Shown here: piece by piece, positions 1-52,536 of the stretch
Position numbering within the stretch: the first letter of the stretch is position 1
Layout: each line of letters opens with the position of its first letter
DNA from: a virus
Taxonomy: Duplodnaviria > Caudoviricetes
DNA: 52,536 nt
Direction: 5' to 3' (one strand)
Virus record (IMG/VR): IMGVR_UViG_3300047301_000210
Location: 1-52,536 of that record
Notes under the pieces: model-generated
Told to the model about the DNA's origin: nothing
The model's database searches: none
What the model saw: the letters and a program-made list of their open reading frames with translations, nothing else
Position numbers and translations under genes: made by a program

Positions 1-660
1 CCCCTTAGGGCCGAAGCTGCTGCTGCAGGTGGCGAATACTTTGAGCGAATTTTTAAAGAAGCGACTCTTCACTGTGGAAAAGATGCTCTTGCCTCTGCTC
101 GTGAGATGCTGACCGTGCAACTTAAGTTCGCACGAGTCACTCATGATAATATTGTTGTTGAGAGCGAATTTGATGGCGGGCTTCGTCTTGCTACAAACAT
201 CAAGACTTCTGTGGGCAAGCAGTCTGTTATCTTTCCAATTGAATTTGGCGCGCGCGGTGCTTTGATTCCCGAAATTATGCAGGTTGGAAGCCGAATTGTT
301 TCTTTTGATGAAAAAGAGCTGCAGGCGCTTGCTCGGTCAGGAGAAAGCGACCTTCGGGCTATGTCGAGCTCGATATCAACCTTGGGCTATGGCGACCTTT
401 ATCGAATTGTTGTTAGATCTGCGCAGAATTCTGATCTCGCTGGTGCCGAAGAGGCAATGGCGGTAATTCTTGAAAATCACGGTGAAGACATGTATCGCCG
501 AGCTTTCCAGGACATGGCAGATCTTATGACTCGGTCGCAAGAGGCCTCTGATCCTAAGAGTTTTGACGACTACGCAGATCAACTCGCCAATGAGGGCGAC
601 GAGATCGCACGATATACTTCTAACAAGGTGAATGCAGCCGCATTCGGTCTACTAGACTGA
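1..660 (+). CDS. hypothetical protein, 5'-truncated (head-module gene)
   Basis: Frame +1 is open from base 1 through the listed ATG at 106 to TGA at 658-660, so the gene probably starts upstream of the window. Confidence 0.75.
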   Translation, partial: PLRAEAAAAGGEYFERIFKEATLHCGKDALASAREMLTVQLKFARVTHDNIVVESEFDGGLRLATNIKTSVGKQSVIFPIEFGARGALIPEIMQVGSRIVSFDEKELQALARSGESDLRAMSSSISTLGYGDLYRIVVRSAQNSDLAGAEEAMAVILENHGEDMYRRAFQDMADLMTRSQEASDPKSFDDYADQLANEGDEIARYTSNKVNAAAFGLLD

Positions 661-669
661 GGGAATAAA

Positions 670-1191
670 ATGCTGAAAATTGCATCTTTTGAAAACGAAA
701 TCAAAGAGTTAGATACTGATGGAAGTGGCGAATCGGCCCTGGCGGCCGCTGCCGTTGACTTTGCAGCATACGACTCCGACGATCTTTATCGTGTGGCTGG
801 CCTGATTGCGGGCTTTGCCGAACAGTTCGATTCAACCAATCGTGTCGCCGCAGCGAAGCTCGACTCCCTTCTGTTGAAGATTGCCGCAAATCCTGATAAC
901 TTTTGGTCAAAGCCCGAGCGGGCCAAAGTAGAAACCAAGCCATGGCGAGAAGGGCTTGGTCCTCTTGGAGAGGCTCTAAGTTCAAGACATTCTCCCGATC
1001 TACCGGGCGTTTCACTTGAGCGTGTAAGTGATGGAGTGTTTAAAGACTCGGTCACTGGAAAGACTTACGATTTCAATCGCGGTTTTGTACTTGATGATGG
1101 AACCGAATACAAAGGTGGCTCCGTGTCAGCACAGACACCGAAGGCAAACGAAAAAATGCAACCCATCAGGCAACAGATCGAATGGAAATAA
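670..1191 (+). CDS. hypothetical protein, candidate internal head protein
   Basis: 173 aa ORF with GAGGG RBS. Begins MLKIAS and contains the shared helical module IAGFAEQFDSTNRVAAAKLDSLLLKIAA. Confidence 0.8.
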   Translation: MLKIASFENEIKELDTDGSGESALAAAAVDFAAYDSDDLYRVAGLIAGFAEQFDSTNRVAAAKLDSLLLKIAANPDNFWSKPERAKVETKPWREGLGPLGEALSSRHSPDLPGVSLERVSDGVFKDSVTGKTYDFNRGFVLDDGTEYKGGSVSAQTPKANEKMQPIRQQIEWK

Positions 1192-1197
1192 AAGAGT

Positions 1198-1222
1198 GGG
1201 GCCAGTAAGATGGCCCCTTTCT
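1198..1222 (+). terminator. probable intrinsic terminator
   Basis: GGGGCCA-gtaaga-TGGCCCC hairpin followed by TTTCT, just after the stop at 1191. The U-tract is short. Confidence 0.55.
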
Positions 1223-1233
1223 GATTGTGAAAT

Positions 1234-1977
1234 ATGGCAAAACCAAGCACCACCCCAAAAGCAACTGTCAAGAACAAAGTTCTTAAACACATAGATCGAG
1301 ATCTGATTATCGAGTGGCTTTCCGAGGGAAAGACTCCTAATTGGATTTCTGATACATTGACCGACAAGTATCCTGGTGGGCACAATCAGCACAATCGAAT
1401 TGGTATGCGGGTCATTTACGATTTCAAAAATCAGTTTATGCCTAGTGGCAAGTTAAGCAGACTGTCTCTAGAAGAGGCAACCATTCCACAGTGGGCGAAG
1501 AAAAATTCAGACATCAAAACTGAATTGCTTAAGAATTCCGCTTACCGTAACGCAATCACGAAGCTTGGTGAAGAAGAGCTTAACGTGAAGAGAGAGCTCA
1601 TTCAGCTTATGTCTCTTGTCAAAGATCGTATGCAGTTTTATTTTGACAAACTCTCCGAGGGAGAGAAGATGGACGAGCGAAATGAAAAAGTGATGCTTGA
1701 GCAAATGAAAATGTTGCTTGCAATTCTTTCTCAACACGACACAAGCGAGCGAGCAAATGCTGCAGCGGCTGCCGCAACTTCATCTGCAGTTAGTGTCAAC
1801 ATAAATATCGTCAAAGACCATGCTGGAGTAATCCGAGATGCAGTCCGCGAAACACTCGACGGCATCGATCCAAATCTTTCTATTGAATTTATGGAAAGAT
1901 TAAACATGAAGATGAAAGAACTTGAGTATATCGAGCAAACCGGTATAATTCCACTTGGGGCAACAATCAATGTTTGA
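1234..1977 (+). CDS. hypothetical protein, possible terminase small subunit
   Basis: N-terminal HTH-like segment (RDLIIEWLSEGKTPNWISDTL), central helices and a VNINIV strand give a TerS-like layout. It lies 4.3 kb upstream of TerL. The function is an inference. Confidence 0.4.
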   Translation: MAKPSTTPKATVKNKVLKHIDRDLIIEWLSEGKTPNWISDTLTDKYPGGHNQHNRIGMRVIYDFKNQFMPSGKLSRLSLEEATIPQWAKKNSDIKTELLKNSAYRNAITKLGEEELNVKRELIQLMSLVKDRMQFYFDKLSEGEKMDERNEKVMLEQMKMLLAILSQHDTSERANAAAAAATSSAVSVNINIVKDHAGVIRDAVRETLDGIDPNLSIEFMERLNMKMKELEYIEQTGIIPLGATINV

Positions 1978-3259
1978 CGAAACTAAACTTGACGAAACAA
2001 TGCGCCCTCACTGGGAGCGTCTACGCAATAGACTAAACCTTGACACTGAAAATAGTGTTGGAAAGCTCTATACAGAAAGAGCAGTCTATGACTTTACCGA
2101 GGCGGCTGGATTCCGCTTCTCAGAGGAAGAGAGAGCCAAGATGGTAGCATCTATCTGTGCTGACAGTGCTACTACCGTAGAAGAACTGCTAAACTGTATA
2201 GTAAGACAAGTAGGAAGAGTAAAGGTAGCTTACCCTAACTATCCCAATAGACGTCCTACTACAGGTAGTGATAACAAAGAGGGAATTTTTCTGTCCCTGG
2301 GGTTGCGAGCCGCAGACTTCGTATCTTCCGGCCTAAAAGAGTCGGACGCACTACGCAGGGTGCTGAATAACGTCCCGCTCGAAACACAGCTAGATTTCCT
2401 GTCTTGGTATGGATTGACAAAGGGTGGAGAGTGGAAGCACCTAGCGGTCGCATCTTTTGAGGATAAAATGATAAAAGTTGCCTACGACGCAGATGGCTCA
2501 TTTGTTTATGAATTCATGCGGCGCAAAGAACCTACTGAGCAGGATGCACAGACTCATTCGGCTCAAGCGATTCCTGACGTCAGAAGCGCAGAAGAGTTTC
2601 GTGTTATGCGAGACAAGATGATTGGTCGTACTTTTGCAATTGACAAACTTCTTGAAAAGCATAGGCATCTGCTCAACGAAGAGCAGGTAGGCTCAATTGA
2701 GGATGTACTCAATAGCCTTCGCAAGAATATTCGCAGACTAAAGGTTGCAACCCTCACAGATGTGATTGAAAAAACTGCATTTATTGCAGAGCAGAATGAT
2801 TGGTTTGAGGGTGCGATGATTTGTCGCGCATTAGCTGAATCAGATGATAAGTTTACCAAGACGGCCGCAGCCGCATCTTCAGATCTATTGCTTCAGGTCA
2901 TAGATAGTCTTACTGAAACCGCGGCGCATCTACGGCAGAGAGCTCTTATTAGAGATCTGGCCGCCAGAGATATCGATTTGTTTAATCTTGGCTACGGCCA
3001 CATGGGTGAAGTCGGCGATGCCACTGCAAAACTAATGGAAGCATTTAACGGCGCAGCGAACAAAATTGAAGACGTCGCAAGCCGACTGCGTGGTGAGCTG
3101 CAGCAGAAAACTGGCCCGAAAGTGATGCCTGAAAAAGTGAGAACGATTGTGAGCCCCGCAGACCTGCCGCTAGTGCGGGCGCTTGAGCCACCCACCGCTC
3201 GGCCAGCAGAATCGACCACGGTTCGTTCAGCGCCCACTCCTGGTCGCCAGGAGCGCTGA
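1970..3259 (+). CDS. hypothetical helical protein, candidate head protein
   Basis: Long ORF; ATG 1970 overlaps the upstream gene end. Several K-x-A motifs (KVAY twice, KVAT, KTAF, KTAA). Confidence 0.8.
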   Translation: MFDETKLDETMRPHWERLRNRLNLDTENSVGKLYTERAVYDFTEAAGFRFSEEERAKMVASICADSATTVEELLNCIVRQVGRVKVAYPNYPNRRPTTGSDNKEGIFLSLGLRAADFVSSGLKESDALRRVLNNVPLETQLDFLSWYGLTKGGEWKHLAVASFEDKMIKVAYDADGSFVYEFMRRKEPTEQDAQTHSAQAIPDVRSAEEFRVMRDKMIGRTFAIDKLLEKHRHLLNEEQVGSIEDVLNSLRKNIRRLKVATLTDVIEKTAFIAEQNDWFEGAMICRALAESDDKFTKTAAAASSDLLLQVIDSLTETAAHLRQRALIRDLAARDIDLFNLGYGHMGEVGDATAKLMEAFNGAANKIEDVASRLRGELQQKTGPKVMPEKVRTIVSPADLPLVRALEPPTARPAESTTVRSAPTPGRQER

Positions 3260-3964
3260 GTGAAGTCTGTCGCGCAAGTCCTGAAGGAGATCGATGAAGT
3301 GGCGGATCAACACGATCTGCCCTCTCCCTATTTGGTGGGAGGCGCAGTCAGAGACCTACTTCTTGATAAATCACCCAGCGATTATGATATCACTTGCGGG
3401 GAAATTGATGCGCTTGGACTTGCAGATAATTTTGCAAGAGAAAAGCATATACCATTAAGAGTGTACCGCAGCGGTGCCAAAAAACTCCGGTACAGCGGGC
3501 TAGATCTGGATTTCTCCCCTCACACCATCTATACAAAAGGCAACTCTCCATTTCTAGATGAACTCTTCAGCCGAGACTATACGATCAACGCTATGCTTAT
3601 CGCATGCTCAAATGGAAAGTTTCTTGATCCATGTGGTGGATATGAAGATTTGCAAAAGGGAATACTTCGTTGTGCATTTGATCCAGAGACCACTTTCAAG
3701 AATCCTGCCAACGCTATTAGAGGAGTAAAGCTCATAGCAAATGGATGGACTCCAACAGAGGATACAGAAGAGGGGATTGTTGAAAATCTTCACAAGGTGT
3801 CTGAGCTCCATGGATATCAGGGTGAGAAGATAATAAATGCGGCTATAAGAGCCGACCCAGAGATTGTTGTTTGGCTTGCTGACAGAGGCCTGCTCAGCGT
3901 TGTCCCTCAGACAAAGCTGCTAGTTGAAGAGTTACGCCGCCGCAGGATGTTGCATCATGTCTAA
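3260..3964 (+). CDS. class II nucleotidyltransferase (CCA-adding/poly(A) polymerase head domain), divergent
   Basis: Motif A YLVGGAVRDLLL...SDYDI (DxD), motif B SRDYTINAM and DPCGGYEDL. Only 234 aa, no HD domain, and motif D is altered. Confidence 0.85.
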   Translation: MKSVAQVLKEIDEVADQHDLPSPYLVGGAVRDLLLDKSPSDYDITCGEIDALGLADNFAREKHIPLRVYRSGAKKLRYSGLDLDFSPHTIYTKGNSPFLDELFSRDYTINAMLIACSNGKFLDPCGGYEDLQKGILRCAFDPETTFKNPANAIRGVKLIANGWTPTEDTEEGIVENLHKVSELHGYQGEKIINAAIRADPEIVVWLADRGLLSVVPQTKLLVEELRRRRMLHHV

Positions 3965-4367
3965 AGAACTGAAGAGATGGAAAAGTAAGATAATCAACGA
4001 ATGCCTTGCTTTGCATCATAAGCATGGTGATGGAGCGGTTCCTATCGTCAAAGCAGTCATGGAATGGAGCGAAGAGCATCCGCTGACCGGTGATGATGCC
4101 AGACTTCCTCCCTTCTTCAAGCAAAATGCTGACTATGGGTCTGGAGAAGGAATACTTGGCCAACTTGACGCGTATCGCAAAAAAGCAAAGAGAAAACTTA
4201 AGCGAAAGGTCTACGACTCATATGCCAAAGATGGCGCGACAGGTAGCTTTGGTCCGATTGACTCATACTGTGGAAGTGAGCGGAATAAAAAGTACTGGAA
4301 GGGCGCAGGCAGCAGCCAAGCGGTAAGAGACTTCCTGCAGTACATAGGTCAAGTCGAGTGCTCGTGA
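3957..4367 (+). CDS. hypothetical protein
   Basis: ORF with likely start ATG 3957 overlapping the end of the NTase gene; contiguous with the operon. Confidence 0.7.
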   Translation: MSKELKRWKSKIINECLALHHKHGDGAVPIVKAVMEWSEEHPLTGDDARLPPFFKQNADYGSGEGILGQLDAYRKKAKRKLKRKVYDSYAKDGATGSFGPIDSYCGSERNKKYWKGAGSSQAVRDFLQYIGQVECS

Positions 4368-4867
4368 AAAATATGAAAAAGCTGGCAGTAATACGAACAG
4401 AGTCAGGAATACATCAATGCCCATACGGCCTTGGAATCACAAAGGCCTGCAAGAACGCAGGCGATTCTGTTGATAAGATGGTTCCTCTTGAAAAAGTCGC
4501 GCCAGATCAGGCTGAATTTCAAACTGAGCACAATATTGCAGTATACATGTTGCACGGAAAAGGTAAATGTAAATTTGCAGACCAGATTTCCGATAGCAAT
4601 TCTGTTGTTAACTGTGACTGGGGTGACTCTGCAGAGGGAGTCGGCAGCGTGTCTATCAACTCAATCCCAGCAACCCCTCCATATGTTGGATACGCAGGAC
4701 TTTCGGTCTACCAAAGCTATCCTTTTGGAGAATACTGGGATCAACTGGCGAATATTACTGGTCCAGAGCGCCTAAATGGTTACGCATCGCTAGAATCTAC
4801 GGAAAACGATGCATTAGAGCGTCAAATTGAAAATCTTATTCAAAAGATTACTGAGGAGAAGCAATGA
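4364..4867 (+). CDS. hypothetical Cys-containing protein
   Basis: GTGA overlap with the upstream stop (alternative start ATG 4373). Four Cys: CPYGL..AC, KCKFAD, NCDWGD. Confidence 0.7.
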   Translation: MKNMKKLAVIRTESGIHQCPYGLGITKACKNAGDSVDKMVPLEKVAPDQAEFQTEHNIAVYMLHGKGKCKFADQISDSNSVVNCDWGDSAEGVGSVSINSIPATPPYVGYAGLSVYQSYPFGEYWDQLANITGPERLNGYASLESTENDALERQIENLIQKITEEKQ

Positions 4868-5712
4868 GCGATGATTTTGATTTTCTTACTTTTGAGGATG
4901 ACGAGCCCCAGGCAAAACTGCCAGGCGTCGACTCTTTGATTGTCGAAGACGAAGAGGAGGAGAATGAAGAGCGTGAGTCTGATTGGGAAAATGATTCCGA
5001 TCACTCTAAATTCATCCCCTATATAAAGGCTCGCGTAAAAGCTATTCCAAAGCACAGCGGTACGACCTCTGTTGGTTGGGAGCGTGCAATCGCCTATCTC
5101 CGCAAGCTTGACAAAGAAATTAGCCGAGCCATTCAGTCTGATGAGACAAATGCTGTCGATGATGCAGAAGCCGAGGACATTCGCGATGCGATTTTGGTCG
5201 ATATCTCCAAGTGCGAAAGCGCCCTTGAGAAGATCAATGGCAAAAAGCGCCGTCGGAAGGAAGCCTCTGTTAAGATTGGCGGAAATATCTACTCACGTAT
5301 TAATGCGCTGGGTGATTCTGAGCACTATGTGCGTGCAGAACTAGAGGACGAAGAAGTCCTCCTGAAGCTGAATGTCATTGAGCCAAGTGATGAATCCGTC
5401 CAAGCCTATATGGAATGGGAGCGTGGCGCCCTTACCAAAGAGGCTAGCTCTGCTAAGATTGTACTGATGGCAGACCCTTTTCTACACGAAGTAACCAATA
5501 TCATCATCCGTGCTCACGTCACTTATGGACGCAACATTGAGGATGCCTACCAGCAAATGGCGAAGAAGTATGCTTTTTCTCCAAGAGATCACCTAGCGGT
5601 TCACTCTTTGCTGCGCGAGAAAGGCCTATTGATTGATCGGGACTTCTCCACTATTGGTGACGACCTAACGATGGAAAACATGCCCATCGGAATGAAAGTT
5701 TATCCTGCCTGA
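4864..5712 (+). CDS. hypothetical protein, candidate head protein
   Basis: GAGGAG RBS and ATGA overlap. Acidic N-terminus and two KEAS motifs. Confidence 0.8.
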   Translation: MSDDFDFLTFEDDEPQAKLPGVDSLIVEDEEEENEERESDWENDSDHSKFIPYIKARVKAIPKHSGTTSVGWERAIAYLRKLDKEISRAIQSDETNAVDDAEAEDIRDAILVDISKCESALEKINGKKRRRKEASVKIGGNIYSRINALGDSEHYVRAELEDEEVLLKLNVIEPSDESVQAYMEWERGALTKEASSAKIVLMADPFLHEVTNIIIRAHVTYGRNIEDAYQQMAKKYAFSPRDHLAVHSLLREKGLLIDRDFSTIGDDLTMENMPIGMKVYPA

Positions 5713-5720
5713 GGTTTACG

Positions 5721-6230
5721 ATGAGTATTTGGGACGAACTATATAGTGGTTATGTACGGGCTGAGCTTAAAGCTGAGTCCGATGGCGTAGAGACCTTTAA
5801 GAGCGTTGATGCAAAGGTGCAGGACCTGCGTCGGCGCGTAGGCTTGCACGCCACAATTGATTTTTCTAAAAAGGCGTCTCTTGACAAGTCAGCTTCAAAG
5901 TCATTCCGGTTAGTTCTTGCCGCAGAGGTAGAGCCCGCCGAAGATGAAGATGCGTTGATTGCAGTCAAGGGCTATTTAATGCAGTTGCTTGATATGCGCA
6001 GAGCAGGTATTCAGGTAGATGTGGCGCTAGCTGACGCAAGGAGCAAGTTCAGTCAGTATGAAGGGCTGATCAACAATCACAAAGCCGAGCTGCGCGAATT
6101 CATTGAGAAGTACCAGCAGAAATTTCGGACCGCTCCACTGACTCCGGCGCCAACGCCAAATACCATAAAGATCGACCCAACTGAAGATGGGGCGACTTTT
6201 GAGAATAGTGCGGAAAAGCTAAAGATGTGA
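5721..6230 (+). CDS. hypothetical protein
   Basis: GAGG RBS, 169 aa, contains KKASLDKSAS. Confidence 0.8.
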   Translation: MSIWDELYSGYVRAELKAESDGVETFKSVDAKVQDLRRRVGLHATIDFSKKASLDKSASKSFRLVLAAEVEPAEDEDALIAVKGYLMQLLDMRRAGIQVDVALADARSKFSQYEGLINNHKAELREFIEKYQQKFRTAPLTPAPTPNTIKIDPTEDGATFENSAEKLKM

Positions 6231-6242
6231 AGATGAGGAAGT

Positions 6243-9185
6243 ATGGCGATAGACAGGAAAGCAAAACCTCTCTCATCAAGAGAGATATTTAAAGAGCTAA
6301 AGCGCGACGTATCAAATCTTGACTGTGTTAGCTTTGCAGAAAACTATCTCACGATTGACGGAAAGCCATTTGACCTTTCGGGTTCTGGCTGGAAGTACAT
6401 GGGTGAGATGTATCGCATTATATCTGCCCAGATTGAAAATCCAAATGCTAGACCAATCATACTGCTAAAGGGCCGCCAGGTAGGCGCGACCATCATGGCG
6501 GGCGTACTCAGCTTGCATATGGCGTCGTCTGGCCTCTATGGCACAGAGAGTCGTAAGCCAGCTATAAGAGTGATGCATGTGTTCCCGGACCTAAAGAGGT
6601 GCGGTGTGTATGCAAAAGACATTCTTTCAAGCCTAATGTCTGGCGCCAATGACAATCATATCACAAAGCGTTCACTGAAAGAAGCAGCTATCAAGGGATC
6701 AGCCCTTGAGGACTCTCAGACGCAAAAGAATTTCATGGGAATGAATAAGATTCGTGTTGACTCAATTGGAAAATCTGGAGATCGAATTCGCGGTAGCACG
6801 CAAGATGTACTGCTACTAGATGAGTGCCATTTTTTTGGTACCAAGGTGGCGACTGATGAAGGCGACATAAAGATAGGCAATTTGTATGAGTTGTTCAGAT
6901 CTGAGTCAAAACTCCCTAATGCAAAAAGCTTCAACGAAACAACAAAAAAATTTGAATATAAGAAGATATTAAATGCTTGGCACCGCGGAAAGAAAGACTG
7001 CATTAGAATAGTCACTACTGACACAAAAGTAAAATGCACTCCTGATCACAAGATGCTTACGACCAATGGGTGGAAAGAGGCCAAAGACATACTTGTTGGT
7101 GACGCAATCATTGCAGCTACCGGCAGAAGGACAAATGCCAAGGTGCCCAATAGCGATCAAACTCAGCTAATTATAGGGTCTTTCTTAGGCGATGGAAACA
7201 TCCACAAGCAAAGAATTGGAATGTTTGTACTAAGGGCTGTGCATGGGCTTGCCCAAAAAGATTACAATGAGTGGAAGGCTCAAATGGTAGGTGCTAAGCT
7301 GACGTGTTTTGAAAACAATGGATTCAGTCAAAAACCTGCCTGCCGCTTTGCCAGTGCGAACCTAAGCTTACCATTTGTATTTCCAAAGACAAAGACGTAT
7401 GTGCCGCAATCCATAATTGACAATATGGATGCCCGTGCGCTTGCGGTATGGTTCATGGATGACGGCTCTGCGTATAACAATGGCTCAGGCGCATGTATTT
7501 CCACCTGCTCATTTGATGAAGACTCCAACTTACGACTAGTCAGCGCTCTTGGAAAGCTCGGTATATCTGCCAAGCTCAAAAACTATTTTCACAAGCAACA
7601 TCAAAAGCATCACTTCACAATATATATATCTGCCGATGGGTACAGAAAACTTAGTGAGATAATATCTCCATACGTTCATGCCACAATGAGATATAAGCTT
7701 AGCCGAGAATTTAGGCTCACTGAGTTCAAGTATGAATGGGATAATCAATTTCTGGGATACGACGTTGCTCTTGTTAAAGAAATAGACCACAAGAAAGTCC
7801 AAGAAGAGGTATATGATATAGAGGTTGAAGATAATCACAATTTCATCATTACAAATGGAAAGCGCTCCAGCAATGTAGGTGGACTGACCACCTCGAATTG
7901 CCAAGATATGACTCGTACCGCCATCGAGAACTCCCTGAAGGTTCTCACTGCAACGCCATACGGAGCAAAGACAAAGGGAGTTCAGGTATTCTTTGGAACT
8001 CCTAAGCATGCAGGCAGTTATTTTTGGAATCTTTGGGAGGACAGCGATCAAAGGTTCTACCAACTTAAGTGCAAGAACTGCGAGCACTACTTCTTCCTCT
8101 ATAATCTTGAGAACGATGATTGGAATGACATTTGGGTAAAAGAGCAGCAAGTTAAATGCCCAATGTGTAGCCGCATTCAAAACAAGCTTGATGCGATGGA
8201 CGCAGGCCGCTGGATCGCGACTCGCCCATATCGCCCAGATGGAACTGTGCCAAAGCACATTGGCTACCATTTTAACATGATGCTATCACCTCTCTTCACA
8301 AAAGAGAACGTTTTGGATTATTGGCCACAACACAATAAAAATGCTTCTGAGCGAGCTTGGCGAAACGAAACAAAAGGCCAGTTTTACTCTGCGGCATCTG
8401 TCCCGATTACGCTTGAAGAAGTCCATGCGAATTGCCTTGATCTTGAGAGAGGGGTTGCCAAAAGCATCGTAAGCCCACAGGGACGCTATTACTTCCTCGG
8501 GATGGACTGGGGCGAGAAGGTTGAGACAGACGCAGACATGGAGTCCAAGAGAGGCAAGTCGTACACCTGCGCTGTAATCCTTTCGGTTGACCACACCGGT
8601 GTCCTAACGATTGAGAATGCCGTTAAGCTACGAGACAACTCTCCTGACTATAAGATGAATGTAGTCAGAAAGCTAATGGCGGACTTTCACATTGAACAGG
8701 CCGCCGCCGACTTTTATTACGCCAATGACTTTGTCAGGCTTGTGCAAAGCAATGAAGGATATGGCGACAAGTTCTTGGGCTGCACAAACTTAAGCAACTC
8801 GAAAAAGGTATTCAGCTATGATGAAAAAGAAATCATGGTTGGCATAAACAAAGACCGCGCACTTGAAGAGCTATTTGGGCTAATGAAGCGAGGAATGATA
8901 AAAATTCCTGCCAAAGACGACGCACTTGAGCTACTGAGCTGGTTGGTTGACCACATCACTTCAATGGAGACTCACATCAAGGTTAAAGACGGAATTGCTT
9001 TGCCAACCTACAAGAAGGGCACAGTTCAAAACGACGGACTCATGGCCCTGATGTACGCTTATACAGCCTACAAGTTCATGGTGACTCGTAAGTTTAGCGA
9101 AAATGGCCCAGGCTCAGGTGTAAATAAAAACGAAAAAGCTGGCGGGCTAGTTCCCGTACTAGGCCACATTCCAAGGATGCACTAA
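6243..9185 (+). CDS. terL: terminase large subunit (GpA-like), intein-containing
   Basis: Walker A-like LLKGRQVGAT, Walker B LLLDE, FGTP motif, CxxC...CxxC zinc knuckle, nuclease GMDWG and C-terminal NDGLMA. Lies directly upstream of the portal. Confidence 0.93.
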   Translation: MAIDRKAKPLSSREIFKELKRDVSNLDCVSFAENYLTIDGKPFDLSGSGWKYMGEMYRIISAQIENPNARPIILLKGRQVGATIMAGVLSLHMASSGLYGTESRKPAIRVMHVFPDLKRCGVYAKDILSSLMSGANDNHITKRSLKEAAIKGSALEDSQTQKNFMGMNKIRVDSIGKSGDRIRGSTQDVLLLDECHFFGTKVATDEGDIKIGNLYELFRSESKLPNAKSFNETTKKFEYKKILNAWHRGKKDCIRIVTTDTKVKCTPDHKMLTTNGWKEAKDILVGDAIIAATGRRTNAKVPNSDQTQLIIGSFLGDGNIHKQRIGMFVLRAVHGLAQKDYNEWKAQMVGAKLTCFENNGFSQKPACRFASANLSLPFVFPKTKTYVPQSIIDNMDARALAVWFMDDGSAYNNGSGACISTCSFDEDSNLRLVSALGKLGISAKLKNYFHKQHQKHHFTIYISADGYRKLSEIISPYVHATMRYKLSREFRLTEFKYEWDNQFLGYDVALVKEIDHKKVQEEVYDIEVEDNHNFIITNGKRSSNVGGLTTSNCQDMTRTAIENSLKVLTATPYGAKTKGVQVFFGTPKHAGSYFWNLWEDSDQRFYQLKCKNCEHYFFLYNLENDDWNDIWVKEQQVKCPMCSRIQNKLDAMDAGRWIATRPYRPDGTVPKHIGYHFNMMLSPLFTKENVLDYWPQHNKNASERAWRNETKGQFYSAASVPITLEEVHANCLDLERGVAKSIVSPQGRYYFLGMDWGEKVETDADMESKRGKSYTCAVILSVDHTGVLTIENAVKLRDNSPDYKMNVVRKLMADFHIEQAAADFYYANDFVRLVQSNEGYGDKFLGCTNLSNSKKVFSYDEKEIMVGINKDRALEELFGLMKRGMIKIPAKDDALELLSWLVDHITSMETHIKVKDGIALPTYKKGTVQNDGLMALMYAYTAYKFMVTRKFSENGPGSGVNKNEKAGGLVPVLGHIPRMH
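6825..7898 (+). mobile_element. intein with LAGLIDADG homing endonuclease (358 aa) in TerL
   Basis: Starts CHFFGTKV right after LLLDE. Block B CTPDH, LAGLIDADG motifs IIGSFLGDG and LAVWFMDDG, block F VYDIEVEDNHNF. Ends TSN followed by Cys+1; removal restores LLLDE-CQD. Confidence 0.93.
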
Positions 9186-11051
9186 ATGGATAATCACAAC
9201 AAGTGGAGTTCTGCAAATTGGGAGCAGCCTGGAGAACCCAGTGGGAGACCCACACCTCTGGCGTCCCGGCCAGACGGTCGGACCGCCCCATATCGCCCAC
9301 CAAACTATGGCGGGATATCAGTTCCAGAAGTAACGAGAGGCCAGCGGCTGAGCGAAGCTGCGCTGTCAAGTGTTCCATTGGAGCGTAGGAGAGAAATTGA
9401 AAGCAGCCTGAGGGAAATGCAGGAGGGTGGATTCTCCAAGAGCGGAAACCGAGACATGTCGGTTGTCGCGTCAAGTGGTCAAAACAGCCTATTGAAGCAA
9501 GCCGCTGCTGCAGGTCTTGGTTCACAGCTTGCGATTGGTGGCGGAAGTAGCAACACGACCCACATGGGTCCAAATATCTATTCTCCGCTATTTTTAACGG
9601 CAAACCTTCAGCTACCCAGAGATAGGCCAACCGCCAATGCGTGGAACCGCGCATTTTACGAAACAAATCCAGTTGTTAGAAATGCTACAAATCTACATGC
9701 GACCTATCCAATAAGCAAACTTCGCATTAAGTGCCAAGACAAGCGGATTGAGCGTAAGTATCTAGAGATGGCTAAACAGGTTGATCTATTCAATGTCTGC
9801 CAGCAGATCGCCCTAGAGTACTGGATGATTGGCGAAGCGTTTCCATATGCAGAGTACGACTCCGCTAGAAATATGTGGGTAAAAATCTACTGCCACAATC
9901 CAGACTATATTGCAGTTCAGCGAACTGCCGACCCTGGTGTGACAAGAATCGCAGTCCGCCCAGATGAAAAGCTGCGCTCAATTGTTATTTCAAATGATCC
10001 CGCTCATGCCGAGTATCGTAGCCGACTAGATCCAGTTCTGGCTGACGCCATTGCGCGAAACGAATACATCCCACTTGACAACTTCAATGTATCACATCTA
10101 AAGAATGAAAGCACCGCCTACAACACGCATGGCTCTTCAATTATTGTTTCAGTCTGGAAAGACTTAGTTCTTTACGACCTGTTCCGCGAAAACAAGTTCA
10201 TTCAAGCTGATGCAATGGTGAATCCAGTAACTCTTATCAAGGTTGGTGCCTCAAATGCAGAAGGACACTACCCACGCCAAGAAGAGCTGAATGGAATGCG
10301 TGACGTATGGGAACAGGCGCAGTTCGATAAGGACTTCAAAATCTTTACGCACCCCGATGTTGCGGTAGAAAAAATTGGATCCGGTGGTTCCGTTATGGAC
10401 ATCTCTGGCGACATGAATTTCATTCTAGACAATCTGTTTATTGGATTAATGGTTCCACGTTCGATCATAACGCAGGATGGTGGTTCGTACGCCCAAGCTT
10501 CAGTGGCACTTGACGTAATCAAACAGCGCTATGAGAATTTTCGGACAAAGATCTCCAACTGGCTAATTGACAAAATCTTTGCGCCAATGGCAGAGGCAAA
10601 TGAATTCTATGAGACGATTGACGGAGAAAAGCACCTAGTGCTTCCCGATATCGAGTGGAATCAAATGACGCTCTATGATGTTGACGCATATATTGGTCAC
10701 CTTAAAGAGTTGATTGGTCAGACTGGCGGGACAGATCCCAAGGGCGTTTCTTTCACGACATTGTACAGAAGCCTCGGCTTAGATTTCAAAGATGAAATGG
10801 CAAATCAGCGTCGAGAGGCAATTCAACTTGCAATTCTCAAAAAAGAGATGGAGCAAATTCAGGCCATGAGTTTGTCAGAGCTACGAACGCTGGATCCTGA
10901 GGCTCCAATTATCGAGAAAGAGGGAGAACTGCCTGTTGGTCCAGGCGTCTCAGCCGCTCCTGATGATGGAGGCGGTATGCCAGGTATGTCTGGCCCAGCC
11001 GACATGGGACCAATGCCAGGAGGCGCAGAGCCACCGTTACCACCAGTGTGA
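9186..11051 (+). CDS. portal protein
   Basis: 621 aa, directly after TerL. Portal-like segments FYETNPVVRNA, YWMIGEAF and GLMVP..I...GGSYA, plus a Pro/Gly-rich C-terminal tail. Confidence 0.85.
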   Translation: MDNHNKWSSANWEQPGEPSGRPTPLASRPDGRTAPYRPPNYGGISVPEVTRGQRLSEAALSSVPLERRREIESSLREMQEGGFSKSGNRDMSVVASSGQNSLLKQAAAAGLGSQLAIGGGSSNTTHMGPNIYSPLFLTANLQLPRDRPTANAWNRAFYETNPVVRNATNLHATYPISKLRIKCQDKRIERKYLEMAKQVDLFNVCQQIALEYWMIGEAFPYAEYDSARNMWVKIYCHNPDYIAVQRTADPGVTRIAVRPDEKLRSIVISNDPAHAEYRSRLDPVLADAIARNEYIPLDNFNVSHLKNESTAYNTHGSSIIVSVWKDLVLYDLFRENKFIQADAMVNPVTLIKVGASNAEGHYPRQEELNGMRDVWEQAQFDKDFKIFTHPDVAVEKIGSGGSVMDISGDMNFILDNLFIGLMVPRSIITQDGGSYAQASVALDVIKQRYENFRTKISNWLIDKIFAPMAEANEFYETIDGEKHLVLPDIEWNQMTLYDVDAYIGHLKELIGQTGGTDPKGVSFTTLYRSLGLDFKDEMANQRREAIQLAILKKEMEQIQAMSLSELRTLDPEAPIIEKEGELPVGPGVSAAPDDGGGMPGMSGPADMGPMPGGAEPPLPPV

Positions 11052-11054
11052 TTG

Positions 11055-11474
11055 ATGTCATTCAAAACTGACCTAGCACTTGCAAAGAAAGGAGATAGCG
11101 CCGCACTCAAAAAGATGCAGGCGCATGTTTCTTTTTGTATTCGAGAAAAGAACCTAGACGGGCTCCTTTTCATGAAGTTTTCAAAAGTAAAAGAACTATC
11201 TGCACAGATAGATGCTGGAGTCAACAAGGTCCAGTCTGAAAAGGCTGCCAAGGCGAAAGAAATTAAGAGACTAAAACAGGTTTTGACGGCAGGGCTAAAT
11301 CAATGTGACTTCCTTTTGAATCAAAATGACAAAAGAACCTTGCCATCAGCGGCCCTCATATTAAAACAATTGCTTGAAGTAAGATACTTATTACCTTCCG
11401 ATCAGGAAGTCTACAATCTTGACGCACGCCGGATTAGTTTATTGGCGAAAGCACAAAAAATGGGAACCGCATGA
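11055..11474 (+). CDS. hypothetical basic helical protein
   Basis: ORF between portal and the M23 gene; ATGA overlap with the next gene. Confidence 0.7.
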   Translation: MSFKTDLALAKKGDSAALKKMQAHVSFCIREKNLDGLLFMKFSKVKELSAQIDAGVNKVQSEKAAKAKEIKRLKQVLTAGLNQCDFLLNQNDKRTLPSAALILKQLLEVRYLLPSDQEVYNLDARRISLLAKAQKMGTA

Positions 11475-12064
11475 GTGCATTTGATGATTTCAAGAAAGAC
11501 ATACTCGGAATTTTGTTAAGCAAACGAACTCCGACCGAGCTATATGAGCAAGGGACCCCTGGCCCATCGCAGAGTCAGACTACAAGCCAGACTCCGGGTC
11601 AGGCAGGCGCAGGTGCAGCTCAAATGAGCGGAGACCCTCACGATAAAGCCGTAATCACATCTGACATGGGATTGAGAACTGACCCAGTCACTGGAAAGCA
11701 GCACGCAGGACACGGCGGAGTAGATATAGCAGGGCTCCCTGCTGGAGCAACTGCGCATGCGATAGAAAATGGAACAATTAGTTTTGCTGGAACGCAAGGC
11801 GGATATGGAAATCTGGTAGTTCTTTCATATACTGACGCAGCTGGTAATGCGCACGACATTTATTACGGTCATCTTGCATCGCTCGCAGTAAAAGTAGGGG
11901 AGAGCGTGCAAAAAGGACAAGTCGTTGGAGTGGTTGGAACAACTGGCAAATCAACTGGGGTACATTTGCATCTTGAGCACCGAATAAACAAAGTAAAGCA
12001 CCGAGCTGCTGACTTTGAAATTCAGACCGCTGTCAATACCAAGTCTCTTGTGAGGGACAAGTGA
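11471..12064 (+). CDS. M23-family metallopeptidase (peptidoglycan endopeptidase-like)
   Basis: HGGVD (HxxxD), GYGNLVV, YYGHL and STGVHLHLE (HxH) motifs. Confidence 0.9.
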   Translation: MSAFDDFKKDILGILLSKRTPTELYEQGTPGPSQSQTTSQTPGQAGAGAAQMSGDPHDKAVITSDMGLRTDPVTGKQHAGHGGVDIAGLPAGATAHAIENGTISFAGTQGGYGNLVVLSYTDAAGNAHDIYYGHLASLAVKVGESVQKGQVVGVVGTTGKSTGVHLHLEHRINKVKHRAADFEIQTAVNTKSLVRDK

Positions 12065-13188
12065 TGCCTGGAAAGCTAACAAAAGAAGAAGAGATCCTCT
12101 GGCGCAAAGCCAAGAAAACCGTCCTAAAGGGAAAGAAGCCAAAGAAAAAAGATTGGCCTCTGATAATGCACGTTTTTACGCAAATGAAAAATGCTTCCTC
12201 GATAAGAGTCGAGCCCTATGAACAAATAATCGAAGACGGAGTCAAGCTTGTTGAAAAAGTGTATGGCTCCGGGTTTTTCTCTGGAATAAACGAGATAATT
12301 GTAGAGCACAATATGGGTCATCACTATGGCCGTGTTTTTGCAGATAGGACCGACAAGATTTACGTATCTGGGGACCGAATCAAATCGGAGTTCTCTTCGG
12401 ACCACTTTCAGCAGGTATTTCAGATCGGAAGTACACTCGTTCATGAAATGGCTCATATAAAAGACAAAATGCAAAACGGAGAAGCTCCCGCCGTCGCAGC
12501 AGAAGGACGTTTCGTGACAGATCTTCAAAATAAAACAAAATCGACACCTGACTTCATTAAAGAATTCTCAAAGCAGGCTTCACTAGTTGTGACCGCTAAG
12601 CCCGAAGACTCTGGTGTAGGCGCTGACGGCGCCAGAGTTTATGTAACGACTGTCGCAAGAATAATCTTTCGCAAGACAAATCCAGAATGGGCTCATGTTC
12701 CAAATAGCTTTCTCAATCCAGTCATTGCTGCGAAGTTTGCAGAGTTGCCTGTTGTCAAGCAGTTCAAGGCAAAAGAGAGTTCTGCAACTGGAGAAATTCG
12801 AGGCGATAAGCAAAACCGAATAACTGCAATCAGAAAAGGTTCAATCATAGCGATTGTCGCAGTAAAAGGTGCGTTCAAAATCCGATCTCCAGCTAAGACA
12901 GCAGGCAGAGACGATGACCTTAGAGCCCAGCGGGGCTGGATGGAAGATCATTTTTTTGATTTGTTCGTTGGTCAATTGGCACTAGATGATCGATCAAGTG
13001 AATTTCTAAAGGACTATATTGATGGTGGAATTGGCATGGAGACTCTTATGAAAATGAGTCCAGACCAAGCTAGTCAAATGGCCCGCGCCGTCCTTTCTGA
13101 GGATCAACATACACAAATGAGTAGAGATCCAGGTTGGCAGTCGGGAGCCATGGGGTCGACTAGCTTGCCCGTTTCCTTTTCTTACTAA
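12061..13188 (+). CDS. multi-domain protein with HExxH zincin-like metallopeptidase domain
   Basis: LVHEMAH...GEAPA motif. A basic N-terminal domain and a C-terminal domain are separated from it by KNAS and KQAS. Confidence 0.7.
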   Translation: MMPGKLTKEEEILWRKAKKTVLKGKKPKKKDWPLIMHVFTQMKNASSIRVEPYEQIIEDGVKLVEKVYGSGFFSGINEIIVEHNMGHHYGRVFADRTDKIYVSGDRIKSEFSSDHFQQVFQIGSTLVHEMAHIKDKMQNGEAPAVAAEGRFVTDLQNKTKSTPDFIKEFSKQASLVVTAKPEDSGVGADGARVYVTTVARIIFRKTNPEWAHVPNSFLNPVIAAKFAELPVVKQFKAKESSATGEIRGDKQNRITAIRKGSIIAIVAVKGAFKIRSPAKTAGRDDDLRAQRGWMEDHFFDLFVGQLALDDRSSEFLKDYIDGGIGMETLMKMSPDQASQMARAVLSEDQHTQMSRDPGWQSGAMGSTSLPVSFSY

Positions 13189-13207
13189 TTTCACAGCGTT
13201 TACTCAC

Positions 13208-13768
13208 ATGGAACTTAAGAAATCATCCGCACAATTTGCAGTAGAGGTTTCCGAGGCTGAAAAGACTCGGGCCACGCATTTGCGAGAGAAACTTGATGAT
13301 TTGGCCAAGTACATTATCGAATTTCAGGAATTCTTTGAGGCTTTCTTCAAGTCTCTTGATGCGATAACCGACAGCAAGCAACTTGCTTCAATCGGGAGTC
13401 TTGTTGTCCGCTATAAGTTTAAACTTCGAGAAAAATTCAACAACTGCGTAAAGGCACTCTCACTTGTTGTCGTTGCAAATAGAGAACTGTTTAAGGAATC
13501 GAAGACCGACAGCATCAGAGATGTGATTATTGCGCATTTCTCAGAGTCCAGACTCGATTTCATTGAGCTTATGGGCCTATTGTCAGACTACACTGCCGAT
13601 GACTTCATTGAAAACGGTAAAGAGATGTACGATCAAATCAATAAAACAATGGAAAAGGTATTGAGTGCTGTTCAAGAAGAATGGATTGCTCATATAGACA
13701 AAAACATCCTAGGAAAGATTAAACTTTCAAGTAAAACGCTTCCTCTTGTAAGAATTGGTGAATTATGA
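13208..13768 (+). CDS. hypothetical helical-bundle protein
   Basis: 186 aa amphipathic helical ORF upstream of the prohead protease. Confidence 0.8.
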   Translation: MELKKSSAQFAVEVSEAEKTRATHLREKLDDLAKYIIEFQEFFEAFFKSLDAITDSKQLASIGSLVVRYKFKLREKFNNCVKALSLVVVANRELFKESKTDSIRDVIIAHFSESRLDFIELMGLLSDYTADDFIENGKEMYDQINKTMEKVLSAVQEEWIAHIDKNILGKIKLSSKTLPLVRIGEL

Positions 13769-13914
13769 TAATCAAGTATGGTACGCCAGGCCCCGCTGAG
13801 ATAGTTGAGGCCAAAAACATTCCTGCTTGGCTTAAGCCAGCAGATAAAGAAAAAGCCAAAGAGGCAAAGGCCGAAGAGAGCGAAGAGCAAGCTTCCGATG
13901 AGGACTCAGAATGA
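13765..13914 (+). CDS. small protein (49 aa) missing from the ORF track
   Basis: MIIKYGTPGPAEIVEAKNIPAWLKPADKEKAKEAKAEESEEQASDEDSE; ATGA overlaps with both flanking genes. Confidence 0.75.
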   Translation: MIIKYGTPGPAEIVEAKNIPAWLKPADKEKAKEAKAEESEEQASDEDSE

Positions 13915-16900
13915 TTACGAAGCATGCAAATGTTGAAGGAATTTCCTTCGGCCACCTGCAGCCATCAGCAATAACTGAACAGCCTGGAATCCAGGCTAGG
14001 TTCGTTTCTGTGACTGCTGCGCTCCGAGAGGAGCAACGCAAAACCGCCAGTAGCAAAGAGCTATCTGAAAAGGTAGATGATTTTCTTTATGCCTCATGCA
14101 TCATGATGCATGCTGCGGAATCCGCTTTGATAAATCAAGAGACGGGAGAACCCGTGCTTACCCGTGTTGGTGAGCCAGTAAAAGGATGGTTCGAACAATA
14201 CAAGAATGCAAGTGGTCGCGAAACAGTTCGGTGGGTTTCTCCAGATGGCATCAAGCCATATCGGAATGGAAACTTAGATATATTTCCTGAGTCTGAACTT
14301 GTGTCGGCTCACAAAGAGTGGATTGGCAAGCCGCTTTGCAAAGATCACGTATCAAATACGATTGACGGCATTCGTGGCGTGATTGTTGACACCTATTATG
14401 ATCCAAAGTTTAAGCGCGTTCATGCGCTATTTGCTCTGGATCGGAAGAACTATCCTGAGCTTGCCCGTAAGGTTGAGGCCGGATACGCCACCAACGTAAG
14501 CATGGGAACTGGCGTAGGTCGGTCTGTCTGTGCAGAATGCCAAAATGTCGCGACTGCTGCGAATGAGTTCTGCAATCACGTTCGGTCCCGGACGCACTAC
14601 GGAGAGATCAACCTGGATCTCAATCCAATCGAATTAAGCATTGTTGTCACCGGCGCAGATCCTCTTGCCAAGATTCGCAAGATTGTTGCTAGCCTCAACA
14701 CCTATCAGTCTCAGGTCTCTGCGCTCAAGAAGATCAAGGGTGCTCCTCTTGAGGCGCTTGCCGCCATTGAAGATGACATCACCTCTACGATTGAGAAAAC
14801 AGAGCCAGCCAGTGAAGTTGCGGCACAGATTCTTGATAAAGTCAAAGATCTTTCTATCTACGACAATAGTGATCGTATGGAAGGCCGAACAAAACTAATC
14901 GGCGAGATCTCTGCATCCATCAAAGAAAGAAATGATGCACTTTCTATTCTTGATAAGAATGACCTGAGGGAAACTGTTAACGCATTGCGCTATCATGGCG
15001 CAGAAAAAGAAGTAGTGAATATACTACAAGAAGAATTTGATCGCCGCATCTCTGGCGTCAGCCCTGTTTCAGCAACTACTAGTGATGGTACGCCTGATTC
15101 CAGCATGAGCACCCTCAATACATCTATTGCCCCTCAGTCAAATTCTGAAGACCTCCATCTGGAATCGCCAACGCCTTTCAGCGAGCGCATGCCTGGTTTG
15201 CAGATGATGGCTAGCATCATGCCTATAAATGATGAAAAAGTTCTCTTAAAGCTAGAAAAAGATGTCGAGAGTCTCTCAAACAGGCTCGCTTCTATCAAAA
15301 ACAATTGGAATAATTTGAATTCAAGTCTCCCGAAAACTTTGGTGGGAGCGGACACAGGAGATTGTATGTCGTTTGGTGAAATTAGTAAGCGCAGTGCAAT
15401 GCGTCGCAAAGCCTACCTCCTTGGAACTGAAGAGCCAAAGGAATACCCCCAGATGGGAGATCAAGAAAAGCTACGTATGCAAGATAAGCATATGGTTGGC
15501 GACGAGCTTGATACAAAGGTCGACAATCCCGACCAGAAGGTGAAGGAAATGCTTCACCGTGCCGAATTGAGTGAGCGTCGCGCCAAGCGTGCAGCCGCCC
15601 TGCAGTCATTAGCTGCCGATGGTTCCGCTCTAAAGGATAGCGCCGGTAAGACTGTCGCGGTTGTAGACAGTGTCGGCAAGGTCGTCAAGGTTGACGGCAA
15701 CAAGTTGAAGGGGCCGATGGCCGCCGATGATGGCAAAGCCGAAGCCGAGGAAGACCTAAAGGAGGCCAAGGCCGCCATGATCGACCAACTAAACATCCTG
15801 CGTGAAGCAGCCAAGAAGAAGACCCTGATGAAGGGCCTTTCACCCAAAGACAAGAAGGCGAAAGAGAAAGAGGACTTCCTCAAGAAGATGAAGGACTCGA
15901 AGTCTAAGGGCAAAAAGGATGAAAAAGATATGAAGGACTCCAAGCCAAAGAAGAAGGCCTATCTACTCGGGACTGAAGAGCCCCATGAATATCCTCTCAT
16001 GGGAGACCAAGAGAAGCTGCGCATGCAGGATAAGCACATGGTTGGCGACGAGCTTGATACCAAGGCTGAAAATCCTGACCAGAAGCTAAAGGAAATGCTG
16101 CACCGGGCTCGCCTGAGTGCCGTGCTAACCAAGTCCGCTCAAGTCGCCAATTCAAAGTGGACTCTTCTTGCTGATGGCAAGCCCGTCTTCACTGTGACGG
16201 CTGGTCGCGCCTACAACAAGTATCTTGGTGAGGACAGCGATGTTCCTGGCAAGACCTGGGGCGAACTGTTCCAGACCCGCGAATATGGTCGCAAGCTACT
16301 TGCCGAAGCCAAAGCCGGCAATCTCGGCAAGATTGCTGAAGAGCTCGATAAGGCCGCGCCCGTCGCCGCTCCTGAGCTTGGTCCTGAGATGCCCGAGGAG
16401 CTCGCTCCTGAGGCTGACAAGGCTGCTCCAATGCCAATGACCGATGCAGTCCCCACTTCTGATGCGGCCCTTAAGGATCGCGTAATGAGCGCTCTTGAAA
16501 AGGTCGAGGAAGTTGTTGCTGATCTTCGCAGCGCCGTAATGGGCGACGAAGAGGGCGTCGACAATGTCGATGTCGATATGCAGGCCACCGCTTCGCTTGA
16601 TCGTGGTATGTTCGAGGCTCAGGCTTCACTACTTGCCATTGCCAGCGAACTCCGCTACCTCTCTGAGGAAGCTGATCTGACCGACTCAGACGTTCGTCTA
16701 GCCGCTCGCGCTGCTGTCCGTGACGCCCGCCTCGCTCAGATTGAAGCGATGGAGCGCATTGCTGAATACGAAGAGGCTAAAGAGGATGATTGTGGCGACA
16801 TGATGCTTGATGACGGCGATCTTAAGGAAGTTCGCGACGAAGTTGAAGGCGCAATCGATGGGCACGAGAAGGGTGTTCACGAAGAGATTAGCGAAGAGCT

Positions 16901-17762
16901 TGGCGAAATCGAGGAAAAGGTTGAAGACCTTGCCGAAGACGAGGCCGAACTTCAAGAGGCTCTGGAAGCCCTCCGCCAGGAACTTGAGGAGCTTGAGCAC
17001 TCAGAGAAGGAAGACGACGCTAAGGACGGAGCCGCTCCTGCTGCCCCCGTTGCTGACGCCGCCGATGCCGCCCTGGCTGCTCGCGCCGAAATGCGCAAGA
17101 AGATGATTCAGCGCGCTGCTTCTGCTGACTCACTAATCAGCAAGAATACTCTGCTTGAGAGCGCCCACAAAGGCGAGAACCGTACTGTTGACGTTGGCAC
17201 CGCTGTCAGCGACAAGCTGAACGTTGTTCACGACAACATCGACACCCAAGAGAAGGCTCTTGCTGCTGTCAAGGTTGCTGCTGCTGGTATTGCCACTGCA
17301 GTTCGCCAGGGCAAGCTGCGCGACTCTGACCTCGATGGTCTCGCCGCTGTCGCCGCAGTAGATGCCGAAGCCGTCAAGTATTTCCGCGAATACTACGGCA
17401 AAGTTGACAGCACTTTTGCAAAAGAGATGTCTGAAGACTTTAAGAAGCAGGCCAGCGAAGACACGATTGGTGTCCGCTACAGCCGCGCCTATAACCTGGC
17501 TCTAGAAGCTCAGGGTAAGGGTTTCATCAGTGTTGGTCGGCAGGCCTTGGATCAGTTCGCTGAATCCCTGGTCGGCAGCAGCGACTCAAACTTTGAAGCC
17601 ACGAAGCGGATTGTTGCTCAGCTGAAGAGCCCTGTCGTGAAAACGGCCGGCATGCCTCAGATGGGTGTGGTTGACGAGACTAGCTCCGGCGAAGTCAAGG
17701 TTGCCTCACAGTCCGTCAATGTACGCGACCCAGTCCAACTCGGCAAGGCCCTGTTCGGCTGA
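13911..17762 (+). CDS. prohead (capsid maturation) protease fused to scaffold-like region
   Basis: N-domain NGNLDIF...GKPLCKDH (His)...RGVIVD...VSMG (Ser)...CxxC...CxH...ELSIV..GADP. The C-terminal ~800 aa are acidic/basic coiled coil. Confidence 0.85.
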   Translation: MITKHANVEGISFGHLQPSAITEQPGIQARFVSVTAALREEQRKTASSKELSEKVDDFLYASCIMMHAAESALINQETGEPVLTRVGEPVKGWFEQYKNASGRETVRWVSPDGIKPYRNGNLDIFPESELVSAHKEWIGKPLCKDHVSNTIDGIRGVIVDTYYDPKFKRVHALFALDRKNYPELARKVEAGYATNVSMGTGVGRSVCAECQNVATAANEFCNHVRSRTHYGEINLDLNPIELSIVVTGADPLAKIRKIVASLNTYQSQVSALKKIKGAPLEALAAIEDDITSTIEKTEPASEVAAQILDKVKDLSIYDNSDRMEGRTKLIGEISASIKERNDALSILDKNDLRETVNALRYHGAEKEVVNILQEEFDRRISGVSPVSATTSDGTPDSSMSTLNTSIAPQSNSEDLHLESPTPFSERMPGLQMMASIMPINDEKVLLKLEKDVESLSNRLASIKNNWNNLNSSLPKTLVGADTGDCMSFGEISKRSAMRRKAYLLGTEEPKEYPQMGDQEKLRMQDKHMVGDELDTKVDNPDQKVKEMLHRAELSERRAKRAAALQSLAADGSALKDSAGKTVAVVDSVGKVVKVDGNKLKGPMAADDGKAEAEEDLKEAKAAMIDQLNILREAAKKKTLMKGLSPKDKKAKEKEDFLKKMKDSKSKGKKDEKDMKDSKPKKKAYLLGTEEPHEYPLMGDQEKLRMQDKHMVGDELDTKAENPDQKLKEMLHRARLSAVLTKSAQVANSKWTLLADGKPVFTVTAGRAYNKYLGEDSDVPGKTWGELFQTREYGRKLLAEAKAGNLGKIAEELDKAAPVAAPELGPEMPEELAPEADKAAPMPMTDAVPTSDAALKDRVMSALEKVEEVVADLRSAVMGDEEGVDNVDVDMQATASLDRGMFEAQASLLAIASELRYLSEEADLTDSDVRLAARAAVRDARLAQIEAMERIAEYEEAKEDDCGDMMLDDGDLKEVRDEVEGAIDGHEKGVHEEISEELGEIEEKVEDLAEDEAELQEALEALRQELEELEHSEKEDDAKDGAAPAAPVADAADAALAARAEMRKKMIQRAASADSLISKNTLLESAHKGENRTVDVGTAVSDKLNVVHDNIDTQEKALAAVKVAAAGIATAVRQGKLRDSDLDGLAAVAAVDAEAVKYFREYYGKVDSTFAKEMSEDFKKQASEDTIGVRYSRAYNLALEAQGKGFISVGRQALDQFAESLVGSSDSNFEATKRIVAQLKSPVVKTAGMPQMGVVDETSSGEVKVASQSVNVRDPVQLGKALFG
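15366..17762 (+). CDS. nested in-frame scaffold/core protein (internal start)
   Basis: AGGAG at 15356-15360, 5 nt before an in-frame ATG (MSFGEISKR). Codon usage shifts to GCC/AAG/GAG/CGC downstream. Confidence 0.65.
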   Translation: MSFGEISKRSAMRRKAYLLGTEEPKEYPQMGDQEKLRMQDKHMVGDELDTKVDNPDQKVKEMLHRAELSERRAKRAAALQSLAADGSALKDSAGKTVAVVDSVGKVVKVDGNKLKGPMAADDGKAEAEEDLKEAKAAMIDQLNILREAAKKKTLMKGLSPKDKKAKEKEDFLKKMKDSKSKGKKDEKDMKDSKPKKKAYLLGTEEPHEYPLMGDQEKLRMQDKHMVGDELDTKAENPDQKLKEMLHRARLSAVLTKSAQVANSKWTLLADGKPVFTVTAGRAYNKYLGEDSDVPGKTWGELFQTREYGRKLLAEAKAGNLGKIAEELDKAAPVAAPELGPEMPEELAPEADKAAPMPMTDAVPTSDAALKDRVMSALEKVEEVVADLRSAVMGDEEGVDNVDVDMQATASLDRGMFEAQASLLAIASELRYLSEEADLTDSDVRLAARAAVRDARLAQIEAMERIAEYEEAKEDDCGDMMLDDGDLKEVRDEVEGAIDGHEKGVHEEISEELGEIEEKVEDLAEDEAELQEALEALRQELEELEHSEKEDDAKDGAAPAAPVADAADAALAARAEMRKKMIQRAASADSLISKNTLLESAHKGENRTVDVGTAVSDKLNVVHDNIDTQEKALAAVKVAAAGIATAVRQGKLRDSDLDGLAAVAAVDAEAVKYFREYYGKVDSTFAKEMSEDFKKQASEDTIGVRYSRAYNLALEAQGKGFISVGRQALDQFAESLVGSSDSNFEATKRIVAQLKSPVVKTAGMPQMGVVDETSSGEVKVASQSVNVRDPVQLGKALFG
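15408..16109 (+). repeat. two copies of a 52-aa module (15408-15563 and 15954-16109)
   Basis: KAYLLGTEEPxEYPxMGDQEKLRMQDKHMVGDELDTKxxNPDQKxKEMLHRA; 47/52 aa identical, offset 546 nt. Confidence 0.95.
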
Positions 17763-17786
17763 ATAGAATGAAAATTCTAAAAGAGG

Positions 17787-17812
17787 GGGCGCTTCGGCGC
17801 CCTTTTCTTTTT
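17787..17812 (+). terminator. intrinsic terminator
   Basis: GGGCGC-TTCG-GCGCCC (cUUCGg tetraloop) followed by TTTTCTTTTT, after the protease/scaffold gene. Confidence 0.9.
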
Positions 17813-17926
17813 CTAATCAATAAGTTCGCGATAGAGTAGTGTTTTATTTGGAGTGTTGCAGAGGTGTAATACAAAGGAGGTTTGTTCTGCTGTAGAAATT
17901 GCTAGTAAATCATCGAGGAGCCCCTG

Positions 17927-18076
17927 ATGTTTATTGATGTAGAACAACTTGAAGTACAGGTCGAAATAGCCGAGCTTCAAAAGCTTGGACTGAGTGAAGA
18001 AGAAATTCACGGATACCTAGAGACTTTTTGGATATGGAAATTCGACAAGAAAGAGGATAAGTATGGAATACAATGA
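17927..18076 (+). CDS. small protein (49 aa) missing from the ORF track
   Basis: GAGGAG RBS 6 nt before ATG; MFIDVEQLEVQVEIAELQKLGLSEEEIHGYLETFWIWKFDKKEDKYGIQ. Confidence 0.7.
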   Translation: MFIDVEQLEVQVEIAELQKLGLSEEEIHGYLETFWIWKFDKKEDKYGIQ

Positions 18077-18254
18077 CGACATTGCAAATGACATGCTTCG
18101 GTATGTGCAGGAGTCCGCTCCGCAGACTGAACATTTTTCAAATATTGCAACCAGTTTAGCTGAGACAGCAGCAGAATTTGACCTTTCGGGTTCTCCGCTC
18201 AGTGGAGATGTTGATCGCGTTCTCTCTGAAATCGTCCAAGTTATTGGAGGCTGA
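18063..18254 (+). CDS. small protein largely made of the shared helical module
   Basis: GAGG RBS, 63 aa; contains LAETAAEFDLSGSPLSGDVDRVL. Confidence 0.75.
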   Translation: MEYNDDIANDMLRYVQESAPQTEHFSNIATSLAETAAEFDLSGSPLSGDVDRVLSEIVQVIGG

Positions 18255-18255
18255 A

Positions 18256-18963
18256 ATGCTAAGAATACTCCATCCAGGCCGAAGCCTGCCGACTCAACGT
18301 ACCCTTGATCCCAATGCTATTTTTATAGCAGGCATGATTGGGCAGCTGAAGTTCGTGGGGAATGAAATTGTTCTTGGCGTCAGCGATGGAACCGCGCCAT
18401 TTGGTGTTATTGAAGACACCAGGGCGGTCGCCCATGTCGCCCCAGCGATTGATGAGCCCGTTGTTGTTGTACCCGCTGTTGGAGAAACAGTTAGTACGCC
18501 CAATGGTCTCGCACTTTCGGTTGATAAGATCGCCTTCCTGCAAAACGCAAACATACTTCAGCACTCTTTTGTTTCCACAAAGGGCGGAGTTGAACTTGTC
18601 GCGGTAAATGGAGCGGTCAGAGTGCTGGCGGGAACACTGCTGAACGCAATCGTAGATCCAGGCTCTACTTCTCCAGATAGTTTCGTGACTCACGTACGGT
18701 ACTCGTACTATGTGCCAAATCGGCCAGGTGACGATAGTACAATGGGCAGCAGCAAGGTTTCTGTATGGGCAAACCCAGCTGGAGCAATTTTCTCCACCGA
18801 TCAGTTTGAGCCAGCAGTGCCATACCCGCTAAATGCAGGCCTTTACGTCAGTCTTTATGGAAAATTGACGACGCAACAATTAATGGAAAACCAACCAGCT
18901 GTGGCAATGGTTTGCGTTCCCCCGACTAGGGTAAACGAATCACTAGAATTTATTTGGCTGTGA
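18256..18963 (+). CDS. capsid decoration/cement-like protein (paralog 1)
   Basis: GGAGG RBS before ATG 18256 (MLRILHP). Beta-rich; STMGSSKVSVW resembles TTAGSGKVTLW in 24222-24881. Confidence 0.55.
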   Translation: MLRILHPGRSLPTQRTLDPNAIFIAGMIGQLKFVGNEIVLGVSDGTAPFGVIEDTRAVAHVAPAIDEPVVVVPAVGETVSTPNGLALSVDKIAFLQNANILQHSFVSTKGGVELVAVNGAVRVLAGTLLNAIVDPGSTSPDSFVTHVRYSYYVPNRPGDDSTMGSSKVSVWANPAGAIFSTDQFEPAVPYPLNAGLYVSLYGKLTTQQLMENQPAVAMVCVPPTRVNESLEFIWL

Positions 18964-18971
18964 GGAACAAG

Positions 18972-19589
18972 ATGGACGAACTTTCAATGAACTTTGACGA
19001 AATTCTAAAGGCTCGCGCCAATGACATTTGGACCTACCGGGCCAATTTTGAAGTCACTGCCTCAAAGGCACATGCAAAAAAGATGTGCATGAGCGTTGAA
19101 GCTTTCCTAAAAGAAGCAAAAGAGTCAGCACTCAGGCATGGTGAGAATTGCACCATAATCGCAGAATATGACGAACTAAATGATATGCTGCTCATTCATC
19201 TGGCTGGCTCAGATGAAAAGGAGACTGTTGCTGTTGCGATACCTAGAAATCCAAGTACACCCCAAGAGGAACTTATTCTGGCATCCGCCACCAGCACACA
19301 GGGATTGCTTTCTCTAGAGGGCGCCCTCAAGTCTTCCGTTCTAAAAAAGATGGACAAAGAAGAAGGCAGGCATATCTCTGCTGATGACATCGCTGATGGC
19401 GGATCAGAGTCAGACAAAGCAGAACTACTGGCTACCGAAAAGATGGCAGAGAATTCAGACATTTCTGATGCTGAAATTGAAGTATTGGCGGCCCAATTGG
19501 ACGGACTGACCTCCAAAGCTAATAATGTTCATGAAGCCTATATGATTGAGCTTGCTGTCGAGCAGCTCCGCAGCCTTAAGGGAGAATAA
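18972..19589 (+). CDS. hypothetical protein, candidate internal head protein
   Basis: GAGGA RBS before ATG 18972; acidic and helical. Confidence 0.75.
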   Translation: MDELSMNFDEILKARANDIWTYRANFEVTASKAHAKKMCMSVEAFLKEAKESALRHGENCTIIAEYDELNDMLLIHLAGSDEKETVAVAIPRNPSTPQEELILASATSTQGLLSLEGALKSSVLKKMDKEEGRHISADDIADGGSESDKAELLATEKMAENSDISDAEIEVLAAQLDGLTSKANNVHEAYMIELAVEQLRSLKGE

Positions 19590-19590
19590 G

Positions 19591-19980
19591 ATGGCCAAGA
19601 ATGTTGATCTTGATTTTATTGTTGGCGAAATCGCCGGTAGCATGACGGGCCAGGCCTCTTTGCTGTCAAAGGTAGCGATTCAGTCGACTGAGCCGACTGC
19701 TGACATCGATCTCTATGCTGAGATGGATCGCAGGGCTGCACTGGTTGTTGATTCTATTCTTGATGACGCACACAAGTCTGTAGACATGAAGGATTTGGGC
19801 GTAAAAGTCCTAACCTCTCAGGATCGACAGAAAGAAGTGCTACGGTCACTCGGTCTTGAGAAGCGAGCCAAGCTTTCTGTGCTTGCCGCTGAACTTACTG
19901 CTATTGCGGCTCGTGCCGATGCGGAAGGATTCCGCAAACAAGCTGCCGACCTGCGCTTTGCCGCGTCAAAAATGGTGTGA
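19591..19980 (+). CDS. hypothetical protein, candidate internal head protein
   Basis: GGGAG RBS before ATG 19591; C-terminal shared module LTAIAARADAEGFRKQAADLRFAA. Confidence 0.75.
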   Translation: MAKNVDLDFIVGEIAGSMTGQASLLSKVAIQSTEPTADIDLYAEMDRRAALVVDSILDDAHKSVDMKDLGVKVLTSQDRQKEVLRSLGLEKRAKLSVLAAELTAIAARADAEGFRKQAADLRFAASKMV

Positions 19981-19982
19981 AT

Positions 19983-20837
19983 ATGTCTAAAAAAGTACAA
20001 GCTGCTCAGATTATTGAGGCGCTAGGTGAGCGCTTGCCTTTTGTTAAGACGGCTAAGTTCACCTGGCAGTCAGACCCAGTGACAGATTCACGCGATGTTC
20101 GCGTTGACTGGAGCTCTCTCATGGCCGAAATAAACGTAATCAACAAAATTGCTGCAAACGCGATTGGACCTGAGCTGATTGCTCAAATAGGAAAGATTGG
20201 CGTAGACCTTGACTCTTTGCTTGCCAGCGTAAGTACGGTTTCTCTTAATGCGTCAAGCCAATTGGCCAAGATTGACCTAATCAAGCCAATGCAGGAAAGG
20301 ATACTCGGTATAGAGCGCATCCTTTCACGTCTACGTAGCTCTGAAAAGGAAAATGCAGAATTGGTGAACAGAGCCAGCCGTGCCAGTGCCAAGGTCAGAG
20401 ACATCATATCTGGACTAGGGGATGTTAAAGCTGGAATCGTAGAGCAGGTTTCTGATTCAACAGAGCTAGAGGGGGCAGAGCCACTTGCTTCAACCGTAGT
20501 TGCGCCAACTGCGAAAACTCCGGCACCAACTTCCGCCATTCCTGATGCTCAGACTGAACTTCTAGCAGAATACCAAAAGGTAGATGAAGAGATCAAAGAG
20601 AGTTTTGAGGCACTCGATGAAAAACCAGGAGTATCTGACGAAACAAAGGCCGCTTTGATAAAAGACCAAGTAAGTCTTGATGTGGCGCTGCGGTTTTTTA
20701 TGTTCTTAGAGATGCTGTCTGATCCCAATAAACCAGCAGGTGAAAAAAGGCTTGCCAGGGCAAAGGAACACCTTTACAAGATGCCCTCATTTATAACGAT
20801 GCTAGATAACGCGATTAAAAATTTAGAGGGCCCATAA
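19983..20837 (+). CDS. hypothetical helical protein
   Basis: About 284 aa with KTAK and KIAA motifs and a Pro/Ala/Thr linker. Confidence 0.75.
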   Translation: MSKKVQAAQIIEALGERLPFVKTAKFTWQSDPVTDSRDVRVDWSSLMAEINVINKIAANAIGPELIAQIGKIGVDLDSLLASVSTVSLNASSQLAKIDLIKPMQERILGIERILSRLRSSEKENAELVNRASRASAKVRDIISGLGDVKAGIVEQVSDSTELEGAEPLASTVVAPTAKTPAPTSAIPDAQTELLAEYQKVDEEIKESFEALDEKPGVSDETKAALIKDQVSLDVALRFFMFLEMLSDPNKPAGEKRLARAKEHLYKMPSFITMLDNAIKNLEGP

Positions 20838-20838
20838 C

Positions 20839-21726
20839 ATGGACAGTTACTCGCTAGCTAGAGAGCACGCAAAGGCCCTGCTTGGCACAAAAGGAGCCCC
20901 CAGCGCCCCTGCAGCATCATCCCCTGCTCCAGGCGGGACTGCGCCCGCAGCAGAAGCCACAGGCGTCCCTGTTGCGTCTCAGAGCGCTACACCCGCCGTC
21001 GCAAGGTCGAGGCAGAAGGAGCAGATCCCGATTGACGACATCATCCTGCCGACCGACAAGCAGCTGACGTTCTCTCGATATTCTTCTATTGCGGTCTCAT
21101 ATATAAACATGAGAACACCCTACCACGCTTGGGATTTTATCAAGCGGGTAAATACAATGCTGGGTAACCTTGGTTATTCTGCCGTCGACCTAGGCGTCGA
21201 TGACCTCAAACTCCCTACTCCTGAGCGCTATGTCGCACTAAAGCCTGCGCTCGATAAATTAAACAATGCAGCAGATCAGTTTGCAAATGACGTCAAAGCT
21301 GAAATGGCAAAGATGGCAGAAGAGGCAAAGACACAGAACACGGAAATCTATAATTTTGAAGCTCGTGCCACTTTTGGCAAGGCCATATCTCATTTCCTAG
21401 CCGATGCAATAAACAGAGTGGGCGGAAAAGCCACCAGCAATGCAAACGGAGAGGGAAAACCTATTCAGTTTAGACCAGCGAATCACCAACAGGACCTTGG
21501 AATAAAAATCAACACAGACGCTAAAAAGAAAGAGTTTCTAGCCATTGCAGATAAACATCAAGCAGAGTTTAACAGAATTCATTCTCTTAGTCCCGACACG
21601 ATGATGATCACCCCTCGCATGGGTGCAAACGATATAGACGTACATGCAGAGCTGGCGCAAATTCAAAAGAGGCATCCTGCCGATTTCGCGCAGTTTGGCA
21701 CTCAGTTCGGTGGACAAGGCAAATGA
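20839..21726 (+). CDS. hypothetical protein with Ala/Pro-rich linker
   Basis: GAGGG RBS, 295 aa. Confidence 0.8.
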   Translation: MDSYSLAREHAKALLGTKGAPSAPAASSPAPGGTAPAAEATGVPVASQSATPAVARSRQKEQIPIDDIILPTDKQLTFSRYSSIAVSYINMRTPYHAWDFIKRVNTMLGNLGYSAVDLGVDDLKLPTPERYVALKPALDKLNNAADQFANDVKAEMAKMAEEAKTQNTEIYNFEARATFGKAISHFLADAINRVGGKATSNANGEGKPIQFRPANHQQDLGIKINTDAKKKEFLAIADKHQAEFNRIHSLSPDTMMITPRMGANDIDVHAELAQIQKRHPADFAQFGTQFGGQGK

Positions 21727-22526
21727 GTCTTCTACAAAAAGCATGGGAATCATACAAGTCAACTGGTAAGCCTGATTCGGTATTGGATCAGGCTCTGTCG
21801 ACCATTTCTAGTAAGACCGGGATGAGTGCAGATGAAATCATTCATATTGCCGACGAGATCATGAAGCAAAAGATTTCGTTTGCCGGGCTTGACTTTCGAC
21901 TGACCAAGACAGCTAGCTCCGTTCCGACTGGAGAAGAGCTAGCTGACATGGACCCAAAAGATGCAGCTGATTTAATTGCGAGCATACTAAAGGGACGAAA
22001 CGTCAGCGATAAGTCAAATTTGGTTAGGTCAGTAGTTTCTCTGTCTGAAGCTACCGCTGCTGGAGACATCAGGGCAACGGCACTAACCAAGAGCTTAAAG
22101 GCTCGTGGTATGTGGGACACTTTTGAGAGATTTTTTCAGAAGCATGTCGTACCTGTTCGAGCCGGCCATGACTGGATGCCTAGCACAAAATATCTAACCG
22201 ACTCAACGGACTTCTTCTACTACTGGCAGGAATTTTCTCGTGGTCGCGGTCAAGGTATGCCTTGGTATGCGTTGATGACAGTGCTGAGTAAGTTTATATT
22301 TATCGTTATTCGCCGACTGCTTAAGTTCGGGCTTGTTGCTGGTATTGCGGGAGTCACTGCGTACGGGATCTACTCAGCGTACAAGTTTTTTAATCCATCT
22401 GGCGATACTCCTAAGCCCGCTGAAACTGCTGTGCAAAAAGATAAGCCTAAAGAGACCGTTGATGCTTCGAAAATTGTTGAGCAAAAGCTTAAGCAACTGT
22501 ATGGACCCAAAAATGAAAAACACTAA
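21723..22526 (+). CDS. putative membrane-anchored protein, candidate ejection protein
   Basis: KTASS motif; C-terminal hydrophobic stretches YALMTVLSKFIFIVI and FGLVAGIAGVTAYGIYSAY. Confidence 0.75.
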   Translation: MSLLQKAWESYKSTGKPDSVLDQALSTISSKTGMSADEIIHIADEIMKQKISFAGLDFRLTKTASSVPTGEELADMDPKDAADLIASILKGRNVSDKSNLVRSVVSLSEATAAGDIRATALTKSLKARGMWDTFERFFQKHVVPVRAGHDWMPSTKYLTDSTDFFYYWQEFSRGRGQGMPWYALMTVLSKFIFIVIRRLLKFGLVAGIAGVTAYGIYSAYKFFNPSGDTPKPAETAVQKDKPKETVDASKIVEQKLKQLYGPKNEKH

Positions 22527-24135
22527 ACTTCCATTGTTCATCACTGCTGGTGACACCGAAAAAAATATTCGTGGCACTCGTCCCAAGACGCCAAAAGAAA
22601 AAGATAAAACTACTGTTGGCGAGGCTCACCCAGATGAGGTCTTTGTAGTTGAAGGCCCTGATGATTTGGGCATGGCTCATAGTGTTGAGCAAGCTCGTGA
22701 GAATGTGATGCGCGCGATTCATCGCAGGCCATCTCCTTTTGCGTACCAAGGCGTTGTTTTGGCTGCAATTCATGCAGACATCAAGAAGACTGCAGAAAAA
22801 CTGGTTGATATGGGGCTTCGTACAGAGGCCGAGCAGCTAGTTAGACTTGCGAACGACAATCTCGATTTCGCAGCAATAGGTGAGGACGAAGACGCTGTAC
22901 TTGTTCCACCAGCCGCAAAAGCAAAGGCTGGTCCTGCTGCGGCTGCATCCGCAGCCACATCTGCAGTAGATGCGGCAGTCATGCAAGGAGCGGCGCAAGC
23001 TGTATCTGGAGGTGCTGCGGCTCCTGCTGCTGTGGCAGAAGTGGCCGGAGCTGCCGCGCCTGCCGCGGCAGCGGCTCCATCCGCTGTTTCAGCAGCCGTA
23101 ACTCCAGGGCTAAGGCAGCAAGCCGCTACCTGGGTAAGCTCAAAGCCCGGCATGGCTGGAATCGTAAGAACTCTTGGAACTTCTGCTGCTTCGACTCTTA
23201 CCAGAGGACTTGGTCTGTTTGGGTCACTTGCCAGTGTCTATGATATGTATAAAGACGGAATTAATGCCGGAAACGTAACAACTCTTGGCCTGAGTGTTGC
23301 CCCAATGCTTGTTGGTGGTGCAGCTGGTGCAGGTATTGCAGGGCTCGGTCTTGCTGGCGCCATTCTATACAAGGCGGTAACTGGATCTCTCAAAGAGGGC
23401 CTTGATGAAGACATCAATGAAGCCCTGTCAGAAATTGCAGATGCAAAAGGATCTGTTCAAGGAGAGCTTCCACTCAAGATTCTTGCAGAGATGGAGCGTT
23501 TGCTTCAGAATATTCTATCTACTTATGGTCTATTCTCACAAAGCATGCCACTAGAGAAGCAGATCGCAGCTCTTGGCACTATGCTTGGCGCTGCAACCGT
23601 ATTAGAAAAGAAAATGGCCGAATTTGAGCTTGCTGCTAAAGCAACCGACTACTCTGTTCTCCGCGACACGTTTGGCATTGGATTTCCAACTCTAAGAAAC
23701 GTTGTCAAGGATGTCAAAGAAGGAACTGATACAGCTATTCAGGCATTTGAGCGCGGAGCAAATATTGCCCACGGAGCAGTGATTGCTGCTGCAGAAAAAG
23801 ACTACAAAGAAGGCATGGTTGGCACCTCAGGCGCCTCACCTGCCGCACCTGGATCGTCCGCTGCCGCCGCGACTCCTATTGTTGCTGATGCAGAGCGAAT
23901 CGCTGGGATTCAAAAGTTTCTAATGGAGCAAGGTGTAGATGGAGTGACCCAAACTGGAAAGTTTGATGTTGCAACCATTGACGGACTACAGGATATTGCA
24001 GATAAACTTGCAAATCTTGGAGTTGAAGAAGTGAATCTCGATATGTTGATGTCCCAAGACTATATCAGCCTATACAAAGTCAACGATCAAATCAGAAACT
24101 GGCGTTCCAGAACTGATAAAGCAGCGATCAACTAA
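22513..24135 (+). CDS. Ala/Gly-rich protein with hydrophobic helices and possible C-terminal peptidoglycan-binding domain; candidate ejection protein
   Basis: Likely start ATG 22513. Gly-zipper-like GGAAGAGIAGLGLAGAILY; C-terminal IQKFLMEQG...TGKFDVATIDGL resembles a PG-binding helical domain. Confidence 0.65.
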   Translation: MKNTKLPLFITAGDTEKNIRGTRPKTPKEKDKTTVGEAHPDEVFVVEGPDDLGMAHSVEQARENVMRAIHRRPSPFAYQGVVLAAIHADIKKTAEKLVDMGLRTEAEQLVRLANDNLDFAAIGEDEDAVLVPPAAKAKAGPAAAASAATSAVDAAVMQGAAQAVSGGAAAPAAVAEVAGAAAPAAAAAPSAVSAAVTPGLRQQAATWVSSKPGMAGIVRTLGTSAASTLTRGLGLFGSLASVYDMYKDGINAGNVTTLGLSVAPMLVGGAAGAGIAGLGLAGAILYKAVTGSLKEGLDEDINEALSEIADAKGSVQGELPLKILAEMERLLQNILSTYGLFSQSMPLEKQIAALGTMLGAATVLEKKMAEFELAAKATDYSVLRDTFGIGFPTLRNVVKDVKEGTDTAIQAFERGANIAHGAVIAAAEKDYKEGMVGTSGASPAAPGSSAAAATPIVADAERIAGIQKFLMEQGVDGVTQTGKFDVATIDGLQDIADKLANLGVEEVNLDMLMSQDYISLYKVNDQIRNWRSRTDKAAIN

Positions 24136-24221
24136 AAAAACAACTAATAGTTGACGTACAGATTGAATTTCTTCCGTATGGACGCGATCCTACAGCGGAA
24201 AACATAAGATTGAGGTTAAAC

Positions 24222-24881
24222 ATGGCTCTTATTCCTTTGAATCCCGGCGTACAGCCGCTCGGCATTTTTGATATGAAGAACACCCAGGCTGCTGGCCTGC
24301 TCGGTGGTGAAGTAATGACGTTTGGTACGGCTTCCCGCACCAACAGCGCGTCTGAAAACGCCGCTGCTGACGTCACTGGCGACGGCTACGGTACCAACCG
24401 CACTGTTGCTCAGCTGGCCACGGCCTCTGTTGATTTCGTTGCTCTTTGCGACGAAGGCACCAGCCCCGGCTACTTCACCATGCTCGGTAGCGTCATCGGT
24501 GGTAACACTGGCATGACTCTCAGCGGCTCAGTCCTCGGTCCCAACACGACCGCTGGTTCTGGCAAGGTCACCCTGTGGGATAAGCCCGGTCTTTACGAGG
24601 TAACTCTTAACGCCGTTGCTGCTAGCTTCCAAGCTGGCGCTGGTCTCAATGGTCTTACCCCTGGCTCAGTCCTCGGTTACACCACTGCTGGCCTGCTTTC
24701 TCACAGCGTTGAGAACGGCGCAGTTGCTGCGACCGGTTGCGCGATCTTCGTTGAGTTTGCGGGTCCCTCCGGCCTCGTGACCACTCCTGCTTGGATCGTC
24801 GGCGGCACCAACACGGTTGACCGTGTAAAGGTTGCCTTCCTCGGCGGCGTCAAGAAGACCGTTCCTCTCACTTGCGTCTGA
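24222..24881 (+). CDS. capsid decoration/cement-like protein (paralog 2, high-expression codons)
   Basis: GAGG RBS, codon bias like the MCP gene, GSGKVTLW..PGLY motif, close to the MCP gene. Confidence 0.6.
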   Translation: MALIPLNPGVQPLGIFDMKNTQAAGLLGGEVMTFGTASRTNSASENAAADVTGDGYGTNRTVAQLATASVDFVALCDEGTSPGYFTMLGSVIGGNTGMTLSGSVLGPNTTAGSGKVTLWDKPGLYEVTLNAVAASFQAGAGLNGLTPGSVLGYTTAGLLSHSVENGAVAATGCAIFVEFAGPSGLVTTPAWIVGGTNTVDRVKVAFLGGVKKTVPLTCV

Positions 24882-24906
24882 GGTAAATCCAGCCTAGCTG
24901 GTATTC

Positions 24907-24941
24907 AAAAGGAGCTGGTTATGCCAGCTCTTTTTGTTTTT
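24907..24941 (+). terminator. intrinsic terminator
   Basis: AAAAG-GAGCTGG-ttatg-CCAGCTC-TTTTTGTTTTT. Confidence 0.85.
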
Positions 24942-24969
24942 CAAATATGGATTTTTAGATAGTTGGACA

Positions 24970-25842
24970 ATGAAGCTTATTCTTGCCTACAATAAAGAGG
25001 ATACATCCGCGCTAGCAGACAGTATTGCGGATCGATATGGTTTTAAAGAAAAGCTAAATGTTCAGTCTCTGGACGGGCACCTTTACAAAGGGAAGTTTGG
25101 CGGAATAAATGCTGTACTCAAGCTGGAGCACAGATCTTCAAAAACAAATGAAGCCGCTAAAGCAAAGATCGTTCAAAAAGTCAGAGAGACCGCAGGCGAA
25201 CTTGCAGACTTCCTTCCAAAAATTTGGCTCATCAGTGAAACAGAAGACAAAGAATTTTCTGTCATCATAATGGAGCAATTGCAGCCACTACCTAGCAAAA
25301 TAAAACGAGAGCTTTTTGCAGCAATTGAAAAAAGAGAAAAGGCAGACCCATACGCACCTCTAAAAGTATTTCAAAATCTGGCACTCTTAAGAAAGACGGC
25401 CTCAAGGTATCTCCCCACTCAAATCGAACAAACAGTAATTGAGTCAACCGCGATAGCGATTGCTTCTTCAGCTGAAGGAATGAGTGAGTTTTCAGCCGTC
25501 GACCTGATTAACCGAGCAGCCAGAAAATTGAAAACATTTGTGGAAAGAGTGCCCTCATTAAATAAGACGGTCAAACAAGCCGGCATCAAGCCAGCAGACC
25601 TACACATGGTGATACAAGACACTATTAAATCTATACTCAGGATGTCATTGATCCCCAGCCAAAAAGGCGCAGATTTTGTTGAGGCTGAACCAGGTACAAA
25701 ATACAGCAAGGCAATTCAGGCACTAGATCTGCTCTCTCACTCAGGACTCCATTGGGACGACCTACATGATGAGAATTTGCTCTATAGAAAATCAACCGAT
25801 ACACCCGTTTTCATTGATTTTGGTCAATATAATATGACCTGA
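24970..25842 (+). CDS. protein kinase-like (PKL fold) protein
   Basis: AVLKL (ATP-binding Lys), IIMEQL hinge, catalytic loop WDDLHDEN and FIDFG. Likely start ATG 24970, because the listed TTG lies in the terminator tail. Confidence 0.8.
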   Translation: MKLILAYNKEDTSALADSIADRYGFKEKLNVQSLDGHLYKGKFGGINAVLKLEHRSSKTNEAAKAKIVQKVRETAGELADFLPKIWLISETEDKEFSVIIMEQLQPLPSKIKRELFAAIEKREKADPYAPLKVFQNLALLRKTASRYLPTQIEQTVIESTAIAIASSAEGMSEFSAVDLINRAARKLKTFVERVPSLNKTVKQAGIKPADLHMVIQDTIKSILRMSLIPSQKGADFVEAEPGTKYSKAIQALDLLSHSGLHWDDLHDENLLYRKSTDTPVFIDFGQYNMT

Positions 25843-25951
25843 AAAGATAACCTATTAATGTGATTGGAAGTTTCTGATAATTTTTGGCGACCGTTTCCTC
25901 GGTCCCAGAGAAGCAAGTAAGAGTAAGTGAATATTTCTTTGGAGATTCGAT

Positions 25952-26956
25952 ATGTCGAAGAGTTTTGACCAGAATGGCGAGATCGGTGGTATCTCGACCC
26001 GCGATGCCCTTAAGAGCATCGTTCGTATTGCTAAGATCCTTGAAGAGGGCCAGCCTTCTGGCGCCGCTCAAGCTGGCCGTCCCGGCCTTAGCGAAGTTCA
26101 GCGCGACGAGCTAGTTCGTCAGGCGATTTTTGATCAGGGTGGCAAGGTTGCACTGGCTCAGGCCATGGCTCTCCCCATCCGGCGCAACCTTGACTACTCT
26201 GGCGTTGCTCGCCGGGGTCTAATCGTTGACGAGCTTGCGAATGGCGTCATGCCCTTCTACGAGCGCGACATCGACGTTGCCGCTTTCGTCATCAGCGCCA
26301 ATGGTGCCGTGCCCGAGAGCCCAGTCCGTGGCGACCGCGTATTCGTTCCGGAGTTTGAGGTTGCTTGTCACCCTCTCGTCCGCATCCGCGAAGCCAAGCA
26401 GCGCCGGTTCAATGTCATTGAGCGCACCGTTCAGAAGGCCAAGCAAGAAATTGCCGCCACTGAAGATGCGAACTTCTTCGCCGCTCTTGACTTCGCTTCT
26501 GACGTTGCCCTCGGTGGCGAGAACACGGCCGTCTCCCTGAGCGCCCGCCTCACCCGTACCGATATGGTCGACATCAAGGCCGAAGTTGATCAGTGGGATA
26601 ACCTGACCAGCAAGTACTTCATGAACATCCGTGATTTTCATGATCTTCTGCTCTGGACCTCACAGGGTGGTACGTCAGCCGCTGAAGTTGACCCCGTCAC
26701 CCACCGCGAGATCCTACAGACCGGCCTCGTTGCCCGCCTGTTCACCGCTGATGTCATCGTCAGCAAGATTGTTCCCCGTGGTTCAGTCTTCGGTCTCGCC
26801 GATCCCGGTATGGTTGGTGTTATGCCCATCCGCCAGAACGTAGAAGTTCTGCCCAATGACAAGCTTGATCGGCTCAGCCTCGGCTGGGCAGTTTATGAGA
26901 TAATTGGGATTGGTCTCTGTAACGCGCGCGGGACTGCAGTTGGGAGAAAGGCATAA
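25952..26956 (+). CDS. major capsid protein (HK97 fold)
   Basis: GGAG RBS and strong codon bias. LAQAMALPIRRNLDY..VARR, EFEVACHP, AKQEI...ED..FF and LGWAVYE.IG....N.RG resemble, from recall, capsid proteins of Bxz1-like large myoviruses. A terminator follows. Confidence 0.88.
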   Translation: MSKSFDQNGEIGGISTRDALKSIVRIAKILEEGQPSGAAQAGRPGLSEVQRDELVRQAIFDQGGKVALAQAMALPIRRNLDYSGVARRGLIVDELANGVMPFYERDIDVAAFVISANGAVPESPVRGDRVFVPEFEVACHPLVRIREAKQRRFNVIERTVQKAKQEIAATEDANFFAALDFASDVALGGENTAVSLSARLTRTDMVDIKAEVDQWDNLTSKYFMNIRDFHDLLLWTSQGGTSAAEVDPVTHREILQTGLVARLFTADVIVSKIVPRGSVFGLADPGMVGVMPIRQNVEVLPNDKLDRLSLGWAVYEIIGIGLCNARGTAVGRKA

Positions 26957-27002
26957 ATAGCCCTACCTGACTAAATAGTCTAGGGATATTCTAGCGACTG
27001 TA

Positions 27003-27037
27003 AAAACCTCCACAGGAAACTGTGGAGGTTTTATTTT
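27003..27037 (+). terminator. terminator hairpin that also sequesters the downstream RBS
   Basis: AAAACCTCCACAG-GAAA-CTGTGGAGGTTTT then ATTTT; GGAGG (27024-27028) lies in the 3' arm. Confidence 0.85.
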
Positions 27038-28724
27038 GTCCAGCGGTATATACGAGATACGTAACTCATTAAATAATCACATCTATATCGGGTCAACTAA
27101 GAATTTTTGCCAGCGATGGCAGCAGCATCGCCGGCTTTTGCAAAAGGGAGCTCACCACAGCAGGCATTTTGCAAATGCCTGGTTTCTCTGCGGCGAGGCC
27201 AGTTTCTTATTTGCGGAAATCGAGCAGGTCAACGACTTGCGACAGTTGATACCGGTAGAACAGCGGTATTTAGACGAGTTTAAGCCTGCGTATAATGTGA
27301 GAACCAAAGCAAGCAGACCTTCTGAAAGTGGCCATGATATTCCAGTTGAGCGCATCTCTCCATTAAATGGTGAAGTGGTAGAGTACCGATCTATCTCAGA
27401 GGCCGCCCAGGCCGGATTTGATTCGTCAGGTATTTGTGATAGCGCCTCTGGTCAAACTGCTTCTCACGCTAATTATTACTGGCGATTTTTGGATGGGCGG
27501 TCGGACGACTTGCCTGAATTCGATTATGAAAGAATATTTTACCCTGTTCGGGGAGTAAGGAAAACAGACGGACATGTCGTCGAATTGTCGTCCTATGATG
27601 ACTGCAATGCTGCTGGTTTCAATTATAGAAAGATTCGCGAATGTTGTGCTGGTCAACGGGGAAGGCGGGAGCACAAGGAATATTCCTGGACTTACATGGA
27701 TGTCCTGAGGCAAGCAGAGGAAGCTGCAAACCCTTGTTCTACATTCGAAGAGACATTCAACAAACCAGTTGAGCGAATCGACAAGAATGGCGAGATAACA
27801 AAGTATCCATCCATCAGCGCGACCTCAGAGGCTGGATTTACTCCCTCCAGTGTTGGAAAGTGTTGTCGCGGGGAAAGAGAGACTCATCGTGACGATAATT
27901 GGCGATTTGCTGATGGCAGCAGCCCTCAGTTTATCTCGAAACGTCCTGAAATAGAAATCAGTCAAATCTCTATCGAGACTGGCGAGTGCTTGCGGGTATG
28001 GCGCCGCCAGGCCGAGCTAGAAGAGGCTGGCTATAGTTATCCGACTGTGTGGGGTTGTATGGTTGGTGAAGTTGGTCATAAAACATATAAAAATAGCATT
28101 TGGCGCCGGGGCAATGTCTCTTTGTCTATGACAGAAGTTGAGGCAGTCCTTGATTCCAAGTATTCTGCTTTCTTCCGTGGTGTAGTGAGGCTCGACCCCA
28201 ATACTGGTGCTCGCAAGGAGTACGCGAGTCAAAGTGCGGTTGAGGCGGATGGATACCTGCAGGCAAAAGTGTCCCGGTGTTGCCTTGGAAAAGGGCGGAA
28301 ACACGCCGGATACTACTGGGAATTTCTTGATGGGAGCACTCCAGCAAATGCAAAGAACCGCATACGCAAAATCCCTAGCGTAACGCATACCTCGAATGGG
28401 AAGGAAATCCCTTATACCAAATACGCTGATTTGGCGAATGGTGGTTTTGACGTAGAATCAGTTCTGAGCATTTGTGAGGCTGGCGGCAATCAGGAGTGGC
28501 GCTTTTCTGATAAAACCCGAAAAACTACCGTGAATACAAATAAGCGCGTTTGTTTGCGTACTAACGCGGTGCAGGCAACAGCCTCTGACAGTACAACCAT
28601 ACTATACGCTTCGATGCACGAAGCTGCGCTGGGATGTGGCGGCACTACCGCTAAAATCCGGGAGTGCTGCATGGGTAAGCGCAAAACTCATGCTGGTTTT
28701 TCATGGAGCTTTGCAGAGAATTGA
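27036..28724 (+). CDS. free-standing GIY-YIG homing endonuclease with 7 NUMOD1-like repeats
   Basis: SGIYEIRN...IYIGST, R.QQH, EQRYLD and YN motifs, then repeated Y.S..EA...GF....I..CC.G.....GY.W.F units. TTG start. Confidence 0.9.
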   Translation: MSSGIYEIRNSLNNHIYIGSTKNFCQRWQQHRRLLQKGAHHSRHFANAWFLCGEASFLFAEIEQVNDLRQLIPVEQRYLDEFKPAYNVRTKASRPSESGHDIPVERISPLNGEVVEYRSISEAAQAGFDSSGICDSASGQTASHANYYWRFLDGRSDDLPEFDYERIFYPVRGVRKTDGHVVELSSYDDCNAAGFNYRKIRECCAGQRGRREHKEYSWTYMDVLRQAEEAANPCSTFEETFNKPVERIDKNGEITKYPSISATSEAGFTPSSVGKCCRGERETHRDDNWRFADGSSPQFISKRPEIEISQISIETGECLRVWRRQAELEEAGYSYPTVWGCMVGEVGHKTYKNSIWRRGNVSLSMTEVEAVLDSKYSAFFRGVVRLDPNTGARKEYASQSAVEADGYLQAKVSRCCLGKGRKHAGYYWEFLDGSTPANAKNRIRKIPSVTHTSNGKEIPYTKYADLANGGFDVESVLSICEAGGNQEWRFSDKTRKTTVNTNKRVCLRTNAVQATASDSTTILYASMHEAALGCGGTTAKIRECCMGKRKTHAGFSWSFAEN

Positions 28725-28752
28725 AGCCCCAGGCAACTGGGGTTTGTTTTTT
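28725..28752 (+). terminator. intrinsic terminator
   Basis: CCCCAG-GCAA-CTGGGG followed by TTTGTTTTTT. Confidence 0.85.
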
Positions 28753-28812
28753 ATATGGGTGATTCACTTGTCTTCAGTTTTCCTACTGCTGATAGCGCAA
28801 CAAAGAGGGCTG

Positions 28813-29070
28813 ATGAAAATTTCTGATTATGCAATTCTTCACTTAGATGAGAACCGGTTTCTCGAAGAGTTTCGGTTACTTTATCCGGAACTCTCCGATG
28901 AAGTACTATTGGCCGGAAGAGATGAAGCTAGATACATTGCCAAAGACAGGCACGGCGAAGATTTTGCTATTTCAAAAGCAATGCAAAGCGATAGTAGTCG
29001 TTTTGTGCTGATCTTTAGGGTCGGCTCCGGAAAATGGATATCGTACATTAGCCCCAGAAGGATAGCATGA
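28813..29070 (+). CDS. hypothetical protein (85 aa)
   Basis: GAGGG RBS before ATG 28813 (MKISDY); ATGA overlap with thyA. Confidence 0.65.
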   Translation: MKISDYAILHLDENRFLEEFRLLYPELSDEVLLAGRDEARYIAKDRHGEDFAISKAMQSDSSRFVLIFRVGSGKWISYISPRRIA

Positions 29071-29927
29071 AACAAAACAGCGAACAACAATACCTAGATT
29101 TAATGGCACAGACCCTCTCTGGAGTAGATAGAGAGGACCGAACAGGTGTTGGCTCCATCTCTACCTGGGGTGCGCAGATAAAGTTCGATCTATCTGATGG
29201 ATTTCCGCTTTTCACAACAAGGCAGCTCTCCGCCAGACTCGGTATAGAAGAAACTCTTTTCTTTCTTCGTGGAGAAACTGACACAAAACTACTTGAGGCA
29301 AAAAATATAAACATTTGGTCCGGAAACACAAGCAGAGAGTTTCTTGATTCTCGCGGGCTAACTCACCTTCCTGTTGGAGACATGGGAAAGGGGTACGGGC
29401 ATCAGATTCGTAATTTTGGTGGAGATGACGAGCGAAAAGGATTTGATCAACTAACTTATTTGATCAAAAACATTAAGGAAAATCCCTCTGATCGTCGGCA
29501 CTATATTAGCTATTGGCACCCTCAGGTCCTAACGGAGGCGGCGCTACCTCCTTGCCACCTCAGTTTTAACTGCCAGGTCGTTAACGGCGTGCTGAATTCA
29601 TGTTTTTATATGCGTTCATCAGACCTGTATCATGGACTGCCGCACAATGTTGTCGGATATGCGTTTTTGACCCATTTGATCGCAAATCTAACAGGCCTAA
29701 GGCCAGGAACAATGGTTTATATGGCAGCCGATTGCCACATTTATCGTTCTCAGATTGATGTAGTGGAAGAGCAACTTACTAGAGAGCCGCTTGCGCTCCC
29801 TAAGTTTGAATTCACAAGAGAGTTTTCGTCCCTGGATGACGCACTTTCGATGAAATACGAGACCGATATCAAAATCACTGGATACAATCACTGTGGAAAG
29901 CTTAAAGCAGTAAAGATGGCGGTATAA
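29067..29927 (+). CDS. thyA: thymidylate synthase
   Basis: DRTGVG, GFPLFTTR, LPPCH (catalytic Cys), MRSSD, the dUMP-specifying Asn in GLPHN, and DCHIY. Confidence 0.97.
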   Translation: MKQNSEQQYLDLMAQTLSGVDREDRTGVGSISTWGAQIKFDLSDGFPLFTTRQLSARLGIEETLFFLRGETDTKLLEAKNINIWSGNTSREFLDSRGLTHLPVGDMGKGYGHQIRNFGGDDERKGFDQLTYLIKNIKENPSDRRHYISYWHPQVLTEAALPPCHLSFNCQVVNGVLNSCFYMRSSDLYHGLPHNVVGYAFLTHLIANLTGLRPGTMVYMAADCHIYRSQIDVVEEQLTREPLALPKFEFTREFSSLDDALSMKYETDIKITGYNHCGKLKAVKMAV

Positions 29928-29929
29928 AT

Positions 29930-30385
29930 ATGATCGGAATTGCCGCTATATCTGAAAATCTGGTGATTGGCAAAGATGGAAAGTTGCCATGGAGCTTACC
30001 AGAAGACCTAAAGTGGTTTCGCACTGTGACAATGGGTCATGTTGTTTGCTTTGGAAGAAATACAGCTGCTTCTGTAGGAAATCTAAAGGGCAGAGACATT
30101 AGAACTCTCACAAGAACTCCGACAAAAGACACAGAAGCGGCTAGCCCATTAGATATCGTGACTACTGGTGATCAGAAGATATTTCTTGCTGGTGGTGCCC
30201 AGATATACGAGCAATATCTGCATCTTTGCAGCGAGCTGTATATAACTCACGTATCAGGTCAGTTTGAAGGAGACACCTTCTTTCCTGTTTGGTGGGATTG
30301 GGGCTTTAACGAACACGCCACCCTGGTTGAGGGTGGCGGTTTCACTGTCAAGCATTATTTATCTAAAAACATTTCACTTAGGTAG
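29930..30385 (+). CDS. folA: dihydrofolate reductase
   Basis: VIGKDGKLPWSLPEDLKWF, GRNT, GGAQIY and GDTFFP; adjacent to thyA. Confidence 0.95.
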   Translation: MIGIAAISENLVIGKDGKLPWSLPEDLKWFRTVTMGHVVCFGRNTAASVGNLKGRDIRTLTRTPTKDTEAASPLDIVTTGDQKIFLAGGAQIYEQYLHLCSELYITHVSGQFEGDTFFPVWWDWGFNEHATLVEGGGFTVKHYLSKNISLR

Positions 30386-30751
30386 GCTTGGATCCATATT
30401 TTCAAGGATCTGAGTGACGCCATACTTGCGCTTAAGCTCTTCAATTTTTGGAGTAGCTTTTTGCTTGGCTTCCGTCATTGTACGGCCTTCAAAAGTAAAT
30501 GCCTCTAGTGGACCAGGCGCGGCGCTGGTTGACCACTCATCCTGAGTGGCTTGTTTTTCACGAACTTCAACAGTTAGCAGGACGCCTGCGGGCCCACGAG
30601 TGTAGGTGGCGTGGATGCTGTGCCGAACCTCCTCTGCGATGCGTAGGATCGTCTCAGCTGCGTTTGTGAGGGAGTCGGCACCCGCTGGGTCAGCCTTCTC
30701 AAGAGCGGCCGCCATTTTAAGCAGCGTTTTAGCAAAAGTCGCAAATTCCAT
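30374..30751 (-). CDS. hypothetical protein (125 aa), the only credible minus-strand gene
   Basis: GGGAG RBS before ATG 30751 (MEFATF); N-terminal shared module LLKMAAALEKADPAGADSL...ILRIA. Fills an otherwise empty gap. Confidence 0.75.
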   Translation of the reverse strand: MEFATFAKTLLKMAAALEKADPAGADSLTNAAETILRIAEEVRHSIHATYTRGPAGVLLTVEVREKQATQDEWSTSAAPGPLEAFTFEGRTMTEAKQKATPKIEELKRKYGVTQILENMDPSLPK

Positions 30752-30780
30752 CCTAATTCTCCCGAGTTGTAAGCAGGCGC

Positions 30781-32052
30781 ATGATAAATTACACGCCTTT
30801 ATTTGTAGTCCGCAATGATTCAGATTCACCAATGGTACTTCTCAATAAATGGCGATTAGTACCTGGTGAAGAGTTAGATTTATTAACTGCAAGGCCACCT
30901 GCAACCGAAAATGAAGTATTGGCTGCACTAGGGCAAAAGAACAACCTGAGTGATGCATTGCGCGCCCATACGCTTACGCTGGTGAGGCACTCTCTTTATA
31001 TTCAGCAGCTGATGCCGAAGACAATCTCGGCGTCGCTGAATGCGCAGTACCCGCTCAGATATAAAGATGGCTTGATTTCAATCGATGAAGCAAGCGCATC
31101 AAATTCTGGCGTAATCTCTCCAGAGAATTTTGTCAAGGCAGTCGGCCCAGATGGAACAGTCAAGGTCTGGGTATCCGCAACCTTGAGAAAGAATGAAGGG
31201 CCAGAAATTCACCTACCAATGTTGGCTGACGAAAGGGTTATTTCTTTTTTCTTTGATACTGCGGTAGTTCGTGCGCAGAGCTCTTTGAAAAGGCAGCCTG
31301 CTAAACTCCTTGGACTGGGCAAGTCTGTTGGATTAAAGTACATCACTCGGTCACGAGTTGTTCTAACTGGTGAGCTACCAGAAGATGCGGTTATCTTTAT
31401 CCAGGCATCTGTTCGTTATGAAGATGCAGACTCAATATCAGTAGAAGGGCCTCCTTATGCCGGGTCATCGGGAGAGTATTCTCGCTCTATTCAAGCTGTC
31501 ACTGGAAACATAAAAGAACTTCAAGTCGGTAATTTTGTTGGAGGGGTTACCGAGTCAAATTCTTTCAAGATTAAGGGGCACGCCCCAGCGGGAATGTCTT
31601 TAAAGGTGAACGGAGACGGCTCATTCTACACAGATACTCCCATCTATACGTCTCCAACTCCTCCTAAGTCTGTTTTTGATGGACAAGTTTGGATGAATAC
31701 CTCTGTAGGGGAACAGCTTATCTGGTCCGAGCAAGACTCAAAGTGGTATTACCTTGCAAAGCGTCGTTTTGACTTTCAAGGTAGTCAAGGAAACGTTGTA
31801 TCTGCGGGACTTCCTTATCGAGTCCTTCCTCGTGGTGGCCTGATTGTTGGAGCTACCTGCGAATCAATCGGCGCAGTAAGGCTTTCTGTTGCCGTTGATG
31901 GAAAGACGGTTAAAGATCTGGATGTTTCTGGATTCAATGAATTTGTATTAAGTCTCCCATACTTGCAGCAGAGCAAGCTACGAATTTTTCAAGACACATC
32001 TATGGCCGCAAATGCATTTGCAGCAAGCCTCTATGTGAAAGAGATTTTTTAA
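30781..32052 (+). CDS. putative virion (tail/fibre-associated) protein
   Basis: Beta-rich; P...FDGQVWMNT..W fibre-type motif; N-domain shared with 32062 and 43876. Confidence 0.65.
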   Translation: MINYTPLFVVRNDSDSPMVLLNKWRLVPGEELDLLTARPPATENEVLAALGQKNNLSDALRAHTLTLVRHSLYIQQLMPKTISASLNAQYPLRYKDGLISIDEASASNSGVISPENFVKAVGPDGTVKVWVSATLRKNEGPEIHLPMLADERVISFFFDTAVVRAQSSLKRQPAKLLGLGKSVGLKYITRSRVVLTGELPEDAVIFIQASVRYEDADSISVEGPPYAGSSGEYSRSIQAVTGNIKELQVGNFVGGVTESNSFKIKGHAPAGMSLKVNGDGSFYTDTPIYTSPTPPKSVFDGQVWMNTSVGEQLIWSEQDSKWYYLAKRRFDFQGSQGNVVSAGLPYRVLPRGGLIVGATCESIGAVRLSVAVDGKTVKDLDVSGFNEFVLSLPYLQQSKLRIFQDTSMAANAFAASLYVKEIF

Positions 32053-32061
32053 GGTTGATCT

Positions 32062-33549
32062 TTGTCGAGTTACCAGCCAGAGTTTCATGAGCCGATTCTG
32101 ATCGTCAAAAACATCAGCCGAGATAGGGTTGATGTTCTTGGCGCAGTATCTCTTTTGCCCGGAGAGACTAGAGAGATATTCTCTAGTGCTATGCCTAGTA
32201 ACCGTGACGATCTACTTACTCGCGCCGCCAGAGAACTGACCCCTCCGAATGGACAGCTGTATCTCTCTGTAATGGCGGGAGCAGTTGAGGTTTTAGATTT
32301 TCGTATATGGGCCAACAGCGTAGATGAGACGCAGATCCGGACAAGTAATTCCACATTTCCAGGCGCAGTATTGGCGTTTGATGGAACCAACTTACTCTGG
32401 TCATCTCCTGGCGCTGCCGCCACTCCAGTGCAAGCTCCACTCGTTAATGACGGCATGTCTGTGTCGATCCCCCGGGCGACTGCACTGGCAGACGGGTATC
32501 TGTCCAAAGACGACTACCAGTATATTTTTGCTTCGATTCGGCGCAAACAGAGAATGTGGCAATATCAGGATTTTGCCGCCCCGCTCGGAACAAGCCTTGA
32601 GATAACTGCATTCCAAAATGGAACCGGTCTAACATTTGACCCTTCTTATGTGATTAACGATACGGCTGCGATTGTATTGCAGTCAGATCTTGATTCGCCA
32701 CCTCTATCGACGACGTCTTTTCCAGTAAGGCTATTGCCAGGTAGTCGCGTCAAGGTTTCGACGCATATTTCCGATACGGTAATCTTAAATCAGGCCCCGG
32801 CTGCAGCGTCTGCCTGCAGAGTGTACTTCTTAATCAGCCTGCCTGATGGAGTGCTTCCTCCCTATGATTATCAGGAGGCTCCTCAATTCCTAAAAAGTTC
32901 GCCCGGCGGACTGCTCGATGAAAACTACTTAAACCAAAATCAAGACGAGACGGCTTATGGAGTAAAGACATTTGCTCAGGCGATTCAACTTGATGATAGC
33001 TTTGTTTATCCGACCGGCGCCACGGATGGCTATACAATGTATAGCGATGCGACGGGAAAGGGCTATTGGGGTCCTGCCCCAGTCGGTGGTGGCGGTGGCG
33101 GCGGAGTAACCGACCCAGATTTACTTGTCTTCACAGAAATAAATCTGGTTGGCGGACAAACAATCACTTCAGTTGGAACAGAGTTAGTTTTTACCGACTC
33201 CACCGGGACTGCTTCGCTCACGACCCTTAAGTCAATGCGAAACGTGTGGGCAGACGGCTATGGGTATGGAGATCTGATCATTTCTGATGCCACAAATTGG
33301 GCAGCGACCTATACATATGTTTCTGCCGTACATGTTGCAAGCCCATCCACAGACTGGGACCTTTGGCTCTATGAAGATGCGTTCGTGAATGGGATAAAAA
33401 TAGCTAGTTTTGGAATGGGAACAATGACCGTTGATGTTGGGTTTGAATGTAACTCCATCGATACAAATATTAGATTGAGATACCTGTCGAATGATGGAAA
33501 TCTTTCTGCTGCATCCATTAGAGTCAGCGGAGAAGCGCGCAGACATTAA
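32062..33549 (+). CDS. putative virion (fibre-like) protein
   Basis: TTG start; fibre-type motifs GAVLAFDGTNLLW, YGVKTF and DATGKGYW; poly-Gly linker; 3 DGY. Confidence 0.7.
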   Translation: MSSYQPEFHEPILIVKNISRDRVDVLGAVSLLPGETREIFSSAMPSNRDDLLTRAARELTPPNGQLYLSVMAGAVEVLDFRIWANSVDETQIRTSNSTFPGAVLAFDGTNLLWSSPGAAATPVQAPLVNDGMSVSIPRATALADGYLSKDDYQYIFASIRRKQRMWQYQDFAAPLGTSLEITAFQNGTGLTFDPSYVINDTAAIVLQSDLDSPPLSTTSFPVRLLPGSRVKVSTHISDTVILNQAPAAASACRVYFLISLPDGVLPPYDYQEAPQFLKSSPGGLLDENYLNQNQDETAYGVKTFAQAIQLDDSFVYPTGATDGYTMYSDATGKGYWGPAPVGGGGGGGVTDPDLLVFTEINLVGGQTITSVGTELVFTDSTGTASLTTLKSMRNVWADGYGYGDLIISDATNWAATYTYVSAVHVASPSTDWDLWLYEDAFVNGIKIASFGMGTMTVDVGFECNSIDTNIRLRYLSNDGNLSAASIRVSGEARRH

Positions 33550-33602
33550 TCTAGCAATCTTGTAATAAGCAGACATAATCGGCATTATCGCCGGAGGACA
33601 AC

Positions 33603-35720
33603 ATGGCAATTGCAGATGATTTTAGCATTACGGCGGGTGGAGACATTCGCTACACTGGCGCGGGCACGACGAATTACACGGTAATCGCATTTCACCGTTG
33701 GCTGGGCGACCTAATGGACGATGCCCAGGCTGCCGGCAATGATATCATAGATATCACGTACGCCACCGCCTCTGAGCGTTCGACCGATAACATCATCACG
33801 CTCAGTTCCCCCTACAATATCGACGATGTTGCTGCGCAGCATCTCTATGATGGCTCAATCATCCAAGATGCGGGAGCTACCATCTACGATGGTATTCTCG
33901 TGTTCGCTACTGCCGGCGCATACCTGCAGCTTCTGCAGAATGGAGCCCCAGCTTATCCGAACTTCTGGACGACCGGGCTAAATGACGATGCCGCCAACGG
34001 GATTAGCCATCGGTTTATGCTCAAGGTTCGTACCGGCGGCGCCGACATAGATGGTCGTCGTATTATCGGTCAAACAAGAGTATTCGGTCAAACCTACTCA
34101 GAGTTCAAAATTAACGGGACTTCTCGCGGTAACAACGTACTTGCTTTAACTTATGCTTCCGATCTAAACAACCAGACAGCAATTGGTACCGTTAAGGGCT
34201 GGACTGATGTTACGAATACCGAAGGGTTTCGCGCTTTAGATGTCGACAACAATGCCGTCAATGAAAATTATTTCTCTGAGTGGAACAGGGGCGCGCAGAC
34301 TATCAACGGTCTGTTTGAGCGATCAAAATGGTTGTCGAGAACTTCCACTACCGAAGATTCGAATAGTGAGACTGGCACAAACTATCAGGTTGGCAATGGC
34401 ACAATCACCAGACAGGCGCAATCCTTTTCCAATGGAGTTGTTGCGCAAAATCTTACGCGAGTTCATGCGCGGTTAAAGAAAGTAGGTGCCCCAACTGGCA
34501 ACCTTACGGCCACAGTTTATGCTCACTCAGGTACGTTTGGCACCTCATCTGTCGGGACCGGAGCCGCGATTGCTACGAGCGTAAACTTTGACGTTTCAAA
34601 GTTAACGACATCTTACCTTGAGTATGAGATTGCGTTCACCACGCAGCTCACGATGGCCGCCAGCACAAACTACATCATTAGTTTTGACTACAGTGTCGGG
34701 GATGTGTCGAATTATGTGCATGTCGAGGGTGACTCTACTGGAACACATGCAGGCAACAAGGCCGAGTTCGCAGGAAGCTGGACTGCTGCCGCCGCAGAAG
34801 ATCTTTGGTTTCAGTGCTATGCTTGCCCACTACTTTACGAGATGTCCGGCGAAATCTTTCGCGGTATTACTCACGAAATCACCGTAGACACTCCGACCGG
34901 CACATTTCAACCAGTTGAGCCTGTGTCTTGGTCTGGCGGCACCGGCCAGATGCTTGCAATCAATAGCCCAACTGCTGCCACAAAAATGTGGATTCAGCTG
35001 TTGACTGGCCTTGCTCCCACCGATAATCAAGTTATTGCTGGCGGACAATCTTCTGCTACTGCTACAATGAATGTCACCATTACTGAGCGCACACTATCTT
35101 TCCCATACATTGGAGCTTCGACTGGCTCCGCGCTAATCGGTGCCTATGGAATTGGTGTAGAATCGGCCAACTTGACGGCGAGCGACAAGCTTTTCGATCT
35201 AACAAATGCACAGAAAGTTCCTCCTAACAACGTGACGTTCACAGTGAATGGACTTTTCATTGGTGAAGATCGCGTGCTTGTTGGACCCGAATCTGGCGCG
35301 GCTCTAGATGTCGCTCAGATGACTCTAAATACAACCCTCAGTGGTGCTGCGGTAACGTCAGTTGTTATGACTACGACGATTCCTTCGGATACCCCTGCAA
35401 CAGGCACGATTCGGATCGAACTCGATAGTGGAATTTATCGCCGTGTCGCATATACATCATTCACATCAGCAACATTTACAATTGGAAGTACCGACTTCTC
35501 AACCGATAACGCAACTGCTCCTGCGAATGTATTCATTAGCTATATCGATAAGCTCGCCACTGCAACCAGTGAGAGCTTCACGGTTGTATACAACACAAGC
35601 CGGTCACTGTTTGTTCGCGTAAGGGATGGCCAGGCTACGCCTACGAAGACGTTTGAAACGCAATCGACGCTCGGTTCTGGCGGCGGGTCAGCTACCGCCA
35701 TTAGAACTTCGGATGCGTGA
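33603..35720 (+). CDS. virion structural protein (fibre/spike module)
   Basis: GGAGG RBS, 705 aa, Thr/Gly/Ser/Ala beta-rich. Confidence 0.75.
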   Translation: MAIADDFSITAGGDIRYTGAGTTNYTVIAFHRWLGDLMDDAQAAGNDIIDITYATASERSTDNIITLSSPYNIDDVAAQHLYDGSIIQDAGATIYDGILVFATAGAYLQLLQNGAPAYPNFWTTGLNDDAANGISHRFMLKVRTGGADIDGRRIIGQTRVFGQTYSEFKINGTSRGNNVLALTYASDLNNQTAIGTVKGWTDVTNTEGFRALDVDNNAVNENYFSEWNRGAQTINGLFERSKWLSRTSTTEDSNSETGTNYQVGNGTITRQAQSFSNGVVAQNLTRVHARLKKVGAPTGNLTATVYAHSGTFGTSSVGTGAAIATSVNFDVSKLTTSYLEYEIAFTTQLTMAASTNYIISFDYSVGDVSNYVHVEGDSTGTHAGNKAEFAGSWTAAAAEDLWFQCYACPLLYEMSGEIFRGITHEITVDTPTGTFQPVEPVSWSGGTGQMLAINSPTAATKMWIQLLTGLAPTDNQVIAGGQSSATATMNVTITERTLSFPYIGASTGSALIGAYGIGVESANLTASDKLFDLTNAQKVPPNNVTFTVNGLFIGEDRVLVGPESGAALDVAQMTLNTTLSGAAVTSVVMTTTIPSDTPATGTIRIELDSGIYRRVAYTSFTSATFTIGSTDFSTDNATAPANVFISYIDKLATATSESFTVVYNTSRSLFVRVRDGQATPTKTFETQSTLGSGGGSATAIRTSDA

Positions 35721-35738
35721 TATTTGAGACAGTGAATT

Positions 35739-36485
35739 ATGGAAGAAAGCAGAAAACAAAGAATTCACACTTTTAGTGATGATCGCACTATCTCAATATG
35801 TATTTACTCAATTACAAATACAGCAAATGGTAAAATTTACATTGGGCAAACTACTCGCAAGGCTGGCAAAAGATGGGGCGCTCACTTGAGCGTTAAATCT
35901 GGAGCTGGAAAAAGCGCCATAAAATGTGCGATCACAAAGTACGGCAAAGATTCGTTTGCTTTTGCCGTTCTGGATACCGCTGAAAATCAAATTGATTTAG
36001 ACCTTAAAGAGATAGCTTGGATTAGCAAGCTTAACTCTGTTGCACCAAGCGGTTATAATTTAACTTATGGTGGGTCTAGTAAAAAAATATGTAGCGAAGA
36101 AACTCGCTCAAAAATGAGAGCGTCTGCCAGGGCTCGTTTTGAGCGCGAGGGGAGAACTGTTATTCCGGAAACAGAGGAAGAGCACGCCATTAGAAGGGCA
36201 GCCTGGGCTTTGGCGAGCAAAGAAAGACTTACTGGAAATACTTATCGCAGAGGTAAAAAAACTAGTCAAGAAGCAGTAGAGAAGATGAGAATTGCTAAAA
36301 CCGGTGTCCCTGTTCCCAAGAGATACAAACCAATAATTGGAAGCGATGGAAGCTCTTATCCCAGCATTAAACATGCTGTCGTGGAGATAGGCTGTAATCA
36401 TGCAACATTAATGAAGCACCTATCTGGTAAATTACAAACGGTTTATGGTATTGTGTATTCCTATGCATCAAGAGGTGGAATTTGA
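35739..36485 (+). CDS. free-standing GIY-YIG homing endonuclease with NUMOD3 motifs
   Basis: CIYSITN...IYIGQT, R...H, KEIAWI and PSGYNL; SEETRSKM and SQEAVEKM repeats; C-terminal HTH. AT-richer than its neighbours. Confidence 0.9.
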   Translation: MEESRKQRIHTFSDDRTISICIYSITNTANGKIYIGQTTRKAGKRWGAHLSVKSGAGKSAIKCAITKYGKDSFAFAVLDTAENQIDLDLKEIAWISKLNSVAPSGYNLTYGGSSKKICSEETRSKMRASARARFEREGRTVIPETEEEHAIRRAAWALASKERLTGNTYRRGKKTSQEAVEKMRIAKTGVPVPKRYKPIIGSDGSSYPSIKHAVVEIGCNHATLMKHLSGKLQTVYGIVYSYASRGGI

Positions 36486-39400
36486 GCACTTATGCTGTGA
36501 CCACATCCGTGAACATCGATAGCCTAGCTGCCAAGGCTGGGTCAGATACCTACAATATAAATGGTGGGTATCTGACTGTTGACCAAGATACCCGTTACGG
36601 CACAAATCAAAATACGAGTGCAGGCATGGGCAACATTGCCCTGTCTGCCACTCTTGGTGGCACCATTGAGTTCAATTCTACACTAGTTAGGATAATCCCG
36701 TATAATACGGGAACAGGAAACGTACCCGCCTACGGCACAACAATATCTTTAGGAGGGGCCAGCGGAATACTTCTCGGAGTTTACTCTGCGCTAAATGCTG
36801 TACCGACTGCCGTTGGCGTGGCAATGCCTGCCTCTGGATTCATAAAGATAAGACAGTGGAATAGTGTCGCCTATGCGGCAGGCGCCTTGACCGGCATTGG
36901 TGCGACTGCGACCGGCGTTGATCGCGCAGGATGGCTTGAGATTGTAGGTGTCGACGCACTTGCTTGTACGGTCAACCGCTTAAATACGTTCAAGGTGCGT
37001 GGAGACTGGTTTGACCTCGGCACGACCGATGGAACCAGAGCTACAACCTACCAGATTCCCTCTAATGGCGCAATCGTGTACCTACCTGGCGTATGGGTTG
37101 AAACAGGAACGTCAACAGGGATTTATGAATTCTATCCCTGTGCTGGCTCACTCACTGCTTTGGCTGCAAACGTAGCCACCGATGAAGTACGCGGACGTTT
37201 CTGCTGGATCTCTACGGCTGGACTCCTGCGATTTGGTCATGACGGAACAAACTTAACTGGCGGTTTCATTCCTGCTGCTGGACGCAAAGTAAGGATTCCC
37301 AATATCTTTTTCATGTGCTGCACATCTGCTGCGTTGACTGCAAACGTATTGCCCAACGCAACACTAGGCACTAGATACGAGTTTGCCACTACGGGTGGCG
37401 GCGTTATTGACATCGATAAAGCATCAGTTAATTGGTATTGCAACTTAAACCAGCCATACTCTGTAGCACTGAACAACACAGGTATTCTGACGAACTTGAC
37501 TGTTACTGAGTGCGCTGCTCCAATCACCTGGAGTCATGTCGGTGTCGGTCAGGAAGCTGCCGTAAGCACTTTCGGCCTTACGATGTCGTTATGCTTTGCT
37601 GGCGGCATAATTTCCAATTGTGTTTTTTCCCGTGCAACGCTCGCGGCGACAGGCCAATATGCTACTTCGATTGCAGATATTTCCGGCTTTACATTTACCA
37701 ATATCAGAGTACACTGCCTTGGTGGCGCAAGAGGCAACGCCACCACAGGATGTCAAACTCTGACCCGAGCCTCAAGCTGCACATGGACAAGTTGCTTGTT
37801 GGCGGGCGGAAGAAATCTACTTACGACATGCACGGACTGCACGTTCACGAATACAATTTATTATGATCACCCTGCGACAACTACCCCTGTAACAAATCCG
37901 CAATATTGCTTTGATCTAACCACAAATTGCCTTCGTGTTAAAGTTGACGGTTTAACTTTTGGCGGACTGACGTTATGTCAGCCTTATAGCGGAATTCTCA
38001 GCGTTGGTGCAGCCGGTTGCACCGATATTGATCTGAGAAACCTTGGCACCTACGCGGCCCCTCTTGACCTAGGCGGCGCACAACAGAATGCCACCTGGAC
38101 CCGCGCAACCACTACTGCGACAGCAACCAAGGTAGCGCATGGGCTTAAGGCTAATGACATTGTATATGTTCTTATTTCATCAGACGTTGCAGCAATAACC
38201 GTAGCATCGAAAACTGTAGCGACTGTTCCGACGGCAGATACTTTCACCTTTACGTGTCTAAACGCCGGTGCTGCATCAGGGACGCTCGTCTATTACCCTA
38301 CGATGAGTGCCTTGCTGTATACGTTGGCGACAGGTGCCGCCGCCAATAGTGTCAGAATTAAACGATGCTACACGCCTCACACCCGCACGAACCTTTCAAC
38401 AGAAGACAACTCTTCAAAAAATATAACGCTTGAAAGTGTTTATGGCGATTATATTGGTGTGCCGCTGACCCCAGCACTGAATAGAACAACGAAGGGTGTC
38501 GGCAGCACCCCATCACTGGCGGGACAAACCTCGTGCTATGGCACACACTGGATTGATGCTTTTATTGCAGCCGTGACCCCAAATCTCTCTGCGCAAGCTT
38601 GGACTCGGGCCACCACTACTGCGACTGTAACCTCGACCGCCCATGGCCTTAGAACGGGCCTGTTGATAAACGTTACCGTCACTAGCTCCGCAGCGGCAAT
38701 TGTCCTCGGGCAAAAAACAGTAACTGCTGTCACAGCCAACACCTTCACATTTACTTGTTTGAATGCAGGCTCTGCATCTGGCACTCTCACATTTGCTCCG
38801 CTCACGGGTCGTATTGGCCTTTTGATGAATGAATCAACCTCAGACACAGCCGATCAATACACTATTGATGCTGGTACAGCTGCCTTCACTAGTGCAGGCG
38901 GTCTCTACATGCCTGTGATCGCTGACCAAACAACATTCACCACTCCATATTCGATACTTGGTCATACCTACTTTCCTATCGCGGAAGCGGTAATGGCTGG
39001 TGGTACGATAGGCAACTACGATATCACGTATTCTATCGACAAAAACGATGGGGCTGGATACAGCGCATTCAAAAATCTCGCCTATCCTCGCGCAGGTGGT
39101 GGCGGAGCAAGTGCATCGACTAACGTAACTATGACGAGCACCACCGGCGTTGCAGCCGGCGATTACGTATGGGGTACAAATATTGCGCCTAACGCCAAGG
39201 TTGCTTCAATTACAAATAGCACCACGGTGGTTGTAGACATTGCAAATATTGGCGTAGTTTCCGGCGTACTCCGGTTCAGCCAATTGCCTAGTGAAACTTC
39301 GATAAATGCACAACTAGGAGTAAAGCTAAAGGTAAGGATTAAAACTACCACCACGAATGCGACAGCAATTACGTCGTTGTATTTCATTACCGATAGCACC

Positions 39401-40657
39401 GATGTTAGTCGCGCCTATCAGTATGTACTTGACCCTGTTGATACAACGGTGAGCGTCACCGATGCCGCAACCAATGCCGCTATAGCTAATGCCAGAGTGC
39501 TGCTGCTTGCCGCCAGTGGGGGAGATCTCCCCTATAACGAGAGTGTGACTATCGCTCTCGACGGTACCGATGGACTAACTTGTACGGTTACTCATACTGC
39601 ACATGGTTTAGAATCTGGAAACAAGGTTCTAATCAGAGGTGCGAATGACAAAATCTATAATGGCATTTTTGCGATCACAAAGCTAACCGACAATAGCTAT
39701 TCGTATGTCGCCAGCGGAGCCGTGACTGTTCCCGCACCGACCGGTAGGTATGATCCTGCGAGTGCATCAAATACTTATGTGTCAACCAAGATAAGCGTAT
39801 TGGCTGATTTGAGCGGAAATGGTCGCAATCTTATTCAGGCAGTCGATGCAACCAGGCCCGTTATATCTACCGATGCAACTCTCAGCAGAGATGTTATGGT
39901 ATTCTCAGGTGCTCAGCAGCTGACTCAGTCGGTGGAAAACTTTCACAATCTACTTGGAATTACAAATTGGACGGTTGTGCTTGAGGGACAGGTTACGTCT
40001 GCTCCTAATGCATTCTCCAATTACTGGGAAAACCCCACGTTCTTTGCAAGCGACGGGCAAGACTACTCTGTAGTCGCTCAAACAAGTTCTGATGTTATTC
40101 GGGCCAGGGTGGGTTATTTTGATGCAAGCTTTGTTGGACACACGCCTGCCTTGCAATCCCCCTTGTTTTTAAACAAGTGGTCGACAGTGAGCGATATAAA
40201 AAATGCCACTACTGACACGGTTGCTCTCGACGGATTAAGTGGTACGGCTGAGAACATCTCTGCGATCCCCAATCGCTTTTCTGCAGGAACCGAGCTTGCA
40301 GTCATTGGAAGAGGGTACTCGGGTACTGGCCTTAACTTCTTCACTGGAAAGATTGGACGGGTTAACCTGTATAACACAGCGCTTACGCAAGCGCAATTGG
40401 ATGTTGTGATCGCTGGCATGACAGCTTCTGCGACTGCGACCGGCACAGTGACCGCCACAGCGGTGATTATAGACGGCGAAACCGATGGGTATGGTCAAAT
40501 AACAGAGGTACGCTCGTTTTCTGGATTGACGCAGCCAGTTTCAGGAAGAGTCCGCAGGGCAACATCATCAACGATGTATAAAACTACAAACGTCACTGGA
40601 ACAGTTAGCTCTGCTTCGGGAGTGACTCTTAACGTGCAATTAATCCAGGATTCATAA
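36482..40657 (+). CDS. large tail fibre/spike-like protein with beta-helix, repeated beta modules and a LamG-like domain
   Basis: 1391 aa, Thr/Ala/Gly-rich. Cys/Asn-laddered region, repeated AHGL modules, and LADLSGNGRN...FTGKIGRVNLYNTALT (LamG/ConA-like). Confidence 0.8.
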   Translation: MSTYAVTTSVNIDSLAAKAGSDTYNINGGYLTVDQDTRYGTNQNTSAGMGNIALSATLGGTIEFNSTLVRIIPYNTGTGNVPAYGTTISLGGASGILLGVYSALNAVPTAVGVAMPASGFIKIRQWNSVAYAAGALTGIGATATGVDRAGWLEIVGVDALACTVNRLNTFKVRGDWFDLGTTDGTRATTYQIPSNGAIVYLPGVWVETGTSTGIYEFYPCAGSLTALAANVATDEVRGRFCWISTAGLLRFGHDGTNLTGGFIPAAGRKVRIPNIFFMCCTSAALTANVLPNATLGTRYEFATTGGGVIDIDKASVNWYCNLNQPYSVALNNTGILTNLTVTECAAPITWSHVGVGQEAAVSTFGLTMSLCFAGGIISNCVFSRATLAATGQYATSIADISGFTFTNIRVHCLGGARGNATTGCQTLTRASSCTWTSCLLAGGRNLLTTCTDCTFTNTIYYDHPATTTPVTNPQYCFDLTTNCLRVKVDGLTFGGLTLCQPYSGILSVGAAGCTDIDLRNLGTYAAPLDLGGAQQNATWTRATTTATATKVAHGLKANDIVYVLISSDVAAITVASKTVATVPTADTFTFTCLNAGAASGTLVYYPTMSALLYTLATGAAANSVRIKRCYTPHTRTNLSTEDNSSKNITLESVYGDYIGVPLTPALNRTTKGVGSTPSLAGQTSCYGTHWIDAFIAAVTPNLSAQAWTRATTTATVTSTAHGLRTGLLINVTVTSSAAAIVLGQKTVTAVTANTFTFTCLNAGSASGTLTFAPLTGRIGLLMNESTSDTADQYTIDAGTAAFTSAGGLYMPVIADQTTFTTPYSILGHTYFPIAEAVMAGGTIGNYDITYSIDKNDGAGYSAFKNLAYPRAGGGGASASTNVTMTSTTGVAAGDYVWGTNIAPNAKVASITNSTTVVVDIANIGVVSGVLRFSQLPSETSINAQLGVKLKVRIKTTTTNATAITSLYFITDSTDVSRAYQYVLDPVDTTVSVTDAATNAAIANARVLLLAASGGDLPYNESVTIALDGTDGLTCTVTHTAHGLESGNKVLIRGANDKIYNGIFAITKLTDNSYSYVASGAVTVPAPTGRYDPASASNTYVSTKISVLADLSGNGRNLIQAVDATRPVISTDATLSRDVMVFSGAQQLTQSVENFHNLLGITNWTVVLEGQVTSAPNAFSNYWENPTFFASDGQDYSVVAQTSSDVIRARVGYFDASFVGHTPALQSPLFLNKWSTVSDIKNATTDTVALDGLSGTAENISAIPNRFSAGTELAVIGRGYSGTGLNFFTGKIGRVNLYNTALTQAQLDVVIAGMTASATATGTVTATAVIIDGETDGYGQITEVRSFSGLTQPVSGRVRRATSSTMYKTTNVTGTVSSASGVTLNVQLIQDS
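38096..38788 (+). repeat. duplicated ~64-aa module (38096-38287 and 38600-38788); diverged third copy near 39581-39710
   Basis: WTRATTTATxTxxAHGL...KTV...TFTFTCLNAGxASGTL. Confidence 0.9.
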
Positions 40658-40666
40658 AGGGCCAAA

Positions 40667-40891
40667 ATGAGTGACGCAGATAGCAATGAACGAATACTGA
40701 GCAAAAAGAATACGCTTGCGCTAGAAGAGGCAATCAAGCAACTCAATGTAAAAATGCAAGAGAAGGAAGACAAAATTCTTGGCCTTCAAAACACAGTTGC
40801 CTCCTTGACGAATCGCCTCGACCTGCTGGAACAGGCGCTAATGATTCAGCGAGTCATGGCGATGGGCCATGGGGCTTCTGTTAGGAGTTGA
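40667..40891 (+). CDS. small coiled-coil protein
   Basis: 74 aa with heptad pattern, within the fibre operon. Confidence 0.75.
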   Translation: MSDADSNERILSKKNTLALEEAIKQLNVKMQEKEDKILGLQNTVASLTNRLDLLEQALMIQRVMAMGHGASVRS

Positions 40892-40894
40892 TAG

Positions 40895-42055
40895 ATGGCG
40901 ATCTCCATTGATTGGCTAAATAAGGTAATAAATGTCCCGCGGGCGGATATGTTGCTGATTCAAACCGTTCCAAGCGAGATTCGCCAATTGGATATCGATT
41001 CCTTTCGACTTGATCTCAAGGACTTGGAAGACAATACCGACGGCATGGTCTTCCAAGACACTCACCGGCACAATACCACTGTTACGGTAGGTGGAGCGGT
41101 GCTGGCCCGTGTTGTAGAAATCATAAATGGATATACTGTTACATTTGAAGACGGACAATATGCCGTCAACCTTGTTGGTGCAAACTCAAATATTGGCGAC
41201 GTCACGAACGTAAATCAGGTATCTGTTCGTTCATCGAACTCCGCTGGTCTTCAGGACTTGAACTCACTGCAGGCGGCTTCGTTTGCAAACAGCGTCACAA
41301 TAAATACCGGTAGCGCCTACACAGGAACATTATTTCCCATTGGTACAAGGCAGTACCCTGTCAACAATATGGCTGATGCACTTGCAATCGCAAACAACAG
41401 AGGGCTGAAGACATTCTCTGTGGCGTCAAACCTGACACTGTCGGCAGGGGACTTCTCAAATAGCTTCCGATTTGTAGGCGACAACATCAATATCGCGGTT
41501 ACAATTGATGGGTACGCCGACGTAACCAATTGCGAATTCAACGCCGTAACAATCACAGGGACACTTGACAACAACAATCTGTTTAAAGGCTGCGTTGTTG
41601 GCGACATGACTCATGTCAATGGAATACTTCACAACTGCGGGCTCAGAGGAGTTATTTCTGTTGCGGGTACAAACACCGCAGTCCTTCTTGATTGTTATTC
41701 CATTCTTGAAGATCAAAACAGCAGCGAACTACCAAGACTAGATATGACATCCGTCAATGGGGATGTTGCGATCAGAGGTTTTAATGGGGAGCTGCATGTC
41801 GCAAATGCAACCAACCCTGACGCCGTAGTCAGCATTGACTTCAATGCTGGTCAGCTCCATATGAAGTCAAGTTCGACTGCTGGAACGTTTATCGTGAGAG
41901 GTGTGTGCGAGCTTGTAACAAATGGAAGCACTGCAACACTCATAGATAAAACATTGCAGACCGCAATTCCCACAAATACCTGGGATAAAACAGTATCGAA
42001 TATAAGTGCGCCAGGTTCAATTGGAGAAAAGATTCGCAAAAATCTGCCGCGTTAA
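40895..42055 (+). CDS. virion protein with beta-helix-like repeats
   Basis: AGGAG RBS, 386 aa, Asn/Cys ladders (TNCEF, KGCVV, HNCGL, LDCYS). Confidence 0.75.
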   Translation: MAISIDWLNKVINVPRADMLLIQTVPSEIRQLDIDSFRLDLKDLEDNTDGMVFQDTHRHNTTVTVGGAVLARVVEIINGYTVTFEDGQYAVNLVGANSNIGDVTNVNQVSVRSSNSAGLQDLNSLQAASFANSVTINTGSAYTGTLFPIGTRQYPVNNMADALAIANNRGLKTFSVASNLTLSAGDFSNSFRFVGDNINIAVTIDGYADVTNCEFNAVTITGTLDNNNLFKGCVVGDMTHVNGILHNCGLRGVISVAGTNTAVLLDCYSILEDQNSSELPRLDMTSVNGDVAIRGFNGELHVANATNPDAVVSIDFNAGQLHMKSSSTAGTFIVRGVCELVTNGSTATLIDKTLQTAIPTNTWDKTVSNISAPGSIGEKIRKNLPR

Positions 42056-42066
42056 AGGGAGTAGTT

Positions 42067-42876
42067 GTGGTCATCAATGTTTCTTTTTCGGGCTCCGGCC
42101 AACTCTATCCGATTTTCATAGGAACATTGCTTTGTCTTCAGGATAGAGGTATCCGTGTAGCAGAGGTGTCCGCTACCTCTGGTGGGGCAATCATTGCCGC
42201 AGGGATGGCGTCCGGCTACAAACCCGGGCCAGGCCTAATTGAACTTATCAAGAGAACACTGCCACTTCGAAATAAACTATTTGATCTCTCTCTGATTACC
42301 CTGTTCACAAAGTGGGGGTTGATTGGCGGGAACAAGATCGAGGCCGTGTTTCATGATAAGTTAGCCAAGACCTTGGGCGAGTCAAAACTTCCTATCTATA
42401 TTACGACTGCAAATATCTCTAAGCGCAGAGTAAGGGTGTTGTCGTCTCACCGAGATCCAGACTTTAGTTTGCCACAAGCAGTCCGGATGTCTATATCTAT
42501 TCCTCTTTTGTTTGCTCCTGTCGTCCATGATGACGACCACTATGTTGATGGTGGCTGGGTTAAGAATTTTCCCATGGATGTATTCACCAACGGGCTACCG
42601 ACCCTGGGTTTCAGATTCCATACGAAAAATACACTTGGCAGCAAAATTAAAAAGCTAAAAGACTACCTAGTCGGTCTTATCGAGACTTTGATTAGAGCCA
42701 ATGAAGACGAAGACATCGCTGATTCAACCAACTCTCATGTGGTTGACATTCCAACAAAGTATAGCTCTTTGAATTTCAATGTAAGCGAGAGTGATGTTGA
42801 CACCATGATCCAAGAAGGATACCGGGCAACTGACGCATGGCTGGACAAAAATGCTAAAAAAGTCTTCAACTTGTGA
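42067..42876 (+). CDS. patatin-like phospholipase
   Basis: SFSGSG oxyanion loop, ATSGG nucleophile elbow, AVRMSISIPLLFAP, and VDGG (catalytic Asp). Confidence 0.88.
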   Translation: MVINVSFSGSGQLYPIFIGTLLCLQDRGIRVAEVSATSGGAIIAAGMASGYKPGPGLIELIKRTLPLRNKLFDLSLITLFTKWGLIGGNKIEAVFHDKLAKTLGESKLPIYITTANISKRRVRVLSSHRDPDFSLPQAVRMSISIPLLFAPVVHDDDHYVDGGWVKNFPMDVFTNGLPTLGFRFHTKNTLGSKIKKLKDYLVGLIETLIRANEDEDIADSTNSHVVDIPTKYSSLNFNVSESDVDTMIQEGYRATDAWLDKNAKKVFNL

Positions 42877-43141
42877 AATATGTCAGATGGATGAAGTCGC
42901 AGCTCTCCATACTCATCACATCATTCCGCAGTGTGACCCGCGCTGCACAAACAGACCAGATAACCTGGTTGTTGTTTGTGCCAATTGCCATCAGTTAATT
43001 CACAAAGGCAAGATCGTTGTAGAGGGTTGGCTTGGTACAACGATTGGCAGATGTTTTTTCTGGAGAAAGTCCGACGAGGCACCAAAGATTCGAGGCGGCT
43101 TTATATTTCTACCAGACGGCAAAGTGAGGATCGAATGGTAG
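42851..43141 (+). CDS. HNH endonuclease (zinc-binding)
   Basis: CEIC...HTHHIIP...NLVVVCANCHQLIH. Confidence 0.88.
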   Translation: MLKKSSTCEICQMDEVAALHTHHIIPQCDPRCTNRPDNLVVVCANCHQLIHKGKIVVEGWLGTTIGRCFFWRKSDEAPKIRGGFIFLPDGKVRIEW

Positions 43142-43443
43142 AGTCATTACTTAAAGAGATCCTTGCAGAATTGAGACTTATATCAAAAAAGCTTGATAAC
43201 ATCCAGAGAGTTGACGAGCCAAAAAGTGCCGCAGACAGAATTGACGAAGTAAGGCGAAGAATCGCAGAGGAGAAAGAAAATGTCAAAAGAAGAAGTCACC
43301 AAGAAGATGAACGATTTCCTGGGACGAAAAGAGAAATCGGACGCAGAGCGCAAGGTGGAGACTCGGCTCGTAAATGGGGCGAAGCAAATGCGGGAAGCCC
43401 AGAAGCACCTGCAGGCACTAAGGGAAGAGACCACCAAGACTGA
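43135..43443 (+). CDS. hypothetical coiled-coil protein
   Basis: GAGG RBS before ATG 43135 (MVESLLKEIL); the 3' half overlaps the next gene by 164 nt. Confidence 0.5.
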   Translation: MVESLLKEILAELRLISKKLDNIQRVDEPKSAADRIDEVRRRIAEEKENVKRRSHQEDERFPGTKREIGRRAQGGDSARKWGEANAGSPEAPAGTKGRDHQD

Positions 43444-43558
43444 AGGCGCCATACGTGAATTAGTAAGCCAGCTTCAGGCCATGTGGGATCTCGCACTCGA
43501 ATATGAAGGAGAGCACGCTCTCTCTAGCCAAAAGGAAAAAGCAGAGGGAGAAGTATGA
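43280..43558 (+). CDS. hypothetical coiled-coil protein
   Basis: GAGGAG RBS, 92 aa, ATGA overlap with the cold-shock gene. Confidence 0.75.
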   Translation: MSKEEVTKKMNDFLGRKEKSDAERKVETRLVNGAKQMREAQKHLQALREETTKTEGAIRELVSQLQAMWDLALEYEGEHALSSQKEKAEGEV

Positions 43559-43833
43559 AGTACATTGGAGAGGTTGTCAAGTTCAAAGACAAGGCTGGCG
43601 GATATGGATTCATCCGAACAGAGGGTCCTCAGGCGACAGATGTATTTTTCTACTACAAGTACCTGCTTATGCCCGGCTACAAAACGGTAGCGCCTGGAAC
43701 CAGGGTTGAATTTGAGTTGGGAGAAAACCACCGTGGAAAAATGGCTATCAAAATCCAAGTTTTGATGTTTCCAGATGGCACTGCCCCAGATTATATGCCT
43801 GAATCAAGCGAATCCGACAACGAAGATGTTTGA
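43555..43833 (+). CDS. cold-shock domain (OB-fold) nucleic-acid-binding protein
   Basis: GEVVKF...GYGFI (RNP1), DVFFYY (RNP2 variant), GYKTV..G.RVEFE...GKMA. Confidence 0.9.
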   Translation: MKYIGEVVKFKDKAGGYGFIRTEGPQATDVFFYYKYLLMPGYKTVAPGTRVEFELGENHRGKMAIKIQVLMFPDGTAPDYMPESSESDNEDV

Positions 43834-43834
43834 C

Positions 43835-43861
43835 AAGAGGCCAGTAAATCTGGCCTCTTTA
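43835..43861 (+). terminator. probable intrinsic terminator
   Basis: AAGAGGCCAG-taaat-CTGGCCTCTT followed by a short T run. Confidence 0.7.
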
Positions 43862-43875
43862 TGTGAAGGAAGCAA

Positions 43876-44319
43876 ATGAGCCTACCCAATAAGATCCTAG
43901 TTTATAACCCAAAATCTACAATCGCAAAACTGCGCGATCTCGACCTTCAAATCCAACCCTATGGGACGATTGATCTGAGGGTAAAAATACCGCGACTAAC
44001 AGAAGAGAGGTGGAGTGAAATTCGAACCAAGGGAGATCTAGCGGCTAAGCTAAAGGACGCCTCCCTTACTCTTAATTATTCGGACCATCGAATTGGTCCG
44101 TCTGAGCCAGCAACGACAGAATCCAAAGTTCCTTTTGCTCGTCGTGCTCTTGCGATTCCAAGGGGAAAGGTTAAACAATCAGATTTCATCGAGAAACTCC
44201 AGGCTGAGTTTAGCGGAGATTCTATTCTTGTCGCACCAGAGAGCGATATTGCAAAGAACACCTCTGACATGATTAATAACATTGACTTTGATGGATTCGA
44301 CGACCCACTTGCCGACTGA
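43876..44319 (+). CDS. hypothetical protein
   Basis: AAGGA RBS; N-domain resembles those of 30781 and 32062. Confidence 0.75.
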   Translation: MSLPNKILVYNPKSTIAKLRDLDLQIQPYGTIDLRVKIPRLTEERWSEIRTKGDLAAKLKDASLTLNYSDHRIGPSEPATTESKVPFARRALAIPRGKVKQSDFIEKLQAEFSGDSILVAPESDIAKNTSDMINNIDFDGFDDPLAD

Positions 44320-44370
44320 GCGACCTAATAATTGCGCTCATAGATAGTGAATATTATCTTGGAGCGATAA

Positions 44371-45255
44371 ATGGCGATAAGTTTCTATCAAAGAGCAGCT
44401 GTTCCACCTGGAGCTAAAATCAGGCTTGAGGTACAGTTTCGCGATTCTGCCGGTATTGCCCGGGACGCAGACTCGTCTCCAACAATTACCATTAATGATG
44501 CGGCCAACACCTCTATCGTCAGCACTACTGTTGGAGTTCTTAGAACTGGAGAGGGGCTCTATCGTTATGATCTAACGATTCCAGATATTGTCGTGGATGG
44601 AACCTGGAGAGATACCTGGACAGCTGCAATCGATGGTTACGCCAACATTACTACATTTGACTTCAATGTACTAACGCCTGGCACTATTGAGGCTGTTGGC
44701 AGCGGAGTAACAAAGCCCGAGATGCAGATCGGGGATGATCCAATTATTTCATTTACTCAAGAAGAGACTTATGGCATCAATATGCTTATGAAGTTGCTTC
44801 GTTTTCGTTTGCGAAACACACAGATTATGCCGAATGGATCTAGGTGCGATATCCTATCTATTGCCGACATGCAAAGCTTTCTATGGTTGGCGCTGAGCGA
44901 GTTCAATGCGACTCCAACATTTACTGGCTATTTCTTTAGTGATGTCCCAATCTACACCACGTTCTCTGACATCATTGTTGAAGGCGCGTACTTAAAGGCA
45001 CTTCCTTCAATTATTCCTGCTGAAACAGGAAGAGAATGGGTTGCGACCGATGATGGGATCAATATTACTCCTGCTAGTGTCAGCAGTGCGCTAAGTGGCA
45101 TTCTTGGTCAGCTATATACTGAGTATAGAGCAAAGATTAAAGAGGCTAAGCGCAACCACCGCCCAGCTCCCTTGGGAATGGGTGCCGGTCAGCTTGCGGT
45201 TGCAAACCCAGCTTACCGAAAAGTTCGTAATATCCGTGTATTCGGAGTTTTCTGA
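44371..45255 (+). CDS. putative neck/head-tail adaptor with N-terminal Ig-like domain
   Basis: GGAG RBS. Beta-sandwich N-domain (G.YRY...P...DGTW.D.W) and a helical C-domain (LALSEFNATP). The function is inferred from layout and position. Confidence 0.5.
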   Translation: MAISFYQRAAVPPGAKIRLEVQFRDSAGIARDADSSPTITINDAANTSIVSTTVGVLRTGEGLYRYDLTIPDIVVDGTWRDTWTAAIDGYANITTFDFNVLTPGTIEAVGSGVTKPEMQIGDDPIISFTQEETYGINMLMKLLRFRLRNTQIMPNGSRCDILSIADMQSFLWLALSEFNATPTFTGYFFSDVPIYTTFSDIIVEGAYLKALPSIIPAETGREWVATDDGINITPASVSSALSGILGQLYTEYRAKIKEAKRNHRPAPLGMGAGQLAVANPAYRKVRNIRVFGVF

Positions 45256-45264
45256 GGTTAACCA

Positions 45265-45522
45265 ATGGCTGCTATAACTACAACTGGCCGATCTTTCTTG
45301 CACTTCTCTGGAGTCAGTGGCGATGTCATCACGTTTAATCGGACAATCGCCTCTGTTATTTTGACTGCCCCAACAGGCAGTGCATTGACAGTTGTCTTTA
45401 ATGCAGAGGTAGACGCCGTGCCACTTCCTCTCGCAGTCGGCACACATGAATTCTTTGTTAACCCATACAGCATAACTATCGGTGGCACTGGCACATTAAC
45501 TGGTGTTGGAGTAGCAACCTAA
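45265..45522 (+). CDS. small beta-rich virion protein
   Basis: GAGG RBS, 85 aa. Confidence 0.75.
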   Translation: MAAITTTGRSFLHFSGVSGDVITFNRTIASVILTAPTGSALTVVFNAEVDAVPLPLAVGTHEFFVNPYSITIGGTGTLTGVGVAT

Positions 45523-45992
45523 TGGAGATACTTGACTTCTTCCTTCAGTTAATTTCTGCAGAGAAAGGTATCCTGGCGGCCGGCTGGGCTATCTCTATTT
45601 ATCTTGCGTACAGAATGCTGACCAAAAAAGATGCAGTTGCAGAAGATAGCAAGACTGTCGCAGCTCAACATGCAGCAGACATAAAAACAGTGAGAGAATC
45701 TCTTGAAAAAGAGCTTCAAGACCTGCGCATTGCTCACTCTGCAGAATTGGCGGAGCTCCGAAAAGCACATGACGTCAGAATTGATGAAATTGAGGATGAT
45801 CTTGAGGGAAGACTGAAAGAGACCTCAGGTCGCCTGCACGACATGAATGACACACACATCAAACTTATAACAGATATGTCAGAGAGACGAATCGAAGATA
45901 TTAAGTCATTGAACGAAGACTACAATGCAATGGCGGAATCTGTTCGCCTAGCTATTGAAAAACTAGCACAGAGCTTGTCCAAAAAGCGCTGA
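45522..45992 (+). CDS. membrane-anchored coiled-coil protein (holin-like possible)
   Basis: N-terminal hydrophobic helix GILAAGWAISIYLAY followed by a long coiled coil. Confidence 0.6.
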   Translation: MEILDFFLQLISAEKGILAAGWAISIYLAYRMLTKKDAVAEDSKTVAAQHAADIKTVRESLEKELQDLRIAHSAELAELRKAHDVRIDEIEDDLEGRLKETSGRLHDMNDTHIKLITDMSERRIEDIKSLNEDYNAMAESVRLAIEKLAQSLSKKR

Positions 45993-46005
45993 CCCGGAGA
46001 TACGC

Positions 46006-46206
46006 ATGAGTGAAGAGTCTGCTACGAATGGCCGCAAGGTCAGAAGGGAAAAACTTCGCAAGTTGATTGAACAGGCCGAGGTGCTGGGGTCTTGCGATCT
46101 GCCAGATCAAACTAGTTCAGAAAATGAGGCACTGGCGAACGAGTTAATCAAAATTCGTTCCAGTATTCGCAAGCGAGAGCAGAAATGCGAAAATCAGAGC
46201 GCCTAA
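46006..46206 (+). CDS. hypothetical protein
   Basis: GGAG RBS, 66 aa. Confidence 0.65.
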   Translation: MSEESATNGRKVRREKLRKLIEQAEVLGSCDLPDQTSSENEALANELIKIRSSIRKREQKCENQSA

Positions 46207-46667
46207 AACAAGAGATTGTCGACATGATTGTCGACTTTCTTGCGAAATCAAAAGTAGTGGGGGCGATGTTCTCCCGCTACAATGTCGACATCGACAAAAT
46301 TCACGATGTCGATATTCGATTTGGCAACATACCTGTTAGTGCAAAGACCAGAGACGAGGTTATCTTCATAAACGAGGCTTTCCTTGAAGATGGATCATTC
46401 GCCAATGAGCTGCATTATATCGTTCATGAGCTTTGCCACTGGCTTCAACAGCATACTGATGACCCTTACGATCTGATTCCTGATGGTAAGATGAGATACC
46501 TTGATATGCTGACAGAGGTGGAGGCATTTTGTTTTCAGGTCCGGTTTATGCGTGAATTTTATGGAAATGCTAGGGCCGAGAAGTACGTAGAAGACCTATT
46601 AGATTTTCACAGTATCAAGGGCGAAGAGAGAGCAAGTAAGAAAAAGGTTTTTCTTTTGATACAATGA
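46185..46667 (+). CDS. HExxH metallopeptidase-like protein
   Basis: IVHELCHWLQ with a downstream EVEAF third-ligand motif. Confidence 0.75.
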   Translation: MRKSERLKQEIVDMIVDFLAKSKVVGAMFSRYNVDIDKIHDVDIRFGNIPVSAKTRDEVIFINEAFLEDGSFANELHYIVHELCHWLQQHTDDPYDLIPDGKMRYLDMLTEVEAFCFQVRFMREFYGNARAEKYVEDLLDFHSIKGEERASKKKVFLLIQ

Positions 46668-46674
46668 GGCGATA

Positions 46675-48720
46675 ATGCTGGCACCCGTATGGACAGATCA
46701 AAATTTGCCAGGACTCCGGTCTGCTAGAGAGAATATAGCAGACGGTTCTATACATTTGTCAATAACTACTGCTCTACCATCTGCCGCAGGCCTAACTGTA
46801 TCGTATTTCATATACGCCGGGCCCACCACCCCTGATCCTGTTCCTTACTTTATTGTGTTCGACACTGAAGTCGATATTCCAAATACTATTTTTGACATCG
46901 ACTGGCAAACTGGTAACAATTGGGCCTACAAAGTTACTGCATCCAATGGGGCGATCTCTGGGCCAAATGGATTGACAGAGGTTGCTCCAGGAGTTTATCT
47001 ATTTCCTCTTGAGCTTCAACTTGCGAATAGCTTTTCATTAGGCGACACAGAGATGATGGTAGGTCTAGAGCCGGGGTACCCTCCTGCGGGAAAGCTGACA
47101 ACAGAAGCTGGCAACATCTTCTCGTATGACGGTTATGTCTTAGGCGTTGGCCCACTCACAGGCACAATGTCTCTGTTAAATATAGTCCAAGGACTTGAAG
47201 GGACAGCTCTTTTGCCAGATTTTTTTCCTGACAGGGAGTTGTTATTTCTTTGGAAGGGCGGAGAAGCCCAAGCAAACATAGTGACAGCAATTCCTTCTTG
47301 TGGGCTGACAAAACCAGCATGGATCGATCAAAGGCATATCGGCCTAGAGAGAGTCGAGGACTTGGGCGATGGATATAGTGTAAATCTTTTTTGGGATTTT
47401 GCCACTGCTCCTGATGGCTTCAGCGAACCATACTATAACGTATATACCTCTTCGTCGACATATCAGCTTTATTCCGGGCCACCGCACTCGTTCGCAGCAG
47501 GATCGCCTGTGAGGCTCTCTGGCTTCCGACCTGACGCAGGGTACTCTTTCGGCGTCAGAGCCTCCTATTTTCTGGCTGACTTCGCTACAGAGGGCATGCA
47601 GACTGTGTCTGGTGCGACACGCTACCCAACCAAAACGCAGCTGACGGCCGATTTGATCGCAGCCGCTCTGTCGACAATAGATGTTGGCTCTACAGCGGGC
47701 TACCCCAATTCAGGTCTGCTCGTCATTGGCCGAGAGGTCGTAAGGTATTCATCTAAAACGGCCACATCGTTTGTTCTTAGCGGAAGAGATGTATTTGGTA
47801 TTGGAAGGTCTGAAGATTTGCCGGCCGGAACATCTATAGAGATGTTTCGAGGAGTTGAAGAGCAAAACCCTTATTTTTGGAGGATGACGACCAGTTGGGA
47901 TTCCACTGGTGTTGGCGCAATTCCAATTCCTTTTGTGGACGGCTATTTCGAAAATCTATATCTTCAAGATAACGATGGTTATCGACACATCCCTATTGCG
48001 GATTTCAACGAGAATCACGATAATGTCATTACTGATGCTGCGGCTGCAGATCCATACAATTACTGTGGATTGCGAAACAATGACCCCTCTCAGTTTCTAG
48101 GCGGAGCTTATTGCGCTCCCAACACCGTTCATGGCACTGGAAGCTACCATGGCAACAGTATGCTAGGGCAGGCCGGTGGTATCGACATATTCGAAGGAAA
48201 TCTTGCAAGACAGGAACTCCTATTGGGCGTCACTGGTGAGCCATTTGTTTTGCTTAGAAGGAAATGGACAGGAAAGACTTGCCCACGTACATCTCATCGA
48301 AATGAACATCCTGACGGAAGATGTGCACTTTGTTTTAGCACTTCTTTCGAAGGTGGGTATGACCGCTTCATCAATACAAGATTGATTCGCCCATCTGAGG
48401 CAAACTCCAATGGGTTTGTGCAAATGAGAGTAACTCCATATGCAGACGAAGTAGATCTTATCGACACTCGAGGTTTTTCCCTAGAGAAAACAGACATCTC
48501 TGCATGGCTACCCGCAATTCCGACTATACGGGATCGAGACATTTTGATTCGGTATACTTTTGATTTTGAATCAAAAATCTATGCGGAAGAGTTTCGATAT
48601 GAGGTTCTTACGGTCAGGCGTAATAAGATAAACCTAGGAAAGGATGGAGCACAACATATAACAATGAAGCGTCTTAACGTGACAGAAGAAATATACAAAT
48701 TTCCAGTCAATTTGATTTGA
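46675..48720 (+). CDS. virion protein: FN3/Ig-like domains plus putative neck/head-closure C-domain with Zn finger
   Basis: V.L.W..A......YNVY...Y.F.VRA FN3 pattern; GEPFVLLRRKWTGKTC...CALC...GGY; 4 DGY. Confidence 0.6.
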   Translation: MLAPVWTDQNLPGLRSARENIADGSIHLSITTALPSAAGLTVSYFIYAGPTTPDPVPYFIVFDTEVDIPNTIFDIDWQTGNNWAYKVTASNGAISGPNGLTEVAPGVYLFPLELQLANSFSLGDTEMMVGLEPGYPPAGKLTTEAGNIFSYDGYVLGVGPLTGTMSLLNIVQGLEGTALLPDFFPDRELLFLWKGGEAQANIVTAIPSCGLTKPAWIDQRHIGLERVEDLGDGYSVNLFWDFATAPDGFSEPYYNVYTSSSTYQLYSGPPHSFAAGSPVRLSGFRPDAGYSFGVRASYFLADFATEGMQTVSGATRYPTKTQLTADLIAAALSTIDVGSTAGYPNSGLLVIGREVVRYSSKTATSFVLSGRDVFGIGRSEDLPAGTSIEMFRGVEEQNPYFWRMTTSWDSTGVGAIPIPFVDGYFENLYLQDNDGYRHIPIADFNENHDNVITDAAAADPYNYCGLRNNDPSQFLGGAYCAPNTVHGTGSYHGNSMLGQAGGIDIFEGNLARQELLLGVTGEPFVLLRRKWTGKTCPRTSHRNEHPDGRCALCFSTSFEGGYDRFINTRLIRPSEANSNGFVQMRVTPYADEVDLIDTRGFSLEKTDISAWLPAIPTIRDRDILIRYTFDFESKIYAEEFRYEVLTVRRNKINLGKDGAQHITMKRLNVTEEIYKFPVNLI

Positions 48721-48730
48721 GAGAAATACT

Positions 48731-50863
48731 ATGGCAACACAATATCCTTCTAACATTGACACGACTGGCACACTTCCATATGTTGTCGATGGCGTTACTC
48801 CCATATTGGGCTCTAACGTCAACACTCTTCGAGATGCAATTGTTGCAATAGAGACCGAGCTGGGCCCAAATCCCAGCGGAGGAACATCTACTACTGTCAG
48901 CGACAGGATCGGTGTACTTGAAGGAGTTGTTGCTGGCTTTGCCCCAGAGGCAGCCTCATATCTTGTTTTAGGTGGATCGATCTCTCTAAGTAACGAGAGG
49001 ATTTTTTCTATTGGGACCGGACTTGTTGGCATTGACAGTGGCGCGGATTCAACGTACACCATCGAACTTGGTCATAGCGGAGTTGTTGCCGGCGTATATC
49101 CGTCGTCAGGGGTCTCTGTAGATGGATATGGCAGAATTACAAATGTTTCTTCTAGTGTGAATGCAGCTACTGCTGGAGTGTATCCGTTTGCAGAGATAAC
49201 TATCGATGGGTACGGGCGCATTACCGACATAACGTCTGGCGCGACTGGGCAGGCAAACACACTACCTTATTGGGTAGATGCTGACACGCTGTCTTATGAT
49301 GGATATGTTCATGTTTTTGGAGATGGCCGCCTGTCACTAAGCCGACCTCAGAATGCACCGACAAAAATTATTGTTGCCAATGAAAGCACGGGCTCATCGG
49401 CAAGCTCTGTGCTTGAGCTGCTTTCTTTTGATGGATATGGCGTCAGACTTTCTTCTTTTCCTGATGGATATTCTGGTTTTGGATTTTCTTTTAACGAGCA
49501 CAGTGGCTTTCTAGAATCGGACACTACATTGGTTCTATCTGCGCGCCCAGGTCCAGTGTATGCTGGCACGGTCTATTTGGCATCGAACTTTCTGGGGTTG
49601 TTAGGGAAAAACAGTAGCCCATGGGCAAGTGTCGAGATTCAAGAAGATACGATTAACGTCAAAAATAAATATTCGTCAAATCTGTACAGTTCTGCCTCGA
49701 TGAATCCATCGCTCAGTGCCCTTTCGGTATGGGGAAGAATAACACTTGGTACAACCGCTGTTGATGACGGATATGGTGTCTCTATTGAGACGACTGATGA
49801 TCTTGCAATTGCTGCGCTTGGCCCAGAGTTGATGATAATGTCAAATTATGCCACTGCATCAAACATCGCGACCGTTTCCGTTGGGGCGATAGACGGAAAC
49901 GGACCGCAAAATAATTCAGCGTGGGTTGATCGTTTCCATGCCTCTGCTGGTCATGTTAAAAAGATTGCCGAATTCACATATGACTCAATTGCAGGAAAGT
50001 CTCAAATGATTCTGGGAGCAACTAGTTCGTTGGCGCAGCTGTTGCTAGGAACAGGGACGGGCGCTTTGCCGGCCTATTCGTTTGTTGGTAATTCAGGGTC
50101 AGGGCTGTCGAGCAGCCCCGGAGGTATGATTGTGTCCGCCGATGGGTACACAGTTGCTGTCATAGACAAAGAGTATTTGACTACTCTTAATCTTGGAAGT
50201 ATGACGAATGGCGTAGCAAACATAAAACTCGCAGAAGGCACGGAGAGCTTTCCAGCTTATGGCTTTTTCCCCGATATTACCTCTGGGTTGTATCGATCTG
50301 CTGCCGACCAAATGGCGATCTCGACTCTCGGTGTCAAGCGCGCGCATGTCGACGCAAACTCTCTCACCACTACTGTTCCGGTTTTGGTTTCATCTGGCAG
50401 TTCTTCTGCGCCATCTCATGGATTTTCGGCGGAAACAAACACCGGATTCTTTAGATCTGAGGCCGGATCAATAGGAATGGCCTTACTTGGCAATGTATCG
50501 CGGAGTGTCTCCGCCACTCTGACCACGACTAATGACACTACAACAACAATTATGTCGATATCTACTTCGTCAAACAGGGCATACCACATCAATTACCGGT
50601 TGGTTGCAAGATCAACGGCTGGCAGCAATGATAATGCTGTACTAACTGGCACTGTAAGAGCAATAAATAAAGCGGGGGTGCTCACGGTAGAGAAAACAGA
50701 ATTCGCTGCGGACTCGGATACGACCCTGGCGGGGTGGCCTGTCGCCGGTAGCATTCTTACCGTAACTACTTCTAGCACAACTATACTTATTCAGGTTGAT
50801 GGACCTGAAAGCCCAGGCGGAGATACTGATTGGCTAATTTTTGCAGACATATTGACTGTCTAA
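48731..50863 (+). CDS. tail fibre-like protein
   Basis: N-terminal YP..ID...N.LRDAIVAIETELG.NP anchor; two AGVYP...xDGYGRIT repeats (49088 and 49172); three G....P...F.....G repeats (~50048-50480); 7 DGY. Confidence 0.75.
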   Translation: MATQYPSNIDTTGTLPYVVDGVTPILGSNVNTLRDAIVAIETELGPNPSGGTSTTVSDRIGVLEGVVAGFAPEAASYLVLGGSISLSNERIFSIGTGLVGIDSGADSTYTIELGHSGVVAGVYPSSGVSVDGYGRITNVSSSVNAATAGVYPFAEITIDGYGRITDITSGATGQANTLPYWVDADTLSYDGYVHVFGDGRLSLSRPQNAPTKIIVANESTGSSASSVLELLSFDGYGVRLSSFPDGYSGFGFSFNEHSGFLESDTTLVLSARPGPVYAGTVYLASNFLGLLGKNSSPWASVEIQEDTINVKNKYSSNLYSSASMNPSLSALSVWGRITLGTTAVDDGYGVSIETTDDLAIAALGPELMIMSNYATASNIATVSVGAIDGNGPQNNSAWVDRFHASAGHVKKIAEFTYDSIAGKSQMILGATSSLAQLLLGTGTGALPAYSFVGNSGSGLSSSPGGMIVSADGYTVAVIDKEYLTTLNLGSMTNGVANIKLAEGTESFPAYGFFPDITSGLYRSAADQMAISTLGVKRAHVDANSLTTTVPVLVSSGSSSAPSHGFSAETNTGFFRSEAGSIGMALLGNVSRSVSATLTTTNDTTTTIMSISTSSNRAYHINYRLVARSTAGSNDNAVLTGTVRAINKAGVLTVEKTEFAADSDTTLAGWPVAGSILTVTTSSTTILIQVDGPESPGGDTDWLIFADILTV

Positions 50864-50872
50864 GGAAACGTA

Positions 50873-51670
50873 ATGACAAAAGACTCAGACATTGAGGCTC
50901 CGTTTTCACTACCAGAGGTTGTGACGCTGGCCAACAGAATGAAGATAGACTTTGACAAAGAAGGATTTTCAGCCAGGGCCCTGCAAAAAGGCATGGCGGT
51001 CGAACTTGAACATTTTTTGCTGACCAAAAAAGATCCATCCGATACTGCGATGATTGCCCTGGATCATCTACGAGAAGATCCTGATTATTACGACAAGCTT
51101 GAGAAGATGGAAGATAGTGCCGATGATGGCGCTCTAGATGAGGTCTCGTCTAAAGAGTTTTCAAAACTAATTTCAAAAGAAGTTCAAGACGCAATGAAGG
51201 AGGCCTCTGCATCCAAATTGGTTAAAGAGTTGACACGGCGGTCAAGTCTTCTGGATAGCTCTGGCCTCATTGGCTCTGCAGACCAGCTGGACGCACATAT
51301 GATAACTGCAACTGCGGGCATAATCGACAGCCTGCGGAAAAAAATAGAAGGATATCGCGAAAGAGCGCGGCGTCGATATGATTCTGATATCACTCCAGAT
51401 GCTCCCATTGCTGCCACAATTAAAAAACTCTCTCCTGGTTTGACAGTAGAGATAGAGGGAGATATGCAGATCACATTCAAGCGAAACACAGACCTAGACC
51501 AGGCAATCAGACAGCATAAGGTCACAATTGACGAAGTTGTCGCAGCAGTAACAAAGACACTCGCTGATGCAACACTGTCTAATTCACTGAGCGCACTAAA
51601 GGCAGCAGACTTTTCAACAAAATATAACAAGGCCAGAGAGCTCGCAACCCTTCATGGAATTTTGCAATGA
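50873..51670 (+). CDS. DUF5661-like protein, candidate head protein
   Basis: GMAVELEH...IALDHLREDPDYYDKLEKME signature (recalled), then KEAS and the shared helical module. Confidence 0.65.
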   Translation: MTKDSDIEAPFSLPEVVTLANRMKIDFDKEGFSARALQKGMAVELEHFLLTKKDPSDTAMIALDHLREDPDYYDKLEKMEDSADDGALDEVSSKEFSKLISKEVQDAMKEASASKLVKELTRRSSLLDSSGLIGSADQLDAHMITATAGIIDSLRKKIEGYRERARRRYDSDITPDAPIAATIKKLSPGLTVEIEGDMQITFKRNTDLDQAIRQHKVTIDEVVAAVTKTLADATLSNSLSALKAADFSTKYNKARELATLHGILQ

Positions 51671-52101
51671 GCGGAGAAAATATGAAGAAATTTGAAGGTA
51701 TTACTGATCGTATTGCGGCGCTCGCCACTGAGCTTGACAGGGCAGGCCTGCATGCCGCAGCATCTACAGTTGACGATCTGTTGCTACGCACCGCGACTAC
51801 ATTGGGAGATCTGAGTGACAAGCTACAGGATTCCAAAGGAACTGACATTGTATTCAAAGAGGAACCAGAGGGTCCATTAGGTCTCTTGGTTGAAACGGAT
51901 GCTGGAGATGAGGTTGTCCGATCTGAAGAAGAGATCGCTCGGTTGGTCCAGGACGGAGCTGCTTCTAAAAACGATATTGTTGCGGCGGCAGAGCGTCACG
52001 CCTATCAGACTGGCTCCTCGAAAAAGATGGCATCTCTACGTGGTGGAGACAGATATTTTGCAGCAATCAAATACGCTCGCAATGAAAAATTGATTTCTTG
52101 A
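51667..52101 (+). CDS. hypothetical protein, candidate internal head protein
   Basis: Alternative start ATG 51682 with GGAG RBS; N-terminal module IAALATELDRAGLHAAASTVDDLLLRTA. Confidence 0.8.
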   Translation: MSGENMKKFEGITDRIAALATELDRAGLHAAASTVDDLLLRTATTLGDLSDKLQDSKGTDIVFKEEPEGPLGLLVETDAGDEVVRSEEEIARLVQDGAASKNDIVAAAERHAYQTGSSKKMASLRGGDRYFAAIKYARNEKLIS

Positions 52102-52121
52102 CAATTTTTCTTGATCTTAGT

Positions 52122-52536
52122 ATGAAGGATCAAGTAAAGACAGTTCCAGTTACTAGTATAATTGCAGCAGTTGCGATTGTAGCCTTTTTAGCCATGAGTG
52201 CACTAGGGTACAATATGTGGCGCAAGTTATTAGATGCACAAGCTACTATTGAGGATCAGGCTGGCGCATTGTCTGGCTCAAAATCGGAGCTTCAAAAAAT
52301 GAATCAACAGCTAGGCTTGGCTGAAACGACAGTAGTCTCACGAGATAAGATAATAAAAGACTACGTGGTAACCATGCGAGAGCTGAAAAAAGAGCTTGAC
52401 GGATTAAAGGGTGCAAAAAGAGTTGCTCCCATCTCCAAAGATAAGATTGTTGTTGTTGTGGAGAAAACGATTGATGGCGGAATTCAGACGGTAAAAGAGG
52501 ACGCTGGAATCGTTGCCTATAACTGGGCTGATCCGA
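52122..52536 (+). CDS. membrane-anchored coiled-coil protein (i-spanin-like), 3'-truncated
   Basis: Open frame from ATG 52122 to the window end: MKDQVKTVPVTSIIAAVAIVAFLAMSALGYNMW followed by coiled coil. Absent from the ORF track because there is no stop in the window. Confidence 0.6.
   Translation, partial: MKDQVKTVPVTSIIAAVAIVAFLAMSALGYNMWRKLLDAQATIEDQAGALSGSKSELQKMNQQLGLAETTVVSRDKIIKDYVVTMRELKKELDGLKGAKRVAPISKDKIVVVVEKTIDGGIQTVKEDAGIVAYNWADP

What the first reader, a model, noticed from the sequence alone, without database searches (positions are those of the whole stretch)
24381..50149. DGY tripeptide across outer virion proteins: candidate modification sequon or surface tag
Seen: Asp-Gly-Tyr occurs 18 times in predicted external structural proteins. 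Positions: 24381 (decoration); 32491, 33025, 33253; 40484; 41507; 44632; 47128, 47368, 47938, 47974; 49121, 49205, 49298, 49430, 49463, 49766, 50141. The 17 after 32 kb lie in about 4,000 aa, where typical residue frequencies predict roughly one (my rough estimate). Codons vary (GAT/GAC, all four Gly codons, TAT/TAC) and most flanks are unrelated, so this is not a DNA repeat. I saw none in portal, protease/scaffold, MCP or the internal-protein candidates; single incidental hits occur in the intein and one endonuclease. Inference: convergent selection for a short motif in exposed turns, as expected for an enzyme recognition site (Tyr glycosylation, phosphorylation, nucleotidylation or cross-linking) or a docking or metal-binding site coating the virion. 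The kinase-like gene (24970) and the altered NTase (3260) are speculative candidate writers; the enzyme could also lie outside this window.
Basis: partly seen in the sequence, partly recalled or inferred. Interest (0 to 1): 0.9.

Follow-up and report, generated by a model that had tools for sequence, protein, structure and literature searches.

The report
DGY turn motif in huge-phage tails
The tripeptide Asp-Gly-Tyr is many times over-represented in the tail proteins of this fragment of a huge phage and of its relatives, and it keeps arising anew at different positions, so it looks like a selected surface motif whose job is still unknown.

Summary
All 18 coordinates are right. ORFs starting after 32 kb hold 17 DGY against 1.18 expected from composition (P 1.6e-14). 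No other tripeptide survives correction, and DGF, NGY and EGY are not enriched.

The window is a fragment, about 14% by CheckV's estimate. Complete relatives are 372-452 kb. In 68 related tail loci DGY is the most enriched tripeptide: 851 observed against 59 expected, 14-fold. Control tail modules of T4, lambda, Mu and T5 give 2.5-fold. Unrelated beta-rich fn3 proteins give 2.4-fold.

In one baseplate-module family DGY occupies 39 alignment columns; the next tripeptide occupies 17. Tandem DGY arrays occur in relatives and widely in viral contigs.

Convergent selection for a self-contained motif is supported. Its function is not resolved. My best guess is an exposed Asp-Gly turn that presents Tyr as a multivalent contact site. 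A Tyr-modification sequon remains open: a GT4-type glycosyltransferase lies within two genes downstream of large DGY-bearing proteins in 4 of 4 complete relatives.

The parts
48731..50863 (+). Fibre-like protein, 710 aa, with 7 DGY (nt 49121, 49205, 49298, 49430, 49463, 49766, 50141; aa 131, 159, 190, 234, 245, 346, 471). Its N-terminal ~60-70 aa are an anchor shared with many 500-2000 aa fibre or spike proteins of relatives.
   Evidence: 7 observed against 0.16 expected; homologs P0002 and P0003 (~35% identity) keep DGY at 131, 159, 190 and 346. P0004 has VDAKGRLT at the first site. N-terminal anchor matches 40 ORFs in 31 loci. No Pfam or PHROG family. The AF2 model is unusable (pLDDT 35).
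46675..48720 (+). Conserved baseplate-module protein, 681 aa, with N-terminal fn3-like domains. It has 4 DGY (nt 47128, 47368, 47938, 47974; aa 152, 232, 422, 434).
   Evidence: 4 observed against 0.20 expected. D434-G435-Y436-R437 are invariant in 23 homologs; D422 and G423 are nearly or fully invariant. Homologs carry 3-10 DGY each; relatives found in 68 viral loci. AF2 pLDDT 74; DGY152 and DGY232 lie between beta strands; 422 and 434 lie in a low-confidence segment; fn3 only.
32062..33549 (+). Structural protein of unknown family, 495 aa, with 3 DGY (nt 32491, 33025, 33253; aa 144, 322, 398).
   Evidence: 3 observed against 0.14 expected. D322-G323-Y324 are invariant in 13 homologs down to 30% identity. 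G145 is invariant and Y146 nearly so. Site 398 lies in a variable C-terminal part.
36482..40657 (+). Large tail protein, 1391 aa, with a weak concanavalin-A-like (Laminin_G_3) match. It has 1 DGY at nt 40484 (aa 1335), in the context DGYGQIT.
   Evidence: The Laminin_G_3 match scores 23.6 bits, below the 27.6 cut-off.
40895..42055 (+). Protein of 386 aa with 1 DGY at nt 41507 (aa 205), in the context IDGYADVT.
   Evidence: shares a 22-residue local match around the DGY with ORF 44371.
44371..45255 (+). Conserved tail-module protein, 294 aa, with 1 DGY at nt 44632 (aa 88).
   Evidence: homologs in 55 of 68 loci; across 48 unique sequences the aligned site reads NGF 19, NGY 6, DGY 4, DGF 3 and others. 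It is an ancestral [ND]G[FY] turn that reads DGY only in the window and in three of the closer loci (L004, L005, L008).
24210..24881 (+). Gly-rich protein of 223 aa upstream of the MCP, with 1 DGY at nt 24381 (aa 58).
   Evidence: expected 0.02. No family.
7635..7643 (+). Incidental DGY inside the intein/LAGLIDADG part of the large terminase ORF 6243-9185.
28248..28256 (+). Incidental DGY in the homing-endonuclease ORF 27036-28724.

Best explanation
DGY is a self-contained surface motif that selection maintains in the tail and baseplate proteins of a clade of huge phages.

Shown: its excess, its specificity, its clade-wide spread, its repeated gain, and its tandem arrays.

Inferred mechanism: Asp-Gly makes a tight turn between two beta strands and pushes the Tyr side chain outward. 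The Asp carboxylate and the Tyr hydroxyl act as a pair and form a small, generic contact site. Copy number is tuned from single turns to arrays of 3-10 units. This would give weak multivalent binding to host-surface polysaccharide or to partner virion proteins. No enzyme is required for this reading.
For: 1. Excess and specificity. In the window: 17 against 1.18, with DGF, NGY, EGY and DGW not enriched. In 845 unique ORFs of 68 related loci: 851 against 59.1, with DGF 1.28x, NGY 0.69x, EGY 1.05x. P(Y | D-G) is 0.34, against 0.015-0.12 after any other residue plus Gly. Asp and Tyr are therefore selected together, and Phe will not do.

2. Not a general beta-turn effect. Controls give 2.5x (18 against 7.2). 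The T4 145-165 kb region that holds fibre genes 34-38 has 0. The 84 lower-ranked hits, many of which match only through the fn3-like region, give 2.4x and P(Y|DG) 0.08. The 66 top-ranked hits give 20x and P(Y|DG) 0.51.

3. Repeated gain. DGY occupies 39 distinct alignment columns in 55 homologs; the next tripeptide occupies 17. The states it replaces are one-step neighbours such as DGS, DGT, DAY and DGF. At one homologous turn the residues run NGF to DGY in the loci closest to the window.

4. No flank consensus in 452 non-redundant sites.

5. Tandem arrays of variable copy number sit between conserved flanks. A single folding turn cannot explain these.

6. Position. DGY152 and DGY232 lie between strands in a confident fn3-like model. 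The carrier proteins have fn3, ConA-like, dockerin and pectate-lyase-like parts typical of external tail proteins.
Against: No ligand, structure or binding datum exists.

In fibre proteins of relatives, 120 of 141 DGY lie in the N-terminal half and none in the last tenth. That is away from the usual receptor-binding tip. It fits inter-protein or shaft contacts better than receptor recognition.

Some sites are invariant core positions, for example DGYR at aa 434 and aa 322. These may be purely structural.

Tyr within DGY is no more conserved than other Tyr residues.

The two best-conserved sites of ORF 46675 fall in a low-confidence part of the model. The fibre model is unusable. Exposure is therefore shown only from secondary structure, for two sites.

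Counts across loci are not phylogenetically independent.
Confidence: 0.35

Rival explanations
1. DGY is a modification sequon. A phage-encoded glycosyltransferase, or another writer, modifies the Tyr (or Asp) on exposed turns and arrays. This would resemble the way serine-rich repeat adhesins are glycosylated by a GT4-family enzyme encoded next to them (that analogy is recalled, not tested here).
For: A short motif that ignores its flanks, requires the Tyr hydroxyl (DGF is not enriched) and is multiplied into arrays is what an enzyme recognition site looks like.

Glycos_transf_1 genes are present in 4 of 4 complete relatives. One orthologous GT (369-387 aa, 25-44% identity) lies on the same strand downstream of orthologous large DGY-bearing proteins. 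It is immediately downstream in G001 and G003, and one or two small genes away in G005 and G004. Those large proteins carry dockerin, ConA-like or pectate-lyase-like parts.

An HMM built from the four GTs finds orthologs in 4 of 118 DGY-array loci, 0 of 68 baseplate loci and 0 of 6 control loci. A GT2 gene lies one small gene away from a 1223-aa fibre with 7 DGY in G004.
Against: Nothing links the GT to protein, to Tyr or to DGY.

The synteny is one inherited arrangement, not four independent ones.

That block has no homolog in the window. It lies tens of kb from the baseplate module, which is just as DGY-rich.

No Pkinase, Fic or Sulfotransfer_3 was found in 5 of 5 records searched. No writer-like family was found in the window.

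I know of no GT4 enzyme that glycosylates Tyr (recalled, not searched).

Invariant core sites, and the NGF-type ancestry of site 44632, are not sequon-like.
Confidence: 0.2
2. DGY is only a structural turn. This lineage has drifted towards one preferred tight beta-turn with an aromatic residue on the next strand. There is no function beyond folding or stability. Asp replaces Asn because Asn-Gly deamidates in long-lived particles; that chemistry is recalled, not tested.
For: The sites lie between strands (weakly). Several are invariant core positions.

Controls already show a mild 2.5-fold excess.

Site 44632 is a variant of an ancestral [ND]G[FY] turn. At one conserved column DGY alternates with [SA]GF.

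The sites are concentrated in shaft-side halves of the fibres.
Against: It does not explain tandem arrays such as DGYDGYDGY or (DGYx)n of variable length.

It does not explain the ten-fold coupling of Asp with Tyr, nor the exclusion of Phe and Trp.

It does not explain why unrelated beta-rich proteins lack the excess.
Confidence: 0.25
3. DGY is a cation site. Asp carboxylate and Tyr phenolate or backbone carbonyl, at positions i and i+2, bind Ca2+ or Fe3+. In trimeric fibres this might occur on the axis, by analogy with the His-x-His iron sites of the T4 gp37 tip (recalled).
For: The two ligand-capable residues are coupled. HxH tripeptides are also enriched in the same loci: HTH 9.6x, HNH 5.4x, HSH 4.3x. 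Dockerin/EF-hand type Ca2+ loops occur in neighbouring large proteins. Lys is depleted around DGY, although that was measured against a global background.
Against: There is no DxDxDG or EF-hand pattern in the flanks. Gly is obligatory in the middle (DAY 1.15x, DSY 1.38x), which points to a turn rather than to an i/i+2 strand pair. Two sites sit in monomeric fn3-like hairpins. No metal data exist.
Confidence: 0.1
4. The excess is chance, a composition effect, or the result of counting one duplicated segment many times.
For: Two of the 17 sites are a tandem duplicate and two share a short local match.
Against: 0 of 20,000 shuffles reached 17; the maximum was 7. With 14 independent sites and an inflated background, P is 2.8e-6. 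All 68 of 68 related loci show a 7-25-fold excess.
Confidence: 0.01

Closest known systems
His-x-His motifs of the T4 long-tail-fibre tip (gp37), which bind iron on the trimer axis (recalled; no paper read here)
   Same: Both are very short motifs recurring many times in phage fibre proteins, with two chemically active side chains at i and i+2. HxH tripeptides are themselves enriched in the related loci.
   Different: DGY needs Gly in the middle and sits at turns. It is not periodic, and it occurs in non-homologous proteins and in tandem arrays. No metal is shown. The T4 145-165 kb region that holds genes 34-38 contains no DGY.
DUF5907 (PF19264) and YD/Rhs-like hairpins of the 'V-D-x-x-G-R-I-T' type in tail fibres (consensus recalled)
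   Same: Three window sites read VDGYGRIT, IDGYGRIT and DGYGQIT. A distant homolog has VDAKGRLT at the aligned place. DUF5907 is present in a relative's fibre and in a homolog of ORF 32062.
   Different: The window fibre does not reach any Pfam model. Only 3 of 17 sites have this context. In this lineage the two free positions of the hairpin tip have become Gly-Tyr.
Glycosylation of serine-rich repeat adhesins by a GT4-family enzyme encoded beside them, and virion glycosylation in mycobacteriophages and chloroviruses (all recalled)
   Same: Both have short repeated acceptor-like motifs on surface proteins and a GT4-type glycosyltransferase gene next to the carrier genes. The latter holds for relatives only.
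   Different: No modification is shown. The candidate acceptor would be Tyr, not Ser, Thr or Asn. The GT block is absent from the window.
Tyr/Gly/Asp/Ser-rich binding loops of antibodies and minimalist synthetic binders (recalled)
   Same: The composition is the same, and exposed loops of variable length sit on beta-sandwich scaffolds. The only weak PDB match to ORF 32062 is an scFv, at its DGY322 region (E 0.2; not significant).
   Different: There is no homology. DGY is a fixed word rather than a composition bias, and many sites are conserved rather than hypervariable.

Membership tests
DUF5907 (PF19264) tail-fibre repeat | Match to the Pfam model at or above its gathering score | tested here: not met
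   no family for ORF 48731 or ORF 32062 at E <= 0.01. The family is present in a relative's 1223-aa fibre (49.2 bits against a cut-off of 27) and is precomputed for P0054.
YD / Rhs repeat | Match to a Pfam YD/Rhs repeat model; repeated YDxxGR[LI][IT] units (consensus recalled) | tested here: not met
   One search lists no YD/Rhs family for any of the 10 tail proteins. Only two adjacent VDGYGRIT units plus one DGYGQIT occur.
EF-hand / dockerin type DxDxDG calcium loop | Asp/Asn at positions -4 and -2 before D-G, and a hydrophobic residue two places after Gly (pattern recalled) | tested here: not met
   on 452 non-redundant sites: Asp is not among the top-enriched residues at -4 or -2 (at most 1.4x at any upstream position), and there is no dominant I/L/V after Tyr. 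True dockerin loops do occur elsewhere in neighbouring proteins.
Fibronectin type III domain (N-terminal part of ORF 46675 family) | Pfam fn3 match over the cut-off, or an fn3 fold | tested here: met
   Homolog P0025 scores 29.1 bits on PF00041 against a cut-off of 25. Foldseek of the AF2 model returns only fn3 tandem structures, best E 2.1e-6. The window protein itself has no Pfam hit.
Protein-glycosylation system with a dedicated glycosyltransferase | A glycosyltransferase gene conserved next to the carrier genes | tested here: inconclusive
   Met in 4 of 4 complete relatives. Not present in the window, which is a 14% fragment.
Protein-glycosylation system with a dedicated glycosyltransferase | A covalent glycan on the motif residue | not testable with these tools
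   This needs mass spectrometry of virions or of co-expressed proteins.
Tyrosine kinase, sulfotransferase or Fic writers | Presence of a Pkinase, Sulfotransfer_3 or Fic gene in the phage | tested here: not met
   0 of 5 records for each family, 4 of them complete genomes. Host enzymes were not examined.

The most novel reading that the evidence does not exclude
DGY is a tyrosine-directed modification sequon, for instance O-glycosylation by the conserved GT4-type enzyme. It would be used by a whole clade of huge phages to decorate tail and fibre proteins. Tandem (DGYx)n arrays would act as high-density acceptor tracts. That would be the first sequon-defined Tyr modification of phage virions.
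Probability: 0.17. Interest if true: 0.9.

Novelty: new variant of a known kind. Interest (0 to 1): 0.7.

Why it matters
Phage fibres are known to carry short recurrent motifs such as HxH, collagen-like triplets and hairpin repeats. A single tripeptide is different here. It is enriched 14-20-fold across non-homologous tail proteins of a clade of 370-450 kb phages. It is gained again and again at new positions and multiplied into arrays.

Five full-text searches found no phage-related description of it (listings only). If it marks a contact or modification site, it would give a simple sequence handle. That handle could be used to find the exposed, functionally tuned surfaces of uncultured huge-phage tails, for which no family, structure or host is known. 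It would also point to a specific, testable enzyme-substrate pair: the conserved glycosyltransferase and its neighbouring array-bearing proteins.

Tried and rejected
DNA-level motif: rejected. All 20 + strand matches are in frame, with none out of frame.

Chance or composition: rejected.

General beta-turn bias: tested with T4, lambda, Mu, T5 and P-TIM40 tail regions and with fn3-only hits. It explains about 2.5-fold, not 14-20-fold.

Relatives of fibre ORF 48731: none found in viral, metagenome or genome contig scans. Only three protein homologs were found.

Cultured relatives: blastn of 44-51 kb found none. tblastn of ORF 46675 found only a 46-residue match in cyanophage P-TIM40. tblastn of an array-bearing segment from L077 found none.

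Solved structures: nothing beyond fn3. The ESM Atlas returned only viral 'hypothetical protein' clusters.

AF2 of the fibre gave pLDDT 35 and is unusable.

Known DGY family: Pfam on 9 array proteins gave none.

Kinase, Fic and sulfotransferase searches were negative.

Conservation of DGY residues against other D, G and Y residues was not decisive.

Supplementary files were not consulted and no paper was read beyond search listings.
Full report
**1. What the window is**

All long ORFs lie on the + strand. The window is the whole held record. CheckV rates it 14% complete, so it is a fragment of a much larger phage genome.

Recognisable genes:
- large terminase interrupted by an intein/LAGLIDADG segment (6243-9185)
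- portal (9186-11051)
- a 1283-aa protein with a prohead-protease segment (13911-17762)
- major head protein (25952-26956)
- homing endonucleases (27036-28724, 35739-36485, 42851-43141)
- thymidylate synthase and DHFR (29067-30385)
- an M23 peptidase (11471-12064)
- a patatin-like phospholipase (42067-42876)
- a tRNA-nucleotidyltransferase-type protein (3260-3964)

The proteins after 32 kb have almost no family matches. There is no nucleotide match among 50,697 phage records.

**2. The observation**

The 19 ORFs after 32 kb total 6,625 aa. They hold 17 DGY against 1.18 expected from each protein's own composition. Poisson P is 1.6e-14, or 1.3e-10 after correcting for 8000 tripeptides. The next tripeptide reaches only 1.5e-5. 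In the 10,345 aa before 32 kb nothing survives correction. None of 20,000 within-protein shuffles exceeded 7.

The word is sharply specific: DGF 2, DGW 0, NGY 1, EGY 2.

At DNA level the degenerate 9-mer occurs 20 times on the + strand, always in frame, and twice on the - strand. Codons vary. The signal is therefore in the protein.

**3. It is a property of a clade**

The 681-aa protein of ORF 46675 has 34 database homologs. In an alignment of 23 of them, DGY434 and R437 are invariant and D422/G423 nearly so. Each homolog carries 3-10 DGY where about 0.2 is expected.

A scan of viral contigs found 68 loci encoding relatives at 26-53% identity. Five of the source records were examined and are 372-481 kb. 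All five are rated complete; three have terminal repeats, one is classed linear and one a provirus.

Every one of the 68 loci shows a 7-25-fold DGY excess (1,021 against 70.8). After removing identical ORFs there are 845 ORFs and 321,381 aa. In this set DGY is the most enriched tripeptide: 851 against 59.1, or 14.4-fold. DGF is 1.28x, NGY 0.69x, EGY 1.05x and DGW 0.66x. Tyr follows Asp-Gly in 34% of cases, against 1.5-12% after any other residue plus Gly.

Gene order around ORF 46675 is conserved. Homologs of ORF 44371 occur in 55 loci and of ORF 46185 in 60. The N-terminal ~60-70 residues of fibre ORF 48731 match 40 ORFs in 31 loci, most of them 500-2000 aa.

**4.

The structural regions of T4, lambda, Mu and T5 give 18 DGY against 7.2 expected, which is 2.5-fold. 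P-TIM40 gives 1.45-fold. The T4 145-165 kb region that holds fibre genes 34-38 gives none. Tyr follows Asp-Gly in 7% of cases.

A profile search of 1.84 billion representative proteins gave a second control. The 66 best hits (E <= 1e-49) hold 250 DGY against 12.4, which is 20-fold, and 45 of the 66 have three or more. The 84 lower hits include many large proteins that match only through the fn3-like region. They hold 61 against 25.3, which is 2.4-fold, with Tyr after Asp-Gly in 8%.

A favoured turn therefore accounts for about 2.5-fold. The rest is specific to this lineage. With the expectation raised 2.5-fold, the window's P is 1.7e-8.

**5. Conservation and turnover**

Fibre homologs at ~35% identity keep four of the seven sites. 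A more distant homolog reads VDAKGRLT where the window reads VDGYGRIT.

In the ORF 32062 family, DGY322 is invariant in 13 sequences and site 144 nearly so.

In 55 unique homologs of ORF 46675, DGY occupies 39 different alignment columns. The next tripeptides occupy 17. Five columns are widely conserved and 34 are held by six sequences or fewer. Of the column triplets held by six sequences or fewer, 29 lie in indel-rich or variable regions and 8 in well-aligned ones. The alternative states there include one-step neighbours such as DGS, DGT, DGL and DAY.

At the ORF 44371 site the family reads NGF 19, NGY 6, DGY 4, DGF 3 of 48. DGY occurs only in the window and in three of the closer loci. Existing turns are thus being converted to DGY in this sub-lineage.

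Flanks of 452 non-redundant sites show no extended consensus. Gly, Val and Trp are mildly favoured after Tyr, and Pro is excluded there.

**6. Tandem arrays**

Relatives carry runs of DGY. Examples are ten DGY in a 176-aa ORF (L068), six in a row within a 1254-aa ORF of G003, and five in a 156-aa ORF. Spacings of 3, 4 and 5 residues are the commonest.

The contigs range from 5 to 473 kb. These hold 96 distinct array ORFs:
- 27 large proteins of at least 600 aa
- 22 Gly/Tyr/Asp-rich low-complexity proteins
- the remainder smaller proteins

The large ones also carry 116 scattered DGY against 14.1 expected. Several share conserved flanks with different numbers of units. Pfam finds ConA-like and dockerin domains in them but no family for the arrays.

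**7. Where the motif sits**

The AF2 model of ORF 46675 has pLDDT 74 and consists of fn3-like domains followed by a C-terminal domain. Foldseek returns only fn3 tandems. DGY152 lies between strands 148-152 and 154-156. DGY232 lies in the loop between strands 224-229 and 235-240. Sites 422 and 434 fall in a low-confidence stretch. The fibre model is unusable at pLDDT 35.

In 33 anchor-bearing fibre proteins of relatives, 120 of 141 DGY lie in the first half and none in the last tenth. These proteins are homologous to one another, so the count is not independent.

**8. Candidate writers**

No other window ORF matches a modifying enzyme. Pkinase, Fic and Sulfotransfer_3 are absent from the window and from four complete relatives.

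Glycos_transf_1 is present in 4 of 4 complete relatives. One orthologous gene encodes 369-387 aa at 25-44% identity. It lies on the same strand downstream of orthologous 650-1470-aa DGY-bearing proteins, directly in G001 and G003 and one or two small genes away in G005 and G004. Three of those large proteins in G003 carry dockerin, ConA-like or pectate-lyase-like parts.

An HMM built from these four GTs finds orthologs in 4 of 118 array loci, 0 of 68 baseplate loci and 0 of 6 controls. The block has no counterpart in the window. This is one inherited synteny, and nothing ties the enzyme to Tyr. It is a lead, not evidence.

**9. Reading**

Shown: a protein-level, lineage-specific, cooperatively selected Asp-Gly-Tyr word. 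It is repeatedly gained and amplified, and it is confined to tail-module proteins.

Inferred: it forms a tight turn that presents Tyr, with Asp as its partner.

I rank the explanations as follows:
- a multivalent contact site needing no enzyme: 0.35
- a purely structural lineage habit: 0.25
- a modification sequon: 0.20
- a cation site: 0.10

Arrays, Asp-Tyr coupling and the exclusion of Phe argue against the purely structural reading. The proximal location and the invariant core sites argue against a receptor-tip paratope.

**10. Novelty**

Five full-text searches found nothing relevant on a DGY motif or repeat in phages (listings only, no paper read, supplements closed). Comparisons with HxH sites, YD-like hairpins, serine-rich adhesin glycosylation and antibody loops rest on recall.

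I file this as a new variant of a known kind, namely the short recurrent motifs of phage fibres. There is a minority chance that it marks a new virion modification.

Noticed in passing
window 1-52536: The record is rated 14% complete. Its relatives are 372-481 kb phage genomes, several with terminal repeats. The window is thus a fragment of a huge phage. Its tail proteins match almost no PHROG or Pfam family.
   Followed up: partly
window 6243-9185; P0016, P0028, P0038: The large terminase carries an intein/LAGLIDADG insert. Some homologs of the baseplate-module protein (ORF 46675 family) also carry Hint and LAGLIDADG domains.
   Followed up: no
window 27036-28724, 35739-36485, 42851-43141: Three homing-endonuclease-type genes (HNH and GIY-YIG) are scattered through the structural module. 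The small HNH has homologs in 23 of 68 related loci.
   Followed up: no
window 29067-30385: Thymidylate synthase and dihydrofolate reductase genes sit between the head and tail genes.
   Followed up: no
window 42067-42876: A patatin-like phospholipase (89.7 bits) is encoded inside the tail module. It may be a virion-associated membrane-active enzyme.
   Followed up: no
L009, L011, L014-L017 and other loci; homologs of ORF 46675: The shorter, more distant members of this family carry three conserved G-H-x-H or P-H-x-H motifs that the window protein lacks. HTH, HNH and HSH are 4-10-fold enriched in the related loci.
   Followed up: partly
G001 313990-315153; G003 133055-134164; G004 365715-366854; G005 359318-360442: An orthologous GT4-type glycosyltransferase lies on the same strand downstream of large dockerin-, ConA-like- or pectate-lyase-like proteins in four complete huge-phage genomes. 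It is immediately adjacent in G001 and G003 and one or two small genes away in G005 and G004.
   Followed up: partly
L084, L104, L106, L112, L116, L119, L127, L132, L137, L138, L147-L149, L154-L156: Small viral ORFs are made almost wholly of Gly/Asp/Tyr repeats of the GDGY/GYG type. 22 of the 96 array ORFs are more than 50% G+Y+D. Their nature is unknown.
   Followed up: no
L103, L115, L152, L120: Some viral proteins are built of pentapeptide-like units of the D-G-Y-[DN]-x type. One has 48 DGY in 1713 aa and a sub-threshold match to Pfam 'Decapeptide repeat region'.
   Followed up: no
L069 1186-4356 (-), L092: Dockerin type I / EF-hand calcium loops occur in large phage structural proteins that also carry DGY arrays.
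   Followed up: no
window 48731-48940 and 31 related loci: A conserved ~60-70-residue N-terminal segment is shared by many different fibre or spike proteins of one genome. This suggests a common docking module for a branched set of tail appendages.
   Followed up: partly
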